From Frankiales bacterium (GTDB lineage Bacteria > Actinomycetota > Actinomycetes > Mycobacteriales > SCTD01): DNA of 64,000 bases. The notes beneath the pieces are model-generated. The model had not been told where the DNA came from. It worked only from the letters and a program-made list of their open reading frames with translations, and did no database searches. The translations under genes were made by a program, and so were the position numbers. The stretch's first letter is position 1, and each line of letters starts with the position of its first letter. The stretch covers positions 85,336 to 149,335 of the forward strand of contig JAODND010000089.1 of the NCBI GenBank assembly GCA_025465465.1. The letters are read 5' to 3'. This document shows positions 1 to 64,000 of this stretch, piece after piece.

Positions 1-2
1 TG

Positions 3-1148
3 ACTGGGCTGCCCGAGGGTCCGGTTTTGACCTGCCCAGGTCCTGCAGTCGCCCTCGAAGGGACCTTGCTCGCACTCCGGACGCTCGCCCCGGATCGTGT
101 CCTTCCCGATGTGCGGCTGCTCGGTGAGCGCGCCGCCTGCGCCGGGCTCAGCCGTCAGGGATCGACCTCGTGCGGACGGAAGACGAAGCTGTTGGCGGCT
201 CGCGACGGGTGGGTCGCCGTCGCGCTGGCCAGGGCGGAGGATCACGAGCTCGTGCCTGCGCTCGTGGAAGACGATGTCGTGCCCGGCCGCGAGTGGGAGG
301 CAGTCGCCAGGTGGGTGGCGTCATCGTCCACGAGTGCTGCCCGAGAGCGTGCCAGGCTTCTTGGCCTTCCGGTGGCGGTGCTCGGCGAGGAGCCGGCGAC
401 CATGACTCCCTGGGTCGTCCAGCGCGTCGGGGCCGGCAGAGAGGTGCGAGGAAGGCCGCGTGTCGTCGATCTGTCGGCGCTGTGGGCGGGGCCGTTGTGC
501 GCGTCCTTGCTGGGACTGCTCGGCTGCGATGTCCTGAAGGTCGAGGATCCGCGTCGTCCAGACGGAGCGCGGGGCGGACCTGCTCGGTTCTTCGATCTGC
601 TGCACGCAGGAGCGAAGTCGGTCCCACTCGACCTTTCGGGTGCGGACGGACGGCGTCGACTGCTCGACCTCGTGCTTGCTGCAGACGTCGTCATCGAGAG
701 CTCCCGGCCCCGGGCACTCGACCAGCTCGGGGTGGTCGCCGAGGAGGTCGTGGCGGAGGCGGGAGTCACGTGGGTGTCGATCACGGCGCACGGTCGCGAC
801 CAGCCGGACCGGGTGGGGTACGGCGACGACGCGGCCGTTGCGGGTGGGCTAGTCGCGTGGACCGTAGGGCGGCCGGTGTTCGTCGCGGACGCAGTCGCCG
901 ATCCGTTGACCGGCGCCTACGCCGCCCTCGCGGCGTGGGCTGGGGTCCTGAACGGTGGCGGCATGCTGGTGGACATGTCGCTGAGCCGGGCTGCCGCGGT
1001 GGCCGCCTCGACGGTGCGGCAGGGGCCGGACGCCGTCGCGTGTGAGGGCGGCTGGTGCGTGTCGACCGACCGCGGGCACGTCGGGGTCGCGGCGCCCTGG
1101 GCCCGGCCGGCGATGGGTCGTGCACCTGCCCTGCGGCGGCCCAGGTGA
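3..1148 (+). CDS. Class III CoA-transferase (CaiB/BaiF family), probably 5'-truncated by window edge
   Basis: RVVDLSALWAGPLC, VLKVE, DVVIESSRP motifs; catalytic-position Asp in VADPLTG. Frame is open from base 3 (TGLPEGPVL...), so the true start is likely upstream of the window. Confidence 0.85.
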   Translation, partial: TGLPEGPVLTCPGPAVALEGTLLALRTLAPDRVLPDVRLLGERAACAGLSRQGSTSCGRKTKLLAARDGWVAVALARAEDHELVPALVEDDVVPGREWEAVARWVASSSTSAARERARLLGLPVAVLGEEPATMTPWVVQRVGAGREVRGRPRVVDLSALWAGPLCASLLGLLGCDVLKVEDPRRPDGARGGPARFFDLLHAGAKSVPLDLSGADGRRRLLDLVLAADVVIESSRPRALDQLGVVAEEVVAEAGVTWVSITAHGRDQPDRVGYGDDAAVAGGLVAWTVGRPVFVADAVADPLTGAYAALAAWAGVLNGGGMLVDMSLSRAAAVAASTVRQGPDAVACEGGWCVSTDRGHVGVAAPWARPAMGRAPALRRPR

Positions 1149-2434
1149 CGTTGCTGCTGGATGTGGAGCTGCCCGAGGGCCGCTGTGACGTACGCGTCGA
1201 TGGCCGACTCGTCGTCGAGGTCGGTCAGTTGTCCCGAGCCGCCGGCGAGGAGGCGGTCAACGGCAACGGGGGGGCGCTCTTGCCCGGCCTCCATGACCAC
1301 CACCTCCATCTGCTCGCGACCGCGGCTGCTTCCGCCTCAGTCGACGTCCGCGATGGTCTGGGCCCTCTCGCTTCCGCCGGGGAGGGATGGCTGCGGGCCG
1401 TCGGCTGGTCGGGCGACGGGGATCGGCATGTCCTGGACGCGGTGCAGCGGCGGCGACCGGTGCGCGTCCAGCACGGCAGCGGCGCCCTGTGGGTGCTGAA
1501 CACCGAAGCGATCGGGCTGTTGCAGCTCGACCGCTCCGACCACCCCGGCGTGGAACGTGATGCCCACGGTCAGCCCACCGGACGGCTGTGGCGCGCGGAC
1601 GCCTTGCTGGGCGAGCTCTTGGGGCGGGAGACACCCGACCTGGCGGGGCTCGGGCTGCGCCTCGCACAGCTGGGCGTCACCGGGGTCACCGACGCCACAC
1701 CCGCCCTCGAGCCCGGTGCCGTACGACTCCTGCGTGCGAGCGTGCCGCAGAAGTTGCAGCTGCTCGGCGACGCAGTCGGCACCGGGCCCAGGAAGATCGT
1801 CATCGCTGATCATGCGCTGCCTTCCTACCCGGAGTTGGTGGCGCAGCTCCGCGACATCCGGCCGCGTGCGGCAGCGATCCATTGCGTCACCCGCGAGGCA
1901 CTGATCCTGCTGCTTGCAGCGATGGAGGAGGTCGGGACGATCCTCGGGGACCGCATCGAGCACGCGGCCGTCATCCCAGAGGAGTTGCTCGGCCACTTAC
2001 CGACGGTGGTCACTCAGCCGGGCTTCCTGACCTGCCATGGCGACAGGTATCGGGCGGAGGTCAGCGACGACGACCTGCCGGATCTCTACCGCTATCGCTC
2101 GGTACTGCAGGCCGGCGGTCACGTCGTCCCTTCCAGCGACGCCCCCTACGGACCGATCGACCCGTGGCAGGTGCTGCGCGCAGCCCGGGACCGCCGCGCA
2201 GCCAGCGGTGCTGTCCTCAGCCGGTTCGAGCGAGTTCCGGTCCGAGTCGCCCTCGACGGCATGCTGCGACCGCTGGCCGACCTCACAGCGCCCGCGCGGG
2301 CCGTCGTCGGCGGCGCGGTGGCCGATCTCGTGCTCCTGCACGTCCCGCGAGACGAGGCGCTCGACCATCCCGAGGCCGACAACGTTCGCTGCACGTGGAT
2401 CGACGGCGGCCTCGTCCACGGCGATCCCGGGTGA
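1145..2434 (+). CDS. Amidohydrolase family protein (Amidohydro_3-like)
   Basis: PGLHDHHLH metal motif, IHC, RIEHA, SSDAP; GTG at 1145 overlaps upstream TGA (GTGA). Confidence 0.85.
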   Translation: MTLLLDVELPEGRCDVRVDGRLVVEVGQLSRAAGEEAVNGNGGALLPGLHDHHLHLLATAAASASVDVRDGLGPLASAGEGWLRAVGWSGDGDRHVLDAVQRRRPVRVQHGSGALWVLNTEAIGLLQLDRSDHPGVERDAHGQPTGRLWRADALLGELLGRETPDLAGLGLRLAQLGVTGVTDATPALEPGAVRLLRASVPQKLQLLGDAVGTGPRKIVIADHALPSYPELVAQLRDIRPRAAAIHCVTREALILLLAAMEEVGTILGDRIEHAAVIPEELLGHLPTVVTQPGFLTCHGDRYRAEVSDDDLPDLYRYRSVLQAGGHVVPSSDAPYGPIDPWQVLRAARDRRAASGAVLSRFERVPVRVALDGMLRPLADLTAPARAVVGGAVADLVLLHVPRDEALDHPEADNVRCTWIDGGLVHGDPG

Positions 2435-3462
2435 ACGCCGTCGCCCCGCTCCTACGGCCGCATGAACTGGCCGGCTCGCGGCTGCTTGAGCTGGACTCAG
2501 ACGGGCTGCCGATGGCGCCCCTGCTGCTGGTCGACCTGTCCGCACCCGTCCCACCGGACGCCGTTGAGGTCGCCCGTGTGACTTCCAGAGTGCTGCTTGG
2601 CATCGCGCCCGGCGGCGTGCCAGATCACGCGCGACAGCTGAGCGAGGCGCTCACGTGCACCCTCGTGACGGGTGGCGCGTCCGCAAGATGCGAGGTCGAC
2701 GTCGACGACCTCGAACGCGCCCTCTCGACCCTGACCCGGCGGGTGGCCGAGACGCCGCGAGCGGCCAGTGTGCTGGTGAGCCTTTTGAGGCTGACGTCGG
2801 TGCTGCCGGTGCGACAAGCGCTGGAAACGGAGTCGCTGGCGTACTCGCTGCTACTCGGCGGGCCGGAGTTCGGCCGATGGCGTCTGTCTCGGCCACGTCG
2901 GGACGTGCCGGCAGAGGCCGGACCGGTCGTGCGGGTCGAACGAGCCGGTCGGCAGCTTCGGCTTGTGCTCGACCGGCCCGCACGTCACAACGCGTTCAAC
3001 CGCGAGATGCGCGACGCTCTCGTGGAGGCATTGCGTTTGGCCGTCGCCGACCCCGATCTGCAGGTTGGCATCTCCGGCACAGGTCCTTCGTTCTGCAGCG
3101 GAGGTGACCTCGACGAGTTCGGCACCGCGCAGGATCTCGTCCGCGCGCACCTCATCCGCACGGAGCGCAGCGCCGGGCTGCTGCTGCACCTGCTCCGCGA
3201 CCGAACCGACGTCCTTCTACACGGTGCTTGCATCGGTGCGGGCCTGGAGCTGCCGGCCTTTGCGGGGCGTGTGCGGTCCCGTCGGGACGCCAGCTTGCAG
3301 TTGCCCGAGCTGGCTATGGGTCTCGTGCCCGGCGCCGGAGGCACCGTCAGCGTCCTGCGCAGAATTGGCCGGTGGCGGACAGCGCACCTGGTCCTCACCG
3401 GAGAGCCGATCGACGCCGCGACGGCCCTGGCCTGGGGCCTCGTCGACACAGTCGAGGATTGA
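2431..3462 (+). CDS. Enoyl-CoA hydratase/isomerase with N-terminal extension
   Basis: FCSGGDL, GAGLE and PELAMG (both canonical Glu); GTG at 2431 overlaps upstream TGA. Confidence 0.88.
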   Translation: MNAVAPLLRPHELAGSRLLELDSDGLPMAPLLLVDLSAPVPPDAVEVARVTSRVLLGIAPGGVPDHARQLSEALTCTLVTGGASARCEVDVDDLERALSTLTRRVAETPRAASVLVSLLRLTSVLPVRQALETESLAYSLLLGGPEFGRWRLSRPRRDVPAEAGPVVRVERAGRQLRLVLDRPARHNAFNREMRDALVEALRLAVADPDLQVGISGTGPSFCSGGDLDEFGTAQDLVRAHLIRTERSAGLLLHLLRDRTDVLLHGACIGAGLELPAFAGRVRSRRDASLQLPELAMGLVPGAGGTVSVLRRIGRWRTAHLVLTGEPIDAATALAWGLVDTVED

Positions 3463-3512
3463 GATCCCCCTGGGGCGTCCGCGATGCCGGTGGCACTAGC
3501 GCGGGTCGGCTT

Positions 3513-3530
3513 TCTCGTAGAAAGTATACG
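3513..3530. promoter_or_regulatory. Putative GntR/FadR operator (motif 1)
   Basis: TCTCGTAGAAAGTATACG upstream of SDR; near-copy at 7813. Confidence 0.6.
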
Positions 3531-3563
3531 AAGCATCGCCGGTGATGCCCAGAAGGAGGACAC

Positions 3564-4424
3564 GTGAGCGGCACGGAGACCAAGAGGATGCACGGCAAGG
3601 TGGCTCTGATCACCGGTGCGGCCCGCGGCCAGGGTCGGGCACACGCGCTCCGCCTTGCCGAGGAGGGCGCGGACATCATCGCTGTCGACATCTGCGAGAC
3701 GCCGGACAGCATGAACTATCCACTCGCTACCGACGAGGACCTGGCTCAGACGGTCAAGGGCGTCGAGGCTCTGGGCCGCCGCATCGTGGCCCGCAAGGGA
3801 GATGTGCGGATCAAGGCCGACCTCGTTGCAACGGTGGAAGCTGGCCTCGCCGAGCTCGGCAGACTGGACGTCGTCGTTGCCAATGCCGGCGTCACCGCCA
3901 TGAACTCGCCCACGCTGCTGCAGGCCTTCGTCGACGGCGTCGAGATCGACCTCGTGGGGGTGCTCCACACGGTGTCGGCGACGCTGCCGCACCTCACAGC
4001 CGGGGCGTCGATCATCATCACCGGCTCGACAGCGGGACTCATGAAGGGTCTCGTCGACAACCCGAAGATCGGTCCGGGAGGAGCGGCCTACGCGTGGTCG
4101 AAGCGCACTCTTGCCTCCTATGTCGAGAGCATCGCGCTGCAGCTCGCGCCAAGCATGATCCGCGTCAACGCGGTGCACCCGACGAACACCAACACCGCGC
4201 TCCTGCACAACGACGACATCTATCGCGCCTTCCGGCCCGACCTCAAGCAGCCGACCCGCGAGGATGCGATGCTGGCCTTTCCGGCGATGCAGGCCATGCC
4301 GATCCCCTACGTGGAGCCCGAGGACATCAGTGCGTTGGTGGCGTTCCTTGCCAGTGACGAGTCTCGCTACATGACGGGTTTGAACCTCCGGGTCGACGCG
4401 GGCGCGATGCTCAAGGGCTCATAG
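3564..4424 (+). CDS. Mycofactocin-coupled SDR family oxidoreductase
   Basis: TGAARGQGRAHA, AVDICE...YPLATDEDL insertion typical of the mycofactocin-dependent SDR clade, YAWSK; RBS AGGAGG before GTG. Confidence 0.85.
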   Translation: MSGTETKRMHGKVALITGAARGQGRAHALRLAEEGADIIAVDICETPDSMNYPLATDEDLAQTVKGVEALGRRIVARKGDVRIKADLVATVEAGLAELGRLDVVVANAGVTAMNSPTLLQAFVDGVEIDLVGVLHTVSATLPHLTAGASIIITGSTAGLMKGLVDNPKIGPGGAAYAWSKRTLASYVESIALQLAPSMIRVNAVHPTNTNTALLHNDDIYRAFRPDLKQPTREDAMLAFPAMQAMPIPYVEPEDISALVAFLASDESRYMTGLNLRVDAGAMLKGS

Positions 4425-4458
4425 CCTCACGCGGCTCGCTTCCTGCGGTCAGCGAGGA

Positions 4459-5886
4459 TCACAGACGTGCGCGCAGCGCCTGGCGATCGATCTTGGACAT
4501 GGCCGTCAAGGGCAGCTCGGGCAGCCAGCGCACCTCCACCGGGTGCTTCCAGCGCGCCAGGCGCGGCCCAAGGAAGCCCATCAGCTCGTCCAGGGACGGC
4601 GCGGGGAGCGTCGGGCGCGCAACGGCGAATGCGACGCCGACCTCGCCCATGATCGGGTCCTCGCGCGCGACCACAGCGACATCCGCAACGGCCGGGTGCT
4701 CGCACAGCGCCGTTTCGACCTCAGCCGGGTAGACGTTGTACCCGCCGCGGACGTACATCTCCTTGCTCCGCCCGACCAGGGCGTACGTGCCGTCCACGCG
4801 GGCCACCGCTCGGTCCCCGGTGCGCAGCCATCCCGCCTGCAGGGTCTCGGCCGTGGCCTGCGGGTCGCGGAAGTAGCCCGCCATCACCGTGGGGGACCGC
4901 AGCCAGAGTTCGCCCGGCTCGTCGACGGGCTGCAGCCGGCCCGTCTCGTCGCGCACCTGTGCCTCGACACCGCCACGTGGCCTGCCTACGCCGTCGAGGG
5001 CAGCTGCTTCGGAGTCGTCGGCGCCCGTGCCCAGGCCGCATCCGCCGGACTCGGTGAGCGAGTAGCGGACCAGGAAGGCATCGGCGAGGCGCTGACGTGC
5101 CTCGGTGACGAGCTGACGCGAGCTGGCTGCGCCGCCCACGACCAGGCGCCGCAGCCGCGGCGGCGGCGTGCGCCGGGCACCCAGTGCTCGGAGGAGCAGG
5201 GCGACCTGCGGCGCGACGGCGCCCAGCTCGGCCATCGCCTCACGCTCGACAACGTCCAGGACGTCGTCCGCGCGCCACCGGCTCAGCACATGGGTGCGCA
5301 GTCCGCGCTGCAGATACCAGGGCAGCTTCGTCATGAACCCGACGTGCGCGAAGGATGTGCTTCCCAACGCGGCCCCGCCCGGCGCCTCCGCCCACTCGCC
5401 ACCGGTGTCGGCCATCGTGACCGCCCGCAGTTGCTCGTCAGCGAACACCGCCGCCTTGGGAAGTCCCGTCGTCCCGGACGTGAACACCAAGATGCCCGAT
5501 GACCGGCCCGGGCGCACGGCACGTCCGGCCCCCTCCTGGGCAAGCGACCGGACATCGTCGAAGCTGCGCAGCCGTACGGCTGGGTCGGCGAGAGCCACCA
5601 GGCGTTCCTGCTCAGCGGGTGCCAGCGCGACGTTGACCCCGGCGGCGACTGCACCGACTTTGGCGGTTGCCGCGTAGGCGATGACGTAGTCGTTTCCGCT
5701 GGGCAGCTGGAGAACGACCCGCTGACCCGCGCCGACACCGCGAGCGGCCAGCGCGGCGGCGACCTCGTCGGACCTGCGGTCCAGGTCCTGGAAGGTGAGG
5801 CGCTCGCCGGAATCCTCCTCGACGAAAGCGGCAGCGTCGCCGAAGCGTTGTGCGGCACCACGGACCGCATCGGCCAGCCAGCTCAC
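4459..5886 (-). CDS. AMP-forming acyl-CoA synthetase (class I adenylate-forming enzyme)
   Basis: FTSGTTGLPK, YSLTES, WLRTGD, RGGYNVYPAEVE, terminal KI motif. Confidence 0.92.
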   Translation of the reverse strand: MSWLADAVRGAAQRFGDAAAFVEEDSGERLTFQDLDRRSDEVAAALAARGVGAGQRVVLQLPSGNDYVIAYAATAKVGAVAAGVNVALAPAEQERLVALADPAVRLRSFDDVRSLAQEGAGRAVRPGRSSGILVFTSGTTGLPKAAVFADEQLRAVTMADTGGEWAEAPGGAALGSTSFAHVGFMTKLPWYLQRGLRTHVLSRWRADDVLDVVEREAMAELGAVAPQVALLLRALGARRTPPPRLRRLVVGGAASSRQLVTEARQRLADAFLVRYSLTESGGCGLGTGADDSEAAALDGVGRPRGGVEAQVRDETGRLQPVDEPGELWLRSPTVMAGYFRDPQATAETLQAGWLRTGDRAVARVDGTYALVGRSKEMYVRGGYNVYPAEVETALCEHPAVADVAVVAREDPIMGEVGVAFAVARPTLPAPSLDELMGFLGPRLARWKHPVEVRWLPELPLTAMSKIDRQALRARL

Positions 5887-5944
5887 GGACCCTGCACCTC
5901 GCGGAGCGCCGGCGGTCGTCGAGAGCCCACGCCCAACACGGTGC

Positions 5945-5960
5945 CATAGTGAGTGCTGTG
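5945..5960. promoter_or_regulatory. Possible degenerate motif 2 site
   Basis: CATAGTGAGTGCTGTG about 60 bp upstream of acyl-CoA synthetase start. Confidence 0.35.
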
Positions 5961-5996
5961 GTCATCACGGACCGGCGACGGACCCCCACGCAGCAT

Positions 5997-6911
5997 CTAG
6001 AAGCGCATCCCGGGCGCGCGGGTCTCGAAGACCTCCTGGGACAGGATGGAGCCGAGCGACGCGGCGTCCCACCGCTTTCCGTTGGCACTCACGACGCGCC
6101 GTTCCTTCCAGCCCTGCATCCAGATGATCCGGTCCTCGATCGAGCGGATGACGTGTCCGGTGACGTGCGCGGCCTGGTCGCTGGCCAGCCAGGCGACGAG
6201 GGGCGAGCTGTTCGACGGATCCATCGGGTGGTAGTCGTCCTCGGCGATGTCGTTGGGCTCGAACGCCTCGCCCATCCCCGGCATGGTGGCTGTGATGCGC
6301 GTGAGGCCGGACGGCCCGACGGCGTTGACGGTGACTCCGATCTTGTGAAGCTCGAGTGCGAGCGTCTGGGTCAACCCGACGATCCCGGCCTTCGCGGCGG
6401 CGTAGCTGCTCTGCCCGAAGTTGCCGCCCAGGCCGGCGCCGGAGGTCGTGTTGATGATGCGTCCCCCAACATCGGCCTCTCCGCTCTTTGCCCTTCCGCG
6501 CCAGTGCACGGCAGCGTGGTGGCAGGTGGACCAGGTGCCCTTGAGGTGCACCCGAATCACCGCGTCGAAGTCGGTGTCGACCATGTTCCAGATCACGGCG
6601 TCCCGCACGATTCCGGCATTGTTGACGAGCACGTCGAGCTGCCCGAACTCAGTCACCGCGCGTTGCACCATGGCGGCCGCGTCCGCGTGGTCGCTCACGT
6701 CGCCGTAGTCGGCAACGGCCGTACCGCCGGCCTTCTCGATGAGGGCTACGGTCTCGTCTGCCGCCTGGTCCTGGCCTTCACCGCGGACAGAGCCGCCGAG
6801 GTCGTTCACCACGACCTTTGCCCCGTGCTTCGCGAGTTCGAGGGCGTGTCCACGTCCGATTCCGTGACCCGCACCCGTGACGAGTGCCACCTTGTCGTCG
6901 AGCAGACCCAT
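5997..6911 (-). CDS. SDR family oxidoreductase
   Basis: TGAGHGIG, VVVNDLGG, NNAGIVRD, YAAAK; start moved to ATG 6911 after GAGG RBS. Confidence 0.92.
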   Translation of the reverse strand: MGLLDDKVALVTGAGHGIGRGHALELAKHGAKVVVNDLGGSVRGEGQDQAADETVALIEKAGGTAVADYGDVSDHADAAAMVQRAVTEFGQLDVLVNNAGIVRDAVIWNMVDTDFDAVIRVHLKGTWSTCHHAAVHWRGRAKSGEADVGGRIINTTSGAGLGGNFGQSSYAAAKAGIVGLTQTLALELHKIGVTVNAVGPSGLTRITATMPGMGEAFEPNDIAEDDYHPMDPSNSSPLVAWLASDQAAHVTGHVIRSIEDRIIWMQGWKERRVVSANGKRWDAASLGSILSQEVFETRAPGMRF

Positions 6912-6930
6912 TGTTTCCTCCGACTTTTGG

Positions 6931-6943
6931 ATATTGTCTACAT
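6931..6943. promoter_or_regulatory. Putative GntR/FadR operator (motif 1, variant)
   Basis: ATATTGTCTACAT in divergent spacer. Confidence 0.55.
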
Positions 6944-6996
6944 GAGCCGGGATGGGTGATGCAAGGCTCGAGCGCAAGCACTGAGGAGGCGCCGCG

Positions 6997-7809
6997 TTGA
7001 CCACAGGGAGACCGCCCGAGGGCGACTGGCTCGGCACGCCCTACCTCAGGTTCGACCGGCAGGGCGCCGTGGCACGTGTCGTGGTCGATCGGCCACAGGC
7101 GCGCAACGCGATGACGGGCGCCATGTACTTCGGCGTCCGCTATGCCGTCGACCTGGTCAACGGTGACGACGGGCTCGGAGGACTGCTGCTGACAGGGTCC
7201 GGCGACGTCTTCATCCCGGGCGGCGACCTGGGAGGCGACACCGTCGACGACTGGGGGGCGCCGGCCCTGCTCGGGTTGGACAACGTTCCCTTCGACGCCA
7301 TCCGGTACAGCCCCAAGCCGGTCGTGAGCGCCGTCAACGGCATCGCTCAGGGCGGTGGTCTGCTGATGGCGCTGCTCAGTGACGTCGCCGTGGCAAGCGA
7401 GCGGGCGACGTTTCGTGCCCCGGAGCTTCTCCGTGGCATCGCCGACACCGGCTACGCAGCCTTCCTGCCAGCTCAGATCGGGCCGGGGCGGGCGAAGGAC
7501 ATGCTCCTCACCGGCCGCGTCGTGACCGCTGCGGAGGCGCTGGACTGGGGACTGGTGACTCGCGTGGTGCCGCACGCCGAGGTCGAGGACGCCGCGCTGG
7601 AGGCGCTGCACGACTGCATGCGGATGGCTCCGCAGGCCTACGGTGAGGTCAAGCGCGTCATCTCCACCGCATACGGCGCCATCGACCGCATGACGATGCT
7701 GGACAGCCTTGCGGGCCCGGAGGCGCTCGAGGGCTGGACCGCCTTCAAGGAGCGCCGCGAGCCGGCCTGGATCCGCCCGGAACTGCCACCACGCAAGGGC
7801 CGCCGGTGA
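6997..7809 (+). CDS. Enoyl-CoA hydratase/isomerase family protein
   Basis: RNAM, FIPGGDL, KPVVSAVNG, APE, GPGRAKDMLLTG. Confidence 0.9.
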   Translation: MTTGRPPEGDWLGTPYLRFDRQGAVARVVVDRPQARNAMTGAMYFGVRYAVDLVNGDDGLGGLLLTGSGDVFIPGGDLGGDTVDDWGAPALLGLDNVPFDAIRYSPKPVVSAVNGIAQGGGLLMALLSDVAVASERATFRAPELLRGIADTGYAAFLPAQIGPGRAKDMLLTGRVVTAAEALDWGLVTRVVPHAEVEDAALEALHDCMRMAPQAYGEVKRVISTAYGAIDRMTMLDSLAGPEALEGWTAFKERREPAWIRPELPPRKGRR

Positions 7810-7812
7810 CAG

Positions 7813-7830
7813 TCTCGTAGATAATATACA
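7813..7830. promoter_or_regulatory. Putative GntR/FadR operator (motif 1)
   Basis: TCTCGTAGATAATATACA just before thiolase-like ATG. Confidence 0.6.
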
Positions 7831-7838
7831 GTCATCGC

Positions 7839-8984
7839 ATGCGGGATACGGGGGTTGTCATCGCCGGAGTCGGATTGTCCGAGTGCGGCCGCGTCGACGG
7901 TATGACTCCGTTTGCGCTGCATCAGCAGGCGGCCAGCCGGGCACTCGCGGACGCGGGTCTGAGCCACGCCGATGTTGACGGCTTTGCGTCCACCGGGCTG
8001 GGGGTGCTGGCGCCGGTCGAGCTCGCCGAGTACCTCGGCCTGCGGCCGACGTGGGTCGACTCGACCGGTGTCGGCGGCAGCGCCTGGGAGGTCATGCTCG
8101 AGCACGCGGTCGACGCAGTGCGTGCCGGCACCGCTCACAACGTGCTGCTGGTCTACGCGGCGACGGCGCGTGCGGATCTGAAGAACAGGCTCCGGACCGC
8201 GAACCTGCAGTTGTCGTCGCGCGGCCCCAGCGCCTTCGACGTCCCGTTCGGTCACACCCTGATCGCGAAGTACGCGATGGTGGCGCGCCGGCACATGCAC
8301 GAGTTCGGCACGACGATCGAGCAGTTGGCCAACATCGCGGTGGATACGCGCTACAACGCAGGCCTCAACCCGGACGCGTTCTACCGCGACGCGATCACGG
8401 TCGAGGACGTGGCTGCCGCGACCATGGTCGCTGACCCGTTCACGAAGCTGCACTGCTGCATCCGCAGCGACGGCGGCGGCGCTGTCCTGGTGACGTCTGC
8501 CGAGCGTGGCCGCGACCTGCCCTCCCGGCCGGTCCGGGTGCTGAGCTGTGCGTCTGCCAGCGGCACCACGACGATGAGCCAGTGGGACGACCTGACCGTG
8601 TCGCCCGCCGCTGCTTCAGGTGCGCTCGCGTTCCGGCGAGCCGACATCACCCCGGCAGACGTGGACGTGTGCCAGTTCTACGACTCCTTCACGAGCACTG
8701 TCCTTCTCACGTTCGAGGCGCTCGGCTTCTGCGAACGAGGCGAGGCAGGCGCCTTCCTCGAGGGCGGCACGATGCGGGTGGGAGGTGCCCTGCCGACCAA
8801 CACCGATGGCGGCGGGCTGTCGGCGTGCCACCCAGGCATGCGCGGCATCTTCCTGCTCGTCGAGGCTGTCCGGCAGCTGCGCGAGCAGGCCGGCGCCCGG
8901 CAGGTGGCGGGCGCGAAGGTCGCCTGTGTGAACGGCACCGGGGGCTGGTTCTCGTCCGCCTCGACCTCGTTGCTCGCGGTCTGA
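7839..8984 (+). CDS. Thiolase-fold protein (SCP2/Ltp-like, no N-terminal catalytic Cys)
   Basis: VIAGVG, DGGGAVLV, FYDSFT, NTDGGGLSACHPG; STGVGGSA where classical thiolases have Cys. Confidence 0.88.
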   Translation: MRDTGVVIAGVGLSECGRVDGMTPFALHQQAASRALADAGLSHADVDGFASTGLGVLAPVELAEYLGLRPTWVDSTGVGGSAWEVMLEHAVDAVRAGTAHNVLLVYAATARADLKNRLRTANLQLSSRGPSAFDVPFGHTLIAKYAMVARRHMHEFGTTIEQLANIAVDTRYNAGLNPDAFYRDAITVEDVAAATMVADPFTKLHCCIRSDGGGAVLVTSAERGRDLPSRPVRVLSCASASGTTTMSQWDDLTVSPAAASGALAFRRADITPADVDVCQFYDSFTSTVLLTFEALGFCERGEAGAFLEGGTMRVGGALPTNTDGGGLSACHPGMRGIFLLVEAVRQLREQAGARQVAGAKVACVNGTGGWFSSASTSLLAV

Positions 8985-8992
8985 CCGGAACC

Positions 8993-9181
8993 TCAGCTGA
9001 CGGAGATCGCCTGCTTCGGGCAGCTGCGCACCGCCGCCACGACCTCCGGCCGAAGGTCTTCGCCCGGCGCCTCCTGCAGGACGTGCAACACGTCGTCGTC
9101 GTCCAGCTCGAAGACCTCAGGTGCGGCTGCCATGCACAGGCCGTTCGCCTCGCACACGTCGAAGTCCACCGTCACCCGCAT
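8993..9181 (-). CDS. Ferredoxin, likely [3Fe-4S] type
   Basis: C-EANGL-C...AP EVF...CP pattern with Asn replacing the second Cys; GGAGG RBS before ATG 9181. Confidence 0.9.
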   Translation of the reverse strand: MRVTVDFDVCEANGLCMAAAPEVFELDDDDVLHVLQEAPGEDLRPEVVAAVRSCPKQAISVS

Positions 9182-9195
9182 CTCGACCTCCATGA

Positions 9196-9211
9196 CATAG
9201 CACCGACTATG
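9196..9211. promoter_or_regulatory. Putative second operator (motif 2, TetR-like palindrome)
   Basis: CATAGCACCGACTATG in ferredoxin/DoxX divergent spacer; 14/16 identical to 42257-42272. Confidence 0.55.
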
Positions 9212-9282
9212 GACCACCATGGACCCTACTGGACCCCCGGGGTCATGTCTGGTGTCCGCCGCACCTTCCGAAAGGACCGCTC

Positions 9283-9822
9283 ATGACCGACGTGTCAGCG
9301 CCCGACGTGGCCGCCCTCCTGCTTCGCCTCGCGCTCGGCGTCACGATGATCGCCCACGGCTGGAACCACTGGCGCGGCGGCGGCCGGGTCGAAGGAACCG
9401 CGCGCTGGTTCGGGGGACTGGGGTTGCAGCCTGCCCGGCTGCATGCCTGGTCCAGCATCGCCGTCGAGCTCGGTGCCGGAGCCCTGCTGCTCGCGGGACT
9501 GCTCACGCCGATCGCCGCGCTCGCGGTGATCGGGGTGATGACGGTCGCGGCCGTCACCGCGCACCGTCCGAACGGCTTCTTCGTCTTCCGGGATGGGTAC
9601 GAGTACGTCGTGAACCTCGCGGTCGCGGCGGTCGCGCTGGGGCTCCTCGGAGCCGGCCGCCTGTCGCTCGATGACGCCTTCGGGATCGTCGTGAACGGCG
9701 CGTCCGGTGGGGCTGTCGCCGCCGCGGGGGTCGTCGCGGCGCTGGTGATGCTCGCAGTGTGCTGGCGGCCGGGCCGGCTCGCCGAGACGGCGCCCGCGGA
9801 TGCCCCCGTCGAGGTGAGCTAG
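9283..9822 (+). CDS. DoxX family membrane protein
   Basis: LLLRLALG..MIAHG, VELGAG.LL.GLLTP, GYEY; about 4 TM segments; GAAAGGA RBS. Confidence 0.88.
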   Translation: MTDVSAPDVAALLLRLALGVTMIAHGWNHWRGGGRVEGTARWFGGLGLQPARLHAWSSIAVELGAGALLLAGLLTPIAALAVIGVMTVAAVTAHRPNGFFVFRDGYEYVVNLAVAAVALGLLGAGRLSLDDAFGIVVNGASGGAVAAAGVVAALVMLAVCWRPGRLAETAPADAPVEVS

Positions 9823-10653
9823 ATGCCGACCTATGCGCAGTTCACCACCCTCCAGGTCACCGTCGACTCGGGAGTGGCCGAGGTGGTGCTGGACCGGCCG
9901 AAGGCGCTGAACGCGTTCGACGAGGTGATGATCGAGGAGCTGCACAGCTGCTGGCGTGCCTTCCGCGGGGACGACGACGTCAGGGCCGTGGTCTTGACCG
10001 GATCAGGTGACAAGGCGTTCTGCACCGGGATCGACCGCAACGCGGCCCAGGTCGGCGTGGCCGGCCGACGTTCGGCCATCGGTCAGCAAGGGGCGACTCC
10101 GCTGCACTTCGATGATCCCGGTGAGCGCATCAGCCCGAAGTCCGGAGCCGACTTGTGGAAGCCAGTGGTCGCGGCAGTCAACGGGATGGCCTGCGGAGGC
10201 GCCTTCTACCTCCTCGGCGAGGTCGACGTCATCATCGCCGCCGAGCACGCGACCTTCTTCGACCCGCACGTCACCTATGGCATGGCGGCTGTCTTCGAGC
10301 CGATGGCCATGCTGCAGCGGATGCCGCTCGGTGAGGTGCTGCGCATGTCGCTGATGGGCGTCCATGAACGGGTGTCGGCCCAGCGCGCGCTGGACATCGG
10401 CCTGGTGTCCGAGGTCGTTCCCGCGGATGACCTGCGGGTGGCGGCGCGGCAGGTGGCCGCGGTCATTGCGGGCCAGCCGCCGCTGGCCGTGCAGATGACG
10501 GTGCGAGCGATCTGGCAGGCGCTGAATGTCGGCTATCGGCAGGCCCTCGACCTCGGCAAGGTGCTGGTCCAGCTGGGCAGCGACGAGGCATCGCTCGCCG
10601 AAGGACAGCAGCTGTTCGCTTCAGGTGCGCGGCCTTCGTACCGGCTGCGCTGA
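9823..10653 (+). CDS. Enoyl-CoA hydratase/isomerase family protein (DPH-type)
   Basis: KALNAF, FCTGID, KPVVAAVNG, FFDPHV. Confidence 0.9.
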   Translation: MPTYAQFTTLQVTVDSGVAEVVLDRPKALNAFDEVMIEELHSCWRAFRGDDDVRAVVLTGSGDKAFCTGIDRNAAQVGVAGRRSAIGQQGATPLHFDDPGERISPKSGADLWKPVVAAVNGMACGGAFYLLGEVDVIIAAEHATFFDPHVTYGMAAVFEPMAMLQRMPLGEVLRMSLMGVHERVSAQRALDIGLVSEVVPADDLRVAARQVAAVIAGQPPLAVQMTVRAIWQALNVGYRQALDLGKVLVQLGSDEASLAEGQQLFASGARPSYRLR

Positions 10654-10668
10654 GTCTCGGGTGACGCG

Positions 10669-11889
10669 TCAGCCGAGAGCGCCGGCCTGCTTCAGGGCGG
10701 CGACCCGAGCATCGTCGTAGCCGAGCAGGTCGCCGAGCACCTCGCGGGCGTGCTGGCCCGGCGTCGGCGCGTGCGCGGGGACGGGCAGGAGCTCGCCGTC
10801 GATGCGCACGGGGAACGGGATCTGCTCGGCACCCAGCAGCTCGGCCGGGATCCACGGCAGCCGCGCCTGGAACTGGGGGTCCAAGCCGATCTGCTCTGCG
10901 CTGTTCACGGGCGACAGCGGGACGTTTGCCTCAAGGCCGAGCCGGACCCACTCCTCGTTGGTGCGGGTCACGAACAGCGCGACGAGCTCCTTGCGCAGCG
11001 CGGTGTTGCCGCGGGCGTGATCGGCGTACTCGGCCCCGGGATGGGCCTCGAAGAGCTCGTCGCGACCTACGGCCGAGCAGAAGGACTTCCAGAACTTCCG
11101 TTCGCTCGCCTGGAACAGGACGTGTCCGTCAGCGCTGGCGTACATCTGGTAGCGCACGCTGTCGCGCATGCCGCCCGTGCCTGGCGCCCTGCGCTCATAG
11201 CCGTCAGTGGGATTGCCTGTGACCTCGTCCTCGGGTCGCTCGTAGGCCTTCCATGTCTCGATCGCCATCCAGTCGGTCGCCGCAGCGGCGTCGGACTGGG
11301 CGACGTCCAGGTGGCAGCCCTGCCCGGTGTCGCGGGCGCGGAGCACCGCGGCCAGCAAGGTGAGTGCGCCGTAGAGGGGGCCGGTGTGGATGCCGACGGA
11401 GCGGTGCGCAGGCATCGTGGGCAGCCCGTCGACGAGCTCGGGCCCGACGACGCCGGCCCACGCGTCGTAGGCCACGCCGTGCGTCGGCAGGTCACGGTAG
11501 GGGCCGCTGCCCCCGAAGCCGCTGATGGAGGCGAGCACGATGCGGGGGTTGATCTGCTGGAGCCGGGACAGGCCGAGCCCGCGGCGTTCGAGAGCTCCCG
11601 GCCGCATGGCCTCGACCACGGCGTCGGCATGCGAGACGAGGTCGAGGAAGACCTCGACGCCCTCCTCTGTCCGCAGGTCCAGGACCACGCTGCGCTTGCC
11701 TCGTCCGAGGTGGAGGTGCAGCAAGGACACCCCGTCGACGAACGGCCACACCATCTTGCGTATGTAGTCGCCGCCCGGCGGCTCGACCTTCACCACGTCC
11801 GCGCCCAGGTCGGCAAGATGCGTCGTCAAGGCCCCCGGTCCCAGCATGCTGACGTCGACGATGCGCAGTCCGTCGAGCAGGCCTGGCAC
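10669..11889 (-). CDS. Class III CoA-transferase-like protein (catalytic Asp apparently absent)
   Basis: LDGLRIVDVS, LADLGADVVKVE, GKRSVVLDLR, DAVVEAMRPG; GTG abuts upstream TAG. Confidence 0.88.
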   Translation of the reverse strand: MPGLLDGLRIVDVSMLGPGALTTHLADLGADVVKVEPPGGDYIRKMVWPFVDGVSLLHLHLGRGKRSVVLDLRTEEGVEVFLDLVSHADAVVEAMRPGALERRGLGLSRLQQINPRIVLASISGFGGSGPYRDLPTHGVAYDAWAGVVGPELVDGLPTMPAHRSVGIHTGPLYGALTLLAAVLRARDTGQGCHLDVAQSDAAAATDWMAIETWKAYERPEDEVTGNPTDGYERRAPGTGGMRDSVRYQMYASADGHVLFQASERKFWKSFCSAVGRDELFEAHPGAEYADHARGNTALRKELVALFVTRTNEEWVRLGLEANVPLSPVNSAEQIGLDPQFQARLPWIPAELLGAEQIPFPVRIDGELLPVPAHAPTPGQHAREVLGDLLGYDDARVAALKQAGALG

Positions 11890-13119
11890 CTAGAGCTCCA
11901 GGCCGAACAGCTTGATGGCGTTGCCCCGGGCGATCTTGTCGATCTGGTCCTGGGGGAGATGCCCGAACTGCAGGGCCGCGGCCTCCCGGGTGTCGGGCCA
12001 GGTGCTGTCCTGGTGCGGGTAGTCGGTCTCGAACAGGATGTTGTCCACGCCGACCTTGTCGAGCAGGTCGATGCCGACCGCATCCTTGAAGAAGCAGCTG
12101 TAGACCTGCCGGTAGTAGTAGGTCGAGGGCAGCTCCGGACAGTTGTCCTTGCCGTGCGCCCAGCCGCGGTGGGTGTGCCACACATCGTCTGCCCGCTCGA
12201 GCACGTAAGGGATCCAGCCGATCTGCGCCTCCGCATACATGAGCTTCAGCGTCGGGAAGCGGTGCAGGACCCCACTGAACAGGAAGTCGACGAGGCTGGC
12301 GGCGCTGTTGCCGAAGATGATCGTGCCCGCGACGGCCTCGGGTGCGTCGTCGGATGTCTGGGGCGTCTTCGTGCCGGAGCCGATGTGCATGCAGACGACG
12401 GTGCGGGTCTCCGCGCACGCGGCGAAGAACGGGTCCCAGTAACGGCTGTGGATGCTGGGCAGCCCCAGGTAGGCCGGGATCTCGCTGAACGCGACCGCAC
12501 GGACCCCGCGTGCCGCGTTGCGTCGCACCTCCCGCACCGCGAGCTCGACGTCCCAGAGCGGGACGATGCACAACGGCAGCAGGCGTCCACCGCTGTCGCC
12601 GCACCACTCCTCGACCATCCAGTCGTTGTAGGCCTGCACGGACATCAGCGACAGCTCCTTGTCCTTGCCCCACAGGAACATCTGACCGCAGAAGCGCGGG
12701 AAGTTCGGGAAGCACAGCTGTGCCTGCACGCCGTTGAGGTCCATGTCGGCGAGCCGCTCGACCGTCTGATAGCAGCCGGAACGCATGTTCTCGTAGGTCA
12801 CGCCTTGCATGCCGACCTCGTCGGCGGGGAAGCCGGCGGCGGCGATGTAGCGCTTCAGGCTGACCTGCCTGTCCTCGTAGAACCACCAGGCGACGTCGGG
12901 GCCGTCGGTCCCAGGCGCCTCGACGTACGACGAGCCGACGAGCTTCACGTCGCCGCCAGGGGCGTAGACGATCCTCGGGCCGACGTCGCGAAACCTTGCT
13001 GGGAGCCGGCTCGACCAGACGTCCCTCGGCTCGACGACGTGGGCGTCGACGTCGATGATCGGCGGGATCCGCAGCAATCGCGACTCCAGCACGTCCTGCT
13101 CGACAACCTGCTCCGACAT
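11890..13119 (-). CDS. Amidohydrolase family protein (Amidohydro_2-like)
   Basis: IDVDAHVVEP, MHIGSG, FETDYPHQDS; GGAGG RBS before ATG 13119. Confidence 0.9.
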   Translation of the reverse strand: MSEQVVEQDVLESRLLRIPPIIDVDAHVVEPRDVWSSRLPARFRDVGPRIVYAPGGDVKLVGSSYVEAPGTDGPDVAWWFYEDRQVSLKRYIAAAGFPADEVGMQGVTYENMRSGCYQTVERLADMDLNGVQAQLCFPNFPRFCGQMFLWGKDKELSLMSVQAYNDWMVEEWCGDSGGRLLPLCIVPLWDVELAVREVRRNAARGVRAVAFSEIPAYLGLPSIHSRYWDPFFAACAETRTVVCMHIGSGTKTPQTSDDAPEAVAGTIIFGNSAASLVDFLFSGVLHRFPTLKLMYAEAQIGWIPYVLERADDVWHTHRGWAHGKDNCPELPSTYYYRQVYSCFFKDAVGIDLLDKVGVDNILFETDYPHQDSTWPDTREAAALQFGHLPQDQIDKIARGNAIKLFGLEL

Positions 13120-13162
13120 ACGTCCTCCAGGGGCCTGGCCCGGCACGATGTTTCGCGCGCGA

Positions 13163-13182
13163 CTCGTACATACGATATACAA
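13163..13182. promoter_or_regulatory. Putative GntR/FadR operator (motif 1)
   Basis: CTCGTACATACGATATACAA in divergent spacer. Confidence 0.65.
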
Positions 13183-13199
13183 AAAGCGGGAGGCTAGCC

Positions 13200-14387
13200 A
13201 TGGAACTGAAAGACAGCGAGGCCGACGCCCAGTTCCGCAAGGAACTGCGCGTCTGGCTTGCTGATGTCGTCCCGAGCCTCCCGTCCCCTCCCGACCCGCG
13301 TGACAGGTGGGCCTCGCGCCGGTTCGACGAGACCTGGCAGCGGCTCCAGTACGACGCGGGCTATGCCGGAATCGCGTGGCCGAAAGCGCACGGCGGACGT
13401 GGTGCGACGCCAACCGAGCATCTGATCTTCCTGGAGGAGCTGGCCCGCGCCGACGCCCCGGATGTCGGCTGCGGCTTCGTCGGCCAGGGGCACGCCGGTC
13501 CGACGCTGATCGCGGAGGGCAGCGATGAGCAGCGCGCCGAGCACCTCCCGGGCATCCTCGACGGGACGAAGGTGTGGTGCCAGGGGTTCTCGGAGCCCGG
13601 CGCAGGCAGCGACCTCGCCGGTCTGCGCACCCGCGCCGTCCGAGACGGCGACGAGTACGTCGTGACGGGACAGAAGATCTGGACGTCGTTCGCGCAGGTC
13701 GCTGACTACTGCGAGCTGCTCGTCAGGACCGACCCTGATGCCCCGAAGCACAAGGGCATCACCTGGCTGATCCTGCCCATGAGCAGTCCAGGCATCGAGG
13801 TGCGGGAGCTGGTCACTCTGCAGGGCGAGGCGGAGTTCGCCGAGACCTACCTGGACGAGGTGCGCGTGCCTGTCGCCAACCGGGTGGGGGAGGAGAACGA
13901 CGGCTGGCGCGTCGCGATGGTGACGCTCAGCTTCGAGCGCGGCACCGCATTCGTTCCCGAGATGCTGGAGTCCCTGCGACTGGTCGAGGACCTCGCTCGG
14001 CTCAGCGAGCGGCTTCGCCGTGGCCGTGGCCCAGCGTGGGAGGACGCCGGCATCCGGCGCGAGCTCGGCACCGTCGCCGCGGAGCTCGACGCCCTCTGGG
14101 CCCTGACGAAGAGAAACGTCACCCGCGGCGAGAGCGGCACCGTGCCCATCGTCGGGGGCTCCTCGTTCAAGCTGTACTACGCCGATGTTCGTCACCGGCT
14201 CGGTGACCTCGCGATGCGGGTGCTCGACCAGGCCGGCCTCGTGCTGGAGGACCTGCCCGACCTCACCGTTGGCCGGCACGTCGAGGGTTCGCTGCACGCG
14301 TTCGCCGTGAGCATCGCCGCGGGCAGCAGCCAGGTGCAGCGCAACATTCTCGCTGAGCGTGTGCTCGGCCTGCCGAAGGAGCGCTGA
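13200..14387 (+). CDS. Acyl-CoA dehydrogenase (catalytic-type subunit of putative alpha2beta2 pair)
   Basis: WCQGFSEPGAGSDL, GQKIWTS, TLSFERG, NILAERVLGLP; GGAGG RBS. Confidence 0.93.
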   Translation: MELKDSEADAQFRKELRVWLADVVPSLPSPPDPRDRWASRRFDETWQRLQYDAGYAGIAWPKAHGGRGATPTEHLIFLEELARADAPDVGCGFVGQGHAGPTLIAEGSDEQRAEHLPGILDGTKVWCQGFSEPGAGSDLAGLRTRAVRDGDEYVVTGQKIWTSFAQVADYCELLVRTDPDAPKHKGITWLILPMSSPGIEVRELVTLQGEAEFAETYLDEVRVPVANRVGEENDGWRVAMVTLSFERGTAFVPEMLESLRLVEDLARLSERLRRGRGPAWEDAGIRRELGTVAAELDALWALTKRNVTRGESGTVPIVGGSSFKLYYADVRHRLGDLAMRVLDQAGLVLEDLPDLTVGRHVEGSLHAFAVSIAAGSSQVQRNILAERVLGLPKER

Positions 14388-14388
14388 G

Positions 14389-15360
14389 GTGCACTTCGAC
14401 CTCGACGCCGGCCAGCGTGAGCTCCAGTCGGCCCTCACGCGGTTCTGCCACGACCTCTTCCCGGTAGCGGTCGCCCGCGAGTCGGGCGAGAAGGGTCTGG
14501 ACAGGGGGCTGTGGCGCAGGCTTGCCGACATGGGGGTCTTCGCGCTGGCACTCCCTGACAGCGACGGCGGCGCGGGCCTGACCGTCGTCGAGCAGGTGCT
14601 CGCCTTCGAGGTTCTCGGCGCGGGCCTCGTGCCCGGTCCCATCGTCGGGAGCACCCTGGCCGCCGGACTGGTCGAGGGTGCGAGCACAGGTGACGTGGTG
14701 GTCGCGGCCGTGACAGCCACGGACGGCCCGGTGCTCGTACCCGGGCTCCGTGACGCTGACTGGCTGCTCGTGCTGCACGACGACCGGGTGGAGCTCGTCG
14801 AGGCGGCAGGCATCCACGGTGACCTGGTTTCACGGCCACTGGATCCGACCAGTCCACTGACGCGCCTCGACGCGATTCCCTCCGGCGAGGTGCTCCTCCT
14901 CGGGGCGGCATCCGACGCGTTGTGCCGCACCGCGTCGCTGCTCACGTCCGCCGCCCTGCTCGGGATCGCGCGACGGACCACCGAGCTCGCGACCGACTAC
15001 GCGAAGACCCGCGAGCAGTACGGCCGGACGATCGGGTCCTTCCAGGCGATAAAGCACATGCTCGCCGACATGCTCGCGTTGGCCGAGGTCGCCAGCGCCT
15101 CCGTCCACGCGGCCGGTGTGATGCTGGCGGACACGAGTGCCGAAGCGGAGCGCGCCGTCGCCGGTGCCCGGGTGCTCGCCGGAAAGGCCGCGCTGCACAA
15201 CGCTGCCACCAACGTCCAGATCCACGGTGGCATGGGCTTCACCTGGGAGCTGGACGCCCACCTGTACCTCAAACGTGCGCGGCTGCTGTCGGTCAGCCAC
15301 GGAAACGTGGACGCCGCGGCCGAGACGGTCGCCACCCAGTTGCGAGGAGCGCTGCAGTGA
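14389..15360 (+). CDS. Acyl-CoA dehydrogenase, short partner subunit
   Basis: YAKTREQYGRTIGSFQAIKH, IHGGMGFTWE; lacks the SEPxAGSD motif; 323 aa; GTG 1 nt after upstream TGA. Confidence 0.9.
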   Translation: MHFDLDAGQRELQSALTRFCHDLFPVAVARESGEKGLDRGLWRRLADMGVFALALPDSDGGAGLTVVEQVLAFEVLGAGLVPGPIVGSTLAAGLVEGASTGDVVVAAVTATDGPVLVPGLRDADWLLVLHDDRVELVEAAGIHGDLVSRPLDPTSPLTRLDAIPSGEVLLLGAASDALCRTASLLTSAALLGIARRTTELATDYAKTREQYGRTIGSFQAIKHMLADMLALAEVASASVHAAGVMLADTSAEAERAVAGARVLAGKAALHNAATNVQIHGGMGFTWELDAHLYLKRARLLSVSHGNVDAAAETVATQLRGALQ

Positions 15361-16193
15361 CGGCCGTCGAACCGATCGAGCACGCGTGCGAAGGCCTCCA
15401 GGTCACGCTCCTGAACGGGGTGCTCACGCTGACCCTCGACCGTCCAGAGGCCGGTAACGCGATCAACTCCACCCAGCGCGAGGCGCTGCTCGAGCAGCTG
15501 GCGCGAGCCGACGAGGACGCCGCGATCCGCGTCGTCGTCCTGGCCGCCCGTGGTCGGTTCTTCTGCACCGGCGCCGACCTGCGCGGGACGCCGCCTTCGC
15601 CCCCACGTCCGGAGGGCGCTCCCGAGCGGCTCGTCGGGGACATCCGGCGCACCCTCATGCGCGCAGCACTGCGGCTGGTCTCGGCCGTGCTGGACTGTGA
15701 GAAGCCGGTCATCGCCGCCGTCCAGGGGACCGCTGCCGGCCTCGGCGCCCACCTGGCGTTCGCGTGCGACCTCGTCGTCGCCAGCGAGGACGCGACGTTC
15801 ATCGAGGTGTTCGCACGACGCGGACTGCTGGCGGATGCCCTCGGGACCTGGCTGCTGCCCCGCATGGTCGGGCTGCAGCGCGCGAAGGAGCTCGTGCTGC
15901 TCGCGGAGGATGTGCCGGCGCGCCGGGCCTACGAGATCGGGCTGGTGACCCGCGTCGTCCCCGCCGATGGGCTCGACGACGAGGTGCGCAGGCTCGCGGA
16001 CCAGCTGGCCGCCGGGCCCACGCGCGCCTTCACCGCCGACAAGTTCCTGCTCAACAGGTCCTTCGACGTCGACCGCCACACGCTCGCCGCCGAGGAGGCC
16101 TGGCTCGTCGACGCCCTGGCCGCGACGCATGACGCCCAGGAGGGCGTCGCCAGCTTCGTCGAGCGCCGCACGCCGCACTTCCGCGGCTACTAA
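15357..16193 (+). CDS. Enoyl-CoA hydratase/isomerase family protein
   Basis: GNAIN, FCTGADL, KPVIAAVQG, RRGLLAD; GTGA overlap. Confidence 0.9.
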   Translation: MTAVEPIEHACEGLQVTLLNGVLTLTLDRPEAGNAINSTQREALLEQLARADEDAAIRVVVLAARGRFFCTGADLRGTPPSPPRPEGAPERLVGDIRRTLMRAALRLVSAVLDCEKPVIAAVQGTAAGLGAHLAFACDLVVASEDATFIEVFARRGLLADALGTWLLPRMVGLQRAKELVLLAEDVPARRAYEIGLVTRVVPADGLDDEVRRLADQLAAGPTRAFTADKFLLNRSFDVDRHTLAAEEAWLVDALAATHDAQEGVASFVERRTPHFRGY

Positions 16194-16207
16194 GGAGGAC
16201 GAACCAG

Positions 16208-18331
16208 ATGACGCTGCCTCTCGACGTGAGTGGGCGCCCGCTCGCTCTCCGGGAGCTGGACTGGGACCGGCTGTATCGGCCACGCACCGTGGCCGTCATC
16301 GGTGCCACCGACACGGCCGGACCGCCGCGCAACCAGTGGGTGCAGGTCCGGGACCGTCTCGGCGCCCGCGGCGCGACCGTCGTGCCGGTGCACCCGAAGA
16401 AGACGGACGTCCTGGGGTCGCGGGCCTATCCGAGCGTGCTCGACGTGCCTGGTGACGTCGATGTCGCCGTGATCCTCGTCCGGGACCCGCTGCCGGCGCT
16501 GCAGGACTGCCTCGAGAAGGGAGTCCTGTTCGCGTTCGTGTTCTCGGCGGGCTTCAGCGAGGTCGGCACCGAGGAGGGAAGGTCCGCAGAGGCCCGCCTG
16601 AAGCAGATCGCCTCCGGCGCGATGCGGGTGATCGGGCCGAACACCAACCTCAACTTCTACGAGCCCTGGCGCCAGGACCTTCCTGGCCGCAAGCTCGCCG
16701 TGGTCACCCAGTCCGGCTTCCAGGGACGTCCGTTGGTGCAGGGTGAGGTCCTCGGCATTCCGGTGCACACCTGGGCGACTGTCGGCAACGAGGCCGACAT
16801 CGAATGGTCCGACATGGTCGCGCATCTGGTCTCCGAACCCGACGTCGGAGCCGTGGCCAGCTATGTCGAGGGCTTCGTCGACGGCCGCACCTTCATGCTG
16901 GCTGCCGACGCGGCAGCGCGCGCCGGCAAGCCGATCGTCTGCATCAAGGTCGGCCGGTCGGAGGAGGGCCGCGTCATGGCGCAGGCCCACACCGGCCACC
17001 TGACCGGATCCGATGCGGTGCACGACGCCGTCTTCGAGCAGTTCGGCGTCCTGCGAGTGGATGACATCGACGAGGTCGTCGAGATCGCCGGCATGTTCTG
17101 CCACCTCCGGGAGCTCCCGGCGTCTGGGCGCGTCGCCGTCTACGCCATGTCGGGAGGGACGGCCTCGCACGTCGCCGACCTGTGCGGCGTGGCTGGCGTA
17201 CCCCTTCCGACGTTCGCACCCGAGACGGTCGCGAAGCTCGAGGACCTGCTGCCGTGGTACCTCCGTAAGGACAACCCGGTCGACAGCGGCGGTGTCATCA
17301 CGGCGACGCCTCAGAACATCGAGGTGCTGCGCGCGATGCTCGCCGACCCTTCCGTCGACGTCCTGTTCGCACCGATCACCGGTGTGTTCCCGGGCATGAG
17401 CGACGCGCTCGCCCGCGACCTCATCACGTTGCACCAGGAGGGCGGCAAGCCGGTCGTGGCCTGCTGGAACTCGCCACTCCGCGACAACGACGCCTACCGG
17501 GCGCTGTGCGCCGCCGGGGTGCCGCTGTTCCACTCGATGTCCGCGTCGGTGAAGGGCCTGAAGGCGCTGGGGGACTGGAGCGCGTTCACGGCGGGGTACC
17601 GCAGTCCGTTCGACGCGGCACCGCGCGCAGCGTCGCCCGCGCGCGACGCCGTCCGAGGTCTGCTCGGCCGCGGTGCGCTCAACGAGGTCGACAGCAAGCG
17701 GCTCCTTGCTGCCTACGACATCCCCACAGTGATCGAGCACGTGGCGTTGTCGGAGGAGGAGGCGGTGCGTGCAGCGCAGGCTCTTGGACTGCCGGTCGTT
17801 CTCAAGGTGCTCTCCGCTGACATCGCGCACAAGTCCGATCTCGGGCTCGTGGTGGTGGGGGTGCAGACGGAGCAGGATGTCCGCGACACCTACCGGTCGC
17901 TGGTCGAGCGGGCGGCGGCCGCCGCTCCGGAGGCCCGGGTGGACGGCGTCGTCGTGCAGGCCATGGTCTCGGGGTCAGTCGCCGAGGCCATCGTGGGCCT
18001 GTCGCACCAGCACCCCTTCGGGCCGACCCTGCTCGTCGGCCTGGGTGGCGTCCTGGCTGAGGTTTATGCCGACGTCGCGCACCTGGTGCCGCCGTTTGAC
18101 GAGGACCGGGTACGCGCCGTTGTCGGCGGTCTGCGCGCCGCGAAGCTGCTGGAGGGCGTCCGTGGTCGTCCTGCCGGTGACATCGACGCCCTCGTCCGGG
18201 TGGTGATGAGCCTGCAGCGCCTCGCGCTGGAAATCGGTGACGAGCTGCTGGAGATCGACATCAACCCGCTGCTCGTGCTGCCCGAGGGTCAGGGCGTCGT
18301 CGCCGTCGACGCGCTCGTGATCGGTCACTGA
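16208..18331 (+). CDS. ADP-forming acyl-CoA synthetase (acetate--CoA ligase family, fused alpha/beta)
   Basis: VAVIGA CoA-binding domain, GPN, AHTG phospho-His motif, NPVD, PVVLK, HKSDLG, IDINPL ATP-grasp; AGGAGG RBS. Confidence 0.92.
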   Translation: MTLPLDVSGRPLALRELDWDRLYRPRTVAVIGATDTAGPPRNQWVQVRDRLGARGATVVPVHPKKTDVLGSRAYPSVLDVPGDVDVAVILVRDPLPALQDCLEKGVLFAFVFSAGFSEVGTEEGRSAEARLKQIASGAMRVIGPNTNLNFYEPWRQDLPGRKLAVVTQSGFQGRPLVQGEVLGIPVHTWATVGNEADIEWSDMVAHLVSEPDVGAVASYVEGFVDGRTFMLAADAAARAGKPIVCIKVGRSEEGRVMAQAHTGHLTGSDAVHDAVFEQFGVLRVDDIDEVVEIAGMFCHLRELPASGRVAVYAMSGGTASHVADLCGVAGVPLPTFAPETVAKLEDLLPWYLRKDNPVDSGGVITATPQNIEVLRAMLADPSVDVLFAPITGVFPGMSDALARDLITLHQEGGKPVVACWNSPLRDNDAYRALCAAGVPLFHSMSASVKGLKALGDWSAFTAGYRSPFDAAPRAASPARDAVRGLLGRGALNEVDSKRLLAAYDIPTVIEHVALSEEEAVRAAQALGLPVVLKVLSADIAHKSDLGLVVVGVQTEQDVRDTYRSLVERAAAAAPEARVDGVVVQAMVSGSVAEAIVGLSHQHPFGPTLLVGLGGVLAEVYADVAHLVPPFDEDRVRAVVGGLRAAKLLEGVRGRPAGDIDALVRVVMSLQRLALEIGDELLEIDINPLLVLPEGQGVVAVDALVIGH

Positions 18332-18340
18332 CCTCGCCGG

Positions 18341-19048
18341 TCAGGCGTCGAGGACGCCGTTCGTCCGCAGCAGCGACACAACGGCCGTCCCCTGCGCGCG
18401 GAGCAGCGTCAGCCACTCCGACTCGACCTGGTCGCGGTCGCGGGCGGTGATGGCCTTGGTGACGGCCGTGATGCCCTTCTTCTGCAACTCGCTGGCGCCG
18501 GGAACGCGCTCGAAGAAGTTGCCGGGAACGATCCCGGTGATGACCCGGGACACCGACGACAGCCGCGGTGACCGCGCCAAGCCGTACATGTGGCGGATGA
18601 ACGCCTCGTTGTGGCGCTGCAGCGACTCGGGGTCTGACGCCCCGCGCACGGCCTTCCGGAGGTCGTTGAATCGGCTGATCTGCTCGTCGGTGCCGTGCTC
18701 GGCGGCGCGTCGGCCGGCCAGGCCGTAGAGCATGCCCAGGATCTCGTAATGGTCGGCGACACTCTCGGTGTCGAGCCCGTTGACGTACGCCCCGCGGTGC
18801 GGCTCGATGGTCACCCAGCCCTCGCGGTCGAGGGCGATCATCGCCTCCCGGACGGGGATGCGACTCACGCGCAGCTCTCCAGCCACGTCGTCCTGGCGGA
18901 TCCGGTCGCCGCGGCTGAGGTGCCCGCTGAAGATCTGCTCCCTGATGTAGCTCGCGACCTGATCGCCGCTGCTACGGCGGTCGAACGCAGCCGCAGCAGC
19001 ACTGACGGGGAAGTCGGGGACGGCGTTCTCCGGCAGCGGCTGGCTCAC
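18341..19048 (-). CDS. GntR family transcriptional regulator (FadR-like, FCD effector domain)
   Basis: wHTH ELRVSRIPVREAM...RGAYV followed by helical C-terminal domain. Confidence 0.93.
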   Translation of the reverse strand: MSQPLPENAVPDFPVSAAAAAFDRRSSGDQVASYIREQIFSGHLSRGDRIRQDDVAGELRVSRIPVREAMIALDREGWVTIEPHRGAYVNGLDTESVADHYEILGMLYGLAGRRAAEHGTDEQISRFNDLRKAVRGASDPESLQRHNEAFIRHMYGLARSPRLSSVSRVITGIVPGNFFERVPGASELQKKGITAVTKAITARDRDQVESEWLTLLRAQGTAVVSLLRTNGVLDA

Positions 19049-19077
19049 CTAACAGGCCCCTCTGATCATCGAATTTC

Positions 19078-19091
19078 CAGTATATCGTATG
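19078..19091. promoter_or_regulatory. Putative autoregulatory operator of gntR (motif 1)
   Basis: Reverse complement CATACGATATACTG matches 13169-13182 at 12/14; about 30 bp upstream of gntR start. Confidence 0.65.
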
Positions 19092-19168
19092 CGTCGCCAA
19101 CAGCTCGCGACGCGCGATGTCCGGCCAGCCTCGCACGCGCCGGCTGGGCGTGCAGCGAGCCGCGCCGG

Positions 19169-19666
19169 TCATCGACGATGCACGAAAGTGGCGCGCGCCG
19201 TGACCAGCAGGTACCCGTCCTCGCTGCGGTACTCGGTGCGGACCGTCATCACGGTCAGGTCGGCGCGGCCGTCCTTGCCCGGCTTGTGAACCACGTTCTC
19301 GACCACACCTGTCACGTGCAGGACGTCGCCAACCCGGATCGGCGCTTCGTAGGTGAACTCCTGCTCGCCGTGCAGAACCATGCCGCCGTCGGCGCGCAAC
19401 GAGGTGACGAGATCCAGCAGGGTGCGCGCTCCGTCCGGAGGCGTCGGCTGAAGTTCGGGAAACAGCCCCCAGTGCGACGCCGCGAACAGGAACGTCGGGG
19501 GCACCGCGATCCCCTCGGCGTCGGCGGGCGAGACATGGGTGGAGCTGCTGTCGCGCACCGCCTCGGCGAACCGGGCTACAGGTCCCCGTTCCATCACGAG
19601 CACCGCCGGCGGCAGGGGTGTGCCGGGAACGGGTGGCGCGGACTGGACGGGCAACGTCGTCGTCAT
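19169..19666 (-). CDS. MaoC-family N-terminal (non-catalytic hot-dog) dehydratase-like protein
   Basis: ERGPVARFAEA, PPTF, VLHGEQEFTYEAPIRVGD; start moved to ATG 19666. Confidence 0.82.
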   Translation of the reverse strand: MTTTLPVQSAPPVPGTPLPPAVLVMERGPVARFAEAVRDSSSTHVSPADAEGIAVPPTFLFAASHWGLFPELQPTPPDGARTLLDLVTSLRADGGMVLHGEQEFTYEAPIRVGDVLHVTGVVENVVHKPGKDGRADLTVMTVRTEYRSEDGYLLVTARATFVHRR

Positions 19667-19673
19667 CGGGACC

Positions 19674-20108
19674 TCATGTGGACGGGCGGAAGAAGGGAAG
19701 CGCGAGCGGCCCGCCGAGGCCGATGGCCTCGCCGGCTTCCGGGTCCTGGTGCCAGACGAGCTCCAGTGACTGACCGACAACAAGCTGTTCGGGGGCACAC
19801 TCGACGACGTTCGTCATCAGGCGCGGCCCCTCGGCGAGGTCCACCAGGGCAGCCACATACGGCACCCGGTCACGGAACGGCGGCAGGTCGTTGCTGCGCA
19901 CGACCGACCAGGTGTAGAGAGTCGCCCGACCGCTGGCGTTCTCCCAGGTGACGTGCTGAGACCAGCAGGCCGGGCAGAAGGGCCGCGGGTAGAGGAAGGC
20001 GGTCGAGCACGCCTCGCAGCGCTGGATCAGCAGCCTGCCCTCCCGCGCAGCGTCCCACCACGGCCGGTGCTCGTCCTCGATCGTCGGCAGGTCGAAACGC
20101 ACGCTCAC
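19674..20108 (-). CDS. DUF35 Zn-ribbon/OB-fold protein
   Basis: WWDAAREGRLLIQRCEAC...PRPFCPAC, GRATLYTW, DLAEGPRLMTN; GTGA overlap. Confidence 0.92.
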   Translation of the reverse strand: MSVRFDLPTIEDEHRPWWDAAREGRLLIQRCEACSTAFLYPRPFCPACWSQHVTWENASGRATLYTWSVVRSNDLPPFRDRVPYVAALVDLAEGPRLMTNVVECAPEQLVVGQSLELVWHQDPEAGEAIGLGGPLALPFFRPST

Positions 20109-20524
20109 GGCCGCCGCCCGCCGACGCGGGCGGTGGCCTGCCCTTGCACCACGATGTTCCCGTCGCTGTCGACGAGCTGGCAGGAGACCTCCACCGTCCC
20201 GCTCGCCTCGTCTGCGCCGACTACGACAACCCGGGTCGACAGGGGGACGCCAGGCCAGACCTGCTTGGTGAAGCGCACGGCGAACCGGGTGAGGCAGTCC
20301 GGCCCCAGCCAGTCGGTGACCGCCGAGGCGAGGATGCCGGCGTTGAGCATCCCGGGGGCGAACACGCTGGGCATTCCCGCGGCCACTGCCTTCGTCTCGT
20401 CGTGGTGCATCGGGTTGAAGTCGCCAGAGACTCCGGCGTACCGGACGAAGTCGGTGCGGCTGAGCGCGATCTCTGTCGGCACCGCCTCGTCTCCGACCCG
20501 GACGGCTGGGCGGCTGGTCGGCAC
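20105..20524 (-). CDS. MaoC family dehydratase (R-hydratase)
   Basis: YAGVSGDFNPMHHD (D-x4-H dyad), APGM, VRFTKQVWPG. Confidence 0.9.
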   Translation of the reverse strand: MPTSRPAVRVGDEAVPTEIALSRTDFVRYAGVSGDFNPMHHDETKAVAAGMPSVFAPGMLNAGILASAVTDWLGPDCLTRFAVRFTKQVWPGVPLSTRVVVVGADEASGTVEVSCQLVDSDGNIVVQGQATARVGGRRP

Positions 20525-20555
20525 GGCGGCTCCAGATCCTTGTGACGGGAGACAG

Positions 20556-20577
20556 AAATATACAACATGTTGTAGAC
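20556..20577. promoter_or_regulatory. Putative tandem operator (motif 1)
   Basis: AAATATACAACATGTTGTAGAC; contains perfect 14-bp palindrome TACAACATGTTGTA. Confidence 0.65.
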
Positions 20578-20641
20578 GTCGCAGATCGGTCCGCTCGACA
20601 GACTCGGACCTAGGGTTGAGTGCGGCGCGCGGGGCGGCGTT

Positions 20642-20657
20642 ACATCATGTATACAAT
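20642..20657. promoter_or_regulatory. Putative GntR/FadR operator (motif 1)
   Basis: ACATCATGTATACAAT; 15/16 identical to 58939-58954. Confidence 0.7.
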
Positions 20658-20682
20658 CCTGAGCCGGATCTCTGGAGGTGCT

Positions 20683-22314
20683 GTGGTCAGCGGGTCATGG
20701 ACGAGCGGATCGCACCGCACCGTCACGGCACTGATGCGCGAGCGCCTCGCCAGTGCGCCCGATGTCCCGTACCTGGATGTCGGTGGCGAGAGCCTCAGCG
20801 CACGCGACGTCGCGAGCAGGGCGTTCGCCGTCGCCGCCGGCCTGCGGGACATGGGAGTCCAGCCCGGCGACCGCGTCGCGTCGCTGCAGGAGAACAGCCC
20901 GGAGGCGCTGGTCACCTGGTGGGGCACCCTGTTCGCCGGTGCGGTTGCGGTTCCCGTCAACACCGCCTACAAGGGGGAGTACCTGCGCCATCAGCTGTCC
21001 GACGCCGGTGCCCGAGTGCTCGTGGTCGCCGATGACCTGGCCCACCGGGCCGTAGAGGTCAGCGCACAGCTGCCGCAACTCGATCACGTCGTCGTCGTCG
21101 GCAGCGGCGACGTGCAGGTCACGGGCGCCAAGCAGCACGGTTGGGAGGAGGTCCTCGGGGCGGCCGCCGACGATCCCGGGCTCGAACGGCGTCCCTCAGA
21201 TCTCGCGACGTTCGTCTACACCGGCGGCACGACGGGCCTGTCCAAGGGCTGCATGCTCTCGCACGGCTACCACGAGGCCCTGGCTCAGCAGATCGGTCAC
21301 TGCTGGGAGCGCACGGCCGAGGACGTGGTCTGGACGCCACTGCCGATGTTCCACTACAACGCGCTGGTCACGGCCGTGGTCGGGACGCTGGTCTTCGGCG
21401 GAAGGGCGGCCATCTACCGTCGTTTCTCGGTCTCGAACTTCTGGCCGGAGATGAACCGCAACGGCGCCACGATCACCAGCACCCTGGGCACGATGGCGTA
21501 CTTGCTCGCACACGACCAGGACCGGCCGGAGATGCCGAAGTCAGGTGCCGCCGAAGCGAACCACACCTTGCGCTTGATGGGCGCGGCACCCCTGCCTCCC
21601 GAGGTCGACGACGTCCTCCGCGGCCGCTTCGGCATCGAGACGTTCAGCGGTGCCTACGGAGTCACGGAAGCGTCCCTCATCTCCTGGCAGCCCAGGGGGG
21701 TCCGCAACAAGCCTCGCGCTGCTGGGGTCGTCAACGACGACTACTTCGACGTCCGGCTGTTCGACGACGACGACAACGAAGTCGCCACCGGCGAGCAGGG
21801 CGAGATCGTGGTGCGACCAAAGCGGCCGCACGTCATGTTCGAGGGCTACTGGGGGCGCCCGGACGTCACCGTCGAGACCAGCCGCAACTGGTGGTACCAC
21901 ACCGGGGACATCGGCAGGATCGACGAGGACGGCTTCCTCTACTTCGTCGACCGCAAGGCGGACTACCTGCGGCGGCGCGGCGAGAACATCGCTTCCTTCG
22001 AGGTCGAGCGGATCCTGATGGGGCACGGCCAGCTCGCCGACGTCGCCGTGCACGCGGTTCCGAGCCCGCTGACGGAAGATGACCTGAAGGTGACGGCGAC
22101 TCTCGTCGAGGGCTCCACGCTCAGCCACGAGGAGCTGTTTCTCTGGGCTGTCGACCGGCTTCCGTACTTCGCGCTGCCCCGGTACATCGAGTTCCGGGAC
22201 GACCTGCCGCGCAGCCCAGTCGGGCGGGTGCTGAAGCGACAGCTGCGTGAAGAAGGCGCCGCTGCCGGCAGCTGGGACGTCGAGGCGTCCGGGATCACCT
22301 ACGAGAAGCGCTGA
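20683..22314 (+). CDS. AMP-forming acyl-CoA ligase (CaiC-like)
   Basis: YTGGTTGLSKG, YGVTEA, YHTGD, RRGENI, GRVLK; GGAGG before GTG 20683 (start approximate). Confidence 0.92.
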   Translation: MVSGSWTSGSHRTVTALMRERLASAPDVPYLDVGGESLSARDVASRAFAVAAGLRDMGVQPGDRVASLQENSPEALVTWWGTLFAGAVAVPVNTAYKGEYLRHQLSDAGARVLVVADDLAHRAVEVSAQLPQLDHVVVVGSGDVQVTGAKQHGWEEVLGAAADDPGLERRPSDLATFVYTGGTTGLSKGCMLSHGYHEALAQQIGHCWERTAEDVVWTPLPMFHYNALVTAVVGTLVFGGRAAIYRRFSVSNFWPEMNRNGATITSTLGTMAYLLAHDQDRPEMPKSGAAEANHTLRLMGAAPLPPEVDDVLRGRFGIETFSGAYGVTEASLISWQPRGVRNKPRAAGVVNDDYFDVRLFDDDDNEVATGEQGEIVVRPKRPHVMFEGYWGRPDVTVETSRNWWYHTGDIGRIDEDGFLYFVDRKADYLRRRGENIASFEVERILMGHGQLADVAVHAVPSPLTEDDLKVTATLVEGSTLSHEELFLWAVDRLPYFALPRYIEFRDDLPRSPVGRVLKRQLREEGAAAGSWDVEASGITYEKR

Positions 22315-22324
22315 GGAGCAGCAC

Positions 22325-23086
22325 ATGTCGGACAACAGCGCGCTGGTCACCGGAGCAGGCTCCGGGCTGGGGCAGGCGACCGCACGGCGGCTCGCCCGGA
22401 GCGGCCGCTACGTCGTGCTGTTCGACCGGGACGGTGAGGCGGCCGCTCGCACGGCCAAGGAGCTCGGCGACAACGCCGTCGCCGTCGGCGGCGACGCCCT
22501 CGTGGACGCCGACGTCGAGACGGCCCTCGACGCCGCCACCGCCGTCGCACCGCTGCGCGCGGTCGTGCTCTGCGCCGGCGGCGCGCCCCGCTCGGAGCGC
22601 ACCGTCACCCGCGACGGCACCCCGCACGACCCCGACCTCTTCCGGCGCGTACTCCAGCTCAACGTCGAGACGACCTTCAACGTGCTGCGTCTCGCCGCCG
22701 CGAGGATGGCGGCGCAGGAGCCGGCCCTGTCCGGAGAGCGCGGGTCGGTGGTCCTGACCAGCAGCATCGCCGCCTACGAAGGGCAGGTGGGTCAGCTCGC
22801 CTACGCCGCCTCCAAGGGCGCGATCGTGTCGATGACCCTCACAGCCGCCCGCGACCTTGCTGCCGCCGGCATTCGTGTCAACACCATCGCGCCCGGCACG
22901 ATGCACACCGCGGCATGGGATGGGTACGACGACATCAGGAAGGCCCTCGAGGCGAAGGTGCCGTTTCCGCCGCGTCTTGGGGACCCGGACGAGTTCGCGG
23001 CGCTGGCCGAGCACATGGTGACGAACGGCTACGTCAACGGCACGGTCGTCCGACTTGACGGGGCCATCAGGTTCGAGCCCAAGTGA
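22325..23086 (+). CDS. SDR, 3-hydroxyacyl-CoA dehydrogenase type II-like
   Basis: TGAGSGLG, TSSIAAYEGQVGQLAYAASKG, RLDGAIR; GAGGAG RBS. Confidence 0.9.
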   Translation: MSDNSALVTGAGSGLGQATARRLARSGRYVVLFDRDGEAAARTAKELGDNAVAVGGDALVDADVETALDAATAVAPLRAVVLCAGGAPRSERTVTRDGTPHDPDLFRRVLQLNVETTFNVLRLAAARMAAQEPALSGERGSVVLTSSIAAYEGQVGQLAYAASKGAIVSMTLTAARDLAAAGIRVNTIAPGTMHTAAWDGYDDIRKALEAKVPFPPRLGDPDEFAALAEHMVTNGYVNGTVVRLDGAIRFEPK

Positions 23087-24315
23087 CCGGCTCTGGACTG
23101 CGGGACGCGGTGATCTGCGAACCGCTGCGCACCCCGGTCGGCCGCTACGGAGGTGCGCTGAAGGACGTACCCGCGCACTCCTTGGCCGCCACCATCGTCA
23201 AGGCGGTCGTCGAGCGGGCCGGACTCGGACCCGAGGACGTCGACGACGTCGTCCTCGGACAGTGCTACCCGAACGGCGAAGCGCCCGCCATCGGGCGCGT
23301 CGCAGCGCTCGACGCGGGCCTGCCCGTCTCGGTCACCGGCATCCAGATCGATCGGCGCTGCGGGTCGGGGCTGCAGGCCGTGCTGTATGCCGCGATGCAG
23401 GTGCAGTGCGGTGCCGCCGAACTCGTGCTCGCCGGCGGCGCGGAGAGCATGAGCTCGGCGGCGTTCTACTCGACGCAGCTGCGTTGGGGCGCCACGGGCG
23501 ACGGCCTGAAGCTGCACGACACGCTCGTGCGGGGGCGCACCACGGCGGGCGGTGCCGGCTACCCGGTGCCGGGCGGCATGCTGGAAACGGCGGAGAACCT
23601 GCGCCGGGAGTACGGCATCCCCAGGCATGAGCAAGATGAGCTCGCGGTCCTGAGTCACGAGCGCGCCATCGCGGCCCAGCGCAGCGGCGCCTTCGCCGAG
23701 GAGATCGTCCCGGTCACCGTCAGGTCGCGCCGCGGGGTCGTTGTCGTCGACACCGACGAGCATCCGCGGGCCGACACCACCGAAGAGTCCTTGGCGCGGC
23801 TTCGGCCCGTGCTGGCGGAGCAGGACCCCGACGCGACGGTCACGGCCGGTAACGCGAGCGGTCAGAACGACGGCGCCGCCGCGTGCATCGTCACCTCGAG
23901 CGCGCGAGCCGAACAGCTCGGACTGCGGCCGCTCGCGCGGCTGGTCAGCTGGGGTCTAGCCGGCGTGCCCCCGCGCACCATGGGCATCGGCCCGGTGCCG
24001 TCGACCGCGCTCGCACTGGAGCGTGCGGGCCTGACGCTCGCCGACATCGACCTGATCGAGGTGAACGAGGCCTTCGCGGCGCAGGTCCTCGCCTGCACCA
24101 GGGAGTGGGGCTTCGGTCGCGACGATCTCGCGCGGCTCAACGTGAACGGCTCCGGCATCTCGCTGGGCCACCCGGTTGGCGCGACCGGCGTCCGCATCCT
24201 GACGACGTTGCTGAGGGAGATGGACCGCCGGCAGTCGCGTTATGGACTGGAGACCATGTGCATCGGCGGGGGGCAAGGACTCGCGGCAGTCTTCGAGCGG
24301 GTCAGCCGACCGTGA
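23083..24315 (+). CDS. Acetyl-CoA C-acyltransferase (thiolase)
   Basis: DRRCGSG, NEAFA, GHPVGATG, CIGGG - all catalytic motifs intact. Confidence 0.95.
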   Translation: MTGSGLRDAVICEPLRTPVGRYGGALKDVPAHSLAATIVKAVVERAGLGPEDVDDVVLGQCYPNGEAPAIGRVAALDAGLPVSVTGIQIDRRCGSGLQAVLYAAMQVQCGAAELVLAGGAESMSSAAFYSTQLRWGATGDGLKLHDTLVRGRTTAGGAGYPVPGGMLETAENLRREYGIPRHEQDELAVLSHERAIAAQRSGAFAEEIVPVTVRSRRGVVVVDTDEHPRADTTEESLARLRPVLAEQDPDATVTAGNASGQNDGAAACIVTSSARAEQLGLRPLARLVSWGLAGVPPRTMGIGPVPSTALALERAGLTLADIDLIEVNEAFAAQVLACTREWGFGRDDLARLNVNGSGISLGHPVGATGVRILTTLLREMDRRQSRYGLETMCIGGGQGLAAVFERVSRP

Positions 24316-24709
24316 TCTCGCGGCAGGACACGCGCCATCCGACAACCGTCCTGACCAGCGTGTCGCGGTAGTGCCCCATCGCCTGCAGCGTCGGGCTCGT
24401 CAAGGTCTGGGTGAAGAACTGCCAGTACGACTCGGCCACGGCGCAGTCGCCCTGCAGCCGGACGGCAGTCGTGCTCACCAGGTGACGTGAGGCGCTGCCG
24501 GGGCCGGCAGTGCCCGCGGCTCGTCGGTCCAGACCGCCCTGACGGATCTGCTCGTGGCCTCGGCGCGGACCTCCGGGCATGTCCCAGTGGGCGTCCTCGG
24601 TGAACAGCTGCACGTAGTCCTCAAGCTCGCCGGCGTCAGCGAGCAGAGCCAGCTGGGCCACGACGTTGCGGATCTCGAGCTCGTCCCGGACGGGATCTGG
24701 GTCAGCCAT
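24302..24709 (-). CDS. SnoaL/NTF2-like family protein
   Basis: DELEIRNVVAQLALLADAG...LFTEDA, RHLVS, GHYRDTLVRT..GWR; GGAGG RBS before ATG 24709. Confidence 0.87.
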   Translation of the reverse strand: MADPDPVRDELEIRNVVAQLALLADAGELEDYVQLFTEDAHWDMPGGPRRGHEQIRQGGLDRRAAGTAGPGSASRHLVSTTAVRLQGDCAVAESYWQFFTQTLTSPTLQAMGHYRDTLVRTVVGWRVSCREITVG

Positions 24710-24723
24710 GGCCACCTCCCTTC

Positions 24724-24738
24724 CATAATGTATACGTT
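24724..24738. promoter_or_regulatory. Putative GntR/FadR operator (motif 1)
   Basis: CATAATGTATACGTT in 51-bp divergent spacer. Confidence 0.62.
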
Positions 24739-24760
24739 GTGTCTCACCGCAGGAGGAACA

Positions 24761-26446
24761 GTGACCGCTGACAGCCCGGCGCATCCCGTCGGACCGACCT
24801 GGCAGGACCCGCGCGCAGATCTGCGCTGGCAGACCACGAGCGGACTGCTCCGCGACGCCGCACAGCGCCTCGGCGATGCTGAGGCCGTGGTCGACGGCGA
24901 GCTCCGCCTGACCTACCGCCAGCTCGACGAGCACGTCAGCCGAGCCGCGGCGGCGTTCCTGGCGGCTGGGGTCGGCCACGGCGACCGGGTCAGCATCTGG
25001 GGCCCGAACTGCGCCGGCTGGATCGTGGCCGCGCTGGGCCTTCAGCGCGCCGGAGGTGTTCTCGTGCCGCTCAACACCAGGTTCCTCGGTGAGGAGGCCG
25101 CGTACGTGCTGCGGACCAGCCGTGCCCGCGTGCTGGTCACGGTCAACGGGTTCCTCGGGCACGACTACCTGGAGATGCTCCGGGGCGCCGCAGGCGGCGC
25201 CGGCCAGGACCGGCCTGTCGCAGACCTGCCCGAGCTGAGCTCTGTGGTGCTCCTGGAGGGCGACCCTCCGGACGGTCCCGGTGTGCGGTCATGGGAGGAC
25301 TTCTTGGCACAGCAAGCGCCTCAGGCCGAGGTGCTCGAGCGGGAGGCCGCGCTCGGCCCTGATGACGTCTCGGACGTGCTGTTCACCTCGGGGACCACAG
25401 GGCGTCCGAAGGGTGCCGTGTGCACCCACGGGCAGACGCTGCGCGCCTACGCCGTCTGGTCCTCGGTCGTCGGCCTGCGGGAGGGCGACCGGTACCTCGT
25501 CGTGAACCCGTTCTTCCACGGGTTCGGCTACAAGGCAGGATGGCTGGCCTGCCTGCTCAGCGGTGCGACAGCGGTTCCCGCGCGCACCCTGGATGTGCCG
25601 GCCGTGCTGGACGCGGTGCGCCGCGAGCGCATCACGGTGCTGCCGGGCACCCCCACGCTGTACCAGACGCTGCTCGAGCATCCCTCGTTCAGCCGCGACG
25701 GGGTGGCCACGCTGCGGCTCGCCGTGACGGGGGCGGCCAGCGTCCCGCCGTCCCTGCTGCACCGGATCCGCGACGAGATCGGGTTCGAGCACGTCGTGAC
25801 GGGCTATGGGCTCACCGAGTCGTGCGCGATCGTGTCGATGTGCCGCTACGACGACCCGCTGGAGGTCGTCGCGACCAGCGCCGGGCACCCGTTGCCTGGT
25901 CTCGAGGTCCGGATCGTCGACCCCGAGGGTCGTGCCGTGCCGGCTGGCGGCGAAGGCGAGGTCGTGGTCCGAGGCTACACCGTCATGCGGGGATACCTCG
26001 ACGACCCGGAGGCCACGGCCGAGGCGATCGACGCGGACGGCTGGCTGCACACCGGTGACGTCGGGCGTCTCGACGAAGGCGGCCGCATCACGATCACCGA
26101 CCGGCTCAAGGACATGTACATCATCGGCGGGTTCAACGCCTATCCGGCCGAGATCGAGTCGCTGCTCAGCAAGCACCCCGAGCTGTCCCAAGTCGCTGTG
26201 ATCGGCGTGCCCGACGAGCGGATGGGCGAGGTGGGGGCGGCGTACGTCGTGCCACGGCGGGGAGCCGCTCCGAGCGAGGACGAGGTCATCGGCTGGTGCC
26301 GTGCGCACATGGCGAACTACAAGGTCCCTCGGGTGGTACGGGTCGTCGGCGAGCTTCCCCTCAACGCCAGCGGAAAGGTCCTCAAGAACGAGCTCCGCGA
26401 GCGCTTCTCGGCAGAGTCCTCCGCGACCGCAGCGACCAGCGCGTGA
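24761..26446 (+). CDS. Acyl-CoA ligase, FadD3 (HIP-CoA ligase)-like
   Basis: N-terminus (DAEAVVDG, WGPN, PLNTRF.GEEA, FLG.DY) recalls FadD3; FTSGTTGRPKG, FFHGFGYKAG, GGFNAYPAEIE; AGGAGG RBS before GTG. Confidence 0.85.
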   Translation: MTADSPAHPVGPTWQDPRADLRWQTTSGLLRDAAQRLGDAEAVVDGELRLTYRQLDEHVSRAAAAFLAAGVGHGDRVSIWGPNCAGWIVAALGLQRAGGVLVPLNTRFLGEEAAYVLRTSRARVLVTVNGFLGHDYLEMLRGAAGGAGQDRPVADLPELSSVVLLEGDPPDGPGVRSWEDFLAQQAPQAEVLEREAALGPDDVSDVLFTSGTTGRPKGAVCTHGQTLRAYAVWSSVVGLREGDRYLVVNPFFHGFGYKAGWLACLLSGATAVPARTLDVPAVLDAVRRERITVLPGTPTLYQTLLEHPSFSRDGVATLRLAVTGAASVPPSLLHRIRDEIGFEHVVTGYGLTESCAIVSMCRYDDPLEVVATSAGHPLPGLEVRIVDPEGRAVPAGGEGEVVVRGYTVMRGYLDDPEATAEAIDADGWLHTGDVGRLDEGGRITITDRLKDMYIIGGFNAYPAEIESLLSKHPELSQVAVIGVPDERMGEVGAAYVVPRRGAAPSEDEVIGWCRAHMANYKVPRVVRVVGELPLNASGKVLKNELRERFSAESSATAATSA

Positions 26447-27261
26447 CGTCCCCGCCTCTCGAGCCGCTCGTGGAGGGACTGCTGGTAGGCCGGGACGGGG
26501 CCCTGCTCGAGCTCGTCATCGACCGGCCGACGGCCAAGGGCAGCCTCAACGACGCCGTCGTCGCCGGCCTGATCGCGCAGTTGGAGCGTGCCTCGACCGA
26601 CCAGTCGCTGCGGGCTGTGCTGCTGCGCAGCTCAGGCGCCGACTTCTGCAGCGGCTTCGACATCGTGGGCCGCAACGCCGGGTCTGCCGAGCGGCCCCGC
26701 ACCGGCAGCATCCAGCGGCGGCTCCCGACGCAGGCACACCGCCTGGTCCCGCTGGTGCTGGGACTGCAGCTGCCGGTGGTCTGCGCCGTCCGCGGGTGGG
26801 CGGTCGGCATCGGTGCGCAGCTGGCCGCAGCGAGCGACCACGCCGTCGTCGCCGACGACGCGAGGTTCTGGTGGCCCTTCGTCGACCGCGGGTTCACCCC
26901 GGACTCCGCCAGCACCTGGCTGGTGCCGCGGCTGGTGGGGCCGGTCCGGGCGCGCGAGCTCCTGCTGCGCGGTCGGCGCCTGGACGGCGCGACCGCCGTT
27001 GAGTGGGGTCTCGTCGCGGAGGCGGCCCCCCCGGAGCAGGTGAACGCGCTGGCGCGTGAACGGGCGCAGGAGCTCGCGATGCGCGCCACGGTCGCGCTCG
27101 GCCTGACCAAGGCGTTGCTGGCAGCCGCGCCGGACAACACCCTCGAGCGTCATCTCGAGGCCGAAGCGATGGCCATGGAGCTGAGTTCACGCAGCCCGGA
27201 CTTCAAAGAGGGACTGCGCGCGTTTGTCGAGCGCCGACCACCGGACTTCAGCGGTCAGTAG
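26443..27261 (+). CDS. Enoyl-CoA hydratase/isomerase family protein
   Basis: FCSGFD, PVVCAVRG, RGFTPD, DFKEG; GTGA overlap. Confidence 0.88.
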   Translation: MTSPPLEPLVEGLLVGRDGALLELVIDRPTAKGSLNDAVVAGLIAQLERASTDQSLRAVLLRSSGADFCSGFDIVGRNAGSAERPRTGSIQRRLPTQAHRLVPLVLGLQLPVVCAVRGWAVGIGAQLAAASDHAVVADDARFWWPFVDRGFTPDSASTWLVPRLVGPVRARELLLRGRRLDGATAVEWGLVAEAAPPEQVNALARERAQELAMRATVALGLTKALLAAAPDNTLERHLEAEAMAMELSSRSPDFKEGLRAFVERRPPDFSGQ

Positions 27262-27265
27262 ACCG

Positions 27266-28087
27266 TCAAGAAAGACCTCTCACAGACCAGATCGGCTCAC
27301 GCTTCTCGCTGAACGCGAGAGGACCCTCGGTCTGGTCCGGGTGCCCCCACACCGAGACCAGCTCCTGCACGCCGGCCTTGCAGGCGTCGGTGAGGCCGCG
27401 CTCGAGGGCTCCCCACAGCGCGCGCTTGGTCGCGGCCAACGCGGCCGGGCTGTTGAGCGCGATCTTCTCGGCGAGTTCCTGCGCGGCTTCGTGCAGCCGT
27501 TCCGGCGGATCGACGACCTCACTGACCATGCCGAGTTCGAAGGCGCGGGCAGCGGACAGCCGCTCGTACCTGCCGACGAGAGCCATCCGCAGGACGGCCT
27601 CAGCGGGCATCTTGCGCATGAGCCCGATCGTCTCGACGGCGCTCACCTGTCCCACCGATACGTGCGGGTCGAGGAAGCTCGCGTCGGAGGCGGCGAGCAC
27701 GATGTCGGCGTCGGCCACGAAGTGCAGACCGCCCCCCGCGCACGCGCCGTTGACGGCCGCGATCACGGGCTTCCACACCCCGAGGTGCCAGGCGGTGAAC
27801 CCCAGGTCCCATGCCTCCAGCGACGTGCGGTAGCGCTCCATCCCGACGCCGTCGGTGGCGAGCTCCACGACGTCGGCGCCGGTCTGGAAGTCGCGTCCTT
27901 GTCCGCCGTTGACGATGACGCGCACCTCCGGGTCGGCGTCGAGGACGTTCCAGGCCTTCCGGAGCTCGTCGCGCATGCCGTTGTTCATCGCGTTGCGACG
28001 CTCCGGCCGGGCGAACAGGATCCACCCGACCCGGCCTCGACGCTCCACGACCAGGGTGTCGAACCCGTCGTAGCTGTGGACTGTCAT
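27266..28087 (-). CDS. Enoyl-CoA hydratase/isomerase family protein (DPH-type)
   Basis: RRNAMN, FQTGAD, KPVIAAVNG, FLDPHV; ATGA overlap. Confidence 0.9.
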   Translation of the reverse strand: MTVHSYDGFDTLVVERRGRVGWILFARPERRNAMNNGMRDELRKAWNVLDADPEVRVIVNGGQGRDFQTGADVVELATDGVGMERYRTSLEAWDLGFTAWHLGVWKPVIAAVNGACAGGGLHFVADADIVLAASDASFLDPHVSVGQVSAVETIGLMRKMPAEAVLRMALVGRYERLSAARAFELGMVSEVVDPPERLHEAAQELAEKIALNSPAALAATKRALWGALERGLTDACKAGVQELVSVWGHPDQTEGPLAFSEKREPIWSVRGLS

Positions 28088-29574
28088 GTGAGCTCCTCCA
28101 CGAGCACTCTCCTCAGTACCTTCCCGACCTCGTTGCGCGGGAAGTCCTCGCGCACGTGAACCGCCACGGGGATCTTGTAGCCGGTCAGCACCTCACGAAG
28201 TGCGCGCACGACGTCCTCCGCATCGACGTGAGCACTCGCCTCCGGGACGATCCACGCGACAGGGACCTCACCGAGCCGGTCATCCGGCACGCCCGCCACG
28301 CAGGCGTCCGCGACACCTGGGATGTTGCGCAGCGCGTCCTCCACCTCCTGGGGCAGCACCTTGAGCCCACCCCGGTTGATGACGTCCGCGACGCGACCCT
28401 CCAGCCACAGGAAGCCGTCCTCGTCGAGGCGACCCAGGTCACCGGTCCGCAGGTGGCCGTCCACCAGCCTGGCCGCGATCTCAGGGGAGGGGCTCGCTGA
28501 TGGCGAGGCAACCCAGATCTCGCCGACCTCTCCGACAGGCGCTCCCTCGCCGTCCTGCGTGAGCACCTTCAACGACACCCCGGAGTGCGGGCGTCCCACC
28601 GCGCCGAGCTTGTCCTCGCCGAAGGCTTCCAGGTCGGCTGCGGTCCAGCCGACCACCTCGCTGCCGAGCTCGGTCTGCCCGTAGCAGTTCATGACCCCGA
28701 CGCCGAACTTCTCCCGGAACGATCGGGCCTGCTGCGGCGTCAGGGGCGCGGTGATGCTGCGGACCCGGCGCAGTGGCGCCAGGTCGGTGACGTCCGGGTC
28801 GGCGACGAGCATCGCCATCATCGCCGGCGCGAGCACGGTGGACCGGATCTCGAAACGCCTGACCAGCTCGGCGTAGGCAGCAGGTTCGAAGCGGTCCAGC
28901 AGCACGACCGGAGCGCCTGCGCGCAGCGCGAACAACCCGTTCCACACGCCGGCCCACAGCGCCTGGCTCGACGGTACGAGGTTCGGCATCCGCGACCCGC
29001 TGCTGCGGCCACCCCGCAGGTTGTCGAGCACGCGGTCGATGCCGTCGAGAACACCCTCGTGCGACAGTGCGATCGTCTTGGCCTCGCCCGTCGTGCCGGA
29101 CGTCCGCATCAGCAACGCGGTGCTTTCGGGAAGACGCTCGCCGAACCAGGGGAAGCACGCTGAGGCGTGCCACTGCTGCGGTGACGTCTCCACCACCCAG
29201 CGCACACCGGTCTGCAGGGTCCGGGGCCTGCCGACGACGGCCGCGGGGCGCAACGCGTCGAGCGCTGCCTCCAGTTCGTGGTCGGTGGAGCGGCCGTTCA
29301 GCGGCACGTGCACGCCGCCGACCAGCCAGGTGCCGAACATCACCGCGATGGCGCTCACGCCGCCGTCCACGATGCAGGCCACCGGGGAACCAGCGTCGAC
29401 ACACGACGCTCGCAAGGCGTCGGCGACGCGTTCGGCCGCTGCCTTCAGCTCTCCGAGGGAGAGGCTGTCGTCGGGCGTGTGCAGGACTGCCTCATCGGGC
29501 CCCGCCGGATGGTCACGGAGCAGTGCTGCGAGCGGCGCCAGCACGTCGGGGTTCTCGTCGGCTGTCGTCGTCAC
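28084..29574 (-). CDS. AMP-forming acyl-CoA synthetase
   Basis: RTSGTTGEAK, YGQTE, LRTGD, RGGLKVLPQEVE, GKV; GTGA overlap at 29574. Confidence 0.9.
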   Translation of the reverse strand: MTTTADENPDVLAPLAALLRDHPAGPDEAVLHTPDDSLSLGELKAAAERVADALRASCVDAGSPVACIVDGGVSAIAVMFGTWLVGGVHVPLNGRSTDHELEAALDALRPAAVVGRPRTLQTGVRWVVETSPQQWHASACFPWFGERLPESTALLMRTSGTTGEAKTIALSHEGVLDGIDRVLDNLRGGRSSGSRMPNLVPSSQALWAGVWNGLFALRAGAPVVLLDRFEPAAYAELVRRFEIRSTVLAPAMMAMLVADPDVTDLAPLRRVRSITAPLTPQQARSFREKFGVGVMNCYGQTELGSEVVGWTAADLEAFGEDKLGAVGRPHSGVSLKVLTQDGEGAPVGEVGEIWVASPSASPSPEIAARLVDGHLRTGDLGRLDEDGFLWLEGRVADVINRGGLKVLPQEVEDALRNIPGVADACVAGVPDDRLGEVPVAWIVPEASAHVDAEDVVRALREVLTGYKIPVAVHVREDFPRNEVGKVLRRVLVEELT

Positions 29575-30713
29575 GCTGTCCCCCTGGTGCTGGCCGGTCC
29601 CAGTTCGTCGGCGAGTTGCCCGACATGGGCCGAGGGCCGACCGAGCAGTTCGCGGTCGGTGCGTGCCCGCTTGAAGTACAGGTGCGCGTCGTGCTCCCAC
29701 GTGAAGCCGAGACCGCCGTGCAGCTGGATGGCCTCCGAGGTGACGGCCACCGCGGCCTCCGCGCAGAAGGCCGCGGCGACGAGCGGCGCGATCGCTGGAT
29801 CGGGAGTTCCCGTGCTCACCGCCTGGGCTGCCGCGTGTGCAGCCGAACGCGCCGACTCGACCTTGATGAGCATGTCGGCAGCCTTCTGCTTCACGGCCTG
29901 GAACGAACCGATCGGACGGCCGAACTGGACTCGGGACTTGGCGTAGGCCACGGTCATGTCCAGGGCCCGCTGCGCGACGCCGACCTCTTCGGCGGCCAGC
30001 AGCGCGCGGCTGATGCGCAGCGCCTCCTCGAGCACCTGGGGGGCGAGCGCTGTGTCGCTGAGCAAGCTGGCGGACGCGGCCGCGAGGCTGAGCTTTGCCT
30101 GCCGACGGGTCAGGTCCAGCGACACCAGCGGGCTGGCCGTCACGTCAGGTTGCGCGGCGTCGAGGTGGAGCAGGACGGGGCCCGTCGGACCCTCCGCGAC
30201 GACGAGGAGGTCGTCGGCCGTCGCCCCGTCCACCACCGGGGCGATCGTGCCGCTGACGGTCCAGGTGCCCTCGTGTGCCCTGGCGCTGAGGGGCTGGCTG
30301 CTGAAGGGCCCTGCGCCGAACAGGACGGTCGCGGTCCGCTCGCCGCGGCACAACGGGGGTATCAGGGCATGGGCACGCTCACCTGCTGCCAGCAGCAGCG
30401 GGACGGCGAGCGCGGCGGTCGCGAACAGCGGCGCGCACAGCAGCGCGGCGCCGGCTTCCTCGAGGACCACGGCCTGCTCGCGCCAGCTGAGCCCCGAGCC
30501 TCCGAGCTGTTCCGGCACAGCGAGTCCCACGACGCCGAGCTCGCCGCAGAGGCGCTTCCACACGTGCGCCTCCCAGCCGTGCGGGGAGTCCATCGTCGTG
30601 CGGACCGCTTCCGGCGGGGAGAGCGAGCGCAGCGCCTGGCGCACCGTGTCCTGCAGCTCGGCGAGCTCGGCCGCGGTCGTCGTCGGTGCGACCACGCTGA
30701 CGGGCGCCGTCAT
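29571..30713 (-). CDS. Acyl-CoA dehydrogenase, partner-type subunit
   Basis: YAKSRVQFGRPIGSFQAVK, LHGGLGFTWEHDAHLYFKRA; ATGA overlap at 30713. Confidence 0.9.
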   Translation of the reverse strand: MTAPVSVVAPTTTAAELAELQDTVRQALRSLSPPEAVRTTMDSPHGWEAHVWKRLCGELGVVGLAVPEQLGGSGLSWREQAVVLEEAGAALLCAPLFATAALAVPLLLAAGERAHALIPPLCRGERTATVLFGAGPFSSQPLSARAHEGTWTVSGTIAPVVDGATADDLLVVAEGPTGPVLLHLDAAQPDVTASPLVSLDLTRRQAKLSLAAASASLLSDTALAPQVLEEALRISRALLAAEEVGVAQRALDMTVAYAKSRVQFGRPIGSFQAVKQKAADMLIKVESARSAAHAAAQAVSTGTPDPAIAPLVAAAFCAEAAVAVTSEAIQLHGGLGFTWEHDAHLYFKRARTDRELLGRPSAHVGQLADELGPASTRGTA

Positions 30714-31978
30714 CGGTTCACGTCGCGCTGCGAGAAGGCATCCGCTGCGGCGGCGACGGCCTCGGACAGCGTCGTCGCGCGACCGGGTGGCGACGGCAGC
30801 TCGACGGGACCGTGCTCGCGACTGGGCAGCAGGACAGTGGCCGTGGCCGGTGTCGTCTCGACCCCGCGCTGGTTGGTGCACCTGAGCGCGATCTCAACCG
30901 CAGGACGGCCGCCCTCGGCGAGGTAGGACCGGGTCACCTCGCCGGTGATCCACTGGACGTCGCCGACGTAGTTGAACTGCCGGAACTCCACCCGCAGCCG
31001 CCACAGCCACGCGTCATCGCCCATCCAGTCGGTCAGCGCGTGGACGAGCCAGGTCTCACGCATCCGGCCGTAGTCGAACGTGGTCGGGTTCCCGCTCTTG
31101 ACGGCGAACGCCGGATCCCAGTGGACCCGCTGCATCACGTCCGGCACGCCGAGCTCGTCGCGGTGGTAGAAGCGCGGCACGCGCTGACGGTTCTGCCAGC
31201 CGAGCCGCAGGGGCGACACGTCATACATGCCCATCCCCATGCCGACGTGCCAGCAGACCATGTCGGTGACGGTCAGCGGCCCCTTGACCAGAGGCGTGAT
31301 GGCGTCACCGACGGTGACCTCCTCCCACCAGCGCGGCTCCGCGCCACGCGGCCCTTCGGTTGCATAGGCCGCCTCGACGGTCGCGAGCGCATCCTCACTC
31401 CAGGGCTCGACGACGACACCGTCGTACTTCTTGCGCTCACGTGCCTTGGCACGCTCCGTGCGGTACATCATCTTGTACTGGGCGCCGAGCAGCGTCCCGT
31501 CGCTGGTGGCGAACGCCTGTGCGGTCCATTCCTCGACGGCCCGGCCGGCGAACTCGCTCGCGTGGTCCAGGACTCCCACCAGCGCGGTGCGACGTTGCAC
31601 CGTGCCGTCCGGCCGCAGCGGCGCCCACCACTCACGCTCGCTCGCCGCGTAGAACGCATGCACACCGCGCAGTGGGTCGCCACGCAGTCCCCGGGCCTGG
31701 TCGCGCTCGGCGTCCGTAAGCTGGTCCTCACCGATGAGGCTGTCGCCGCCGATCAACGGTGGCGGGGCCACACTGCCCTTCCATACCGAGGCGGCGGCAT
31801 AGTCCGGGTCGCTCCACAACGGGTTGTCGTCGCCGTAGGACCACGCGACGGTGCGGAAGGCATCCTCACCGGGACGCCGGTAGTGGGGCCGGACGGGGTA
31901 GGGCTGCGGGATGCCGATGCGCTGCCGAAGCTGTTCGACGCCCTCGTCTGTGATGCGACCGGTGCTGTCCTCCGTCAT
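30710..31978 (-). CDS. Double hot-dog MaoC-family dehydratase
   Basis: YGDDNPLW.D.DYA N-terminal hot-dog, and C-terminal RVHWD, YGRM, EFRQFNYVGD; about 422 aa; GAGAGG upstream. Confidence 0.8.
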   Translation of the reverse strand: MTEDSTGRITDEGVEQLRQRIGIPQPYPVRPHYRRPGEDAFRTVAWSYGDDNPLWSDPDYAAASVWKGSVAPPPLIGGDSLIGEDQLTDAERDQARGLRGDPLRGVHAFYAASEREWWAPLRPDGTVQRRTALVGVLDHASEFAGRAVEEWTAQAFATSDGTLLGAQYKMMYRTERAKARERKKYDGVVVEPWSEDALATVEAAYATEGPRGAEPRWWEEVTVGDAITPLVKGPLTVTDMVCWHVGMGMGMYDVSPLRLGWQNRQRVPRFYHRDELGVPDVMQRVHWDPAFAVKSGNPTTFDYGRMRETWLVHALTDWMGDDAWLWRLRVEFRQFNYVGDVQWITGEVTRSYLAEGGRPAVEIALRCTNQRGVETTPATATVLLPSREHGPVELPSPPGRATTLSEAVAAAADAFSQRDVNR

Positions 31979-32015
31979 GCATCCTCTCCCGCTGAGCCCG
32001 TGCGCCGACCCTACG

Positions 32016-32030
32016 TATGTTGTATACACT
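32016..32030. promoter_or_regulatory. Putative GntR/FadR operator (motif 1)
   Basis: TATGTTGTATACACT in divergent spacer. Confidence 0.68.
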
Positions 32031-32059
32031 TTGCAAGCGCGCAACGGCGGGAGACGACT

Positions 32060-32785
32060 GTGACGGAGGGCCTGCTGGTCCGACGCGAAGGGCCGGTCGG
32101 TTGGCTCGTGTTCGACCGCCCCGAAGCCGGAAATGCGATGGATGCGGCCATGATGGAGGCGCTCCCGGCAGCCTGGTCCGACCTCGACGAGGACGCCGAC
32201 GTGCGGTGCATCGTGGTCACCGGCAACGGCAGCTCCTTCCAGACCGGCCTGGACGTCAAGCAGCTCAGCCGGGACCCCGCGGCGTTGAAGGCGATGTCGC
32301 GCCGGACGCGCGCCAACGACCTGCGGCTGACGGCAGTCCACTGCGGTGTGCAGAAGCCGGTCGTCACGGCGGTCAACGGCGTCTGCGCAGGTGGGGGTCT
32401 GCACTTCGTCGTCGACAGCGATCTGGTTCTCGCGAGCACGACAGCGTCCTTCCTCGATCCGCACGTGTCGCTCGGTCAGGTGAGCGCCTTCGAGGGGATC
32501 GGCCTGGCCCGGCGAGCGGCCTTCGGCGACGTGGCCCGCATGGTGCTGACCGGCGTCCATGCGAGGGTCACCGCGGAGCGCGCCCTCCAGCTCGGCTGGG
32601 TGGGCGAGGTCGTGCCGCCGGACGCCTTGCGGCAGCGGGCCCAGCACATCGCTGAGCAGGTCGCCGCCAACGACCCGACGGCGGTGCGCCACCGGCGGTG
32701 GGCGTTGTGGGCAGCGCTGGAAGACGTGGACGTCCGACGGGTGCGGTTGGCGACTGCTGGACCGACTGCCGGAGACGCAGCATGA
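32060..32785 (+). CDS. Enoyl-CoA hydratase/isomerase family protein (DPH-type)
   Basis: GNAMD, FQTGLD, KPVVTAVNG, FLDPHV; close paralogue of 27266-28087. Confidence 0.88.
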   Translation: MTEGLLVRREGPVGWLVFDRPEAGNAMDAAMMEALPAAWSDLDEDADVRCIVVTGNGSSFQTGLDVKQLSRDPAALKAMSRRTRANDLRLTAVHCGVQKPVVTAVNGVCAGGGLHFVVDSDLVLASTTASFLDPHVSLGQVSAFEGIGLARRAAFGDVARMVLTGVHARVTAERALQLGWVGEVVPPDALRQRAQHIAEQVAANDPTAVRHRRWALWAALEDVDVRRVRLATAGPTAGDAA

Positions 32786-34068
32786 CGAGCGGCAATGCAA
32801 GGGCGGAGCTCGAGTCGTGCGAGACCGCCGCTGACGTCGCCGAGGCGGTGCAGCGCTGGCTTGCCGCAGGGGTGCCCGCGCACTGGCGCGATGCCGCGGA
32901 ACGCGGAGGACCGTCGGCCGTGCGGGAGGTGCGGACACCGGAGGACTACCGCGGCTGGTATCCAGCCTTCGCCGCAACCGGCCTCGTCGTGCCGCAGTGG
33001 CCGACCCCCTACGGCGGTCTCGGGTGGGACCGCCGGCTGGCGAAGGCCGCAGAGCAGGTCCTGTCCCGCTATCACCTGCCGAGGCTCAACCCGCTCGGGC
33101 TCAACCTGGTGGCGCCGGCCCTGTTCGCGCATGGCACCGAGGATCAGCGCCTGCGGTATCTGCCGCCCATCGTGGACAACCGTGAGGTCTGGTGCCAGCT
33201 CTTCAGCGAGCCTGGGGCAGGGAGCGACTTGGCCTCTCTGGCGACGCGCGCTGTGCGGGCCGGCGACAGCTGGCGCATCACCGGTCAGAAGGTGTGGACG
33301 ACCTGGGCGCACCTTGCGGACTGGGGGGTGCTGCTCGCCCGAACAGACCCCGACGTCCCCAAGCGCCAGGGCATCAGCTATTTCCTCGTCGACATGCGCA
33401 GTCCGGGCATCGAGGTGCGTCCACTGCGCCACATCGGCGGCGAAGTGGACTTCAACGAGGTCTTCCTCGACGACGTGGTCGTTCCCGACCGCCAGCGCGT
33501 CGGTGACGTCCACGGCGGCTGGGCAGTGGCCCGCGCGACCCTGTCGGGTGAGCGGCAGATGGTCAGTGGCGCCGGCTCCGGTGGCGTCGACCGGATCGGC
33601 GGTAGCGGCGCCGGCCGGCTGCTCCGGCTCGCACAGGACCGCAGCGCGGCGGGACTTCCCGGGGGCTGGGACGACCCGTTGGTGCGCGACACGCTCGTCC
33701 GGCTGTGGATGGAGGAGCAGATCCGGTCGTGGACGAACGGCCGCGTGCGCGAGGGCCTCAAGGCGGGCCTGGCTCCCGGCCCGGAGAGCTCGATCGGCAA
33801 GGTCGCCGGCAGTGAGTTGAACCAGCGCATCCAGGCGGCCGCGGCCGACCTGCTCGGGGCGGACGCGACCGCCTGGGAGGGCGCGCAGGGCAGCTATGCC
33901 GAGCACATGCCTGCCGAGGTCCGCGGCATGCTGCGCAGCCGCGCCAACACGATCGAAGGGGGCACTTCGGAGGTGAACCGCACCATCCTGGCTGAGCGTG
34001 TGCTTGGCCTGCCCAAGGACCCGGACCCGTGGGAGGGCCGTCCTTGGCGCGAGGTCCCGAGAGGCTGA
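32782..34068 (+). CDS. Acyl-CoA dehydrogenase (catalytic-type subunit)
   Basis: WCQLFSEPGAGSDL, GQKVWT, TLSGER, TIEGGTSE, ERVLGLP; ATGA overlap. Confidence 0.93.
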   Translation: MTSGNARAELESCETAADVAEAVQRWLAAGVPAHWRDAAERGGPSAVREVRTPEDYRGWYPAFAATGLVVPQWPTPYGGLGWDRRLAKAAEQVLSRYHLPRLNPLGLNLVAPALFAHGTEDQRLRYLPPIVDNREVWCQLFSEPGAGSDLASLATRAVRAGDSWRITGQKVWTTWAHLADWGVLLARTDPDVPKRQGISYFLVDMRSPGIEVRPLRHIGGEVDFNEVFLDDVVVPDRQRVGDVHGGWAVARATLSGERQMVSGAGSGGVDRIGGSGAGRLLRLAQDRSAAGLPGGWDDPLVRDTLVRLWMEEQIRSWTNGRVREGLKAGLAPGPESSIGKVAGSELNQRIQAAAADLLGADATAWEGAQGSYAEHMPAEVRGMLRSRANTIEGGTSEVNRTILAERVLGLPKDPDPWEGRPWREVPRG

Positions 34069-34100
34069 CGACGTCGCCTGCGGGCGCGAGAGGAGAACTG

Positions 34101-35252
34101 GTGGAGGACGCAGACGTGCGTGCCGTCGTGACGGCGGTGCGTCGGCTGGTGCGGGAGCGTGTGGTGCCGCTCGAGCAGCAGATCGACGAGACCGACGAGG
34201 TGCCCGGCGAGCTGCGCCAGGCCGCGGCTGACATGGGCCTGTTCGGGTTCGCGCTCCCTGAGGAGCACGGGGGCCTGGGCCTGTCCATGTCGCAGGAGGC
34301 GCTTCTCGTGATGGAGCTCGGTTGGACGACTCCGGCGTTTCGCTCCCTGTTCGGGACCAACAACGGCATCGCCGGGCACACCGTGAGCGAGGGCGGGACC
34401 GACCAGCAGAAGAAGGAGTGGCTGCCGAAGATCGCCAGTGGTGAGTGGACGGCATCCTTCGCACTGACGGAGGCCGAAGCGGGCAGCGATCCCGCCGGAC
34501 TGCGTACGACCGCGGTGCGGGAGGGTGACTGCTACGTGCTGACCGGCGCGAAGCGCTACATCACCAACGCGCCCGTGGCCGACGTGCTGCTCGTCTTCGC
34601 CAGGCACGGGCAGCACACCGACGCGAGCCGGGACGTCTCGGCCTTCCTCGTGCCACGGAACGCTCCGGGTCTGTCCGTCGGTCCGCGGGATCACAAGATG
34701 GGCCAGCATGGCGCGATGTCTGCCGAGGTGTTCCTCGATGACGTGCGCGTGCCGGCGTCGGCCCTGGTCGGCGAGGTCGAGGGCGAGGGCTATCGCACCG
34801 CGATGAGGAGTCTCGCGCACGGTCGTCTGCACATCGCGGCCCTGTGCGTCGGCATGGCGCAGCGGCTCCAGCGGGAGACAGTGCAGTACGCCCTCGCGCG
34901 GCAGCAGGCAGGTCATCCGATTGCCGACTTCCAGCTCATCCAGGGTCTCGTCGCGGACAGCCAGACCGATGTCGAAGCAGGTCGCGCGCTGCTGATGTCT
35001 GCCTGCGAGGCCTACGACAGTGGCGCAGACCGGCGGATGCTGCCGTCGTGCGCCAAGTACTTCTGCAGCGAGATGGTCGGTCGCGTCGCCGACCGGGCCG
35101 TCCAGGTCCACGGCGGCGCCGGTTACATGCGCGGCGTCGCTGTCGAGCGCTTCTACCGCGACGCCCGTCTGTTCCGAATCTACGAAGGGACCAGTCAAGT
35201 GCAGCAGGTGGTGATCGCCAAGCAGGCGTTCGCGCGGGCGGGCCAGGCATGA
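34101..35252 (+). CDS. Acyl-CoA dehydrogenase (homotetrameric type)
   Basis: FALTEAEAGSD, GAKRYITN, VHGGAGYM, RIYEGTS; GAGGAG RBS before GTG 34101. Confidence 0.93.
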   Translation: MEDADVRAVVTAVRRLVRERVVPLEQQIDETDEVPGELRQAAADMGLFGFALPEEHGGLGLSMSQEALLVMELGWTTPAFRSLFGTNNGIAGHTVSEGGTDQQKKEWLPKIASGEWTASFALTEAEAGSDPAGLRTTAVREGDCYVLTGAKRYITNAPVADVLLVFARHGQHTDASRDVSAFLVPRNAPGLSVGPRDHKMGQHGAMSAEVFLDDVRVPASALVGEVEGEGYRTAMRSLAHGRLHIAALCVGMAQRLQRETVQYALARQQAGHPIADFQLIQGLVADSQTDVEAGRALLMSACEAYDSGADRRMLPSCAKYFCSEMVGRVADRAVQVHGGAGYMRGVAVERFYRDARLFRIYEGTSQVQQVVIAKQAFARAGQA

Positions 35253-36715
35253 GCGAGCTGGTCACCGAGCCACGGATGCTCATCGACGGCAAGCTCGCCC
35301 CCGCGCTGTCCGGTCGTAGCTTTGCCAACGTCAACCCCGCCACCGAAGAGGTGCTCGGCACCGTGGCTGACGGCTCGGCCGAGGACATGGACGCTGCGAT
35401 CGACGCAGCCCGGACCGCGTTCGACCGGAGCGGGTGGGCCGACGACCTCGACCTGCGGATCCGTTGCCTGCGCCAGCTCGAGGAAGCACTCACCAAGCAT
35501 GCCGACGAGTTCCGAGCCACCGTTGTCGCGGAGGTCGGCTGTCCGGTGAGCCTCACCCGCATGGCGCAGTACGACACACCCGTCAAGGGCATCGGCTGGG
35601 TCGCCGACCTGGCCGGCTCCTACGCATGGGAGAGCTCACTGGGGCAGAGCGAGGCCTTCGGCATCCGTACCGAACGCACCTTGCGGCGGGAGCCGGCCGG
35701 CGTGGTCGGCGCGATCACCCCCTGGAACTTCCCCGTCCAGATCAACCTCGCGAAGGTGGCTCCCGCGCTGGCGGCAGGCTGCACGGTCGTCCTCAAGCCG
35801 GCACCGGACACGCCGTACTCCGCAACGCTTCTCGGCCGGGTGGCGGCGGAGGAGACCGAGCTGCCGCCTGGCGTGCTGAACGTGGTCACCTCCGCCGGCC
35901 ATGAGGTCGGCCAGCAGCTGTCCGAGGATCCGCGGGTCGATCTGATCTCGTTCACCGGGTCGACAGCAACCGGACGGCGCGTCGTGCAGGCGAGCGCCGG
36001 CAACCTCAAGAAGGTGTTTCTCGAGCTCGGTGGGAAGTCCGCCCACATCGTGCTGGACGACGCCGACCTGAGCGCAGCTGCCTTCGCCGCGGCCTTCCAG
36101 ATCATGGTGCATTCGGGGCAGGGCTGTGCCATCACGACGCGGTTGCTGCTGCCCCGGTCCCGCTACGACGAGGGAGTGGACGCCCTGGTCGAGATGATGA
36201 GGTCCATCCCCTACGGCGACCCCACCGATCCGGCGACGCTCGGCGGGCCGCTCATCCGTGAGCAGCAGCGCCAGCGGGTGCTGTCCTACATCCGCACCGG
36301 CGTCGAGGAGGGCGCCAGGATCGCCCTCGGCGGCGGCGTTCCGGCGCACCTGCCGAAGGGCTTCTATGTCGAGCCGACTGTGCTCGTCGAGGTCGACAAC
36401 GCGTCGACCGTCGCCCAGGAGGAGATCTTCGGGCCCGTCCTCGTCGTGATCGCCCACGACGGCGACGACGATGCCGTGCGGATCGCGAACGACTCGGCGT
36501 ACGGGCTGTCCGGCGCGATCACCAGCAGTGACACGGAGCGCGCCATGGCGGTCGCGCGCCGCATCCGCACCGGAACGATTGCCGTCAACGGCGGCGTGTA
36601 CTACGGACCTGACGTTCCGTTCGGCGGATACAAGCACAGTGGCGTCGGACGTGAGTCAGGCGTGCTCGGCTTCGAGGAGTACCTCGAAGCCAAGGTCATC
36701 GCCGGGGCGTGCTGA
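35249..36715 (+). CDS. Aldehyde dehydrogenase
   Basis: ITPWNFP, FTGST, LELGGKS, GQGC catalytic Cys, EEIFGPV; ATGA overlap. Confidence 0.95.
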   Translation: MSELVTEPRMLIDGKLAPALSGRSFANVNPATEEVLGTVADGSAEDMDAAIDAARTAFDRSGWADDLDLRIRCLRQLEEALTKHADEFRATVVAEVGCPVSLTRMAQYDTPVKGIGWVADLAGSYAWESSLGQSEAFGIRTERTLRREPAGVVGAITPWNFPVQINLAKVAPALAAGCTVVLKPAPDTPYSATLLGRVAAEETELPPGVLNVVTSAGHEVGQQLSEDPRVDLISFTGSTATGRRVVQASAGNLKKVFLELGGKSAHIVLDDADLSAAAFAAAFQIMVHSGQGCAITTRLLLPRSRYDEGVDALVEMMRSIPYGDPTDPATLGGPLIREQQRQRVLSYIRTGVEEGARIALGGGVPAHLPKGFYVEPTVLVEVDNASTVAQEEIFGPVLVVIAHDGDDDAVRIANDSAYGLSGAITSSDTERAMAVARRIRTGTIAVNGGVYYGPDVPFGGYKHSGVGRESGVLGFEEYLEAKVIAGAC

Positions 36716-37503
36716 TGGACGGCGTCGGTGGCCTGCGCGCGATCATCGCCGGTGCGTCGTCAGGGGTCGGCAGAGCGGTCGCGCTGCGCCTGGTGAAGGC
36801 TGGCGCGGACGTCCTCCTCGTGGGACGGGACGCCGACCGTCTGAAGGAGCTGCAGTACGCGGCCGGCGGCGGAGACGTGCTGGCGACCGATCTCAGCCTC
36901 CCGGACGGCGCCGAGCGGCTCATGGCCGCACTGGGCGACCGTCCCGTTGAGCTGCTCGTGAGCACCGTCGCTGTCGCCCCGCTGGCCTTCCTCGCCACCA
37001 CGACCCGGGCGCAGTGGGAGAACGCCCTCACCACCAACGTCATCGGTACCGCGTCGTTGTTGCAGGCCGTCGTCCCGCGGATGGCTCCGGCCGGCCTGCT
37101 CGCGGTCGTCTCGTCGGAGAGCGTCGGCCAGCACCGCACGGGTCTCGGCGCCTACGCCGCCAGCAAGGCGGCGCTCGAGGACATGATGGGCACCTGGCGC
37201 ACCGAGCACCCTGGCCTGCGCTTCACCACGGTCGCGCTCGGTGGAACCATGCCGACCGCGTTCTCCCAGGGCTTCGCCCCCGAGGTCGCGGCCGTCGCGG
37301 TGAACGACTGGGCCAGCCGCGGCCACATCCAGGAGCAGCTCATGCACACCGACGACGTGGCGGACGTCCTCACGGGGGTGCTCGTCTCCCTGATCGGGGC
37401 ACCGGGGGTGGGCGTTCCCCGCATCGAGCTCGCCTCGCCCTCAGCGGTGGCCGGCACGACCGCCCATCTCCGCAAGGTCGAGCAGCCCGTGACCCGCACA
37501 TGA
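36715..37503 (+). CDS. SDR family oxidoreductase
   Basis: GASSGVG, YAASK; TGATG overlap. Confidence 0.87.
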   Translation: MDGVGGLRAIIAGASSGVGRAVALRLVKAGADVLLVGRDADRLKELQYAAGGGDVLATDLSLPDGAERLMAALGDRPVELLVSTVAVAPLAFLATTTRAQWENALTTNVIGTASLLQAVVPRMAPAGLLAVVSSESVGQHRTGLGAYAASKAALEDMMGTWRTEHPGLRFTTVALGGTMPTAFSQGFAPEVAAVAVNDWASRGHIQEQLMHTDDVADVLTGVLVSLIGAPGVGVPRIELASPSAVAGTTAHLRKVEQPVTRT

Positions 37504-38231
37504 GTAACGACAAGGTCTACATCCACGAGTACATCGACATCACCAAGCAGGGCCGCGCGAAGTACATGCACCACATGACGGCCAACTGGAGCCCCCTGGC
37601 CCAGGAGCAACGAGGTCAGCTCTGCTACGGCGTGTGGGGCACGGTGGGGTCAACGGGCCGCTGGCCCCAGGTCGTGAACCTGTGGGAGGAGGACGGGTGG
37701 GACGGGCTGACCTCGTCGTTCGCCCACGAGCTCGCCGATCCCTCGCTGCAGGACCCGGCCCTGGCCACGTGGTGGGCGACCGCCGCTGACCTCCGCAGCG
37801 GCGGCGTGGACCGCATCCTCGTGCCACATCCCAGCACGCGGACCATCGAGGAGCTGTGTCGCGCGAGCACGACCTACGCCGCGTACGCCCACGAGATGCT
37901 GACGGTAGAGCCCGGCCGAGCCGACGAGTTTCTCGACCTGGCCGTGGACGGCGTCGGCGAGGCGTCGGACAGCGGGTGGGTGCTCATCGGGGCCTTCCGC
38001 ACCGCGATGCGCCATGACGAAGAGGCCCTGCTGCTGTGGGGAATCCCGGACTGGCCGAGCTGGGGCAAGGCTGAGCGGCGCATGGCGGAAAGGGCCGCGG
38101 ACGCGGTCCCTTCGGCAGCGCGAGAGCTGCTGCGGTCGCGCGAGCGGATCCTGCTCGTCGACGCACCGCTCTCGCCGTTGCGCACGCACCGCCAGCCGCA
38201 CCGTGAGGACCGCACCGGTTGGCAGGACTGA
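37500..38231 (+). CDS. NIPSNAP-like (dimeric alpha-beta barrel) protein
   Basis: Two repeated beta-alpha halves (YIHEYID...GVWGTVG..WPQVVNLWE; YAHEML...GAF...LLLW); resembles actinobacterial proteins I recall as NIPSNAP family; ATGA overlap. Confidence 0.6.
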   Translation: MSNDKVYIHEYIDITKQGRAKYMHHMTANWSPLAQEQRGQLCYGVWGTVGSTGRWPQVVNLWEEDGWDGLTSSFAHELADPSLQDPALATWWATAADLRSGGVDRILVPHPSTRTIEELCRASTTYAAYAHEMLTVEPGRADEFLDLAVDGVGEASDSGWVLIGAFRTAMRHDEEALLLWGIPDWPSWGKAERRMAERAADAVPSAARELLRSRERILLVDAPLSPLRTHRQPHREDRTGWQD

Positions 38232-38243
38232 CTCCTCGCTTCA

Positions 38244-39413
38244 TCAGTGCACCCCGAGGTCCGTCAGCTCGGCAAGCACCGCCTGGGTGTGCTGCCCCAG
38301 CGCCGGGACGGGCCCCGGGGCTACGTCCCAGGTGTCGGACTCTACGGGCGGGCGCAACGACAGGAAGCTTCCACCGGGGCACTCGGTGTCGCACCAACGG
38401 TCCCGCTCGACGAGCTGCGGGTGCTCCAGAACGTCGCTGACGGTGTTGAGGCGCGCATGTCCCAGGCCCGCCTGCTCCGCCGCCGCCCGTGCCTCGGCGA
38501 GGCTGTGCCGGCTCGTCCAGGCAGCGATCGCCTCGTCGAGTTCGGGGCGTCGCAGCACTCGGTCTGCGTTGCGTGCGTACCGCGGGTCCTCGGCCAGGTC
38601 GGCGCGGTCGAGGACCTGCTGGGCCAGCCGCCGCCACTCGCCGTCGTTGGTCGTGCCCAGCACGACCACCTGCCCGTCCTTGGTCCGGTAGGCCCCGTAG
38701 GGCGCCACCATCGGGCTGCTCAGGCCGTTCGGCACCGGGTCCTGGCCGCCGTAGCGAGCCTGGTTGAGCGCCCACCCGGCCCAGTCCGTCACGACGTCGA
38801 ACATGCCCACCGACAGCGCTGACCCGCTGCCGGTGCGCTCACGCTGCAGCAGGGCCGCGAGCACGGCCTGCGCGGCGTGCATGCCCGCGCCGATGTCGGC
38901 CAACGGGATACCCGGTTTGACCCGTGCGTCAGCGGTTCCGGTGAGAGCGCACGAGCCGGCTTCGGCTTGCACCAGCAGGTCATAGGCGCGGGCCGACTCC
39001 ATCGGTCCGCCGCGGCCGTAGCCGCTGACGTCGACGGCGATCAGTCGCGGGTACCGCATGAGAAGGCTGCGGGCGTCCAGCCCCAGCCGGGCCGCGGCAC
39101 CGGGAGCCAGGTTCTGCACCAGCACATCCGCAGTCGCGACGAGTTGCTCCAGGGCTTGCCGGCCGACGGGGTCCTTGAGGTCCAGCACGACGGACTCCTT
39201 GCCGCGGTTCGCCCAGGCGAAGTGCGCGGAGGTTCCGGCAACCACATCGTCGTAGCTGCGGGCGAAGTCCCCGCCCGCCTGGTTCTCGACCTTGATGACG
39301 CGCGCTCCGAGGTCCGCCAGCTGACGGGTGCAGTGCGGCCCTGAGACCGCCTGCTCGAGCCCGATCACCAGCACCCCGTCAAGGGGTGGCGAACCGCGAT
39401 CCTCAGGCGTCAT
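38244..39413 (-). CDS. Class III CoA-transferase (CaiB/BaiF family)
   Basis: LEQAVSGP, LADLGARVIKVE, NRGKES, YDLLVQA, PLADIGAG (Asp intact). Confidence 0.93.
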   Translation of the reverse strand: MTPEDRGSPPLDGVLVIGLEQAVSGPHCTRQLADLGARVIKVENQAGGDFARSYDDVVAGTSAHFAWANRGKESVVLDLKDPVGRQALEQLVATADVLVQNLAPGAAARLGLDARSLLMRYPRLIAVDVSGYGRGGPMESARAYDLLVQAEAGSCALTGTADARVKPGIPLADIGAGMHAAQAVLAALLQRERTGSGSALSVGMFDVVTDWAGWALNQARYGGQDPVPNGLSSPMVAPYGAYRTKDGQVVVLGTTNDGEWRRLAQQVLDRADLAEDPRYARNADRVLRRPELDEAIAAWTSRHSLAEARAAAEQAGLGHARLNTVSDVLEHPQLVERDRWCDTECPGGSFLSLRPPVESDTWDVAPGPVPALGQHTQAVLAELTDLGVH

Positions 39414-39431
39414 GTCGCGATCCCTCCCCAG

Positions 39432-39447
39432 TGTTGTATACAACATA
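39432..39447. promoter_or_regulatory. Putative GntR/FadR operator (motif 1, perfect palindrome)
   Basis: TGTTGTATACAACA perfect 14-bp palindrome in divergent spacer. Confidence 0.75.
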
Positions 39448-39466
39448 CGTGAAGGTGCGAAGCAGG

Positions 39467-40198
39467 ATGGACGACAACGGCGTGGCCTACGTGGAACTGG
39501 ATGACGCGGACAAGGCCAACGCCCTCGACAAGCGGCTGAGCGACGAGTTGGCGGACGCGGTGGCGGCTGCGGTGTCGGGCGGGGCTCGGGTGCTCGTGCT
39601 GTCGGCGTGCGGACCGGTCTTCTGTGCGGGCGGGTCGCTGATCGGCCTGCTCAAGCCGCAGCATCCGCTGTCAGCGCTGTACGCGGGCGTCGAGGCGCTC
39701 AGCGCCTGCTCGCTGCCGACGATCGCCCTGGTCGACGGAGCTGCGGTCGGCGCCGGTGTCACGCTGCCTCTCGCATGTGACGTGATCATCTGCACGCCTC
39801 GCGCCCGCTTCGACCCGCGCTTCCTCGACATCGCCATCCACCCTGGCGGCGGCCATCTGTGGCGGCTCGCCGGTCGGATAGGGGTCCAGGGAGCGGCGGC
39901 CCTGGTCCTGTTCGGCGACGAACTCGACGGCGAGGAGGCCGAGAGGGCTGGCTTGGCGTGGCGCTGCCTTCCGGCCGAGGAAGCGCGGGCCTTCGTCGAC
40001 CGCCTTGCCGTCCGGGCTGCGGGCCGACCGGCGGCGCTCGTGCGGCGCACGAAGCAGACCCTGCACGACAGCGCCCCGCTGCCGAACGCGACTGAGGCGG
40101 CCGTCCTGGAGCTGGCGGCGCAGGAGTGGTCGGTCCGGCAGCCGGAGCACCGACGGGCAGTGGAGGCACTCGCCGCTCGGTTCGGTCTCCCGGTCTAG
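39467..40198 (+). CDS. Enoyl-CoA hydratase/isomerase family protein
   Basis: KANALD, FCAGGSL, PTIALVDG, IHPGGG; alternative GTG start at 39449. Confidence 0.87.
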   Translation: MDDNGVAYVELDDADKANALDKRLSDELADAVAAAVSGGARVLVLSACGPVFCAGGSLIGLLKPQHPLSALYAGVEALSACSLPTIALVDGAAVGAGVTLPLACDVIICTPRARFDPRFLDIAIHPGGGHLWRLAGRIGVQGAAALVLFGDELDGEEAERAGLAWRCLPAEEARAFVDRLAVRAAGRPAALVRRTKQTLHDSAPLPNATEAAVLELAAQEWSVRQPEHRRAVEALAARFGLPV

Positions 40199-40214
40199 CG
40201 CCGGCTCCACGGGG

Positions 40215-41372
40215 CTACACCCGCTCGACGACCAAGGCGGACCCCATGCCGCCGCCCGCGCACATTCCCACGACGCCGAGCGTCCCGCCCGTGCGGGCGA
40301 GGGCGTTGACCATCGAGACGACCATCCTCGTGCCGGTCGCGGCGATCGGGTGACCCAAGCTGCAGCCGCTGCCGACCGGGTTCATCGTGAGGGGGTCCAC
40401 GCCGAGCGCCCGGCTGAAGGCGACCGGGACGGAGCAGAAGGCCTCGTTGATCTCCCACAGGTCGATGTCGCCGAGCGTCAGGTTCGCGCGCTCGAGTGCC
40501 CGGGGCGCGGCCACCGTCGGGGTCAGCCCGGTCCGGGCCGGATCCAGCGCCGCGTTCGCCCAGCCCCGCACGCGCGCGAGCGGCTTCAGGCCGTGGGCTG
40601 CCGCGTAGTCGGCAGTGGTCACCACGACAGCTGCGGCCGCGTCGTTCAGCCCCGCTGCGTTGCCGGCTGTGACCGTCGCGTCGGGGAGCTCGGGGTGCAG
40701 TGGCGCCAGCGCGGCGAGCGTGTCGGCGGTGACGCCGCGCCGCGGCTGCTCGTCGTCGACGACCTTGACGCCCTCCTCGGTGAGCACGGGGGCAATCTCG
40801 TCAGCAAAGTAGCCGCCGTCGATCGCCGCGATGGCACGTCCGTGGCTGTAGGCGGCCCACTCGTCGACGTCGCGGCGGGTCAGGCCGAGCTCGCGGGCGG
40901 TGTTCTCGCCGACCGTGATGGTCATGTCGTGCGACGGCGCCTCGGCTGTGGCGGGATGGCTGGGTGACATCCAGGCGGAGAGCTGACCGTCGGCGTTCCT
41001 CCGGCTGACCTGCGGCATGGTGCTCAGGCTCTCGGTCCCACCCGCGACGACGACATCCGCCGCGCCGGCGAGTACGTTCGCCACGGCCGTCTGAACGGCC
41101 GCCAGGCCACCTGCACAGTGCCGGTTCACGGCGAGACCGGGCACGCCGAACATGCCGAGGGAGACGGCGGTGTGGCGCGCGATCACGCCGCCGCCCTGCA
41201 GGGACTCGGCAAGCACGATGTCGTCGACGTCTGCCGCCGGCACGCCGCTGCGCTCCAGCACCGACATGACGACGGAGCGAGCGAGCGCGAACGCATCGGT
41301 GCCCGCCAAGGCACCCTTGCGGGCACGGGTGATGGGGGTGCGGGCAGCGGCGACGATGACGACGGAACGCAT
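40215..41372 (-). CDS. Thiolase (acetyl-CoA C-acyltransferase)
   Basis: NRHCAGG, NEAF, GHPIAATG, MCAGGG intact. Confidence 0.93.
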   Translation of the reverse strand: MRSVVIVAAARTPITRARKGALAGTDAFALARSVVMSVLERSGVPAADVDDIVLAESLQGGGVIARHTAVSLGMFGVPGLAVNRHCAGGLAAVQTAVANVLAGAADVVVAGGTESLSTMPQVSRRNADGQLSAWMSPSHPATAEAPSHDMTITVGENTARELGLTRRDVDEWAAYSHGRAIAAIDGGYFADEIAPVLTEEGVKVVDDEQPRRGVTADTLAALAPLHPELPDATVTAGNAAGLNDAAAAVVVTTADYAAAHGLKPLARVRGWANAALDPARTGLTPTVAAPRALERANLTLGDIDLWEINEAFCSVPVAFSRALGVDPLTMNPVGSGCSLGHPIAATGTRMVVSMVNALARTGGTLGVVGMCAGGGMGSALVVERV

Positions 41373-41404
41373 GAGAACCTCTTCTACTCAGATCAAGGAT
41401 CGAA

Positions 41405-41464
41405 CGACTCGCTGTCGAGTCGAACGGCAGCGGTGAGCTCGCTGCGACAGCGCTCGGAGAGCGC
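41405..41464. other. Three back-to-back inverted repeats in intercistronic spacer
   Basis: CGACTCG-ctgt-CGAGTCG (41405-41422), GCAGCG-gtgagct-CGCTGC (41427-41445), GCGCTC-gga-GAGCGC (41450-41464). Confidence 0.55.
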
Positions 41465-42202
41465 TCAGATGTTGCGCCCTCCCGCGACCTCGATGACGAT
41501 GCCGGTCAGGTACGACGCCAACGGCGACGCCAAGAACAGGGCGGCGTTGGCGACGTCCTCGGGCTCGCCGATCCGGCCGAGCGGGATCTCCTTCAGCCGT
41601 GCCGCCAGGACCGTCTGGTCCATCTTGGCCACCATTGCCGTGCGGATGAAGCTGGGCTGGATGGCGTTGACGCGGATGCCGACATGTCCGAGCTCCTTCG
41701 CGGCCGCCTTCGTCATTCCCACGATGCCTGCCTTTGCCGCGCTGTAGTTGGTCTGGCCAGGGTTGCCCACCTTGCCGCTGATGCTGGACATGTTGACGAA
41801 GCACCCTTCGATGCCCTGATCGCGCATGGCGGCCGAACCATGCTTCAGGCCTAGCCAGGTGCCGCGTAGGTGGACATCCATGACGAGCTCGAAGTCCTCG
41901 AGCGGCATCGTGCGCAGCGTCGCGTCTCGGGTGATGCCCGCGTTGTTCACCACGATGTCCGGACCACCCCATCGGTCCCGGCACGCGTCGATCATCGCGG
42001 CGACCTCGTCGGATGACGTCACGTCACAGCGCACCCCGTGCGCGCGTTCGCCTAGCTCGGCGATCGACTCCGCCAGCGCCGCGTCGTCGAGGTCGCCGAT
42101 CACGACAGCCGCGCCCTCGGCGAGGAACGTCCGCGCGACAGCCAGGCCGAGTCCCTGTGCGCCGCCGGTCACGACGGCGCTCTTGCCCTTGAGCAGTCCC
42201 AT
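41465..42202 (-). CDS. 3-oxoacyl-thioester reductase, FabG-like SDR
   Basis: TGGAQGLG, NNAGITRD, GQTNYSAAKAG. Confidence 0.92.
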   Translation of the reverse strand: MGLLKGKSAVVTGGAQGLGLAVARTFLAEGAAVVIGDLDDAALAESIAELGERAHGVRCDVTSSDEVAAMIDACRDRWGGPDIVVNNAGITRDATLRTMPLEDFELVMDVHLRGTWLGLKHGSAAMRDQGIEGCFVNMSSISGKVGNPGQTNYSAAKAGIVGMTKAAAKELGHVGIRVNAIQPSFIRTAMVAKMDQTVLAARLKEIPLGRIGEPEDVANAALFLASPLASYLTGIVIEVAGGRNI

Positions 42203-42218
42203 GTGCCGATCCTAGATC

Positions 42219-42234
42219 TTGAATACATTATATG
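42219..42234. promoter_or_regulatory. Putative GntR/FadR operator (motif 1, variant)
   Basis: TTGAATACATTATATG; reverse complement resembles the 24724 site. Confidence 0.5.
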
Positions 42235-42256
42235 CTCAGTGTTGTGGAGCAGATCA

Positions 42257-42272
42257 CATAGTACTGACTATG
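42257..42272. promoter_or_regulatory. Putative second operator (motif 2)
   Basis: CATAGTACTGACTATG with CATAGT/ACTATG inverted arms. Confidence 0.55.
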
Positions 42273-42324
42273 CTGATGCGGTCGGGTCCTGGCCCCACGC
42301 GCATGCTTCGTCGAAGGGAATGAC

Positions 42325-42591
42325 GTGGTCACAACGCCCTGCACCCAGGGTGCGACGCGCCGCAAGGGACCCTTGCGCGCCTGCACGCTGTGCACTGCTA
42401 CGGCGGTGCTGGGCGTGCCCACCGGGTGCCTGTGCGACTGGTCGGCATCGAACGAGGCGGAGGTCCGCCCTGACCTCATGCTGCAGGACCTGCCGTGCGT
42501 CAGCTGCGGAGCGCCGGTCGTCACCCTGCCGCCTCGCCGCGGCTGGGTGCGGGCGCTGCTTCTCGCCAGCGGACGTCCTCGAGGCATCTGA
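42325..42591 (+). CDS. Small Cys-rich hypothetical protein (possible Zn-binding)
   Basis: 88 aa with CTLC, CLC and CVSC; third codon positions mostly G/C as in real genes; GAAGGGA upstream. Confidence 0.5.
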   Translation: MVTTPCTQGATRRKGPLRACTLCTATAVLGVPTGCLCDWSASNEAEVRPDLMLQDLPCVSCGAPVVTLPPRRGWVRALLLASGRPRGI

Positions 42592-42668
42592 ACGCAGCGC
42601 GCCCGGAAGCTGCGTACGCGCCGGACCCGGGGAACAGCCCGACCTGCGCATCGGGCACCGTAGGCACC

Positions 42669-43646
42669 GTGAGTTCCGTGGCAGTGCCGCAACCGCTGCG
42701 TCGCCTGCTGTACCCGCCGTTGCTCGTGCTGCAGGCCGCCGCCCGCCCGCTCGCCGTTGCCGGTCTGGTCGCCGCCGTCGGCGCTGCGCGGGGGCGACGG
42801 CCCGCCGTCGCGGCCCTCAGCCTGGCGCCATCGGTCTGGTACGTGATGACGCGCGTTGGAGGGGTCGGTGCGCGGCGAAGGCTGGCTCCGACCGCTGACC
42901 CATCCGCCGATTCACGTGTCGACTCAGGTGTCGACTCAGGTGTGACTGTGCTGACCGTCAACCTCTGGTGCGACAACCGCGCGGCCGCCGCCGCAGCCGA
43001 GGATGTCGCGCGGGTCGGCGCCGACGTCGTGCTGCTGCAGGAGGTGCCACCCGACCATGTCGCCGACCTGACCCGGCAGCTGAGCGATGGCTACCCCCAT
43101 CGGCTGATCGATGCTCGACCGGGGTACTACGGGTCGGCGATCTTCTCCCGGTTCGCGCTGGAAGGTGCTCACGGGTTCCAGGTCGCTGGGGTGCCGATGA
43201 CCCGGGCCGACCTCATGACTCCGGCTGGGAGGGTGCACGTCGTCAACGTGCATCTGGTGGCGCCGCTCTCGCCTGCCCTCGCGGAGCAGTGGCACAGCCA
43301 GTTGGATGCACTGGTGGCCCTCAGCGCCGGTCAGCGCCGGCCACTCGTCGTGGCCGGCGACTTCAACGCCACGGCAGACCACAGAGTGTTCCGTGCGCTT
43401 CGACGAGTCGGTTTGCGCGAGGTCGGCCGCTCGTGGAGGGCCTCGGCCACCTACCCCCGCCACCCGTTGCTGCCCGCAGCGTTCGAGTTGGATCATGTGC
43501 TCGTTCGGGGCATGGTGGCCCAGGCACCTGTACGCCGCATCAAGGTCGCTGGTAGCGACCACTACGGGCTGCTGGCTGAGCTGGTCGCGGCCCGGCCCGA
43601 GCGTTCGCGTCGGGTCGGGCACTCCCGTTGGGATGGTATGGGCTAG
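42669..43646 (+). CDS. Endonuclease/exonuclease/phosphatase (EEP) family protein with N-terminal membrane segment
   Basis: LTVNL, VVLLQE, AIFSRF, NVHL, AGDFNA, LDHVL, GSDHY; start approximate (GTG 42669). Confidence 0.88.
   Translation: MSSVAVPQPLRRLLYPPLLVLQAAARPLAVAGLVAAVGAARGRRPAVAALSLAPSVWYVMTRVGGVGARRRLAPTADPSADSRVDSGVDSGVTVLTVNLWCDNRAAAAAAEDVARVGADVVLLQEVPPDHVADLTRQLSDGYPHRLIDARPGYYGSAIFSRFALEGAHGFQVAGVPMTRADLMTPAGRVHVVNVHLVAPLSPALAEQWHSQLDALVALSAGQRRPLVVAGDFNATADHRVFRALRRVGLREVGRSWRASATYPRHPLLPAAFELDHVLVRGMVAQAPVRRIKVAGSDHYGLLAELVAARPERSRRVGHSRWDGMG
42916..42947 (+). repeat. 12-bp tandem repeat (GTGTCGACTCAG x2 plus partial), in frame
   Basis: Seen directly; encodes VDSGVDSGVT in the EEP linker. 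Confidence 0.8.
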
Positions 43647-43731
43647 TTATGTCGTGCGTTGCGCGTCGCTCATTGTGGGGATTGTTGCGATCGCCATTCA
43701 GCCGCGACGCGAACAGGCCGATCCAGGCCAT

Positions 43732-46602
43732 ATGCCACACGGCGCATCGCGGGACTTCTCAGGGCTGAACACCCGCTTGGTGGTCGACCATGTCCGAGCG
43801 GTGCTCGGCGCGGACGGGGTGGCCGCGCTGCTCTCGGGGGCCCAGGAGGAGCGGCCGATCGAGTTGCTGCTCGACGACACGACGTGGAGTTCGTACGGGC
43901 AGTTCCGTCGCCTCCTGGAGGCGGCAGCCCGACTCCTCGCGTCGCACGGCGGTCTGGAGGTCATGGCCGGGCTGCCGAGCCTTGGGTCCAACCCGTCTCC
44001 CGAGCTTGCCCGCATGATGCAGGCGCTCGGCTCGCCGCTCGCCGTGGCGCTCACGACGACTGACGCGGCGCCCAGCCTCTATCCCTTGCTCGCCATGTCG
44101 GTGGAGGTGCTGGCGCCGACGCACGTCCGCTTCCACCGGCGCGTGCTGGCCGGCCACGAGCCGTTCCCCGAGCTCTGTGCCTTCTTCATCGGACTCGTGC
44201 CGCGCACGGTGCGACTCTTCGGTCTGCGCGTACTCGACGTGAGCGAGGTGCACTGCCAGCTGCGCGGCGACGAGGACTGCGTGACCGAGCTGCGGTGGGA
44301 TGAGACCGCCGACCTGGCGGTGCAGCGGGACCTCATGCGCATGAGGATGGAGATCGCGGAAAGCCGCCTGGAGGGGTTCCAGCAGACGGTCAACGACATC
44401 GTCTCGGCCGACGACCTGGGCGCCGTTCTGACGCGGATCGTGCAAAGCGCCGCCCGAGCGACGACCGCGCCCGGCTTCGTGCTGTCGGTCGACGCGCTGC
44501 CCCACGGGACCGGGATCTTCGCCGACGGGATCAGCGTCGAGGAGGCGGAGCGGGTGCTGGCCGATGCTGACAGCTACCTCTGCGTCGAGGTGGCCTCGGC
44601 GCGGCAGCGTTACGGACGACTGCTTGCGGTCGTGCCGCCCTCGTCCTCCTTCCACGAGCGAACCTCACTGGAGGCCTACGCACGGCTCGCTGCGACGGCC
44701 CTCGACTCCGCGTTCGCGCTGGAACAGGCCCGACGACAGGCGCAGGCGGCCGAGGCGCTGCTGCGGCTGTCGAGATCACTGGCCGACCTCACCTCCTCGG
44801 CGGAGCTGGCGGCGAAACTGACCCGAGCCGTGCCCGACGTGATCGACTGCGACGGTGCCGCGGTGCTGCTCATCTCAGATGGCGTGGCGCGGGTAGCCGC
44901 CCATTACGGCTGCTCGCCTGAGCTCGCCGACGAGCTGGACCGTCAGGAGTTCGCGGGCGATGAGCTGCTCCAGCTGCTCCAGTTGGACCGGCGGACTCCC
45001 GAGGACATGTCGCCACAGGGACGAGCTTTGATGGAGACCTTCGGCTGGCAGGCGATCGCCGCCGCTCCGCTGGAGATCGACGGCGAGACATACGGCATGC
45101 TCATCGCGTCGGTGCGCCACGACAAGGCGCGCATCCTCGACGACGAGAAGCTGACAGACCGCTTCGCGGGGCTTGCAGGACAAGCTGCTGTCGCGCTCCG
45201 CAACAGCCAGCTGATGGATCAGATCCGCCATCAGGCTCTCCATGATCCGCTGACCCACATCCCGAATCGGACGCTGCTCATGGAACGGGCCGAGCAGATG
45301 CTGGCCGACGCTCGAAGCGGTGACGGAACGGTGGCGGCGCTCTTTCTCGACCTGGATGGCTTCAAGGAGGTCAACGACACCCTGGGCCATGACATCGGCG
45401 ACGGGCTGCTGCAGGCGGTCGCCGAGCGCCTGCAGAGCCTCGTGCGCGACCAGGACACGGTCGGTCGGCTCGGCGGTGACGAATTCATCGTCCTGGTCGA
45501 GTGCGGGTCGATGGACTCCGACGTCACGGACCTCGCTGACCGACTCCTCCGAGGCATACGCGCACCGCTCATGCTGCCGGGCTGCGACCGGCCGATTGCC
45601 GTCGGCGCCAGCATCGGCATCGCGATCGGCGACCGTGCCTGCGCCGAGGACCTGCTGCACGACGCCGACATGGCGCTGCACCAGGCGAAGGCCAGTGGCA
45701 AGAACTGCTACCGCGTGTTCACGAGCGAGATCGGCGCCTCGGTGGTCCTGCGCGCGGAACTCGCGGGCGTCGCGGGGCATCTCCCTGGGCATGGCGAGCT
45801 TTCCATCGTCTATCAGCCGATGGTCGACCTCACCACCACGGCGGTCGTGGGGGTCGAGGCGCTGTTGCGCTGGCACCACGATGACCTCGGCCAGGTCTCG
45901 CCGACGACGTTCGTCCCGCTGCTCGAGGAGAGCGGGATGATCGTGGACGTTGGTCGCTGGGTCCTTCGCGAGGCATGCCGCGAGGCGGCAGCGCTCCGCG
46001 ATGCGGGACATCAGCTGACGATGTCGGTGAACGCGTCGGCACGGCAGCTCGAGTGCATCGAGTTCGTGGACGACGTCCGAGCAGCGCTGCGCGACAGCGG
46101 GATCCCGGGTGACGCGCTCGTGCTCGAGATCACCGAGACCGCCCTCGTGCGCGACATCCGCGCCACCCGCGACGTGCTCACCCAGCTCAAGCAGCTCGGC
46201 GTCGGAGTTGCGATAGACGACTTCGGTACCGGCTACTCGTCACTGGCCTATCTCCGAGACTTCCCCGTCGACATCCTCAAGATTGCTCGTGGCTTCGTCG
46301 CCGGCGGAACCCACTCAGCAGCCGCGCGCCAGCTCCTCAGCACCTTCGTCGAACTCGGACGGTCCTTGGGTCTGCGGACCGTGGCCGAGGGCATCGAGAC
46401 GCAGGCAGAGCTGCAGTGGTTGCGCCATATCGGGTGCGACACAGGCCAGGGGTACCTGTGCTCCCCGCCGCTGTCCGCGCACGAGCTCGCCGGCATGCTC
46501 GCCCGAGGGCCGGCACCCGCCCTGCCGGTGCCGGCGCCGCGCCTCGCTGAGCGGCCCGACGGCCGCGGTCCGCGCCTGGTCGTGCACGCACAGGACAGCT
46601 AG
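43732..46602 (+). CDS. H-NOX/V4R-like sensor + GAF + GGDEF + EAL c-di-GMP protein
   Basis: HDPLT..PNR, DLDGFKEVND..GH, RLGGDEF, EALLRW, DDFGTGYSS, VAEGIE; N-terminal C...E.HC...G...C pattern; start approximate (ATG 43732). Confidence 0.9.
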   Translation: MPHGASRDFSGLNTRLVVDHVRAVLGADGVAALLSGAQEERPIELLLDDTTWSSYGQFRRLLEAAARLLASHGGLEVMAGLPSLGSNPSPELARMMQALGSPLAVALTTTDAAPSLYPLLAMSVEVLAPTHVRFHRRVLAGHEPFPELCAFFIGLVPRTVRLFGLRVLDVSEVHCQLRGDEDCVTELRWDETADLAVQRDLMRMRMEIAESRLEGFQQTVNDIVSADDLGAVLTRIVQSAARATTAPGFVLSVDALPHGTGIFADGISVEEAERVLADADSYLCVEVASARQRYGRLLAVVPPSSSFHERTSLEAYARLAATALDSAFALEQARRQAQAAEALLRLSRSLADLTSSAELAAKLTRAVPDVIDCDGAAVLLISDGVARVAAHYGCSPELADELDRQEFAGDELLQLLQLDRRTPEDMSPQGRALMETFGWQAIAAAPLEIDGETYGMLIASVRHDKARILDDEKLTDRFAGLAGQAAVALRNSQLMDQIRHQALHDPLTHIPNRTLLMERAEQMLADARSGDGTVAALFLDLDGFKEVNDTLGHDIGDGLLQAVAERLQSLVRDQDTVGRLGGDEFIVLVECGSMDSDVTDLADRLLRGIRAPLMLPGCDRPIAVGASIGIAIGDRACAEDLLHDADMALHQAKASGKNCYRVFTSEIGASVVLRAELAGVAGHLPGHGELSIVYQPMVDLTTTAVVGVEALLRWHHDDLGQVSPTTFVPLLEESGMIVDVGRWVLREACREAAALRDAGHQLTMSVNASARQLECIEFVDDVRAALRDSGIPGDALVLEITETALVRDIRATRDVLTQLKQLGVGVAIDDFGTGYSSLAYLRDFPVDILKIARGFVAGGTHSAAARQLLSTFVELGRSLGLRTVAEGIETQAELQWLRHIGCDTGQGYLCSPPLSAHELAGMLARGPAPALPVPAPRLAERPDGRGPRLVVHAQDS

Positions 46603-46756
46603 CGTCCGACGCGCCCGGAGGGTGCGACGATCACCGCCAGGTCCGGGCCGTTGGCCATCCTGGGAGGGACCTCCGCGGGTCCCGCTTCGTCCCTGCCAGA
46701 CCGGGCCGAGGCGGTCTACCTGCCTTGTCACAACCGGATGGCGTGCGTAAGGTGCA

Positions 46757-46769
46757 TTTTGTATACAAG
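46757..46769. promoter_or_regulatory. Putative GntR/FadR operator (motif 1)
   Basis: TTTTGTATACAAG (TTGTATACAA core) upstream of ABC operon. Confidence 0.72.
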
Positions 46770-46843
46770 TTGCCGCTCTGTTACCTGTGACAGGCCCGGA
46801 CGGTGGCAGAAACCCAGAGTCTCTACCGAAGGTGATGGCGTCG

Positions 46844-48292
46844 ATGAGGGTTCGCACTAGCCTGGCCGCGGCGGTCGGGGTCGCGATGGCGCTGGCAGGC
46901 TGCGGGACGATGACGGACTCGGCGCTGCACGACCAAGCCGCCCGAGCCGCGCTCGGCGGCGGAGGCGGAACGCAGGTCGGCAGCGGCGCGGGGCCCAGCG
47001 CGACGGCCGGCCCCGGGAACGGCGGGGCGACCGGCACCACGGGTGCGGGTGGCGGCGCGACAGGGAGCAACCTCCCCGGGTCGGGCGGGTCGGGCGGCAC
47101 CACGGGCAGTACCGGCGGACCACAGGTCGGAACCCCGAAGGGGCCCGGTGGCAACGGAGGCGCCACCGCGCTCGGGGTCACGGCGACCTCCATCACGGTG
47201 GGGACCGTCGCCACACTCTCGGGACCCGTCCCCGGCCTCTTTCAGGGAGCGATCGCCGGCACAAAGGCGTACTTCGCGTACGTCAACAGCCAAGGCGGGC
47301 TGTACGGGCGCACCCTGAAGGTGGACGGCAAGGACGACGCGTTCAGCTGCACCACCAACGAGAAGGTCACGCAGGACGCCATCAAGAACGACTTCGCCCT
47401 CGTCGGCAGCTTTTCCATCTACGACTACTGCGGAGCTCAGGCCATCAAGGCCTCGCCAGGCGTGGCTGACGTCTCGATGGCGATCAATCCCGAACACACG
47501 GCGCTGAAGAACACGTTCCCTGTGCAGCCGGTGACGCCGGGCTTCAGGACCGGCGCCTTCGAGTACTACAAGGCGAAGTTCGGTAACGCCTACCAGACGA
47601 CGGGCGCCCTCTACGTCAACAGCCCCAGCGCCAAGTCGGCCTACGACAACGCCAAGGCGACCATGCAGCATCTGGGTTACAAGGTGGTGTACGAGCGGGC
47701 GGTGGCCGCGACGGACAGCAACTTCACCTCCGACGTCATCCAGATGAAGCAGAAGAACGTGAAGTTCGTCGAGATCCTCGCGAATCCACCGATCATCGCG
47801 AACTTCATGGCCGCCGCGGCCCAGCAAGGCTTCAAGCCAGTGATCACCACACCGGGGCAGGGCTACGACCAGGGGACGCTGAGCCAGGGCGGCTCCGCGG
47901 TCGAGGGCCTCTACACCGATACGCCAAGCGCGCTGTACTTCAACAAGGACGACGCGGCGCGCATCCCCGAGGTCGCCCTCTACCAGAAGTGGATGGGCAC
48001 GGCCGCGCCCGGCGTGGCGCTCGACCTGTTCTCCGTCTACGGGTGGGCGCAGGCTGAGCTGTTCGTACAGGCGGCACGCAAGGCCGGCGCCAAGCTGACC
48101 AGGCCGGCGTTGCTGGCGGCCCTGGGTGGCATCCCCACGTTCTCAGACAACATCCTTGCCCCGGGCGGACCGGCTAAGAAGCAGGCCGCGACCTGCTACG
48201 TGCTCACGAAGGTCGTGAACGGCGCCTTCGTGCGGGTCGACAGTCCTGCCAGCAGCTATCGATGCGACGGCACCTTCTTCCGCACCGGCTAG
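46844..48292 (+). CDS. ABC transporter substrate-binding lipoprotein (LivJ/K-like periplasmic binding protein type I)
   Basis: Lipobox LAGC, long Gly/Thr linker, ITVG, AYVNSQGGLYGRTL; followed by LIV permease and ATPases. Confidence 0.9.
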   Translation: MRVRTSLAAAVGVAMALAGCGTMTDSALHDQAARAALGGGGGTQVGSGAGPSATAGPGNGGATGTTGAGGGATGSNLPGSGGSGGTTGSTGGPQVGTPKGPGGNGGATALGVTATSITVGTVATLSGPVPGLFQGAIAGTKAYFAYVNSQGGLYGRTLKVDGKDDAFSCTTNEKVTQDAIKNDFALVGSFSIYDYCGAQAIKASPGVADVSMAINPEHTALKNTFPVQPVTPGFRTGAFEYYKAKFGNAYQTTGALYVNSPSAKSAYDNAKATMQHLGYKVVYERAVAATDSNFTSDVIQMKQKNVKFVEILANPPIIANFMAAAAQQGFKPVITTPGQGYDQGTLSQGGSAVEGLYTDTPSALYFNKDDAARIPEVALYQKWMGTAAPGVALDLFSVYGWAQAELFVQAARKAGAKLTRPALLAALGGIPTFSDNILAPGGPAKKQAATCYVLTKVVNGAFVRVDSPASSYRCDGTFFRTG

Positions 48293-48340
48293 CAGCCGAA
48301 CAGTCGGACGGCCATGCCCAGATCCTGACCAGGAGCCATC

Positions 48341-50230
48341 ATCGGAACTTTCTTCGCCCTGAGCGTCGCCGGCATCGTCTACGGCTGCGTGTACTCCATC
48401 ACGGCGTCCGGCCTGGTGGTCACCTACGCCACGTCAGGCATCTTCAACTTCGCCCACGGAGCGCTCGGCATGCTGGGGGCCTTCACCTACTGGCAGCTGA
48501 CCGTGGCCTGGCACGTGCCACCCCTTGCCGCTCTGGCACTCGTCCTGCTGGTGGTGGCGCCGCTGCTCGGCGCTGTCGTGGAGCGGGTGCTCATCCGGCG
48601 TCTCTACGGAACGTCGTTGAGCGTCACGCTCGTCGTGACGGTCGGGCTGCTGCTCGCACTGATCGGGGTAGCGAACCTGATCTGGAGCCCGGTGACCCCC
48701 AGGGTGCTCAAGCCGTTCTTCCCCAACAGCCTGATCCATCTGCCGGGTGTCAACGTCAGCGCCCACCAGGCGATCGTCGTGCTCGTGTCGCTACTGGTCG
48801 CGGTCGCACTGCGGGTCTTCCTCGCGCGCACCCGGACCGGTGCCACGATGCGGGCGGTTGTCGATGACCCAGGACTGGTCGCACTCACCGGGACCTCGCC
48901 GGCACGCGCCAGTCAGCTGTCGTGGGCGCTCGGCTCCAGCCTGGCCGCCCTGGCCGGCATCCTGCTCGCGCCCTTGGTGACGCTGAGCATCCTGACGCTG
49001 ACGCTCCTGGTCATCAACGGCTATGCGGCGGCCGTCGTCGGCCGGCTGCGCAGCCTTCCGCTGACTGCCGTCGGCGGGCTCGCCCTGGGGCTGGCCGAGT
49101 CCTACTCGACGGGCTATCTCGGCGGAGACCTGCCCAACCTGCTGCGGCCGGCGCTGCCGATGTTCCTGCTGTTCGTGGCGGTCGTCTTCCTCCGCGACAC
49201 GCGCCTGCGGGCTGGTGGCCGCATCGTGGGCTGGAGTCCGCGGGCCGTCGGCCTGGGCGAGTCCGTCCGCTGGTCGTCACTCCTGCTCGTCGTGGCTCTG
49301 CTGGCCGCCGCCCTCGCACCGGGTGGCCTGGTCGACTTCCTGTCGTCGACCTTGGCCATCGGCTTCGTGCTGCTGTCGCTCGTCCTTCTCAGCGGGTACG
49401 CCGGCCAGGTGTCGCTGTGCCAGCTCACGTTCGTCGGGGTCGGCGCCTACGTCATGGCCAAGGTCGCGCCCGGCGGGTCGGCTTTCGGGATCCTGGTCGT
49501 CGTACCTGTGTGCGCGCTGCTGGGCGTTGCTGTGGCAGTGCCGGTCCTGCGCCTTCGCGGCCTGTATCTCGCGCTCGCGACACTCGCGTTCGCCTCGGGG
49601 ATGGACACGATCTTCTTCCTGAACGCCTTCGGCACCGGAGGTGCGATCAGCGTGCCCCGGCTGTCCTTGCCAGGTGTCGACAGCAACCGCGGCTACCTGA
49701 TCCTGCTCACGCTGGCGTTCGCGGCCGGCGCCGTGGGGCTGCTGAGTCTGCGCCGTTCCCGGGTCGGGCGGCGGATGTCAGCGCTGAATGACAGCCCCGC
49801 CGCGTGCGTCACGCTCGGCGTCGGCGTGAACCGGACGAAGCTCGGCGTCTTCGCCGGCGCCGCGGCGATGTCCGGCCTGGGTGGGGTGTTGCTGGGCGGG
49901 CAGGAAGGACTCGTGAGCGGGAACGACTTCCAGATGCTCAACAGCCTCGTGCTGCTGCTCATCTTGACGATCGGAGGGGCGTCCACCGTCAGCGGAGCGT
50001 TGCTCGGGGCCGTCCTGTTCAGCGCGTTCCCGATCATTGCCGAGCACGTGTCCTTCCTCAGCCAGGCCTCGCTGCTGCTGACCGGGCTCGGAGCCGTCAG
50101 CATCGGTCGCAATCCCTACGGCATCGTGGGGGAGGCGTCACGTCGCTTTGCCGCCGCCCGCCAGGCCGGCCGTGGTGCCCTTGCCAGCGTGGTCATCCGT
50201 CCTTCGCCCCTCCGCGACGGTGTCCTGTGA
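48341..50230 (+). CDS. Fused LivH-LivM branched-chain-type ABC permease
   Basis: FNFAHG and GQVSL.Q..F.G.G motifs, many TM helices; start placed at ATC 48341 after AGGAG (ORF-track start GTG 48389 lies inside TM1). Confidence 0.9.
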   Translation: MGTFFALSVAGIVYGCVYSITASGLVVTYATSGIFNFAHGALGMLGAFTYWQLTVAWHVPPLAALALVLLVVAPLLGAVVERVLIRRLYGTSLSVTLVVTVGLLLALIGVANLIWSPVTPRVLKPFFPNSLIHLPGVNVSAHQAIVVLVSLLVAVALRVFLARTRTGATMRAVVDDPGLVALTGTSPARASQLSWALGSSLAALAGILLAPLVTLSILTLTLLVINGYAAAVVGRLRSLPLTAVGGLALGLAESYSTGYLGGDLPNLLRPALPMFLLFVAVVFLRDTRLRAGGRIVGWSPRAVGLGESVRWSSLLLVVALLAAALAPGGLVDFLSSTLAIGFVLLSLVLLSGYAGQVSLCQLTFVGVGAYVMAKVAPGGSAFGILVVVPVCALLGVAVAVPVLRLRGLYLALATLAFASGMDTIFFLNAFGTGGAISVPRLSLPGVDSNRGYLILLTLAFAAGAVGLLSLRRSRVGRRMSALNDSPAACVTLGVGVNRTKLGVFAGAAAMSGLGGVLLGGQEGLVSGNDFQMLNSLVLLLILTIGGASTVSGALLGAVLFSAFPIIAEHVSFLSQASLLLTGLGAVSIGRNPYGIVGEASRRFAAARQAGRGALASVVIRPSPLRDGVL

Positions 50231-50949
50231 GCGCCGACGCCGACATCCCGGCCCTCGAGCTCATCGACGTCCGCGCGGGCTACGGCCGGATCGAGGTGCT
50301 GCACACCGTCGACCTGGTCGTGCCGCCGGGCTCGGTCGTCGCCCTTCTCGGACCGAACGGTGCCGGGAAGACCACGACGCTGGCGGTTGCCAGTGGCCGC
50401 GTGGTGCCGACAGCCGGCTGCGTCCATGTCGGCGGGCGACACGTCAACGGGCTTCCGCCGGAGGCTTTCGTGCGCGGGGGCGTGTGCAGCATCCCGGAAG
50501 GACGTGGGGTCTTTGCCAACCTCACCGTCCGAGACAACCTGAAGCTCTGGAGTCACGGCACCAGCCGGTCCCTGTCCGAGATCGAGGACATGGTGTTCGC
50601 GCGGTTTCCGCGACTGAAGGAGCGCAGGCGGCAGCTCGCCGGCACGATGTCCGGAGGCGAACAGCAAATGCTTGCGGTGGCGCGCGCGGTCGTGGCCGAC
50701 GCGGGCCTGCTGCTCCTCGACGAGATCAGCATGGGCCTGGCGCCGCGCATCGTCGCCGAGCTCTACGAGCTCGTCGCACAGCTCGCCGCGGACGGGCTCG
50801 CCATCCTGCTGGTGGAGCAGTTCGCCCAGACAGCCCTTGCCGTCGCCGACCATGCGGCGATCATGACGTCAGGTGTCATCCGGGCCGTCGGCGATCCCGT
50901 GGACATCGCAGCGGAGCTCGCGGCCGCATATCTCGGAGGAGTGGCATGA
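50227..50949 (+). CDS. livF: ABC transporter ATP-binding protein, LivF-like
   Basis: GPNGAGKTT, PEGRGVFANLTV.DNL, MSGGEQQMLA, LLLDE; GTGA overlap. Confidence 0.92.
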   Translation: MSADADIPALELIDVRAGYGRIEVLHTVDLVVPPGSVVALLGPNGAGKTTTLAVASGRVVPTAGCVHVGGRHVNGLPPEAFVRGGVCSIPEGRGVFANLTVRDNLKLWSHGTSRSLSEIEDMVFARFPRLKERRRQLAGTMSGGEQQMLAVARAVVADAGLLLLDEISMGLAPRIVAELYELVAQLAADGLAILLVEQFAQTALAVADHAAIMTSGVIRAVGDPVDIAAELAAAYLGGVA

Positions 50950-52268
50950 GATCGATTCGCTGGTGTGCACCGACTGGCCTGATCATCGCGGCCTTCGCCG
51001 TGCCGCCTCTGATCCCGGCTGGGACCTCGACGGCCTACGCAGCCGTCGAACCCGGGTCCGGCTTCGCGTCCTACCGGCTCTCCGCCAACGCTCCGACCCT
51101 CAGCTTCACCGAGGACAACGACGGGGCGACCGCACATCCGGAGGCCGAGGGTGACCTGCCCGAGGCGGTCAGCACCCTCGGCAGCACCGGCGGCTCCTAC
51201 GCGCTGTCGAGCGCCGTGTGGCCGGGGGCGCTCGCGGGAAACCTCGGGACCCTGCTCATCGGAGCGAGCGGCGGCCAGGTGCCTGACCAGGCGAGCGTTC
51301 TTGACGATCCGGTTCGCGCCGAGGCCAAGAACAACGAGGGCAGCGTGAGCAACAAGAGCTACCCAGGTATGACCCTGCTCGCGGACTCGCATCCGGCTTC
51401 AGCCTCGGCGTCCGCGCACCTCCAGGGGGCGCAGGCCTCGGCAGCTCTGGCTCTCGGCGACACCAGCGCGGACAGCTCCACGGTGCTGGTCGGCGCCTTG
51501 ACGGCCAAGGCGACGTCCACCGGCAGCCTGCACGACGTCAAGCTGGCGGGCGGTGCCGTCAGCATCGCCTCCGTGCGCTCCACGGCGTCCGTTGTCAGCG
51601 ATGGTCGCAAGGCGACCGGGTCTGGATCCACGATCGTCTCAGGAGCCACTGTCGCAGGGCTGCCCGTCGCGATCGACGGTTCCGGCGTACATGCTGCCAG
51701 CGCGAGTCAGGCGCTTCCAGGTCAGGCGCAGCAGACCGTCAACACGGCGCTCCGCAACCTCGGCATGACCATCGCGCTCATCGGTCCGACCACCTCAACG
51801 AAGGCCGGCACCGTGAGCTACGTGGCAGCCACCCTCGTGGTGACATGGATGCCGCCGCCGGCGCCCGGTGGGCCGAACACCCACGAGAAGATCGTCGTCA
51901 CCGTCGGGGGAGCGTCCGCTGCGGCGTCCGCCGTGCCGGGCTATGTCGTGCCGACCACCGGTGACCTTCCCTCGACAGCCCTGCCGCCGACGCTCCCGGG
52001 CTCCCCGGGGTCGAACGGCCAGGTCGCGCCGCAGCCGAACGTGGGCGGCCCTGTCACCCAGCCCACCCTCGCCGCGGGAGGTGTTGGCCCTGCCATCGCC
52101 CCGGTCAACGCGGCGTCAACCCAGCTGCCTGCGATCCCCGGTCCGCTCGCCGTCGGGTGGCTGCTCGCGGGCATTGCGGCCGCCATCGTGCTCGGACTCG
52201 GCTACCTCCGTCGGCTTCCGACGGCGTTTGCAACGGCGACTGGACGATGCCCGTGGGAGGTCTCTTGA
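50946..52268 (+). CDS. Secreted, C-terminally membrane-anchored hypothetical protein
   Basis: N-terminal hydrophobic signal ending TAYA, Ala/Ser/Thr/Gly-rich core, Pro-rich stalk, TM AVGWLLAGIAAAIVLGLGYL then RR; ATGA overlap with livF. Confidence 0.8.
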   Translation: MRSIRWCAPTGLIIAAFAVPPLIPAGTSTAYAAVEPGSGFASYRLSANAPTLSFTEDNDGATAHPEAEGDLPEAVSTLGSTGGSYALSSAVWPGALAGNLGTLLIGASGGQVPDQASVLDDPVRAEAKNNEGSVSNKSYPGMTLLADSHPASASASAHLQGAQASAALALGDTSADSSTVLVGALTAKATSTGSLHDVKLAGGAVSIASVRSTASVVSDGRKATGSGSTIVSGATVAGLPVAIDGSGVHAASASQALPGQAQQTVNTALRNLGMTIALIGPTTSTKAGTVSYVAATLVVTWMPPPAPGGPNTHEKIVVTVGGASAAASAVPGYVVPTTGDLPSTALPPTLPGSPGSNGQVAPQPNVGGPVTQPTLAAGGVGPAIAPVNAASTQLPAIPGPLAVGWLLAGIAAAIVLGLGYLRRLPTAFATATGRCPWEVS

Positions 52269-52708
52269 TGACCGCGCTCGAACAACCCGGCACGCAGAGC
52301 CGACACAGCTTCCTGGTGCGCCGCATCGCGGCCGAGACCGACGGCGTCCGCCGATGGACGCTGTCGCAGGTGTTCTTCGCTACCGGCTCAGTGGCGATTC
52401 CCCTCGGTCTGGTGTTCCTGGCGCTCGGCTACTGGGGTGTCGCGCACACGACGCTGGTCTTCGACCAGCTGCCGTACCTCGCCTCCGGAGGATTGGTGGG
52501 GCTGGGGCTCATCATCCTCGGCGGCTTCCTCTACTTCGGCCATTGGCAGGTGCTCGCCGCGGAGGAGCGTCGAGCTGAGAGTCGCCGCCAGGCCGAGCGC
52601 GACCAGCAGCTGCTCGCCAGCCTCGACCGGGTGCATGAGGCCCTGCAGGCGCTGGCGGCCCCGTCCTCCCGGCGCGACCGAGCTCCGGGCCGCACCTCCG
52701 CTCCCTGA
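52268..52708 (+). CDS. Two-TM hypothetical membrane protein with charged helical tail
   Basis: Two hydrophobic helices flanking DQLPYLASGG, then EERRAESRRQAERDQQLL; TGATG overlap. Confidence 0.78.
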   Translation: MTALEQPGTQSRHSFLVRRIAAETDGVRRWTLSQVFFATGSVAIPLGLVFLALGYWGVAHTTLVFDQLPYLASGGLVGLGLIILGGFLYFGHWQVLAAEERRAESRRQAERDQQLLASLDRVHEALQALAAPSSRRDRAPGRTSAP

Positions 52709-52769
52709 CCGACCACCTGCGGGTGTCCCGAGACTGCTTGACATCGGCTGCGCAGCCTTCAGAATAAAT

Positions 52770-52783
52770 CAGATATACAACAT
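52770..52783. promoter_or_regulatory. Putative GntR/FadR operator (motif 1)
   Basis: CAGATATACAACAT upstream of livG-like gene. Confidence 0.65.
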
Positions 52784-52819
52784 GCACGATGCATTCTGCG
52801 GAGTGCTCCGAGGCAAGGG

Positions 52820-53638
52820 GTGAGGCGGACGACGACCTTGAGCGCGCCGAGCCCGGTTGACGGCCAGGGCGACGAGCCTACGGACCCGGCGCTGCAGGTC
52901 CATGACGTGTCGGTGGCCTTCGGCGGCGTCCGGGCGCTGGACGCGGTCAGCCTCTCCGTGCAGGCGGGTCAGGTCACCGGGCTGATCGGGCCGAATGGCG
53001 CGGGAAAGACCACGCTGTTCAACGTCATCACCGGCCTGCAGACACCGAACGCCGGCCGCATCGTGCTGCGTGGGCGCGACATCACGGCACGCACTCCGGT
53101 CCGCCGCGCCAGGATGGGGATGGCGCGGACCTTCCAACGACTCGAGGTCTTCGGCAGCCTCACAGCGCTCGACAACATCCTCGCCGCCGCGGAGTTCCGC
53201 CGGGGCTGGGCGCGCGATGGCAGCGACCCGCGTCGGGTCGCGGACGACATCCTCGACAGGGTGGGTCTACGGGAGGTGGCCGGCGAACGCGTCGACGGCC
53301 TACCTACCGGTCTGGCGCGGCTGGTCGAGCTCGGTCGGGCGCTCGCCACCCGCCCGTCCCTGCTCCTGCTCGACGAGCCTGGCTCAGGCCTCGACGGGAC
53401 CGAGAGCGCTGCGCTGGGCGAGCTGCTCGTCGAGACGAGTGCGACCGGGACAGCGGTGCTCATCGTCGAGCACGACGTGGAGCTGGTGATGCGCATCTGC
53501 AGCACCGTGCACGTGCTCGACTTCGGGCGTCTCATCGCGTCCGGAGCGCCGTCGCAGGTCCAGCGGGACCCAGCAGTCCAGGCCGCCTACCTGGGTGCCG
53601 AGGGCGGCTCGACCGCAACCGGCAAAGGCGTGACCTAG
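52820..53638 (+). CDS. livG: ABC transporter ATP-binding protein, LivG-like
   Basis: FGGVRAL, GPNGAGKTTLFN, RTFQ, LLLDEP, EHD, AYLG. Confidence 0.92.
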   Translation: MRRTTTLSAPSPVDGQGDEPTDPALQVHDVSVAFGGVRALDAVSLSVQAGQVTGLIGPNGAGKTTLFNVITGLQTPNAGRIVLRGRDITARTPVRRARMGMARTFQRLEVFGSLTALDNILAAAEFRRGWARDGSDPRRVADDILDRVGLREVAGERVDGLPTGLARLVELGRALATRPSLLLLDEPGSGLDGTESAALGELLVETSATGTAVLIVEHDVELVMRICSTVHVLDFGRLIASGAPSQVQRDPAVQAAYLGAEGGSTATGKGVT

Positions 53639-53886
53639 CGGGCTCGTGATCAGGAGGTCGGTCAGATGCGCCACTTTGCTCGCGAGTATGCGCTGCGGCA
53701 GGGGCATCCGGCGACGGAGCACTGGCCGTCCAGCGCCCGGCGCCGAGGCTCGACACAGGCAACTGGTGTTGGCCGGCACACTGGTCATCGCGCGGCATCC
53801 CCTGGATGGAGCTGGTCCGACGGTCTGCGGCGCATCTTCACCAGGTCCTGAGCACCTGCGGTTGCGGGCCACCTCTGACGGTCGGC

Positions 53887-55002
53887 TTAGGTCTCGCCTC
53901 CGAGGATGCACGCACCGCGGCCTGAGCTCATCAGCACGTGACGGGCGCCCGCCACCTGGTTGGCTGCTGTGCCGCGCACCTGCCGTACCGCCTCGGTCAG
54001 CAGGTTCATCCCGTGCAGGTAGCCCTCGCCGATCAGGCCGCCGTTCGTGTTCACCGGCACGATCCCACCCCGCCGGATCGCACCGCTCGCCACGAAGTCC
54101 TTGACCTCGCCCCGCGGGCACAGGGCCAGGTCCTCGAGACTGCTGAACACCTCGACGGAGAACGCGTCGTAGACCATGGCAGCGTCGAGGTCCGTGGGCC
54201 CGACACCGGCCTGCGCGTACACGCGGCCGGCAACATCGGCGGCTCCCACCCCTTGAGCGGCCCCGAGCACGACGGCGGGCCGCTGTCGCAGGTCGCGCGC
54301 CCGTTCGACGGTGCTGACGACGAAGGCCACACCACCGTCGGTCTCCTGGCAGCAGTCCAGCAGCCGCAGGACGGGTTCGATGATCCAGCGCGACGCCTGG
54401 TGTTCCTCGAACGTGATCGGCCGGTTGTGGAACCATGCGCTCGGGTTGGTCGCCGCAAAGTCACGGATGCCGACGACATACTCGGCGAAGTCCTCGTTGG
54501 ACAGCGCGTGGGAGCTCATGAAGGCCATGGCGTGCATCGACAGCGTCGCGGCGGGTGTGAGGGCTCCGTAGGGCGCATACCACTGCGCGAACGACCAGCC
54601 GGAGCCGACGCTCGGCGCCGCACCGGGGTCTCGCGGCTGCCCGAACCGACGGCCTGACCTCGCGTTCAAAGCCCGGTAGACGAGCACATGTCGCGCAGCG
54701 CCGGTCGCGACCGCCGCGGCTGCGTGGTAGACGGTCGCGCCCGATCCGCCGCCGCCGTGCGGGAGCCGGACGGAGTATCCGAGTGACGGCACGCCGAGCA
54801 CACGCATGAGCTCGACATCTTCGGTCGGGTCGACGCTGAACGTCACCATGCCGTCGATGTCAGAGACGCCCAGCCCTGCGTCGGCAAGCGCTGCCAGGCT
54901 GGCCTCCGCGGCGAGCTGCAGCTCGCTGCGACCGGAATCCTTGGAGAAGTCGGTCTGCCCGATCCCGACGATCGCAGCGTCCAGCGGCCGGGTGGTGCTC
55001 AC
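53887..55002 (-). CDS. Lipid-transfer protein / Ltp2-like thiolase-fold aldolase
   Basis: AAIVGIGQTDFSKDSGRSEL, LLDCCQETDGG, VYDAF, GGLIGEGYLHG; no N-terminal catalytic Cys; GTGA overlap at 55002. Confidence 0.88.
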   Translation of the reverse strand: MSTTRPLDAAIVGIGQTDFSKDSGRSELQLAAEASLAALADAGLGVSDIDGMVTFSVDPTEDVELMRVLGVPSLGYSVRLPHGGGGSGATVYHAAAAVATGAARHVLVYRALNARSGRRFGQPRDPGAAPSVGSGWSFAQWYAPYGALTPAATLSMHAMAFMSSHALSNEDFAEYVVGIRDFAATNPSAWFHNRPITFEEHQASRWIIEPVLRLLDCCQETDGGVAFVVSTVERARDLRQRPAVVLGAAQGVGAADVAGRVYAQAGVGPTDLDAAMVYDAFSVEVFSSLEDLALCPRGEVKDFVASGAIRRGGIVPVNTNGGLIGEGYLHGMNLLTEAVRQVRGTAANQVAGARHVLMSSGRGACILGGET

Positions 55003-55415
55003 GCGCGCACGGGACGGAACAGCGGCACGCCCAATGCTTTGTCGGTGGTAGCGGCGAAGCAGACCTCCACGGGCATCCCGAGCTCGAGCTCGTCCCGTGC
55101 GGCGTCGCAGATGTTCGTCGTCACCCGTGGACCTTCCTCGAGCTCGACCGTGCCGACGACGATCGGTAGTTCGAACGACGGGATGGGGGGGTGATGAATG
55201 ATGATGAAGCTCGTCAGCCGTCCGCGTCCTGACATCTGCTTGACGGTGCGCTGTGGACTGTGGCAGCTGGGGCACAGCGGCGCGGGCGGGTGGCAAAGGA
55301 CACCGCATCTGCCGCAGTCCTGGATGAGCAGCTCCCCCCGTCCGGCACCCTCCCAGTAGAACGCGGTGTCGCGTGTGATCGAGGGTGCCGGGCGTCGCGT
55401 CTCGTCGGTTTCCAA
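54999..55415 (-). CDS. DUF35 Zn-ribbon/OB-fold protein
   Basis: FYWEG, QDCGRC...PLCPSC, ELEEGPRV.TN. Confidence 0.92.
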   Translation of the reverse strand: METDETRRPAPSITRDTAFYWEGAGRGELLIQDCGRCGVLCHPPAPLCPSCHSPQRTVKQMSGRGRLTSFIIIHHPPIPSFELPIVVGTVELEEGPRVTTNICDAARDELELGMPVEVCFAATTDKALGVPLFRPVRA

Positions 55416-55420
55416 CTCGG

Positions 55421-56497
55421 TCAGGCCGACAACCCGTAGAGGCGTGACGCGTTCCCGGCGACGATGAGCTGCCGTTCGTCGGGAGGTACGTCAACGAAGA
55501 GACGGTCGACGCTCTCGCGGGAATGCGGCCAGCTCGAACCCGGGTGCGGGAAGTCGGTGGACCAGAGGATGTTCTCCACCCCGACCTCGTGTCGCAGGCT
55601 CAGGCCTTCGCTGTCACCGCCGACGAACGTCAGGAACATCTGCTCGCGGAAGTACTCGCTGGGCAACTTCTTGACGCCCGGGAACAACCGCTCGCCGCTG
55701 TGCTTGAACTGCCCGTCCAGACGGCGTAGCCACATCACGACGTACTCGATGCCCGGCTCGACGAACGCGATGCGCAGTGCCGGGAACCGTTCCAGCAGAC
55801 CTGTCATGATCCAGAACGAGATGTTCTCGACGAGCATGAGGGTCGGCAACGACGTGAAGATGCTCTTGTACGGCGTTGGGTCGCGCACGTAGACGTCGAA
55901 CAGGGTGTTCTTCAGTCCGATGTGCTGGCTGATCACCAGGTCGGTCTCCGACAGCGCCGCCCACAACGGGTCGTAGCGGCTGTCGAAGTAGTCAGGATGG
56001 CCGAGCTCGGCGGGGTAGTTGGGGAGGTGCACCGAACGCGCCCCCAGGGCGGCGAGACGCTGGACCTCGGCCACGGCGTGGTCGATGTCGAGGATCGGCA
56101 CCTGGTAGCTGGCGACCAGGCGGGTCGGGTCGATGCTGCAGAAGTCGGCCAGCGAGTCGTTGAAGGCGCGGGCGACCTCCTTCCAGTGTTTGCCGGCGAG
56201 TGGGAACTGGCGGAACGCGCTCAGCTCTGAGTACAGGACCTCGGCGTGCACGCCGTCACGGTCCATGGCCGCGAGCCGTGCCTTCGGGTCCCAGTAGCCC
56301 GGATCGGCCGCGCCGGGGGCCATGTCTGCGAAGTCCTCCAACTGCTGGCGCTTCCCGCCGCGCTGCTCGAGCTCGATCGCTTCCAAGGTCGCGACGGCGT
56401 CGTTGTAGGAGTCGATCGCTTGCGCGGGTAGCCGTTCGCGTACCCAGTCTGCGGTGATGCGGACATGGGAGTCGGCGGAGATGAGTCGCTCTGGCAT
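55421..56497 (-). CDS. Amidohydrolase family protein (Amidohydro_2-like)
   Basis: ISADSHV, HIG, WSTDFPH; AGGAG RBS. Confidence 0.9.
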   Translation of the reverse strand: MPERLISADSHVRITADWVRERLPAQAIDSYNDAVATLEAIELEQRGGKRQQLEDFADMAPGAADPGYWDPKARLAAMDRDGVHAEVLYSELSAFRQFPLAGKHWKEVARAFNDSLADFCSIDPTRLVASYQVPILDIDHAVAEVQRLAALGARSVHLPNYPAELGHPDYFDSRYDPLWAALSETDLVISQHIGLKNTLFDVYVRDPTPYKSIFTSLPTLMLVENISFWIMTGLLERFPALRIAFVEPGIEYVVMWLRRLDGQFKHSGERLFPGVKKLPSEYFREQMFLTFVGGDSEGLSLRHEVGVENILWSTDFPHPGSSWPHSRESVDRLFVDVPPDERQLIVAGNASRLYGLSA

Positions 56498-56537
56498 GGC
56501 ACTCCTTGCTGGTCGGTTGCCGGTCAGGGTCTGTCCG

Positions 56538-58886
56538 TCATGCTCGGGACCGGTCCAGGCACTCGGCGTCTACCGCGGCGCGCACATCCGCCGGGAGGCT
56601 GAGCTGCGCGAGCACCTCATCGGTGTGCGCGCCGAGTGCCGGCGCGAAGCCGATAGGCGCGGCGGGGGTCGCGGAGAAATCGAGGTACGGGCGCTGGAAC
56701 GCGGTGCTCGCGAAACGGGGCTTGGACACCTCCGCTGGGACGCCGGCCCGGTCCAGCACGCTCAGCCAGTCGGCGGCGCTCCGGCAGGAGAGAGCATCAC
56801 CGAGGCGCTTGCTGAGATCCTCGTCGTTGATCAGCCGGCTGGCCGGGTCCTCGAAGCGCGCGTCCGTGAGGAGGTCTTCGCAACCCAGGGTGGTGCAGAG
56901 CGCCGCCCAGTGCTGGGGGGTGACTGCGGCCAGGCAGAGCCAGCCGTCGGCTGTCTCGTAGAGGCGGTACAGCGCGGAGAAACCGAGCTGGAGGTCGTCG
57001 AGACGGGCGCGGTCAGGTCCGCTGCCGTCCGGGAACGCGAAGGTGCCGGACGATGTCGCGAGACAGGCTCCGAGGATGGAGCAGCCGACTTCCTGGCCCT
57101 CGCCCGTGCGCTGCCGGTCGTAGATCGCCGAGACGATCCCGATGGCCACGAGGAACCCGTTGCCGAGGTCTCCGAACGAGGTGCCGAAGAAGGGACGTCC
57201 GCCTCGTCCACATCCGCCGTCCTCCCACTCCTGGCCGGCGAGCGCCGATGCCGACTGGTCGGTGCCGGGAAGGTTGGCGGCGGACCGGGCACGGTCGAAC
57301 CCTCGGCTGGCTGCGTAGATGATGTCGGGCTTCAAGGCGCGCACGTCGTCGTAGCCGACGCCGATCCGCTCGGCGACGCCCCAGCGCATGTTGTGCGTGA
57401 CGACGTCGGCGGTCTTGACGAGCTCGTGGAAGGCGGCCAGTCCGTTGGGCTTGCCCAGGTTCAGCAGGACGCTGCGCTTGCCGCGGTTGGCCAGCTGTCC
57501 GATCCCCGTCGCGAGCCACGGCCCGTCCCAGGGTGCGTTGATCTTGATGACGTCTGCGCCCAGGTCGGCGAGCAGCGAGGAGCCGTAGGGCCCGGCGAGC
57601 GCGAGCCCGATGTCGAGAATCCGCACACCTTGCAGCGGCTTGCTGACGGGGGCGCGCTGGACACGGGCTGGAGATGCCTCATCGGTCGCTGCGGCCCGCG
57701 TCGCGGCGTCTCGCTGGACCAGCGCCGTGTGCTCGCCGCGACGGGGAGCCGGGCCCTGGACCGCGCCGGGCGAGCGGCTCAGCTCCGTGAGGACACCGAC
57801 GTGCCGGATGTCTCCCAGGTCGGGGTCCTGCACGCACACGACCAGACCCTCGTTGAGCAGCGTCGGGTCCGAGAGGGCCTGCTCGGGGCTGCGGACGATC
57901 TGGACGCCCTCGTGGACCCGCTCGGCCCAGCGTCGCCAGTCCTCAGCCGGAAACTTCTTGAACGCCTCTTGCATGAGCGGTAGGTAGTGGAACAAGACGA
58001 TGATGTTCTCAGGCTCCATGCCGATCCGGCTCGGATCCACCCGCCGGTGCGTGTACTCCGGGGCGGCTGCGTCCTCGAGGCGGTCGTGCTCGGCCGCCTG
58101 CACGACGGACAGCGGCTTGATCGGCCACTGGTGCACCCACCGGCCGTCCTGGCACTCGAACAGGCCTCGCGGTGCGCCGCGCAGGTTCATCCACGTCCCG
58201 CCCGTGGCACCGCCCGCTGGCAGCGCGGGAGCGAACGACGCACGCGGCAGCATCGACGCCTCGATGTGCTGCCCGGTGCCGGTTCGTTCACGGGCCACGA
58301 GTGCGGCAGCAATCGCGAGCGTCGCGGCGTAGAAGCCGTTGAGGCTCATCCAGGGTGAGGCGCTGAACAGCGGCCCGTCCGCGCGCGCCGCCTGCTCGGC
58401 GCCGTCGGGGATGGGCACGTCGGGCACACCGAGGTCTCCATGGGACATGATGCCGCCGCGTTGCGCCCATTGCGCACCGGTGCGGGCGGCGACGAGGGCT
58501 TCATAGCCAGGCCTGTCGCTGTGTTCGTTTCCCTCCCCATAGGCGGTGACGGAGCAGCTGACGAGCCGCGGGTTGAGGGCGCTCAGCTGTTGTGGGCCGA
58601 GTCCGAGCTGTTCCATGGCGCCCGGTCGCAGGGAGTCGATCAGTACGTCTGCGTTCCGGAGCAGCGCGAGCAGCACCTGACGGTCGGCGTCGTGGCGTAG
58701 ATCGAGGGTGGCGCTGCGCTTGCCGCGGTTCCAGACCCGGTACCCCGGGAGGTCAGCGAAGGGGTCATCCGGTCGCTCGACCCGGGTCACGCGCGCCCCC
58801 TGGTCGGACAGCATCATGCCGACCATGGGGCCGGCGACCCCTGACGTCAGCTCGAGCACTTCCAGGCCGCTGAAGGCACCTGTCAC
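56538..58886 (-). CDS. Tandem (two-domain) class III CoA-transferase
   Basis: Two repeats of the ..LE/LD...AGP...D.GA.V...NRGKRS motif; about 782 aa; GTG 58886. Confidence 0.9.
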   Translation of the reverse strand: MTGAFSGLEVLELTSGVAGPMVGMMLSDQGARVTRVERPDDPFADLPGYRVWNRGKRSATLDLRHDADRQVLLALLRNADVLIDSLRPGAMEQLGLGPQQLSALNPRLVSCSVTAYGEGNEHSDRPGYEALVAARTGAQWAQRGGIMSHGDLGVPDVPIPDGAEQAARADGPLFSASPWMSLNGFYAATLAIAAALVARERTGTGQHIEASMLPRASFAPALPAGGATGGTWMNLRGAPRGLFECQDGRWVHQWPIKPLSVVQAAEHDRLEDAAAPEYTHRRVDPSRIGMEPENIIVLFHYLPLMQEAFKKFPAEDWRRWAERVHEGVQIVRSPEQALSDPTLLNEGLVVCVQDPDLGDIRHVGVLTELSRSPGAVQGPAPRRGEHTALVQRDAATRAAATDEASPARVQRAPVSKPLQGVRILDIGLALAGPYGSSLLADLGADVIKINAPWDGPWLATGIGQLANRGKRSVLLNLGKPNGLAAFHELVKTADVVTHNMRWGVAERIGVGYDDVRALKPDIIYAASRGFDRARSAANLPGTDQSASALAGQEWEDGGCGRGGRPFFGTSFGDLGNGFLVAIGIVSAIYDRQRTGEGQEVGCSILGACLATSSGTFAFPDGSGPDRARLDDLQLGFSALYRLYETADGWLCLAAVTPQHWAALCTTLGCEDLLTDARFEDPASRLINDEDLSKRLGDALSCRSAADWLSVLDRAGVPAEVSKPRFASTAFQRPYLDFSATPAAPIGFAPALGAHTDEVLAQLSLPADVRAAVDAECLDRSRA

Positions 58887-58938
58887 GGCGGCCCCCCTTC
58901 CCCATCGAGGGTGGGACCAGTGGCACCGGGGCGGCGCC

Positions 58939-58954
58939 ACATCATGCATACAAT
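58939..58954. promoter_or_regulatory. Putative GntR/FadR operator (motif 1)
   Basis: ACATCATGCATACAAT upstream of tandem CoA-transferase. Confidence 0.68.
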
Positions 58955-58962
58955 ATGTTCGC

Positions 58963-60180
58963 TCATCTCGAAAGCGTTTGGGGGCGACCGGCACGGGGCG
59001 TGACGGACACCTGCAGCTGCTTCAACCCGCGAAGGTTGCCCTGCAGGGCGCGCACGGCGCCGCCTTCGACGAGCTCCCAGTCTGCGTAGCGCGTGAGGAA
59101 CTCCTCCAGCGCGACGCGGGTCTCCATCCGGGCGAGGGAGGAGCCCAAGCACATGTGCCGCCCGAGGCCGAAGCCGACGTGCCGCTCGAGCGGCCGGTCG
59201 AGGTCGTAGCGCTCCGGGTCCGGGAACTCCCGTGCGTCATGCAGCGCGGCGCCGGTCATGAGCAGCACCCGGTGGTCAGCGGGGATCGTGACGCCGTGCA
59301 GCGTCACCTCGCGGGTGGTCGTCCGGCCTTGGTAGTGGCTGGGCGGGTCCCAGCGGAGCGCCTCCTCGACCGCCTTGGGCAGCAGTCCTGGGTCGGCTAC
59401 CACCCGGGACCGCTCGTCCGGGTGCCACTTGAGGGCGATGATCGCGTTCGAGATGAGCTTGGCCACGGTCTCGTGGCCGGCGAACGCGAGCTCGAGAAAT
59501 CGGGTTCCCAGCTCGGCGTCGCCGGGCATGCGCGTGCCGCCGGCCCCGTCGTCGACCGGCGTCGTCATCAGCAGGCTGACGAGATCGCTTCCGGGTTGGC
59601 GGCGTCGCTGGGAGGCGAGTTCGACGAGCAGGACGGTGAGGCCCTTCGCGGCGACGGCCTCCTCCGGGCTCGCGTCGCGGCCGAGCCCGGACGCGACGAG
59701 TCCGGCGAGATGGACGATCTCGTCACGCAGTTCCAGCGGGATGTCCAGCAGCTCACTGATGACGTGCATCGGCAACCGGATGGCGAACTCATCGACGAAC
59801 TCGAATGTGTCGAGGCCGGCGAGTGGGTCGAGCAGCTCGGCGGCCGTCTGACGGATGAACGGTTCCAGCGCTGAGATGCGCCGAGGTGTGAACAACGGCG
59901 CCACGATCCTGCGGTGCAGGGTGTGCTCCGGCGGGTCCTTCACGATGAGCAGCGGCGTCGCGGCCTCGTCGCCCTCGATGGTGACGCCCTTGGCTGACGA
60001 GAAGGTCTCGTAGTCCAGATGCGCCTCCACGACATCGGCGTAGCGCGACAGCGCGTAGAACTCCAGCTGCTCGTTCCGGTAGACCGGCGCCTCGTCCCGC
60101 AGTCGGGCGTAGACGGGGAACGGGTTGTGGACGATCGCAGCGTCATAGGGGTCGTAGACGAGCTCAGGCCCAGCTCTCAC
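58963..60180 (-). CDS. Cytochrome P450
   Basis: DPPEHT..R, AGHET I-helix, EEALR ExxR, FGLGRHMCLG heme Cys; GAGGTG RBS before GTG 60180. Confidence 0.96.
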   Translation of the reverse strand: MRAGPELVYDPYDAAIVHNPFPVYARLRDEAPVYRNEQLEFYALSRYADVVEAHLDYETFSSAKGVTIEGDEAATPLLIVKDPPEHTLHRRIVAPLFTPRRISALEPFIRQTAAELLDPLAGLDTFEFVDEFAIRLPMHVISELLDIPLELRDEIVHLAGLVASGLGRDASPEEAVAAKGLTVLLVELASQRRRQPGSDLVSLLMTTPVDDGAGGTRMPGDAELGTRFLELAFAGHETVAKLISNAIIALKWHPDERSRVVADPGLLPKAVEEALRWDPPSHYQGRTTTREVTLHGVTIPADHRVLLMTGAALHDAREFPDPERYDLDRPLERHVGFGLGRHMCLGSSLARMETRVALEEFLTRYADWELVEGGAVRALQGNLRGLKQLQVSVTPRAGRPQTLSR

Positions 60181-60251
60181 TCGGGGGCCACCTCGCCGTC
60201 CTGTCGTCACTGTCCAGCCACGCCCATGGCGGGCATCTCGACTTGGTTGCA

Positions 60252-60264
60252 GAATGTATACTGC
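60252..60264. promoter_or_regulatory. Putative GntR/FadR operator (motif 1)
   Basis: GAATGTATACTGC in P450/carboxylase divergent spacer. Confidence 0.6.
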
Positions 60265-60524
60265 ATCACATTGCTCGATCCGTGGCCGCCTCGTACCCGG
60301 GATCTTCACCGCGTCAGACCTCGCCGGACCCGTTCAGACTTTCGATCCGCCATGCGGACGCTCCGACCGACCATTCGCCCGCGTCGAGCTCGGGACTGCC
60401 CACGCCGCAGGGCCCGGGCACGCGCGTGGCCGCCACGTAGGCCCCGTCGTCCTGGCCCGTTGCTACCGCCGAGTAGCGGCGGGGCAGGATGTGACGCAGC
60501 CGACACGTGGAGGATCACCGCCGG

Positions 60525-61310
60525 ATGAAGCCCGATCTCAGTTCGCTGCTGCACGACCTGGCGGCGGAGCACGCCGCGCTCGACGCGCGCGTCGCCGACC
60601 TGTCCGAGACGGAGTGGCGCAGCCCGACGCCGGCCGAGGGCTGGGACGTCGCCGACTGCGTCAGCCACCTGCACTACTTCGACGGGACGGCAATCCTGGC
60701 GCTCGTCGACGGCCTTGCGTTCACCAAGCACCTCGACGCGATGCTGAGCGGCGGGGTGCAGCCGGGGGCCGACGTGCAGTTCGGGCGTGACAACTCGGGC
60801 GGCCACCTGCTCGAGGACTGGCGCCGGGGACGGTCCGCGCTGCTGACCGCCCTCGACAAGGCCGATCCCGCTGCCCGCGTGCCCTGGTACGGGCCGCCGA
60901 TGAGCCTCGCGAGCTTTGCCAGCGCGCGGCTGATGGAGACGTGGGCGCACGGACAGGACGTGTCCGACGCCCTCGGGCTCGAGCCGGTCACGAGCGACCG
61001 ACTGCGGCACGTCTGCCACATCGGCGTGCAGGCCCGGCCGTACGCGTACCTGGTGCACGGGGTAGAGAACCCGGACACGCCCGTGCGGGTCGAGCTCACC
61101 GGACCCGGTGCGGGGGAGTGGGGTCCCGAGGACGCGACCGACCGCATCGCCGGGCCGGCTCTCGACTTCGCGCTGCTCGTCACGCAGCGCCGGCACCTCG
61201 ACGACCTCACGCTGACCGTCGAGGGCGACACCGCTGCCGGGTGGGCGCGCATCGCGCAGGCCTACGCGGGTCCCGCCGGCACCGGTCGCGCGCCGCTGGG
61301 GGCGGCGTGA
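60525..61310 (+). CDS. TIGR03084-like metal-binding protein (mycothiol-dependent maleylpyruvate isomerase superfamily)
   Basis: TPAEGWDV.D.VSHL, WYGPPMS, RLMETWAHGQD; start 60507 or 60525. Confidence 0.85.
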   Translation: MKPDLSSLLHDLAAEHAALDARVADLSETEWRSPTPAEGWDVADCVSHLHYFDGTAILALVDGLAFTKHLDAMLSGGVQPGADVQFGRDNSGGHLLEDWRRGRSALLTALDKADPAARVPWYGPPMSLASFASARLMETWAHGQDVSDALGLEPVTSDRLRHVCHIGVQARPYAYLVHGVENPDTPVRVELTGPGAGEWGPEDATDRIAGPALDFALLVTQRRHLDDLTLTVEGDTAAGWARIAQAYAGPAGTGRAPLGAA

Positions 61311-62932
61311 CCGTGCTGGGCACGGCCGTCGACCGTGCGTCGGAGGCCTACACCAAGAACCGCGAAGACATGTTGGGCCAGCTCGAGAAGCTCGACGAAC
61401 AGCTGCAGCTGTCCGGTCGGGGCGGCACCGAAAGGGCCGTCGAGCGGCACAAGGCCGCGGGCAAGCTGACCGTGCGGGAGCGGGTCGCGATGCTCATCGA
61501 TCCGGACACGCCGTTCCTCGAGATCGGTGCGCTGGCGGGCTTCTACACCGACTACCCGGTCGGCGGCGGCGCCCTCGTCGGGATCGGCAGCATCAACGGG
61601 ACGGAGTGCGTCATCTTCGGCCACGACCCGACGGTCCTCGGTGGCGCGCTGACGCAGACCAGCATCCCGAAGATCGACCGGGCACTGCAGATCGCCAAGC
61701 AGAACCGGATGCCCTATGTGCAGCTCATCGAGTCGGCCGGCGGCGACCTGCGCCCCCGCGGCAGCGACATCGAGGAGATCCTGAAGAGCTCGACGTTCCA
61801 CTTCGCCGGGTCCGGTGGCTTCTTCTACGAGACCACCGTGCTCTCCGGTCTCGGCATCCCGACCATCGCGATCGTCTTCGGCAGCTCGACGGCCGGCGGG
61901 GCCTACATGCCCGGCCTGTCCGACTACACGATCCTCGTCAAGGACCAGGCCAAGGTCTTCCTGGGCGGCCCGCCGCTGGTGAAGGTCGCGACGGGTGAGG
62001 AGTCCACCGACGAGGAGCTCGGCGGCGCCGAGATGCATGCGGCTGTGAGCGGCCTCGCCGACTACCTCGCCGAGGACGAGCTCGACGCCATCCGGCAGGC
62101 CCGCGACGTCGTCGGGCACCTGCACTGGCGCAAGAGGGGACCCGGGCCTACCGGTCCCGCTGACCCTCCGGTGCTGGAGTCCGACGACCTGCTCGGTCTG
62201 ATCTCGCAGGACTTGCGCCAGCCCCTCGACGTCCGCGAGGTGATCGGCCGGATCACCGACGGCAGCCGGTTCGAGGAGTTCAAGGCCCGCTACGGCACCA
62301 CGCTGGTCTGCGGCTGGGCCGAGGTCCACGGCTATCCGGTCGGCATCCTCGGCAACAACGGCCCGCTCTTCCCGGAGTCGTCGCAGAAGGCCTCGCAGTT
62401 CATCCAGCTGTGCAACAAGACCTCGACTCCGCTGGTGTTCCTGCAGAACATCACGGGCTACATGGTCGGCCGGGACTACGAGCAGGCCGGCATGGTCAAG
62501 TGGGGCAGTCAGATGATCAACGCGCTGTCCAACAGCGCGGTGCCGCACGTCACGATCATCCTCGGCTCGTCCTACGGCGCCGGCAACTACGGGATGGGGG
62601 GCCGCGGCTTCGGCACCCGTTTCGTGTTCCTCTGGCCGACGGCGAAGGTCGCCGTCATGGGGCCGCAGCAGATCGCCGGTGTGATGTCGATCGTCCGTCG
62701 CGCCCAGGCAGCCAGGCGCGGCGAACAGGTCGACGAGGCCCTGGAGAAGGTGATCACGGACACGGTCGCGGAGGTGCAGGAGCGGCAGTCGCTCGCGATG
62801 TACGCCAGTGGGCGTGGCGTCGACGACGGCGTCATCGACCCGCGCGACACCCGCACCGTCGTCGGGCTCTGCTTGAGCGCCTGCCACTCGGCCGAGGTGC
62901 GGGGCGCAGAGTCGTTCGGGGCGTTCCGGTGA
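61307..62932 (+). CDS. Acyl-CoA carboxylase carboxyltransferase (beta) subunit
   Basis: [49 protein letters not shown]; GTGA overlap. Confidence 0.93.
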
Positions 62933-64000
62933 TCCGTCGCCTGCTGGTCGCCAACCGCGGCGAGATCGCGCGGCGCATCATGCGCACCGCGCACGCCATG
63001 GGCATCGACACCATCGCCGTCTATGCCGATGGCGACGTGATGGCGCCGTTCGCCCGCGAGGCCTCGGTCGCTGTCGCACTCGACGGCCACACCGCGGCGG
63101 AGACCTACCTCGACGCTGACAAGGTCCTGGCCGCGGCCAAGCGCGCCGGTGCCGACGCCGTCCACCCCGGCTACGGCTTCCTGTCGGAGAACGCCCGCTT
63201 CGCGCAGGCCGTGATCGACGCTGGCCTGATCTGGGTCGGTCCGTCGCCGGAGGCAATCGCTGCCATGGGCGACAAGCTCGAGGCCAAGAAGCTGATGGCG
63301 GCCGCCGGCGTACCGACCCTGGACGCCCCCGAGGGTCACTTCCCGGTGCTGGTGAAGGCGGCCATGGGCGGTGGTGGCAAGGGGATGCGCGTCGTCACGC
63401 GTCCCGAGGAGCTCGACGAGGCGCTGGCCGGCGCCCGACGGGAAGCACTCGCCGCGTTCGGCGACGACACGGTGTTCCTCGAGCGCTACCTCACCGGCGC
63501 ACGGCACGTCGAGGTGCAGATCCTCGGTGATGCCCACGGCAACCTCGTGCACCTCGGCGAACGTGAGTGCTCGATCCAGCGTCGCCACCAGAAGGTCATC
63601 GAGGAGGCGCCGTCGCCTGCCGTCGACGAGCGGCTCCGGGAGCGCCTCGGCGACGCGGCACTCGCGGCGGCGAGGGCGATCGGCTACACGAATGCCGGCA
63701 CGGTGGAGTTCCTGCTCGCCGGCCGCGAGTTCTACTTCCTCGAGGTCAACACCCGGCTCCAGGTCGAGCACCCCGTCACCGAGCTGGTCACCGGCCTCGA
63801 CCTCGTGCGCGAACAGCTCCTCATCGCCCAGGGTGAGGCGCTGACCTTCGCCCAGGCCGACGTCACCCTCACGGGCCACGCCGTCGAGGCACGGCTCTAT
63901 GCAGAGGACCCCGCCAACGACTTCCTCCCCGTCACCGGGACGGTGCTGACCTGGGTGCCCGCGCCGGGCGCCAGGTTCGACAGCGGGATCGAGTCGGGCA
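62929..64000 (+). CDS. Biotin carboxylase (acyl-CoA carboxylase alpha subunit), truncated by window end
   Basis: Not in ORF track; my translation from GTG 62929 gives [61 protein letters not shown]. Confidence 0.93.

Follow-up and report, generated by a model that had tools for sequence, protein, structure and literature searches.

In actinobacteria, sterols are known to be taken up through Mce4. For the removal of a C24 branch from a sterol side chain, the published scheme requires, in the passage that sets it out, a carboxylase, a hydratase and an Ltp-type aldol-lyase, and that passage gives the carboxylation step without a named enzyme (PMC6678751). PtmU3 is a reported beta-hydroxylase acting on CoA-linked diterpenoids (PMC7782822). 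The AtuA-like ThnQS has been reported to act as a lyase on a carbon that is tertiary and hydroxylated (PMC12016498).

The locus analysed here is a block of about 64 kb in a soil actinobacterium, with a regulator of the GntR/FCD type; the whole stretch of 64,000 nucleotides is referred to below as the window. With moderate confidence, we favour the reading that it encodes a CoA-dependent pathway that involves no dioxygenase and serves an alicyclic and/or methyl-branched carboxylic acid of terpenoid type, taken up from outside.

Gene content of the island

A codon-usage gene call combined with Pfam gave 56 genes in the window, of which 39 encode CoA/lipid enzymes and a further 8 encode oxygenases or accessory proteins. 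The earlier note had counted about 50 CoA/lipid enzymes; the large set is confirmed, and these numbers make that count slightly high. The set comprises eight crotonases, five acyl-CoA dehydrogenases (ACADs), four AMP-ligases, one ADP-forming synthetase, four family-III CoA-transferase genes, two thiolases, two thiolase-like proteins, five SDRs, hot-dog/DUF35 proteins, one aldehyde dehydrogenase (ALDH) and one carboxylase, and the window also encodes a LIV-type ABC importer and the GntR/FCD regulator. In the annotated flanks, about 20 kb per side, further enzymes of the same types give way to housekeeping genes. Metatranscriptome runs from the same study contained essentially nothing from the island. 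The specialised, non-redundant parts are the diiron oxygenase, the P450 and ferredoxin, the Ltp2/DUF35 pair, AtuA with the carboxylase, and the FadD3-family ligase.

Assignments below rest on Pfam unless another basis is given, and + and - denote the strand. The first gene, a family-III CoA-transferase (gene 1; 3-1148, +; PF02515), runs off the window start and probably belongs to an upstream TetR-type regulon. It is followed by an Amidohydro_3 protein (gene 2; 1145-2434, +; PF07969) and a crotonase with an N-terminal extension of about 165 residues, ECH_1 matching residues 179-341 only (gene 3; 2431-3462, +). Two SDRs (gene 4; 3564-4424, +; and gene 6; 5997-6911, -) flank an acyl-CoA ligase (gene 5; 4459-5886, -), which was rejected as a FadD3, scoring 229 bits against NF005801, far under the cut-off of 657. 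Next to a crotonase (gene 7; 6997-7809, +) lies an SCPx-type thiolase-like protein (gene 8; 7839-8984, +; Thiolase_C_1), which shows 35% identity to the Ltp2 of T. curvata (TcLtp2) and has neither the GEAY-IHG tyrosine motif nor, at the aligned position, a nucleophile Cys. The small Fe-S ferredoxin (gene 9; 8993-9220, -; Fer4_15) is the likely electron donor for the P450 and/or the diiron oxygenase. A DoxX membrane protein (gene 10; 9283-9822, +), a crotonase (gene 11; 9823-10653, +) and a homologue of family-III CoA-transferases that lacks the catalytic Asp, 'HG' replacing the 'YD' of gene 36 (gene 12; 10669-11889, -; PF02515), precede the amidohydrolase-related dinuclear (diiron-type) oxygenase of the DitZ/PtmU3 group (gene 13; 11890-13119, -).

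The heteromeric ACAD that had been claimed was found as a large subunit with N, M and C domains (gene 14; 13200-14387, +) and a small subunit lacking the middle domain (gene 15; 14389-15360, +); their best NCBIfam matches were pimC_large (222 bits, under its cut-off) and IpdE2 (133 bits against a cut-off of 450), respectively. Downstream are a crotonase (gene 16; 15357-16193, +) and an ADP-forming acyl-CoA synthetase that is syntenic in Pseudofrankia (gene 17; 16208-18331, +; CoA_binding_2, Succ_CoA_lig, ATP-grasp_5). The proposed ChsH-like parts were likewise present, as a split set with a ChsH1/HadA-like hot-dog protein (gene 19; 19169-19603, -; FAS1_DH_region) and a stand-alone DUF35 protein (gene 20; 19674-20108, -; OB_ChsH2_C, zf-ChsH2). 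Next to them is a MaoC hydratase (gene 21; 20105-20524, -). These are followed by an acyl-CoA ligase with a revised start (gene 22; 20683-22314, +), an SDR (gene 23; 22325-23086, +), a thiolase (gene 24; 23083-24315, +; Thiolase_N, Thiolase_C), the FadD3-family ligase (gene 25; 24761-26446, +; NF005801), whose revised start has an RBS, and a crotonase (gene 26; 26443-27261, +). On the opposite strand lie a crotonase (gene 27; 27266-28087, -), an acyl-CoA ligase (gene 28; 28084-29574, -) and an ACAD without a middle-domain match (gene 29; 29571-30713, -).

An open reading frame that had been taken as 30710-32977 in fact comprises two genes that read away from an operator separating them. Gene 30a (P0001; 30710-31978, -) had no match in Pfam or PDB; its homologues carry the names acyl dehydratase or MaoC N-terminal, some matching PF13452, and it is a probable hot-dog-fold acyl dehydratase. 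Gene 30b (32060-32785, +) is a crotonase, followed by two ACADs (gene 31; 32782-34068, +; and gene 32; 34101-35252, +), the ALDH (gene 33; 35249-36715, +), an SDR (gene 34; 36709-37503, +) and a 243-aa protein without a Pfam match (gene 35; 37500-38231, +). Gene 36 (38244-39374, -) is a family-III CoA-transferase of the dicarboxylate type that keeps the catalytic Asp in its YD motif, with Frc-like, SUGCT and YfdE proteins as best PDB matches. Beyond it are a crotonase with a revised start (gene 37; 39467-40198, +), a thiolase (gene 38; 40215-41372, -), a FabG-like SDR 42% identical to an IpdF-like SDR on contig C21 (gene 39; 41465-42202, -), an endonuclease/exonuclease/phosphatase-family protein (gene 40; 42495-43646, +) and a GAF-GGDEF-EAL protein (gene 41; 43732-46602, +). 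The importer (genes 42-47; 46832-53638, +) consists of a substrate-binding protein (SBP), a fused permease, an ATPase, two unannotated proteins and a second ATPase.

In the last part of the window, an Ltp2-family retro-aldolase paralogue (gene 48; 53887-55002, -) and a stand-alone DUF35 protein (gene 49; 54999-55415, -) are followed by an Amidohydro_2 protein (gene 50; 55421-56497, -) in which DSH is present but the second motif reads DFPHPG, so that the final acidic ligand is missing. Gene 51 (56538-58886, -) is a fused double family-III CoA-transferase with two PF02515 stretches, the Asp being kept in the C-half and Glu standing in the N-half. The cytochrome P450 (gene 52; 58963-60180, -) has 5VWS, Vdh, a CYP125 ancestor and CYP130 as best PDB matches, at about 200 bits. 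An MDMPI_N/DinB-like protein (gene 53; 60507-61310, +), a carboxyltransferase of the MCC/GCC lineage (gene 54; 61307-62932, +; 3U9R_B 498 bits, 5IKL_B 463 bits) and a biotin carboxylase/BCCP subunit that runs off the window (gene 55; 62929-64000, +) complete the series.

A shared operator and its presumed regulator

The operons had been described as linked by a shared operator, and this operator, termed motif 1, is real and far beyond chance. It is a palindrome with the approximate consensus ATGTTGTATACAACAT, present at 15 promoter-proximal sites; TATACAA occurred 9 times against 0.04 expected, and TTGTATACAA with at most two mismatches 7 times against 0.76 expected, a count reached in none of 100 shuffles. 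When the entire 3.85-Mb genome was scanned with the PWM, all 13 matches scoring above 19 fell within the window, at 3517-60268, and the operator was absent from the steroid-gene contigs C8 and C21.

The sites, with PWM scores, lie before gene 4 (3517-3536; 17.4), in the divergent promoter of genes 6 and 7 (6929-6948; 15.5), before gene 8 (7817-7836; 17.9), between genes 13 and 14 (13168-13187; 22.1), a position conserved in Pseudofrankia (L011 site, 27.2), at the promoter of the GntR gene itself (19073-19092; 15.6), between genes 21 and 22 (20551-20570; 22.2), before gene 22 (20642-20661; 24.0), before gene 25 (24723-24742; 25.2), between genes 30a and 30b (32015-32034; 27.1), where locus L020 has a site at the same position, between genes 36 and 37 with a perfect palindrome core (39429-39448; 26.7), between genes 39 and 40 (42214-42233; 23.3), before the importer (46754-46773; 29.0), before gene 47 (52766-52785; 25.9), before gene 51 (58939-58958; 26.3) and between genes 52 and 53 (60249-60268; 19.8). 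As read by us from the coordinates rather than computed by a program, none of the 15 is more than about 110 nt away from a start codon. A second motif, of the CATAGT-N4-ACTATG type, occurs in the ferredoxin/DoxX promoter (9197-9210; one of only six genome matches), between genes 39 and 40 (42258-42271), and at C72:85127, just upstream of the window start, the site on which the placement of gene 1 in the upstream regulon rests.

The local regulator is of the GntR type, as had been stated: gene 18 (18341-19048, -) carries PF00392 and PF07729, and it is the presumed binder of motif 1. Operators of the GntR/FadR subfamily follow a GT-N-AC pattern, which we take the motif-1 palindrome to fit. As the operator occurs nowhere else in the genome, this GntR protein is not a global regulator. 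Judged from these sites, the window from 3.5 to 64 kb, together with about 3 kb past its end, most likely forms one GntR/FCD-controlled regulon; operator 60249 lies about 250 nt from gene 53, and control of the carboxylase/AtuA operon by GntR is therefore uncertain.

Core genes and operator-like sites are conserved across other actinobacterial lineages. Both are found again in Pseudofrankia and on a metagenomic contig, with operator-like sites at matching promoters, and less clearly in Actinocorallia, where a weaker site (18.4) precedes the oxygenase and the cluster contains GntR/FCD proteins at 46-48% identity. In addition, the ligase and crotonase pair of genes 25 and 26 recurs beside the oxygenase in loci L020 and L021. 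A search of 20 relatives did not find the island GntR.

Sterol-like parts and the canonical steroid genes

The FadD3-like ligase claimed in the earlier note is present as gene 25 (726.5 bits against the NCBIfam cut-off of 657), which is 53% identical to the FadD3 on C21; gene 5 is not such a gene. Gene 48, the expected Ltp2-like protein, matches 6OK1 (E 2.8e-103) and retains both catalytic tyrosines, Tyr294 and Tyr344, with about 50-51% identity to TcLtp2. The FadD3-family, Ltp2-family and IpdE2-like parts would also fit a steroid-derived substrate. The claim that ring-cleavage genes are missing was likewise confirmed, as Rieske/KshA_C, FAD_binding_2 (KstD), extradiol dioxygenase and class-I CoA_trans (IpdAB) domains were absent from the window.

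Genome-wide, the ring genes were located on C8 and C21, not beside the window. C21 carries KshA, IpdAB, a second FadD3 (704 bits), EchA20-type and FadA6-type enzymes, a KstD-like protein scoring under its cut-off and an HMGL-like aldolase taken to be HsaF; C8 carries HsaC (2ZI8, E 2e-89), a probable ChsH2 and an Ltp2 orthologue that shares 73% identity with TcLtp2. On sequence comparison, the sterol-like parts of the island are paralogues of these canonical genes, and we infer that the island pathway is distinct from the 9,10-seco steroid pathway encoded on C8 and C21.

Alternatively, the island might be an accessory arm of steroid catabolism that deals with a sterol feature beyond the reach of the core pathway and passes its products to the C8/C21 enzymes, acting on the C24-branched side chains of phytosterols (by C26 oxidation, CoA activation, desaturation, C28 carboxylation, hydration and aldol cleavage) or on a bile-acid or seco-steroid fragment. 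The ligase above its curated FadD3 cut-off, the Ltp2-family aldolase with DUF35, the closeness of gene 15 to IpdE2 and a P450 that counts sterol and vitamin-D side-chain hydroxylases among its nearest solved relatives would all suit such a role, as would a full ring pathway able to receive the products, a KshA_C Rieske protein in the Actinocorallia relative of the cluster and the requirements of C24-branch removal as given in the passage cited (PMC6678751). However, the regulator and operator of the island differ from those of the steroid clusters and are absent there, uptake would proceed through a LIV-type ABC importer, Mce4 being the known route for sterols, and the island is much bigger than a branch-removal module. 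Moreover, KshA occurs in 9 of 12 congeners, most of which lack the island regulator and oxygenase orthologue, and the phytosterol transcriptome paper on Mycobacterium sp. VKM Ac-1817D does not contain the words carboxylase, amidohydrolase or GntR. We regard this explanation as credible but unlikely.

A proposed route and its relation to known systems

The terpenoid-type route that we favour draws on the oxygenase and the carboxylase. Gene 13 matches DitZ (8UYR, E 8.8e-58) and PtmU3 (6OMP, E 3.8e-36) and has both dinuclear-oxygenase signature motifs (DAH at 25-27, DYPHQD at 366). These best solved relatives are diterpenoid hydroxylases; the DitZ match reaches no more than 199 bits across about 390 residues, and the substrate is therefore not transferable. 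Directly after the carboxylase, just past the window end, lie AtuA and a crotonase (C72:150152-152616), while a canonical MCC with HMG-CoA lyase is found on C38, away from the island. Gene 54 keeps the Phe of the published MCC/GCC discriminator (MCC-like), with extra loop insertions, and is therefore not a clear geranyl-CoA-type enzyme. With this oxygenase, the AtuA-crotonase pair and the separate MCC, the P450/CoA/carboxylation route suggested earlier gains support.

In such a route, the organic acid would enter through the LIV-type importer, and the acid or its CoA ester would free the GntR repressor from its TTGTATACAA-type operators. Methyl or alcohol groups would be converted to carboxylates by the P450 with the small ferredoxin, SDRs and the ALDH, and thioesters would be made or moved by the four AMP-ligases (one of the FadD3 family), the ADP-forming synthetase and the family-III CoA-transferases. 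Where a quaternary alpha carbon or a tertiary beta carbon would block an ACAD, the DitZ/PtmU3-type diiron oxygenase could put in a beta-hydroxyl, after which the Ltp2-type aldolase with DUF35 could cleave the C-C bond by a retro-aldol step, leading to ring opening or branch loss. A beta-methyl branch might be lost through the successive action of the MCC/GCC-lineage carboxylase (gamma-carboxylation), a crotonase (hydration) and an AtuA-type lyase. The mono- and dicarboxylic CoA esters so formed would then pass through several beta-oxidation-like rounds involving the heteromeric and ordinary ACADs, the eight crotonases, hot-dog hydratases, SDRs and the two true thiolases. The most likely substrates, as far as gene content can indicate, are ring-containing, methyl-branched plant or microbial terpenoid acids.

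It is a good deal less probable that no single pathway is encoded and that the island assembles paralogous beta-oxidation/acyl-CoA modules for various acids (fatty, branched-chain, dicarboxylic), all controlled by a single GntR/FadR-like protein that acts globally and responds to lipids. The many genome-wide paralogues of the ligases, ACADs, crotonases and SDRs, a large ACAD nearest the pimeloyl-CoA dehydrogenase family, a CoA-transferase nearest dicarboxylate transferases, and the c-di-GMP protein and phosphatase-family gene within the region would be in keeping with this. However, confinement of the operator to the island argues against a global regulator, ordinary fatty acids do not need the specialised, non-redundant parts, and the same neighbourhoods and operator positions occur in distant genera. 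PtmU3 acts in platensimycin biosynthesis, where CoA-linked diterpenoids undergo beta-oxidation-like trimming, and the island could by analogy make or tailor a natural product derived from a diterpenoid. This is highly improbable, as terpene synthase, prenyltransferase, PKS and NRPS domains are absent from the window and annotated flanks and the importer, thiolases and many complete beta-oxidation sets indicate breakdown.

The terpenoid-type gene set of the island is mirrored by the upstream TetR-type regulon, a paralogous module whose oxygenase, P450, DUF35 and Ltp2-like genes follow one another in the same direction, with overlaps or short gaps. Taken together, the island uses parts akin to those of cholesterol breakdown, yet it probably encodes a separate, undescribed pathway.

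Gene content and shared operators of the island

Genes were called with a codon-usage caller trained on the 3.85-Mb source genome (115 contigs), and the calls were then annotated with Pfam, giving 56 genes in a window of uniform composition (G + C content, 70%). CoA/lipid enzymes account for 39 of the 56: eight crotonases, five ACADs, five SDRs and one ALDH; four AMP-forming ligases and one ADP-forming acyl-CoA synthetase; four family-III CoA-transferase genes, one a fused double; two true thiolases and two thiolase-like proteins for C-C cleavage; a MaoC/hot-dog/DUF35 trio, a second DUF35 protein and a large acyl dehydratase; and the two subunits of a biotin carboxylase. Another eight were counted as oxygenase-type or accessory: one P450, one small ferredoxin, two PF04909 proteins, one protein each of the Amidohydro_3, DoxX and MDMPI_N/DinB types, and one unknown. 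The remaining genes are those of a LIV-type ABC importer (six genes) and single genes for a GntR/FCD regulator, a GAF-GGDEF-EAL protein and a member of a phosphatase family. No RNA gene turned up when the window was scanned with Rfam and for tRNAs. Together with the operator described below, this gene content confirms the catabolic island proposed in the earlier note.

Several of these genes have unusual features. A reading of 30710-32977 as a single ORF of 660-755 aa with no Pfam match was rejected in favor of two divergent genes, a probable 422-aa acyl dehydratase on the minus strand (gene 30a, 30710-31978), whose homologues are annotated as acyl dehydratases, some with PF13452 matches, and a crotonase on the plus strand (gene 30b, 32060-32785). 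The family-III CoA-transferase homologue at 10669-11889 (minus strand) has His-Gly in place of the catalytic Tyr-Asp motif, and the fused double transferases keep the Asp in their C-terminal half only, the N-terminal half having Glu. The nearest relatives of gene 36 are SUGCT/Frc-type transferases, and those of the large ACAD (gene 14) are PimC proteins. Within the importer operon, 50946-52708 (plus strand) encodes a 440-aa and a 153-aa protein without credible Pfam match, the former with paralogues, 39-47% identical, in at least three more of the LIV-type importers that the genome encodes (contigs C99, C43 and C55).

No other single feature of the island is as strong as its shared operator. 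TATACAA occurs nine times in the window against 0.04 expected, and TTGTATACAA, with up to two mismatches, seven times against 0.76 expected, a count reached by no shuffle. When a palindromic weight matrix built from ten sites was scanned over the whole genome, all 13 hits scoring above 19 fell within positions 88852-145584 of C72, the contig carrying the window at 85336-149335 (the hits thus span window 3517-60268), and no strong match was found elsewhere in the genome. With weaker sites counted there are 15, each no more than about 110 nt from a start codon as read by hand from the coordinates; most lie in divergent promoter regions, and one (19073) precedes the GntR gene itself. This regulator (gene 18) combines a GntR HTH (PF00392) with an FCD domain (PF07729), as the earlier note had anticipated in calling it GntR-type, and belongs by these domains and by the palindromic sites at its targets, its own promoter included, to the GntR/FadR subfamily. 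The operator core, TTGTATACAA, also appears to fit the GT-N-AC palindrome of FadR-subfamily GntR regulators, and gene 18 is predicted to bind this operator.

A second motif, CATAGT-N4-ACTATG, has six copies genome-wide, each at a promoter within the island or next to it: four just upstream of the window (C72:65044, 72240, 77321 and 85127) and two inside it (9197-9210 and 42258-42271). It probably defines a TetR-type regulon interlocking with the GntR regulon, and its candidate regulator is the protein encoded at C72:82741-83406, which has a TetR-like N-terminus as judged by eye. Genes 1-3 therefore probably belong to the neighboring regulon, and the two regulons touch. An intergenic region bearing both operator types precedes the endonuclease/exonuclease/phosphatase-family gene and the adjoining GAF-GGDEF-EAL c-di-GMP gene (43732-46602, plus strand), in the middle of the catabolic regulon. 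A search of sequence runs found the locus only in soil DNA metagenomes. In three metatranscriptome runs from the same study, the island drew chance matches of 18-25 nt with one exception, a 165-nt contig with one mismatch over window 18326-18487, at the 3' end of the GntR gene, which is the only sign of transcription found in these runs.

Sterol-like genes and the steroid pathway on other contigs

The earlier note had recognized parts of a sterol pathway in the island. This stands in part: members of the FadD3 and Ltp2 families are present, but they are paralogues, and the orthologues lie on other contigs. Gene 25, whose start was revised to 24761 behind a GGAGGA site, scores 726.5 bits on the NCBIfam FadD3 equivalog model NF005801 against a cut-off of 657, and a FadD3-family ligase suggests a HIP-shaped intermediate, a bicyclic propionate. 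Gene 5 was also considered as a FadD3 and rejected (229 bits against the same cut-off). Gene 48 keeps the two tyrosines that are presumably catalytic in Ltp2, Tyr294 and Tyr344 in Thermomonospora curvata (T. curvata) numbering, with VYDAF and GEGY-LHG at the aligned positions. Its best solved relative is the T. curvata Ltp2 (6OK1, E 2.8e-103), to which it is 51% identical as against 73% for a copy on contig C8, so that gene 48 falls short of orthology. A stand-alone DUF35 gene (gene 49) overlaps gene 48, and a probable fused ChsH2-type protein lies on C8; in the steroid system, the DUF35 partner of Ltp2 is fused to the ChsH2 MaoC domain. Genes 19-21 form a split MaoC/DUF35/hot-dog set. An ACAD pair, large and small, is encoded by genes 14 and 15; the middle domain is missing from the small subunit, whose nearest model is IpdE2, at a score far under the cut-off.

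No ring-opening genes were found in the window or the annotated flanks, and domain and profile searches bore out the absence from the window of kstD, kshAB, hsaABCD and ipdAB. The KshA_C domain (PF19298) matched C21:22516-23157 only and nothing on C72; the HsaC model TIGR03213 likewise found no HsaC-type extradiol dioxygenase on C72, its best match being a C8 protein that aligns with Mycobacterium tuberculosis HsaC (2ZI8) at E 1.9e-89; and matches to PF01144, the class-I CoA_trans domain of IpdAB, were confined to C71 and C21. Contig C21 holds KshA (KshA_C, 276 bits), a PaaE-like protein of ferredoxin-reductase type that is possibly KshB (best model TIGR02160, 234 bits, under cut-off), IpdA/IpdB (PF01144 matches), an IpdC-like FabK-type reductase, an IpdF-type SDR (PRK07831, above cut-off), a second FadD3-family member in the HIP cluster (704 bits), EchA20-type crotonase and FadA6-type thiolase genes (both above cut-off), a KstD-like protein (453 bits, under cut-off) and an HMGL-like aldolase that we assign as the probable HsaF. 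On C8 are a gene run sized like hsaA-hsaC-hsaB, which includes the HsaC-matching dioxygenase, a 307-aa protein with a DUF35-like region (taken as ChsH2), its 128-aa neighbor (probable ChsH1) and the Ltp2 copy. The steroid clusters span approximately 29-35 kb and 75-79 kb of C8, where there is also a P450, and approximately 21-55 kb of C21; as both contigs end inside these clusters, they may adjoin.

Thus, C8 and C21 together apparently encode a near-complete canonical steroid pathway, and with the true orthologues located there, the sterol-like genes of the island are paralogues. The earlier note had allowed that the ring genes might lie just outside the window; the genome-wide search for kst, hsa and ipd genes placed them on C8 and C21 instead. 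Control by the TetR-type KstR/KstR2 regulators was not found at the island, where the local regulator is GntR/FCD; no KstR-like sequences were seen among the operators found here, and in the whole-genome matrix scan the GntR operator was absent from both C8 and C21. The genomic evidence therefore supports the interpretation of the earlier note that the island serves a pathway for a different substrate.

Diiron-type oxygenases and duplicated carboxylase/AtuA modules

The best solved relatives of gene 13, a PF04909 protein, are DitZ (8UYR, E 8.8e-58), a diiron diterpenoid hydroxylase, and PtmU3 (6OMP, E 3.8e-36), described as a beta-hydroxylase acting on CoA-linked diterpenoids (PMC7782822); the match to DitZ is distant (199 bits over about 390 residues). 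Amidohydrolase-related dinuclear oxygenases are defined by the motifs D-x-H and D-x-P-H-x-D/E (PMC13154177), and gene 13 has both, DAH at residues 25-27 and, at least 200 residues later, DYPHQD at 366; it is accordingly predicted to be a dinuclear, diiron-type oxygenase. The other PF04909 protein of the window (gene 50, 55421-56497, minus strand) and one at C72:79168-80229 have the D-x-H but read D-F-P-H-P-G at the C-terminal motif, where the last acidic ligand is missing, and are thus like AibH1, a mononuclear partner subunit (PMC13154177). By analogy, proteins of the gene 50 type could be partners of the signature-positive oxygenases.

Genes 54 and 55 encode a carboxylase of the MCC/GCC (gamma-carboxylating) lineage. 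Directly after gene 55, an AtuA (PF07287, 529 bits) at C72:150152-151873 is followed by a crotonase ending at C72:152616, just past the window; beyond it lie unrelated or housekeeping genes (patatin, MFS, PPK2, YaaA, ProRS, NusA and IF-2). The module thus runs MDMPI_N, carboxyltransferase, biotin carboxylase, AtuA, crotonase and has a GntR operator close by; neither an AtuR (TetR) regulator nor the atuABCDEFGH order was found there. GCC differs from MCC in having Gly for Phe191 and in lacking a three-residue insertion (PMC4673880). Gene 54 has TFHF aligned at the MCC Phe, with extra loop insertions, and so departs from the geranyl-CoA type. AtuA-like ThnQS is reported to cleave C-C bonds as a lyase, at a carbon that is tertiary and hydroxylated, a description based partly on unpublished data (PMC12016498). 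A third MCC-lineage carboxylase pair, at C38:43075-47449, is followed by an HMGL-like lyase and probably represents the housekeeping leucine (Liu) pathway, indicating that the two island carboxylases, paired with AtuA, are extra copies; no HMGL-like gene was found on C72.

The second of these island carboxylases lies upstream, as the island extends past the window and is partly duplicated. C72:56983-85335 mirrors, as a paralogous module, window 53887-64000 (genes 48-55) plus C72:149336-152616; both modules hold an AtuA, a carboxylase pair, a P450, a DUF35 protein, an Ltp2-like protein, a PF04909 protein and a fused double CoA-transferase. The upstream copies are 54% (AtuA), 52-55% (carboxylase pair) and 67% (P450, against gene 52) identical to their counterparts, and the upstream carboxyltransferase has Ala and no insertion, which makes it GCC-like. 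The double CoA-transferase of this flank is 829 aa long, and its PF04909 proteins are the gene 50-like protein and a second signature-positive diiron-type oxygenase; the flank further encodes a thioesterase and a ligase and, judged only by how the sequences look, a LIV-type importer of its own. Its oxygenase, P450, DUF35, Ltp2-like and thioesterase genes are arranged head to tail, overlapping or with little space between them, suggesting that their products act jointly.

Distribution, proposed pathway and comparison with known systems

Among 12 congeneric and eight same-order genomes, no homologue of the GntR regulator was found at E ≤ 1e-20, and the best match to gene 13 was 45% identical; KshA occurs in nine of the 12 congeneric genomes, AtuA in every one. 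Homologues of gene 13 that are 72-83% identical were found in Frankia, Pseudofrankia, Parafrankia, Actinocorallia, Spirillospora and Streptomyces, and in metagenome-assembled Mycobacterium and Nocardia genomes; those of gene 30a, 66-77% identical, were found in Actinomadura, Spirillospora, Actinocorallia, Streptomyces, Frankia and Blastococcus. The synteny comparison across Actinomycetota that the earlier note proposed showed that core neighborhoods recur. In Pseudofrankia inefficax (CP002299, at around 6.47-6.49 Mb), the oxygenase faces ACAD-ACAD-crotonase-ADP-forming synthetase. A 122-kb metagenomic contig (L020) and an Actinocorallia locus (L021) share the ligase + crotonase pair, the CoA-transferase and the DUF35/thiolase-like pair; the former also has dehydratase/ACAD facing crotonase/ACAD, and the latter two GntR/FCD proteins 46-48% identical to gene 18 and a KshA_C Rieske protein. 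In a Streptomyces locus, the ACAD pair and a GntR/FCD gene adjoin the oxygenase. The Rieske/KshA_C oxygenase of L021 (Actinocorallia sp. B10E7, JBDPLZ010000003.1:133915-155153) is a 326-aa protein at 8243-9223 of the locus, beside the diiron-type oxygenase, a hint that related pathways have polycyclic, steroid-like compounds as substrates.

A 14-mer operator search of the relatives with two mismatches was too strict, giving one match even in the source genome. With the matrix, an operator-like site scored 27.2 in the Pseudofrankia oxygenase/ACAD promoter and 21-27 at four corresponding promoters of L020; the Actinocorallia sites were weaker (18.4 before the oxygenase), and no site of comparable score was found in the Streptomyces locus. 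In a 97%-complete congener (G006), the single AtuA (G006:C8:87953-89662) is 56-57% identical to both island copies and shares no neighbors with either in a synteny check, which makes it a third AtuA context in the genus and leaves no definable insertion boundaries. Taken together, the regulon reads as old, patchily distributed and accessory in this genus, rather than as a recent local accretion.

Judging from the enzyme families encoded, the most likely role of the island is to break down, in the form of CoA esters and with no ring-cleaving dioxygenase, a terpenoid-type acid that is imported and is alicyclic and/or methyl-branched. From family chemistry, the P450 with its ferredoxin, the SDRs and the ALDH would oxidize methyl or alcohol groups, and thioesters would then be formed and transferred. 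The diiron-type oxygenase could beta-hydroxylate carbons closed to the ACADs, with retro-aldol cleavage by Ltp2/DUF35 to follow; beta-methyl branches would leave via carboxylase, crotonase and AtuA-type lyase, and several beta-oxidation-like rounds, dicarboxylic products included (PimC-like ACAD, gene 36), might complete the process. The main rival, which we rank second, is that the island assists sterol catabolism, perhaps by removing the C24 branch of phytosterols: the scheme for that removal (PMC6678751) needs such a carboxylase/hydratase/aldolase set, but the island regulon is separate, its importer is non-sterol, and a phytosterol transcriptome paper is silent on carboxylases and amidohydrolases.

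Within the preferred reading of terpenoid-type acid degradation, a bolder version seems possible, if rather unlikely, namely that the island and its Frankia-group, Actinomadura-group, Streptomyces and mycobacterial relatives carry out an undescribed, dioxygenase-free aerobic opening of saturated terpenoid rings. A ring methyl would be oxidized to a carboxylate by the P450 and activated by a CoA-transferase or ligase, the tertiary beta carbon hydroxylated by the diiron amidohydrolase-fold oxygenase, the ring broken by the Ltp2/DUF35 aldolase in a retro-aldol step, and the leftover methyl branches removed by AtuA-type lyases and gamma-carboxylases. If true, this would be a general catabolic counterpart to the A-ring cleavage of platensimycin biosynthesis, with soil diterpenoids, triterpenoids or hopanoids of plant or microbial origin as its substrates. 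To our knowledge, how saturated polycyclic terpenoids (resin acids, triterpenoids, hopanoids and naphthenic-type acids) are broken down in soil is poorly mapped beyond the steroid and abietane paradigms, both of which use ring-cleaving dioxygenases.

The system is assembled from known enzyme families, and a literature search for FadD3/GntR/amidohydrolase clusters returned nothing relevant and no description of it as a regulon or pathway. The island offers a sharply delimited regulon with a readable operator and, next to carboxylase/AtuA modules, a conserved unit that comprises P450, CoA-transferase, diiron oxygenase, DUF35 and an aldolase of Ltp2 type. Cultured carriers of the core cluster exist for testing; candidate strains are P. 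inefficax, Actinocorallia sp. B10E7, Spirillospora sp. CA-255316 and strains of Actinomadura or Streptomyces. It would give physiological context to the diiron amidohydrolase-fold oxygenases, the AtuA-type lyases and the non-steroid Ltp2/FadD3 paralogues, three groups whose functions are only starting to be defined, and it cautions against annotating such paralogues as steroid genes. 

In M. tuberculosis and Rhodococcus, the KstR/KstR2 regulons include FadD3, IpdE1-E2, EchA20, IpdAB, ChsH1-ChsH2-Ltp2 and ChsE pairs. The island resembles this cholesterol/HIP catabolism in its FadD3-family ligase, its Ltp2-family aldolase with DUF35, its MaoC/hot-dog and large/small ACAD pairs, its numerous crotonases, SDRs and thiolases, and the CoA-thioester logic of ring and side-chain breakdown. 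It differs in lacking KstD, KshAB, HsaABCD, IpdAB and IpdC, in having GntR/FCD and another operator where TetR-type KstR regulators act, and in its LIV-type importer, actinobacterial sterol uptake being, so far as is known, by Mce4. With DitZ and PtmU3, it shares a PF04909 protein with both signature motifs and a tie to terpenoid acid/CoA-ester metabolism; however, unlike that of PtmU3, its context is catabolic. The dit abietane cluster uses the DitA Rieske and DitC extradiol dioxygenases, whereas Pfam detected neither Rieske nor glyoxalase-type dioxygenase domains in the window and its annotated flanks.

The Pseudomonas Atu/Liu systems (atuR-atuABCDEFGH, liuABCDE) share with the island AtuA, a two-subunit MCC/GCC carboxylase, an adjoining crotonase, nearby ACAD, SDR and ligase genes, and the logic of removing a beta-methyl branch via carboxylation, whereas the island has another gene order and regulator, no HMG-CoA-lyase-type gene and a carboxyltransferase with the MCC-like Phe and extra insertions, and its module sits in a far larger alicyclic-type enzyme set. 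Removal of C24-branched sterol side chains involves the Ltp3-Ltp4 aldol-lyase and a carboxylation whose enzyme is unnamed in the passage describing it (PMC6678751); as far as that passage goes, the island has candidates for P450 oxidation, CoA activation, desaturation, carboxylation, hydration and Ltp-type cleavage, but it has no KstR link, far more enzymes than needed and a non-sterol importer. Finally, the lower thn operon of anaerobic naphthalene degraders comprises ThnQS, the ThnP CoA-transferase, the ThnN metallo-hydrolase, ACADs, crotonases and thiolases (PMC12016498), and the same family mix, including an AtuA-type lyase, there serves to open saturated rings in CoA-ester form; thn, however, belongs to anaerobic deltaproteobacteria and works with aryl-CoA reductases, whereas the island has O2-dependent enzymes (P450 and diiron oxygenase) and biotin carboxylases.

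Follow-up and report, generated by a model that had tools for sequence, protein, structure and literature searches.

The locus examined here, a window of 64,000 nucleotides from a Frankiales bacterium, an actinobacterium of soil, raises the question of what eight genes of the crotonase superfamily do side by side when seven of them lack the catalytic glutamate pair of the canonical ECHS1-type enoyl-CoA hydratase (EC 4.2.1.17). All eight ORFs matched ECH_1 (PF00378) in a Pfam profile search (E = 6e-23 to 5e-54), and their scores of 82–184 bits against a gathering cut-off of 27 place them in this superfamily. Seven have a complete or nearly complete core and C-terminal helical domain (approximately 250–260 aa), while 2431 is incomplete. 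Catalytic positions are numbered by Glu144/Glu164 of rat enoyl-CoA hydratase and were located by MAFFT alignment and by pairwise HMMER alignment to solved E/E hydratases and PaaG. The eight genes, with the DPH type defined further below, are:

2431–3462, plus strand: 343 aa, E273/E293, N-terminal extra of ~160 aa, core stopping before the C-terminal helical domain
6997–7809, plus strand: single-Glu crotonase, L123/E143
9823–10653, plus strand: DPH-type, third clade, Y129/H149, D147, E159
15357–16193, plus strand: PaaG-like, H132/F152 with catalytic-type Asp160
26443–27261, plus strand: PaaG-like, Q126/F146 with Asp154, 4-nt overlap with the FadD3-family ligase gene
27266–28087, minus strand: DPH1, H122/H142, D140-P-H142, Q147, E152
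32060–32785, plus strand: DPH2, short paralogue of 241 aa, H115/H135, D133, E145
39431–40198, plus strand: crotonase, T111/F131, Gly at the PaaG Asp position

The residue pairs found at the Glu144/Glu164-equivalent positions (E/E, L/E, Y/H, H/H, H/H, H/F, Q/F and T/F) are exactly those of the original prediction, which had placed the start of the T/F gene at 39467; this start is corrected to 39431. Re-alignment did not restore a Glu pair in any gene, and E/E is present in 2431 only. Rat and human mitochondrial ECHS1 (1DUB, 2HW5) are among the top PDB matches for several of the eight, and fold, oxyanion hole and CoA-binding motifs are shared, but the glutamate pair is kept in 2431 alone, which is without the C-terminal domain. 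The genome has a G+C content of 70% and many overlapping ORFs, features that could speak for an artefact of alignment or gene calling. We give this explanation virtually no weight: it is refuted by the pairwise profile alignments to solved structures, which place the residues unambiguously, by the GC3 profile, which confirms frames and strands, and by the recurrence of the same residues in hundreds of orthologues.

The absence of the Glu pair, implied to be a rarity by the original prediction, is the rule in this genome. Only five of the 24 crotonases encoded on its 3.85 Mb have E/E and 19 lack the pair, and the non-E/E share does not differ between the window and the rest of the genome (7/8 versus 12/16, Fisher p = 0.63). 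The departure from chance lies in the clustering of the genes and not in their missing glutamates, as eight of the 24 ECH_1 genes lie within 64 kb or 1.7% of the genome (P = 3e-9). The count of missing glutamates alone has no special significance. Nor does lack of the pair imply lack of hydratase activity, because the single-Glu crotonases AtuE, LiuC and ThnL are hydratases (PMC13689101, which also describes the roles of crotonase catalytic residues). All of the substitution patterns are maintained in the orthologues of the respective genes, which argues for specialised rather than decayed sites. Our main reading, to which we assign a probability of roughly 0.6, is that the eight are functional paralogues which fall into five or more active-site classes within one large conserved catabolic set, and that the missing glutamates signify specialisation and not decay. 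The target of this set would be an organic acid activated as a CoA ester; it would probably carry a branch or a ring and resemble an isoprenoid or steroid fragment. The routine label 'enoyl-CoA hydratase' on crotonase paralogues masks different chemistries; the residue-by-residue reading reveals no fewer than five active-site classes in a single catabolic island.

The E/E protein 2431 is itself not an ordinary crotonase but a member of a conserved family in which an extra N-terminal domain is present and the C-terminal helices are missing. ECH_1 covers its residues 179–341, which correspond to profile positions 10–173 of 251 (Pfam), and residues 163–343 of its AF2 model (pLDDT 95.6) align to crotonase residues 1–185 with a Z of 22 (VIA). 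A continuation of the crotonase core was sought in the other frames and is not present there. This architecture, E/E included, recurs in 120 homologues of approximately 345 aa; among the 60 members aligned, E/E is invariant.

The product of 6997 is a single-Glu crotonase by the criterion of PMC13689101, having kept the Glu164 equivalent together with a non-acidic Glu144 equivalent. The second position is always E and the first M, L or V in its orthologues (n = 10), and in Acidimicrobiia the orthologue adjoins the hot-dog/DPH module. AtuE (4ZU2), LiuC and ThnL, hydratases acting on carboxylated enoyl-CoAs, likewise have the Glu164 equivalent only, with a hydrophobic residue in place of Glu144, and an acyl-CoA carboxylase is encoded in the window as it is in the Atu and Liu pathways. 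Close sequence kinship to the three is nevertheless lacking, the best PDB matches of 6997 being the E/E proteins 3RSI and 3R0O. Eukaryotic delta3,delta2-enoyl-CoA isomerases are also single-Glu, so isomerase activity is equally possible for 6997.

The T/F protein 39431 scores 203 bits with PRK05870, whose cut-off is 285. Its putative site reads D-R-F-L-D…H…H. Among 114 homologues, D128, R130, F131, D133, H137 and H142 are 98–100% conserved (99–100% without F131). The suggestion that this protein could be a non-catalytic carrier does not fit such conservation: taking a lack of conserved catalytic-type loop residues as the working criterion for an EchA6-like carrier, 39431 does not qualify. We regard it as very unlikely more generally that some of the paralogues, above all 39431 and the short DPH2, are EchA6-like carriers or structural partners. 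EchA6 structures do occur among the PDB matches of 39431 (3e-19), whose residues at position 1, at position 2 and opposite the PaaG Asp are all non-acidic, and approximately 30–45 C-terminal residues are missing from DPH2 in many genomes; yet the full H-D-H-E set is present in every DPH2 orthologue, and conservation such as this and that of the 39431 family is expected of catalytic or very specific binding residues.

The downstream Asp reported for 15357 and 26443 does coincide with that of PaaG. Asp160 of 15357 aligns to the catalytic Asp136 of Thermus PaaG (6SLB, best PDB match, 3e-42) and Asp154 of 26443 to the matching Asp of E. coli PaaG (4FZW_C, best PDB match, 4e-43), and both proteins thus combine this Asp with non-acidic residues at the two Glu positions. 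H/F/D is invariant in nine of nine orthologues of 15357; the orthologues of 26443 all keep F and D (57 of 57) and have Q, N or H at the first position. Judged by these residues, the two are most likely double-bond isomerases. PaaG itself is a 1,2-epoxyphenylacetyl-CoA isomerase (E. coli 4FZW_C; Thermus 6SLA/6SLB). The cut-off of the PaaG equivalog TIGR02280 (345 bits) is reached by neither 15357 (186.8) nor 26443 (164.5), and PaaABCDE and PaaZ domains are absent from the genes of the window. Unlike PaaG, they are partnered with acyl-CoA dehydrogenases, two of which are encoded by coupled genes upstream of 15357, with a likewise coupled ADP-forming acyl-CoA synthetase gene downstream, or with the FadD3-family ligase (26443).

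The three genes 9823, DPH1 and DPH2 had been singled out for an FxDPH motif with a Glu about ten residues later and proposed as a possible uncharacterised subfamily. The motif is real, with the Glu at exactly +10 in all three, and the subfamily is distinct, with no characterised member found. By our working definition (D-x-H at the second catalytic position, Glu at +10, CoA-type motifs kept) it comprises the three genes and 149 of 149 clade members (80 loci), and the first position is usually His or Tyr. H-D-H-E is invariant in 145/145 DPH1/DPH2 sequences and Y-D-H-E in 4/4 of the 9823 clade, R27, P28, N32, A33, F67, G70, D72 and G118 (CoA-type motifs) are invariant in the alignment, and D-x-H...E forms the constant core among the best 150 50%-identity cluster representatives, most of which fit the definition. 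None of the NCBIfam models searched with the DPH types reaches its cut-off. DPH1 has a crotonase fold (AF2 pLDDT 91) and is 70–98% identical across Actinomycetota, from Acidimicrobiia to Streptosporangiales and Streptomyces. The C-terminal shortness of DPH2 bears no sign of a frameshift, as frame and strand are fixed by the GC3 profile and no C-terminal piece was found in other frames; short forms of 223–245 aa recur in about half of the genomes. In a naive ORF list the 32060 gene is hidden under a 755-aa shadow ORF on the opposite strand.

Other genes of the window include:

10669–13119, minus strand: family III CoA-transferase-like protein and Amidohydro_2 protein
24554–26446, plus strand: FadD3-family acyl-CoA ligase (NCBIfam NF005801, 726 bits, cut-off 657)
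28084–29574, minus strand: AMP-ligase
29571–30713, minus strand: IpdE2-like acyl-CoA dehydrogenase (IpdE2 model 224 bits, under its cut-off)
30710–31978, minus strand: 422-aa double hot-dog protein, FAS1_DH/MaoC-like
32782–38231, plus strand, downstream of DPH2: two acyl-CoA dehydrogenases, aldehyde dehydrogenase, SDR, NIPSNAP-like protein

DPH1 is the last gene of an operon that begins with the hot-dog gene and continues with the IpdE2-like dehydrogenase and the AMP-ligase, the junctions within 28084–31978 all overlapping by 4 nt, and the majority of the 54 long loci inspected show this order with DPH1. DPH2 is the first gene of a divergent operon, followed by the two acyl-CoA dehydrogenases, the aldehyde dehydrogenase, the SDR and the NIPSNAP-like protein. 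The conserved cluster consists of acyl-CoA dehydrogenase and DPH2 on one side and of hot-dog protein, acyl-CoA dehydrogenase, ligase, DPH1, PaaG-like, CoA-transferase III-like, FadD3-like and SDR on the other. Orthologues of the transferase-like protein (62–66% identical) and the Amidohydro_2 protein (67–81%) occur in the same cluster in other actinomycetes, and orthologues of 6997, 9823 and 15357 are also found in one Streptomyces locus of that cluster. The window additionally encodes a P450, Amidohydro_2 enzymes, the acyl-CoA carboxylase and thiolases. The FadD3-family ligase is a 52% identical paralogue of the ligase in a KstR2-type cluster on another contig (C21), where the canonical ipdE1E2-AB-C-F-echA20 cluster of this genome is located. 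With the FadD3-family ligase, the IpdE2-like dehydrogenase, the P450, the Amidohydro_2 enzymes and the acyl-CoA carboxylase as context, the toolkit for ring or branch chemistry envisaged in the original prediction is plausible.

DPH2 and DPH1 are in tandem in 26 of 37 pairs, with junctions of −10 to +2 nt (mostly overlaps of 4 or 1 nt). This coupling in many genomes, together with the frequent lack of C-terminal helices in DPH2, suggests that the two proteins probably form a hetero-oligomer; the basis of this assignment is gene arrangement only. Few proteins of the cluster, which is shared by Streptomyces, Actinomadura, Thermomonospora, Mycobacterium and many Acidimicrobiia, are as strongly conserved as the D-x-H...E type. 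The reaction of this type, once assigned, would identify a step, and probably a substrate, in a soil carbon pathway that is widespread and related to the degradation of steroid fragments, and a well-studied superfamily could gain a new catalytic motif.

Among solved structures, the closest to all DPH types is 3TLF, an 'enoyl-CoA hydratase/isomerase' of M. paratuberculosis (E = 5e-50 for DPH1 and 3e-44 for 9823). It has the FFDPHVSIG...E(+10) motif, length and fold of the DPH types but Asp instead of His or Tyr at the first position, and an identity of ~40% (Foldseek/VIA) indicates that its clade differs from DPH1/DPH2. The entry stems from structural genomics and its title assigns no function; among the papers searched, none discusses that structure. 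The CoA-binding and oxyanion-hole motifs kept in DPH1/DPH2 imply that the substrates are CoA thioesters. The two histidines, with their carboxylate partners Asp140 and Glu152, are the probable base and acid in place of the Glu pair, and would serve the addition of water at the beta carbon.

Water addition is also what all eight proteins would catalyse if they were enoyl-CoA hydratases/dehydratases using other acid/base residues, namely His pairs, a single Glu or substrate-assisted catalysis. Their substrates would be bulky or carboxylated, and the island would serve many-cycle beta-oxidation. Several observations agree with this: after 3TLF, the DPH proteins are nearest to E/E hydratases (3R0O, human/rat ECHS1; E = 1e-35 to 1e-29), and their greater distance from MenB, BadI and EchA20 speaks for hydratase-like chemistry rather than Dieckmann-type cleavage; the two catalytic positions are placed in a way that fits water addition to C=C as well as to C=O; acyl-CoA dehydrogenases, SDRs and thiolases are abundant in the island; and proven hydratases exist among single-Glu crotonases (PMC13689101). 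We nevertheless consider it rather unlikely. The isomerase Asp of PaaG is retained in 15357 and 26443, with Phe at the second position in all orthologues, a dedicated double hot-dog hydratase is already coupled to DPH1, and a conserved module holds four to six different crotonases, a number in excess of what hydration alone requires. We also know of no hydratase with a His/His pair.

For the DPH proteins in particular, hydrolytic C–C cleavage of a beta-keto ring CoA ester is, by analogy, our tentative preference. In the paralogous steroid C/D-ring pathway this role is held by EchA20 and IpdAB, both of which are absent from the DPH cluster, and the two settings have in common a FadD3-like ligase, an IpdE-like dehydrogenase and the proposed opening of a beta-keto ring on a CoA ester. 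6-Oxocamphor hydrolase and EchA15-type crotonases (3QK8, 3Q1T, 7M3W), for which retro-Claisen C–C hydrolysis has been proposed or shown, presumably resemble the DPH types in a D-P-preceded second-position His with a downstream carboxylate partner. Their dyad is His-x8-Asp instead of the His-x9-Glu of the DPH types; the EchA15 structures match DPH1 at E = 1e-19 only, and the hydrolase acts on a free diketone, whereas the DPH proteins keep CoA-binding motifs. Both 6-oxocamphor hydrolase, a crotonase-family member, and a steroid ring-A enzyme of the Amidohydro_2 family are beta-diketone hydrolases (PMC11780191). Ring opening could therefore fall to the MaoC-type hydratase and the several Amidohydro_2 proteins already in the cluster instead of to DPH. 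Almost as likely as cleavage by the DPH proteins is that they hydrate or dehydrate an unusual, probably carboxylated enoyl-CoA.

The cleavage reading in its most specific form makes DPH1/DPH2 a histidine-based hetero-oligomeric ring-opener that would replace EchA20/IpdAB in a widespread, undescribed Actinomycetota pathway parallel to steroid C/D-ring (HIP) degradation and act on another abundant cyclic isoprenoid-derived acid. We regard this form as speculative and, taken as a whole, unlikely; if true, ring opening or other C–C cleavage by DPH1/DPH2 would represent catalysis of a kind new to the superfamily. EchA20 is a crotonase that opens a ring and belongs to the MenB clade (PMC5380842), and none of the eight falls into the clade of the Dieckmann/retro-Dieckmann crotonases EchA20, MenB and BadI. 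The best score of the eight with the EchA20 model NF005925/PRK07938 (cut-off 260) is 106.8 bits for 32060. The EchA20-type gene of this genome, on contig C21, scores 404 bits with the same model, and a MenB-type crotonase with S/D at the two catalytic positions is encoded on contig C61.

The Frankiales bacterium assembly, in which the window spans 85336–149335 of contig C72, comprises 3.85 Mb on 115 contigs, is ~90% complete and has a G+C content of 70%; the closest public loci bear actinomycete MAG labels. Plain ORF lists were of no use at 70% G+C, and genes were called by third-position GC. The phase-specific GC profile divided 30710–32785 into a minus-strand gene (30710–31978) and a divergent plus-strand crotonase (32060–32785). 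All eight crotonase ORFs, named here by their start in the window, matched Pfam ECH_1. Residues at the sites of rat ECH Glu144 and Glu164 (positions 1 and 2) were read from a joint alignment and from HMMER pairwise alignments to the E/E hydratases 3R0O, 5Z7R and 3RSI and to PaaG (6SLB, 4FZW_C); the roles of the two hydratase glutamates are summarised in PMC13689101.

Table. Residues at positions 1 / 2 of the eight crotonases
2431: E273 / E293
6997: L123 / E143
9823: Y129 / H149
27266, minus strand (DPH1): H122 / H142
32060 (DPH2): H115 / H135
15357: H132 / F152, with an extra D160
26443: Q126 / F146, with an extra D154
39431: T111 / F131

The residues at both positions agree exactly with the original prediction for all eight genes in both kinds of alignment, and the Glu ten residues past the histidine of the DPH types (D-x-H at position 2) as well as the Asp of 15357 and 26443, which aligned with that of PaaG, are present as it had claimed. 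Frameshifts or pseudogenes were considered for 2431 and 32060 and rejected, as no continuation was found in other frames and both forms are conserved elsewhere.

The genome contains 24 ECH_1 genes, only five of which encode the E/E pair; the remainder include MenB-like S/D and EchA20-like G/E types. The count of seven out of eight window crotonases without the Glu pair is thus true but ordinary for the superfamily, with a non-canonical share of 7/8 in the window versus 12/16 in the rest of the genome (Fisher p = 0.63, no difference). The physical concentration of crotonases is far from random: eight of the 24 genes lie within the 1.7% of the genome represented by the window (P = 3e-9), ten are carried by its contig, and the genome's three DPH types all fall inside the window. 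It is the active-site classes, more than the number of missing glutamates, that hold the interest, and the overall interpretation put forward earlier is partly supported, standing for the DPH subfamily but not for the implied rarity of a missing Glu pair.

By far the best PDB match of the DPH types is 3TLF, a crotonase of Mycobacterium paratuberculosis (5e-50 and 3e-44, with the next matches at ~1e-35 and 1e-24). This structural-genomics entry is titled just 'enoyl-CoA hydratase/isomerase', and a literature search on it found no relevant paper. No NCBIfam model was matched at cut-off, the top model being EchA19 with 175 bits versus 400. In a tree from 80 public loci related to the window cluster, DPH1 and DPH2 sequences formed separate clades and 9823 fell in a third, small one. 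DPH1 identities were 70–98% over Acidimicrobiia, Mycobacteriales, Streptosporangiales, Streptomyces, Micromonosporales and Microbacteriaceae. H122, D140, H142 and E152 were invariant in all 145 DPH1 and DPH2 sequences of these loci, and the 9823 clade has Y-D-H-E. Profile searching of 1.84 billion cluster representatives returned 2,890 matches at E ≤ 1e-30; in the best 150 of these, D-x-H…E(+10) forms a constant core and position 1 is variable (H > Y > L, N, D, Q, A). The DPH-type paralogues, suspected to be an uncharacterised subfamily, are a real and very conserved branch for which no characterised member was found.

RP…NA, F-x-x-G-x-D and GG, the motifs for CoA binding and the oxyanion hole, are invariant in the DPH alignment; a CoA ester is thus the expected substrate. 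The DPH1 model has a normal crotonase fold. A VIA structure search with this model retrieved at least 1000 crotonase chains, all with Z >8, of which the top 50 were tied at Z 27.5–31 and 3TLF, despite being nearest by sequence, ranked 48th; the tied scores confirm the fold, and a subfamily placement of DPH1 does not follow from them. 6-Oxocamphor hydrolase (OCH) was absent from the best 50 of 1000 matches, a ranking that is uninformative for subfamily. Contig C21 encodes a ~300-aa crotonase (41573–42241, plus strand) with 'FFADPVV…E', which shares the Asp and the +10 Glu with the DPH motif, has no histidines and branches just outside the DPH clade; it may be an evolutionary intermediate or another variant.

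DPH1 and DPH2 lie in two window operons in which all junctions overlap by 4 nt. The first runs from a hot-dog gene (30710–31978) through an IpdE2-like acyl-CoA dehydrogenase (ACAD) and an AMP-ligase to DPH1, and the second from DPH2 through two ACADs, an ALDH and an SDR to a NIPSNAP-like gene. The 26443 gene is likewise coupled by overlap to a FadD3-family ligase (726 bits versus a cut-off of 657). When all window proteins were compared by local tblastn with the 80 public loci, 54 of them long, the neighbourhood recurred in most of the long loci. The order in Streptosporangiales and Streptomyces is ACAD-DPH2 <> hot-dog-ACAD-ligase-DPH1-PaaG-like-CoAT-III-like-FadD3-like-SDR (CoAT-III, family III CoA-transferase; <>, divergent), and that in Acidimicrobiia is hot-dog-PaaG-like-ACAD-DPH2-DPH1-ligase, to which the 6997 type and a NIPSNAP-like gene are often added; one Streptomyces locus also has orthologues of 9823, 15357, 6997 and an Amidohydro_2 gene. 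These shared neighbourhoods assign six or more of the eight crotonases to one conserved functional set. Alongside the DPH subfamily, this widespread and undescribed catabolic cluster holds four to five further specialised crotonases.

Tandem DPH2 and DPH1 genes are separated by -10 to +2 nt, mostly as -4 or -1 overlaps, in 26 of 37 pairs. DPH2 is C-terminally short in about half of the genomes (223–245 aa, ~30–45 residues fewer) and DPH1 is always full length (loci L001–L080). The tandem overlap and the short DPH2 suggest a DPH1/DPH2 hetero-oligomer; the fused two-domain DPH proteins P0241, P0297 and P0370 were left out as evidence for a complex because one domain lacks the motif or is seemingly frame-shifted. 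The hot-dog protein (minus strand) and a 243-aa protein (37500–38231, plus strand), both conserved cluster members, matched nothing in Pfam or NCBIfam and nothing useful in the PDB; in the ESM Atlas they are placed near FAS1_DH/MaoC double hot-dog clusters and near NIPSNAP-like proteins, respectively.

A canonical steroid C/D-ring (HIP) cluster of KstR2 type is located on contig C21 (~27100–38800, locus L081). It comprises a pimC/IpdE1-like ACAD, an IpdE2-like ACAD, a FabK-like IpdC, an SDR (PRK07831, 425 bits), an EchA20-type crotonase (PRK07938, 404 bits), two unnamed genes at the ipdAB position and its own FadD3-like ligase, which is 52% identical to that of the window. Because of this cluster, the organism probably degrades steroid fragments. 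EchA20 is the ring-D-opening crotonase and groups with MenB (PMC5380842). The window cluster has ligase and dehydrogenase types in common with the C21 cluster but lacks EchA20 and IpdAB, and thus looks like a pathway paralogous to the steroid C/D-ring system. The rest of the window encodes thiolases, SDRs, a P450, more Amidohydro_2 and family III CoA-transferase-like proteins and an acyl-CoA carboxylase, including the following.

11890–13119, minus strand: Amidohydro_2 protein
55421–56497, minus strand: Amidohydro_2 paralogue (further copies on contigs C72 and C99)
56538–58886, minus strand: 782-aa protein with a tandem pair of family III CoA-transferase domains
58963–60180: P450, adjoining the 56538–58886 gene
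61307–63999, plus strand: acyl-CoA carboxylase, carboxyltransferase and biotin carboxylase subunits, running past the window end

This gene content is consistent with an isoprenoid-like acid, branched or cyclic, and the acyl-CoA carboxylase, by analogy to the Atu and Liu pathways, suggests removal of a beta-methyl branch. Actinomadura and related genera likewise carry this P450 next to their DPH cluster.

Positions 1 and 2 lie on either side of the alpha and beta carbons of the bound acyl-CoA, a geometry that also serves the hydrolytic cleavage of beta-keto acyl-CoA. In hydratases, the residues at these positions activate water and protonate the alpha carbon (PMC13689101). His122 and His142, with the invariant carboxylates Asp140 and Glu152 nearby, would form two His-carboxylate pairs that could assume these roles of the glutamates. 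We tentatively favour ring opening or other C-C hydrolysis as the reaction of DPH1 and DPH2 (probability of about 35%), because the putative paralogous pathway would need such steps and the known enzymes are missing, and because OCH and EchA15-type crotonases reportedly use His-carboxylate dyads. OCH is a crotonase-family beta-diketone hydrolase (PMC11780191). Hydration or dehydration has almost the same probability, given that after 3TLF the DPH proteins are nearest by sequence to E/E hydratases. Ring cleavage could instead be carried out by the Amidohydro_2 proteins of the cluster: the counterparts of the 11890 gene in this cluster of other actinomycetes are 67–81% identical to it and, since a steroid ring-A beta-diketone hydrolase is an Amidohydro_2 enzyme (PMC11780191), the window paralogues are candidate C-C hydrolases or lactonases. 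Besides the favoured C-C hydrolysis, isomerase, decarboxylase or thioesterase activity of the DPH types is possible.

The closest solved relatives of 15357 and 26443 are Thermus PaaG (3e-42) and E. coli PaaG (4e-43), respectively, and every orthologue (9/9 for 15357, 57/57 for 26443) has Phe at position 2 and retains the catalytic Asp. Both score under the PaaG equivalog cut-off and no paa context was found for either, so they read as PaaG-like isomerases and not as PaaG itself. Orthologues of 6997 have M, L or V at position 1 and always Glu at position 2, a pattern shared with single-Glu enoyl-CoA isomerases. It is also that of AtuE, LiuC and ThnL, which are genuine hydratases with carboxylated substrates (PMC13689101). 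The 39431 family (N, S or T at position 1, F at position 2, no PaaG Asp), in which 39431 (39431–40198, plus strand) has Gly where PaaG has Asp, appears to be a further active-site class with no described member found; 39431 does not reach the NCBIfam PRK05870 cut-off, and its loop ARFDPRFLD-x-G-IHPGGGH is 98–100% conserved among 114 homologues, which argues against a decayed carrier.

The 343-aa E/E protein 2431 (2431–3462, plus strand) is atypical and consists of ~160 extra, structured N-terminal residues and a crotonase core that ends at 'WGLVD', before the C-terminal helices. This architecture and the E/E pair are kept in ~345-aa homologues of Streptomyces, Actinomadura and Pseudonocardia. 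In the AF2 model (pLDDT 95.6), only residues 163–343 superpose on crotonases (residues 1–185, Z ~22). The conserved N-terminal helices of the family (…LLR.T…ES..YS.LL.G.EF..W) resemble the missing C-terminal ones and may replace the absent C-terminal domain via circular permutation. The 2431 gene is preceded by genes for an Amidohydro_3 protein and a family III CoA-transferase.

Follow-up and report, generated by a model that had tools for sequence, protein, structure and literature searches.

A predicted regulon of a VanR-like GntR regulator with operators before nearly every operon of a fatty-acid-like degradation island

The degradation island and its intergenic palindromes

The 64,000-nt stretch of DNA that we analysed (the window) belongs to an uncultured soil MAG, with host sequence present only in soil metagenome DNA runs, and holds a 60-kb fatty-acid-like degradation cluster with a predicted operator before nearly every operon. 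A Pfam search revealed a single recognisable transcription factor in the window, the GntR-family regulator encoded at 18341-19048. The genome harbors seven GntR-family genes, four of them of the FCD type, with only this one on the contig carrying the window (C72); a tblastn search found no paralogue of it in its own genome. A preliminary description had listed 15 GTATAC/ATATAC-centred sites as intergenic and as covering eight of the nine divergent junctions. We recovered all 15 cores at those positions, all 15 proved intergenic on an independent gene map with Pfam, and the one divergent junction in the window devoid of a site is 9221-9282. The near-identical pairs described there (20642 vs. 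58939, 15/16; 13169 vs. 19078 reversed, 12/14) were likewise reproduced, as was the perfect 14-bp palindrome at 39432. The regulator and the predicted operators, the latter given without strand and scored with an 18-bp palindromic PWM, are as follows.

18341..19048, minus strand: GntR-family regulator of 235 aa with an N-terminal wHTH followed by an FCD effector domain; proposed repressor of the island
3518..3535: predicted operator TAGAAAGTATACGAAGCA, upstream of SDR 3564 (+), start codon 28 nt away; perfect GTATAC core; upstream CTCGTAGA shared with site 7818; weakest member, 13.2 bits (leave-one-out 10.0)
6930..6947: predicted operator GATATTGTCTACATGAGC, divergent gap between SDR 6911 (-) and ECH 6997 (+); variant GTCTAC core; 17.0 bits (leave-one-out 13.4)
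7818..7835: predicted operator TAGATAATATACAGTCAT, 3 nt 5' of the Ltp2-like thiolase ATG 7839; 17.9 bits, with a second overlapping match at 7811 (16.0 bits)
13169..13186: predicted operator CATACGATATACAAAAAG, divergent gap between Amidohydrolase_2/CoA-transferase (-) and the ACAD alpha-beta/ECH/ACS operon (+); 20.3 bits
19074..19091: predicted operator, on the gene strand CATACGATATACTGGAAA, in gntR's own upstream region, 25 nt from its start GTG 19048; 16.0 bits
20552..20583: predicted operator ACAGAAATATACAACATG plus adjoining GTAGAC element (20566), upstream of the MaoC/DUF35/MaoC_N operon (-); 17.7 and 10.7 bits
20643..20660: predicted operator CATCATGTATACAATCCT, upstream of the AMP-ligase/SDR/thiolase operon (+), start codon 25 nt away, TACAAT inside; 22.8 bits
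24724..24741: predicted operator CATAATGTATACGTTGTG, middle of the 51-bp divergent gap between the SnoaL_4 gene 24302-24709 (-) and AMP-ligase, start GTG 24761 (+); TANNNT hexamer in both orientations; 23.2 bits
32016..32033: predicted operator TATGTTGTATACACTTTG, between the long divergent operons 27266-31978 (-) and 32060-38231 (+); 23.6 bits
39430..39447: predicted operator AGTGTTGTATACAACATA, between CoA-transferase 39374 (-) and ECH 39467 (+); contains the perfect palindrome TGTTGTATACAACA at 39432-39445; 24.5 bits
42215..42232: predicted operator GATCTTGAATACATTATA, preceding the SDR/thiolase operon (-) by 12 nt; the gene strand reads TATAAT; 24.0 bits
46755..46772: predicted operator CATTTTGTATACAAGTTG, preceding the Liv-type ABC transporter operon 46844-52708 (+; genes assigned by Pfam); top-scoring site genome-wide, 25.7 bits
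52767..52784: predicted operator AATCAGATATACAACATG, preceding the final ABC ATPase gene 52838 (+); 22.9 bits
58940..58957: predicted operator CATCATGCATACAATATG, upstream of the CoA-transferase/Amidohydrolase_2/DUF35/Ltp2 operon (-); 24.6 bits
60250..60267: predicted operator CAGAATGTATACTGCATC, upstream of P450 60180 (-) and 257 nt from MDMPI/carboxylase (+); 20.7 bits

The element is an AT-rich palindrome of about 16-18 bp, CATnwTGTATACAwnATG, longer than 10 bp, with a symmetrised matrix of T(0.65) G(0.82) T(0.91) A(0.94) followed by T A C A and AT-rich arms reaching to +/-8. It shows the GT-N(x)-AC core, A/T flanks and two-fold symmetry of GntR/FCD operators, and the core form T-GT-AT-AC-A is consistent with this family. 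Second, weaker matches overlap or adjoin several sites (3511, 6923, 7811, 13162, 20566 and 39437). A CTCGTA element common to three sites is not accounted for by the operator model, and the GGDEF/EAL gene in the window is without an operator site.

Operators lie 3-71 nt from the start codon, at 53-71 nt for four promoters, and a TANNNT hexamer falls within the operator in 15 of 21 site-gene pairs; this proximity to start codons, together with the embedded hexamers, points to repression by promoter occlusion. At the Ltp2-like thiolase, a TACAGT placed 6 nt from ATG 7839 suggests a leaderless transcript. The junction 20525-20682 carries two sites 91 bp apart (20552/20643).

Exclusivity and conservation of the motif

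The motif is confined to the window and C72, as evidenced by: 1) of the 28 GTATAC copies in the genome, seven fall inside the window, and RTATAC/GTATAY occurs 12 times in the window vs. 9 intergenic and 22 coding occurrences in the rest of the genome; 2) an unbiased k-mer test comparing the window's intergenic DNA (3.6 kb) with all other intergenic DNA (317 kb) ranked TATACA at the top (13 vs. 3, Poisson p ~1e-28) and gave 9 vs. 0 for TATACAA; 3) TGTATACA with at most one mismatch gave 9 matches compared to 1.37 +/- 1.19 in dinucleotide shuffles, of which 0/100 reached 9; 4) a scan of all 3.85 Mb with the PWM placed its top ten matches inside the window, where 16 intergenic and 0 coding positions reached 13 bits, and, across the 305 kb of intergenic sequence on the contigs other than C72, returned 0 matches at or above 13 bits. 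The PWM was trained on the sites themselves, a circularity that leave-one-out scoring (10.0 to 24.0 bits for the 15 sites, the weakest being 3524 at 10.0, then 6934 and 19080 at 13.4 each), the k-mer test and the shuffles mitigate without removing. The preliminary description had named equal frequency in coding DNA or at unrelated promoters as the outcome that would reduce the motif to a mere -10 element; taken together, the hexamer counts, the k-mer test and the PWM found it essentially absent from such DNA, and it is therefore not a plain -10 element. Additional weaker sites occur upstream of the window on C72, the best at a divergent ACAD/AtuA promoter (C72:65034, 19.1 bits), and the predicted regulon extends past the window on its upstream side.

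The predicted operators are also conserved blocks of intergenic DNA. In the relative L135, whose GntR is 81% identical, identity is 86% inside operators vs. 51% at other intergenic positions (Fisher p = 7e-9). Features kept in L135 include TTGyCTACA of site 6930, TACATACGATATACAAAA of site 13169, both ACAGAAATATACAACATG and the GTAGAC element, sites 20643 and 24724, and the identical core CCAGTATATCGTATG upstream of gntR; in the 97% identical L001, a site is likewise found at -34 of gntR. That the regulator has a site in its own promoter, as first described, was thus borne out, and its retention in L001 and L135 suggests that gntR is autoregulated.

Further afield, loci with 44-81% identical GntR homologues (Frankia, Actinomadura, Streptomyces and others) comprise orthologous enzymes and related palindromes; the predicted regulator-operator pair is found again alongside these enzymes in other actinomycetes. 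At 44-56% identity, island-enzyme orthologues are still accompanied by many palindromes of the form gATaTTrTATAyAAtATc, which have the symmetric pattern of the window matrix and outer arms (A at -8, T at +8) conserved as strongly as the core. In homologue loci, a site is often present no more than 155 bp upstream of gntR, or else ahead of the gene preceding it; in Actinomadura loci and one Streptosporangiaceae MAG locus, the gap between divergent CoAT3/ECH orthologues holds a site, with gntR just 3' of ECH. Recognizing that this sample was picked by GntR presence and is subject to ascertainment bias, we drew a control sample anchored on an enzyme, with 8 loci having a GntR homologue and 72 without. 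Sites per 20 kb had a median of 2.4 with GntR vs. 0 without (Mann-Whitney p = 1e-6), a contrast that answers the bias only partly, as the loci with a GntR also tend to be those with closer enzyme orthologues; about 60 high-GC loci in this sample lacked any site. In three genomes the sites have no GntR within 10 kb, but a 50-53% identical homologue is encoded elsewhere, and five genomes with site-free paralogous clusters hold no GntR homologue.

The GntR regulator and competing readings

The 18341-19048 protein matches the GntR domain PF00392 (56.4 bits, cut-off 27, residues 29-89) and the FCD domain PF07729 (38.5 bits, cut-off 24.3). Its AlphaFold model (pLDDT 89.9) shows a wHTH part of three helices and a beta-hairpin wing, followed by all-helical residues 94-229 with predicted effector helices at 94-118, 121-136, 140-158, 161-169, 185-201 and 205-229 plus a 4-residue turn at 178-181. 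Only GntR-family regulators, mostly of the FCD type, occur among the top 50 fold matches listed, with the VanR-group Atu1419 and AlkR as the best (E ~1e-9) and FadR structures at ~1e-5-1e-6. The VanR group is distinguished by six effector-domain helices and no extra helix after the linker (PMC7797058). Judged from this model, the protein falls within the FCD subfamily into the VanR-like group and not into FadR proper, a refinement of the earlier FadR-subfamily reading. The three-His plus Asp/Asn metal site of Atu1419, TM0439 and PS5454 was not found, and no His triad is conserved among 28 homologues, H100 being the only nearly invariant His of the effector domain. Since this site is not universal in the VanR group, its absence does not exclude membership; effector chemistry, however, is not readable from the sequence of an FCD domain that lacks it. 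An ungapped alignment to Atu1419 pairs R45 with R63, R49 with R67, E34 with Q52, T46 with I64 and G66 with H84, and both R63 and R67 are invariant across the 28 homologues.

We consider it most likely that the 15 sites are operators of one transcription factor, this FCD-type (VanR-like) GntR, an assignment well supported by computation. The preliminary description had placed nearly the whole island under its control. The comparative evidence ties the GntR orthogroup to the motif; binding, repression and hence control of the island are what we infer. We surmise that a GntR dimer would place one wHTH on each half-site, with the conserved Arg reading the G of TGT as in Atu1419, and that each operator would lie on or adjoin the core promoter. 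In each of the eight divergent junctions that carry a site, both promoters could be blocked by a single central operator, or by two in the case of 20525-20682. Bound GntR may thereby repress about 15 transcription units, or roughly 45-50 of the window's 57 genes, comprising beta-oxidation-like enzymes, steroid-side-chain-type aldolase/hydratase/ACAD sets, a P450, the Liv-type ABC importer and gntR. Derepression would follow when a pathway metabolite, plausibly a CoA thioester, binds the FCD domain and releases the repressor; an acyl-CoA as effector is plausible by analogy to AlkR (PMC12042122).

It is improbable, in our estimate, that a different transcription factor binds the palindrome and that GntR is a bystander or controls its own promoter only. 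Candidates would be the IclR at C72:31313, the TetR at C72:82741 or an unrecognised DNA-binding protein, e.g. the conserved unknowns at 30710-31978 or 37500-38231. Weaker sites do adjoin the IclR gene (C72:31239, 14.9 bits), next to a TetR-like gene on another contig (C57) GTATAC repeats make up a palindrome resembling an operator, and the proteins of unknown function unk243 and unk422, which have no Pfam or NCBIfam match, are syntenic with gntR in many relatives. However, no orthologue of the C72 IclR or TetR gene occurs in the loci of other genomes that bear the motif, motif presence tracks that of the GntR orthologue, the core equals that of the operator defined by crystallography for Atu1419, the closest structural relative, and a conserved site sits in gntR's own upstream region.

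Just as improbable is that GntR binds the sites yet acts as an activator, a dual regulator or a tetramer looping DNA between paired sites. The tetrameric Atu1419 does loop DNA between palindromes 190 bp apart, the window has the paired sites at 20552/20643 and several sites with overlapping second matches, and the sites 53-71 nt from the start at four promoters could precede the -35 if leaders are short; most sites, in contrast, overlap -10-like hexamers very near start codons, the classic repressor position, and both relatives that have been characterised, Atu1419 and AlkR, act as repressors. Still less credible, and in our view very unlikely, is a special promoter element, either the AT-rich -10 of an island-specific sigma factor or the trace of promoter duplication. 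TANNNT hexamers inside most sites would fit it, and 20625-20665 and 58922-58962 share 27/41 bases, beyond the operator, hinting at duplicated promoter DNA. Yet the motif has two-fold symmetry, a single copy serves both directions at divergent junctions down to 51 bp, Pfam found no sigma factor gene in the window, its absence from intergenic DNA outside C72 shows that it is not the housekeeping -10, and the relatives' symmetric outer arms are conserved like the core.

Comparison with known systems

The predicted regulon of the local GntR is solid but unsurprising, and of a kind already known. [quoted passage not shown] It is the best fold match and second-best PDB sequence match, shares the domain architecture, represses a catabolic cluster and its own gene, has an operator with the TGTATACA core, and its base-reading Arg45 and backbone-contacting Arg49 correspond to Arg63 and Arg67 in the window protein. 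It differs in being only ~25% identical, in repressing three genes and having three full operators plus a degenerate palindrome inside atu1420 (vs. at least 15 predicted operators and ~50 genes here), and in its three-His Zn site and the unusual effector methylene-THF, while the window GntR lacks the His triad; the window operator is also longer, with conserved outer AT arms.

AlkR, the best PDB sequence match (E = 1.5e-11) and among the top fold matches, represses a lipid-type catabolic gene, and its palindrome ATTGTCAGACAAT has the ATTGT/ACAAT arms of the window operator, with a 3-bp instead of a 2-bp spacer. Long-chain acyl-CoA releases AlkR, and on that ground a CoA thioester is a plausible effector of the window GntR. 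AlkR is proteobacterial and has a single target promoter (alkB2), and the likeness carries no claim of orthology. FadR of E. coli and Vibrio (FadR group, FCD subfamily) also combines a GntR wHTH with an all-helical effector domain and regulates fatty-acid degradation in response to acyl-CoA; its regulon spans several operons and its operator, TGGTNxACCA, is likewise a GT...AC palindrome. It differs in its extra helix, domain-swapped dimer and operator sequence, and matches the window fold much more weakly (TM ~0.4).

KstR and KstR2, TetR-family regulators of actinobacterial steroid catabolism, belong to another regulator family and read another motif. The KstR consensus has 16 intergenic matches on other contigs of this genome, mostly TAGAACGTGTTCTA-like, and a KshA homologue is present in the genome. 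The consensus has a single intergenic match in the window (20561-20574, TACAACATGTTGTA), with a GTT half that is not kept in L135, and the two regulons are therefore separate. The likeness lies in the layout of the system, with one repressor, a genome-exclusive palindrome and many divergent promoters serving dozens of lipid/steroid-type CoA-dependent catabolic genes.

Gene content of the island

The genome (3.85 Mb in 115 contigs, 70% GC, about 90% complete) was called with a codon-usage model trained on its own sequence and annotated by Pfam. In this annotation, the window (C72:85336-149335) forms an island densely packed with CoA-dependent genes of a beta-oxidation-like kind, and only one window gene, that of the GntR+FCD protein at 18341-19048, has a recognisable DNA-binding domain. 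A copy of this regulator at 97% identity is present in a MAG designated 'Frankiales bacterium', and the sequencing runs holding the window sequence are soil metagenome DNA only.

Genes of the island and a regulator gene elsewhere on C72, the contig that holds the window
Acyl-CoA enzymes: enoyl-CoA hydratases; acyl-CoA dehydrogenases, including an alpha/beta pair; family III CoA-transferases; AMP-ligases
Further enzymes: SDRs; thiolases; two Ltp2-like thiolase/DUF35 sets; a MaoC pair
Further genes: two Amidohydrolase_2 proteins; SnoaL-like proteins; a P450; a ferredoxin; an aldehyde dehydrogenase
46844-53638: Liv-type ABC importer
Other genes: a GGDEF/EAL protein; a biotin carboxylase pair at the right end
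C72:82741-83406: TetR gene

This enzyme set resembles a steroid side-chain toolkit, the items in question being the acyl-CoA dehydrogenase (ACAD) alpha/beta pair, the MaoC pair with DUF35, the Ltp2-like thiolases, an EchA19-like hydratase and the P450; in an NCBIfam search, none of the island enzymes scored above an equivalog cut-off. Two unassigned proteins, unk422 (422 aa; 30710-31978, -) and unk243 (243 aa; 37500-38231, +), have no Pfam or NCBIfam match; in many actinomycete loci, syntenic genes 51-69% identical to them stand next to the GntR homologue, that of unk243 often directly upstream of gntR and that of unk422 directly downstream. Both are conserved pathway components. In addition, a DUF35 OB-fold ORF (54999-55235, 78 aa) is preceded by an apparent 185-bp gap (55236-55420) that encodes Cys-rich sequence and is therefore not a promoter region; the gene probably extends into it, adding the usual zinc-ribbon.

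Proposed operator sites in the window and across the genome

The preliminary description had listed 15 palindromic cores as intergenic operators, and every core was found in its place, with 15/15 intergenic against the gene map and Pfam. Site 24730, considered as possible coding DNA, lies centrally in the 51 bp that separate a SnoaL_4 gene (24302-24709, -) from a divergent AMP-ligase gene starting from GTG at 24761, and sequence reading together with the Pfam gene boundaries ruled the coding assignment out. Further points of that description were borne out as well: eight of the nine divergent junctions carry a site (9221-9282 is the exception), two pairs of sites are nearly identical (exactly 15/16 and 12/14 bases), 39432 is a perfect 14-bp palindrome, and the regulator has a site in its own promoter, site 19074 in front of gntR. 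Centring and symmetrising the 15 sites gave a matrix describing an 18-bp palindrome, CATnwTGTATACAwnATG, with its information in the core and the outer A/T arms and leave-one-out scores of 10.0-24.0 bits. A second matrix match 7 or 14 bp away was present at 3511, 6923, 7811, 13162, 20566 and 39437; part of these shifted double matches is self-similarity of the matrix. The pairs 7811/7818 and 20552/20566 seem to be genuine composite operators, and a relative has conserved the GTAGAC element at 20566.

Some sites share features beyond the palindrome. Operators 3511-3535, 7811-7835 and 13162-13186 all carry CTCGTA(G/C)A as an additional upstream element, show a second matrix match offset by exactly 7 bp, a pattern that recurs in relatives' loci, and may be extended or composite. 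The promoter regions 20625-20665 and 58922-58962 are alike at 27/41 bases, beyond the operator and including an upstream CGGGGCGGCG, with the downstream genes oppositely oriented relative to the shared similarity; promoter DNA may have been duplicated here, or the two regions may share a further element.

The motif occurs in the window far above chance. With at most one mismatch, TGTATACA was observed 9 times vs. 1.4 expected from dinucleotide shuffles; GTATAC has 28 copies genome-wide, 7 of them in the window, and RTATAC/GTATAY has 12 in the window vs. 9 intergenic and 22 coding elsewhere. When all 6-8-mers were compared between the window intergenic DNA (3.6 kb) and all other intergenic DNA (317 kb), the top k-mer was TATACA (13 vs. 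3, p ~1e-28), with TATACAA at 9 vs. 0 and GTATACAA at 6 vs. 0. The ten best matches of the whole-genome matrix scan are all inside the window, where matches of at least 13 bits number 16 in intergenic and 0 in 60 kb of coding DNA; beyond the window, the single match of at least 16.3 bits is C72:65034, on the same contig. By both k-mer and matrix counts, the motif is clearly rarer in coding DNA and at promoters of unrelated genes than in the window intergenic DNA; equal frequency was the outcome that the preliminary description had said would refute its claim.

The regulator and its relatives

The proposal that the local GntR is the regulator of this motif finds strong computational support in exclusivity, fold, comparative loci and footprint, and the operator is of the GntR type. 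Seven GntR-family genes are present in the genome, four of them with FCD and only one on C72, and tblastn detected no paralogue of the window GntR in its own genome. The closest solved structures, by sequence and by fold (AlphaFold model pLDDT 89.9), are Atu1419 of Agrobacterium fabrum and AlkR, both VanR-group FCD repressors. Atu1419 binds 5'-ATGTATACAT-3' over -10 boxes, with Arg45 reading G3 (PMC7797058); in an ungapped alignment, Arg45 and Arg49 of Atu1419 correspond to Arg63 and Arg67 of the window protein, both invariant in 28 homologues. AlkR recognises ATTGTCAGACAAT, from which long-chain acyl-CoA releases it (PMC12042122). The names of the GntR homologues are generic only; a literature search found no paper on this orthogroup, and for TTGTATACAA it returned Gateway att sites only.

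We compared 42 loci around GntR homologues, most 44-56% identical, from Frankia, Actinomadura, Spirillospora, Actinocorallia, Streptomyces, Actinophytocola and Acidimicrobiales and Mycobacteriales MAGs; a deltaproteobacterial and a Trueperaceae MAG contributed more distant homologues, at 34-37% identity. These loci hold orthologues of island enzymes (Amidohydrolase_2 70-78%, CoA-transferase 66-70%, thiolase 74-77% and ECH up to 82% identity) and likewise of unk422 and unk243, and they are rich in related palindromes (consensus gATaTTrTATAyAAtATc), often upstream of gntR, at a distance of 14-155 bp or, in front of the preceding gene, of 830-1010 bp. Because this sample had been chosen by the regulator, a second one was anchored on Amidohydrolase_2, and sites of at least 16 bits were counted: the median per 20 kb was 2.4 in loci with a GntR homologue (n=8) vs. 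0 in those without (n=72; Mann-Whitney p = 1e-6). Three genomes with sites and no GntR within 10 kb each have a 50-53% identical homologue elsewhere, and five Streptomyces/Streptacidiphilus genomes with site-free paralogous clusters have no GntR homologue at E <= 1e-20. Around the best homologue(s) from those genomes (49-54% identical), 5/8 short loci carried a site, as against 0/3 loci around 35%-identical paralogues. In L135, a JGI soil contig whose syntenic cluster encodes a GntR at 81% identity, the conserved blocks of the orthologous intergenic regions are the operators and the ribosome-binding sites, identity being 86% inside operators vs. 51% elsewhere in the intergenic DNA (Fisher p = 7e-9).

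These comparisons bear on other explanations of the motif. In the enzyme-anchored sample, about 60 high-GC loci were wholly free of sites, which shows that ordinary actinobacterial promoters do not trigger the matrix. Intergenic DNA outside C72 (305 kb) likewise has no match of at least 13 bits, and on both counts we rejected a plain -10 element or promoter AT-richness as the source of the motif. An IclR or TetR protein encoded on C72 was also considered as the binder and rejected, neither having orthologues in the motif-bearing loci. A KstR operator was weighed at 20561, where TACAACATGTTGTA fits TnnAACnnGTTnnA, but the GTT half is not conserved in L135, so 20561 is not read as a KstR site; the KstR-like sites of this genome are on other contigs. 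Finally, C57:51166 (16.2 bits), on another contig, was set aside as an outlying regulon member, being part of a separate 45-bp palindrome that was taken for a different system. This palindrome (C57:51150-51215) has four GTATAC hexamers, TCATGTATACAAGCGTATACCCTAGGTATACGCCCGTATACATGA, and thus supplies four of the copies outside the window; it stands between a gene that is TetR-like by its N-terminal sequence (50518-~51150, -) and a divergent 295-aa gene (51222, +), and looks like a separate TetR-type operator.

Reach, mechanism and standing of the predicted regulon

With the GntR as the putative regulator, the predicted regulon comprises about 15 transcription units and, read as operons, roughly 45-50 of the 57 window genes, including the ABC importer (sites 46755 and 52767) and gntR itself. 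It probably reaches beyond the window upstream: weaker sites (10.9-19.1 bits, all intergenic) lie on C72 at 27.8-65 kb, the best of them (19.1 bits) in a divergent acyl-CoA dehydrogenase/AtuA promoter, and C72 past the right end of the window has no further sites. Matches in C72:27,800-65,100 adjoin a SnoaL-like protein/IclR pair, AtuA (acyclic terpene utilisation) divergent from the ACAD and, by sequence, esterase-like and membrane-protein-like genes. Inside the window, the site-free divergent junction 9221-9282 separates a ferredoxin gene (-) from DoxX/ECH genes (+), and no site is near the 745-bp gap 42203-42947 or the GGDEF/EAL gene (43732-46602); all three may be outside the regulon.

The operator edge is 3-71 nt from the start codon, and a TANNNT hexamer, the actinobacterial -10 pattern, is inside the operator in 15/21 site-gene pairs; in short divergent gaps, the palindrome supplies TANNNT in both directions. 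This geometry is that of a repressor occluding the -10/TSS. On this view, a single dimer would silence the two promoters of a divergent junction together. The FCD domain is without the His triad of metal-binding members, and a CoA thioester is, by analogy with AlkR, a plausible effector.

The KstR consensus has 16 intergenic matches on contigs other than C72 (C8, C14, C33, C39, C43, C44, C66 and others), six on C8 and the majority TAGAACGTGTTCTA-like, and a KshA homologue is at C21:22516-23157 (276 bits). The organism seems to possess a KstR regulon of the canonical steroid-catabolic type apart from the GntR island, the GntR regulon being a separate unit beside it; steroid-side-chain-type enzyme sets can stand under a GntR regulon distinct from the KstR of the same genome. 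A broader joint reading, which we regard as tentative and, as a whole, rather doubtful, makes the GntR with its palindrome the master switch of an actinomycete 'catabolon' that is conserved, not yet described and independent of the KstR steroid regulon running in parallel to it; this catabolon would degrade a methyl-branched, isoprenoid or steroid-side-chain-like lipid with conserved enzymes below the curated NCBIfam cut-offs plus unk422 and unk243, the operator doubling as a back-to-back -10 element for divergent promoters.

These data provide a testable regulon map for a large catabolic island of an uncultured soil Frankiales bacterium, and the same regulator-operator-enzyme package in cultured Actinomadura, Streptomyces and Frankia makes it genetically testable there. 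As no enzyme reaches an NCBIfam equivalog cut-off, the repressor offers a practical way in: a reporter on an operator-promoter, or an effector screen with the purified FCD domain, could reveal the inducer and hence the substrate. The mechanism is ordinary, FCD/VanR GntR repressors that act through TGTATACA-type palindromes over -10 boxes having been described before; what stands out here is how large and exclusive the predicted regulon is, how it is conserved across actinomycetes, and that its pathway lacks prior characterisation.
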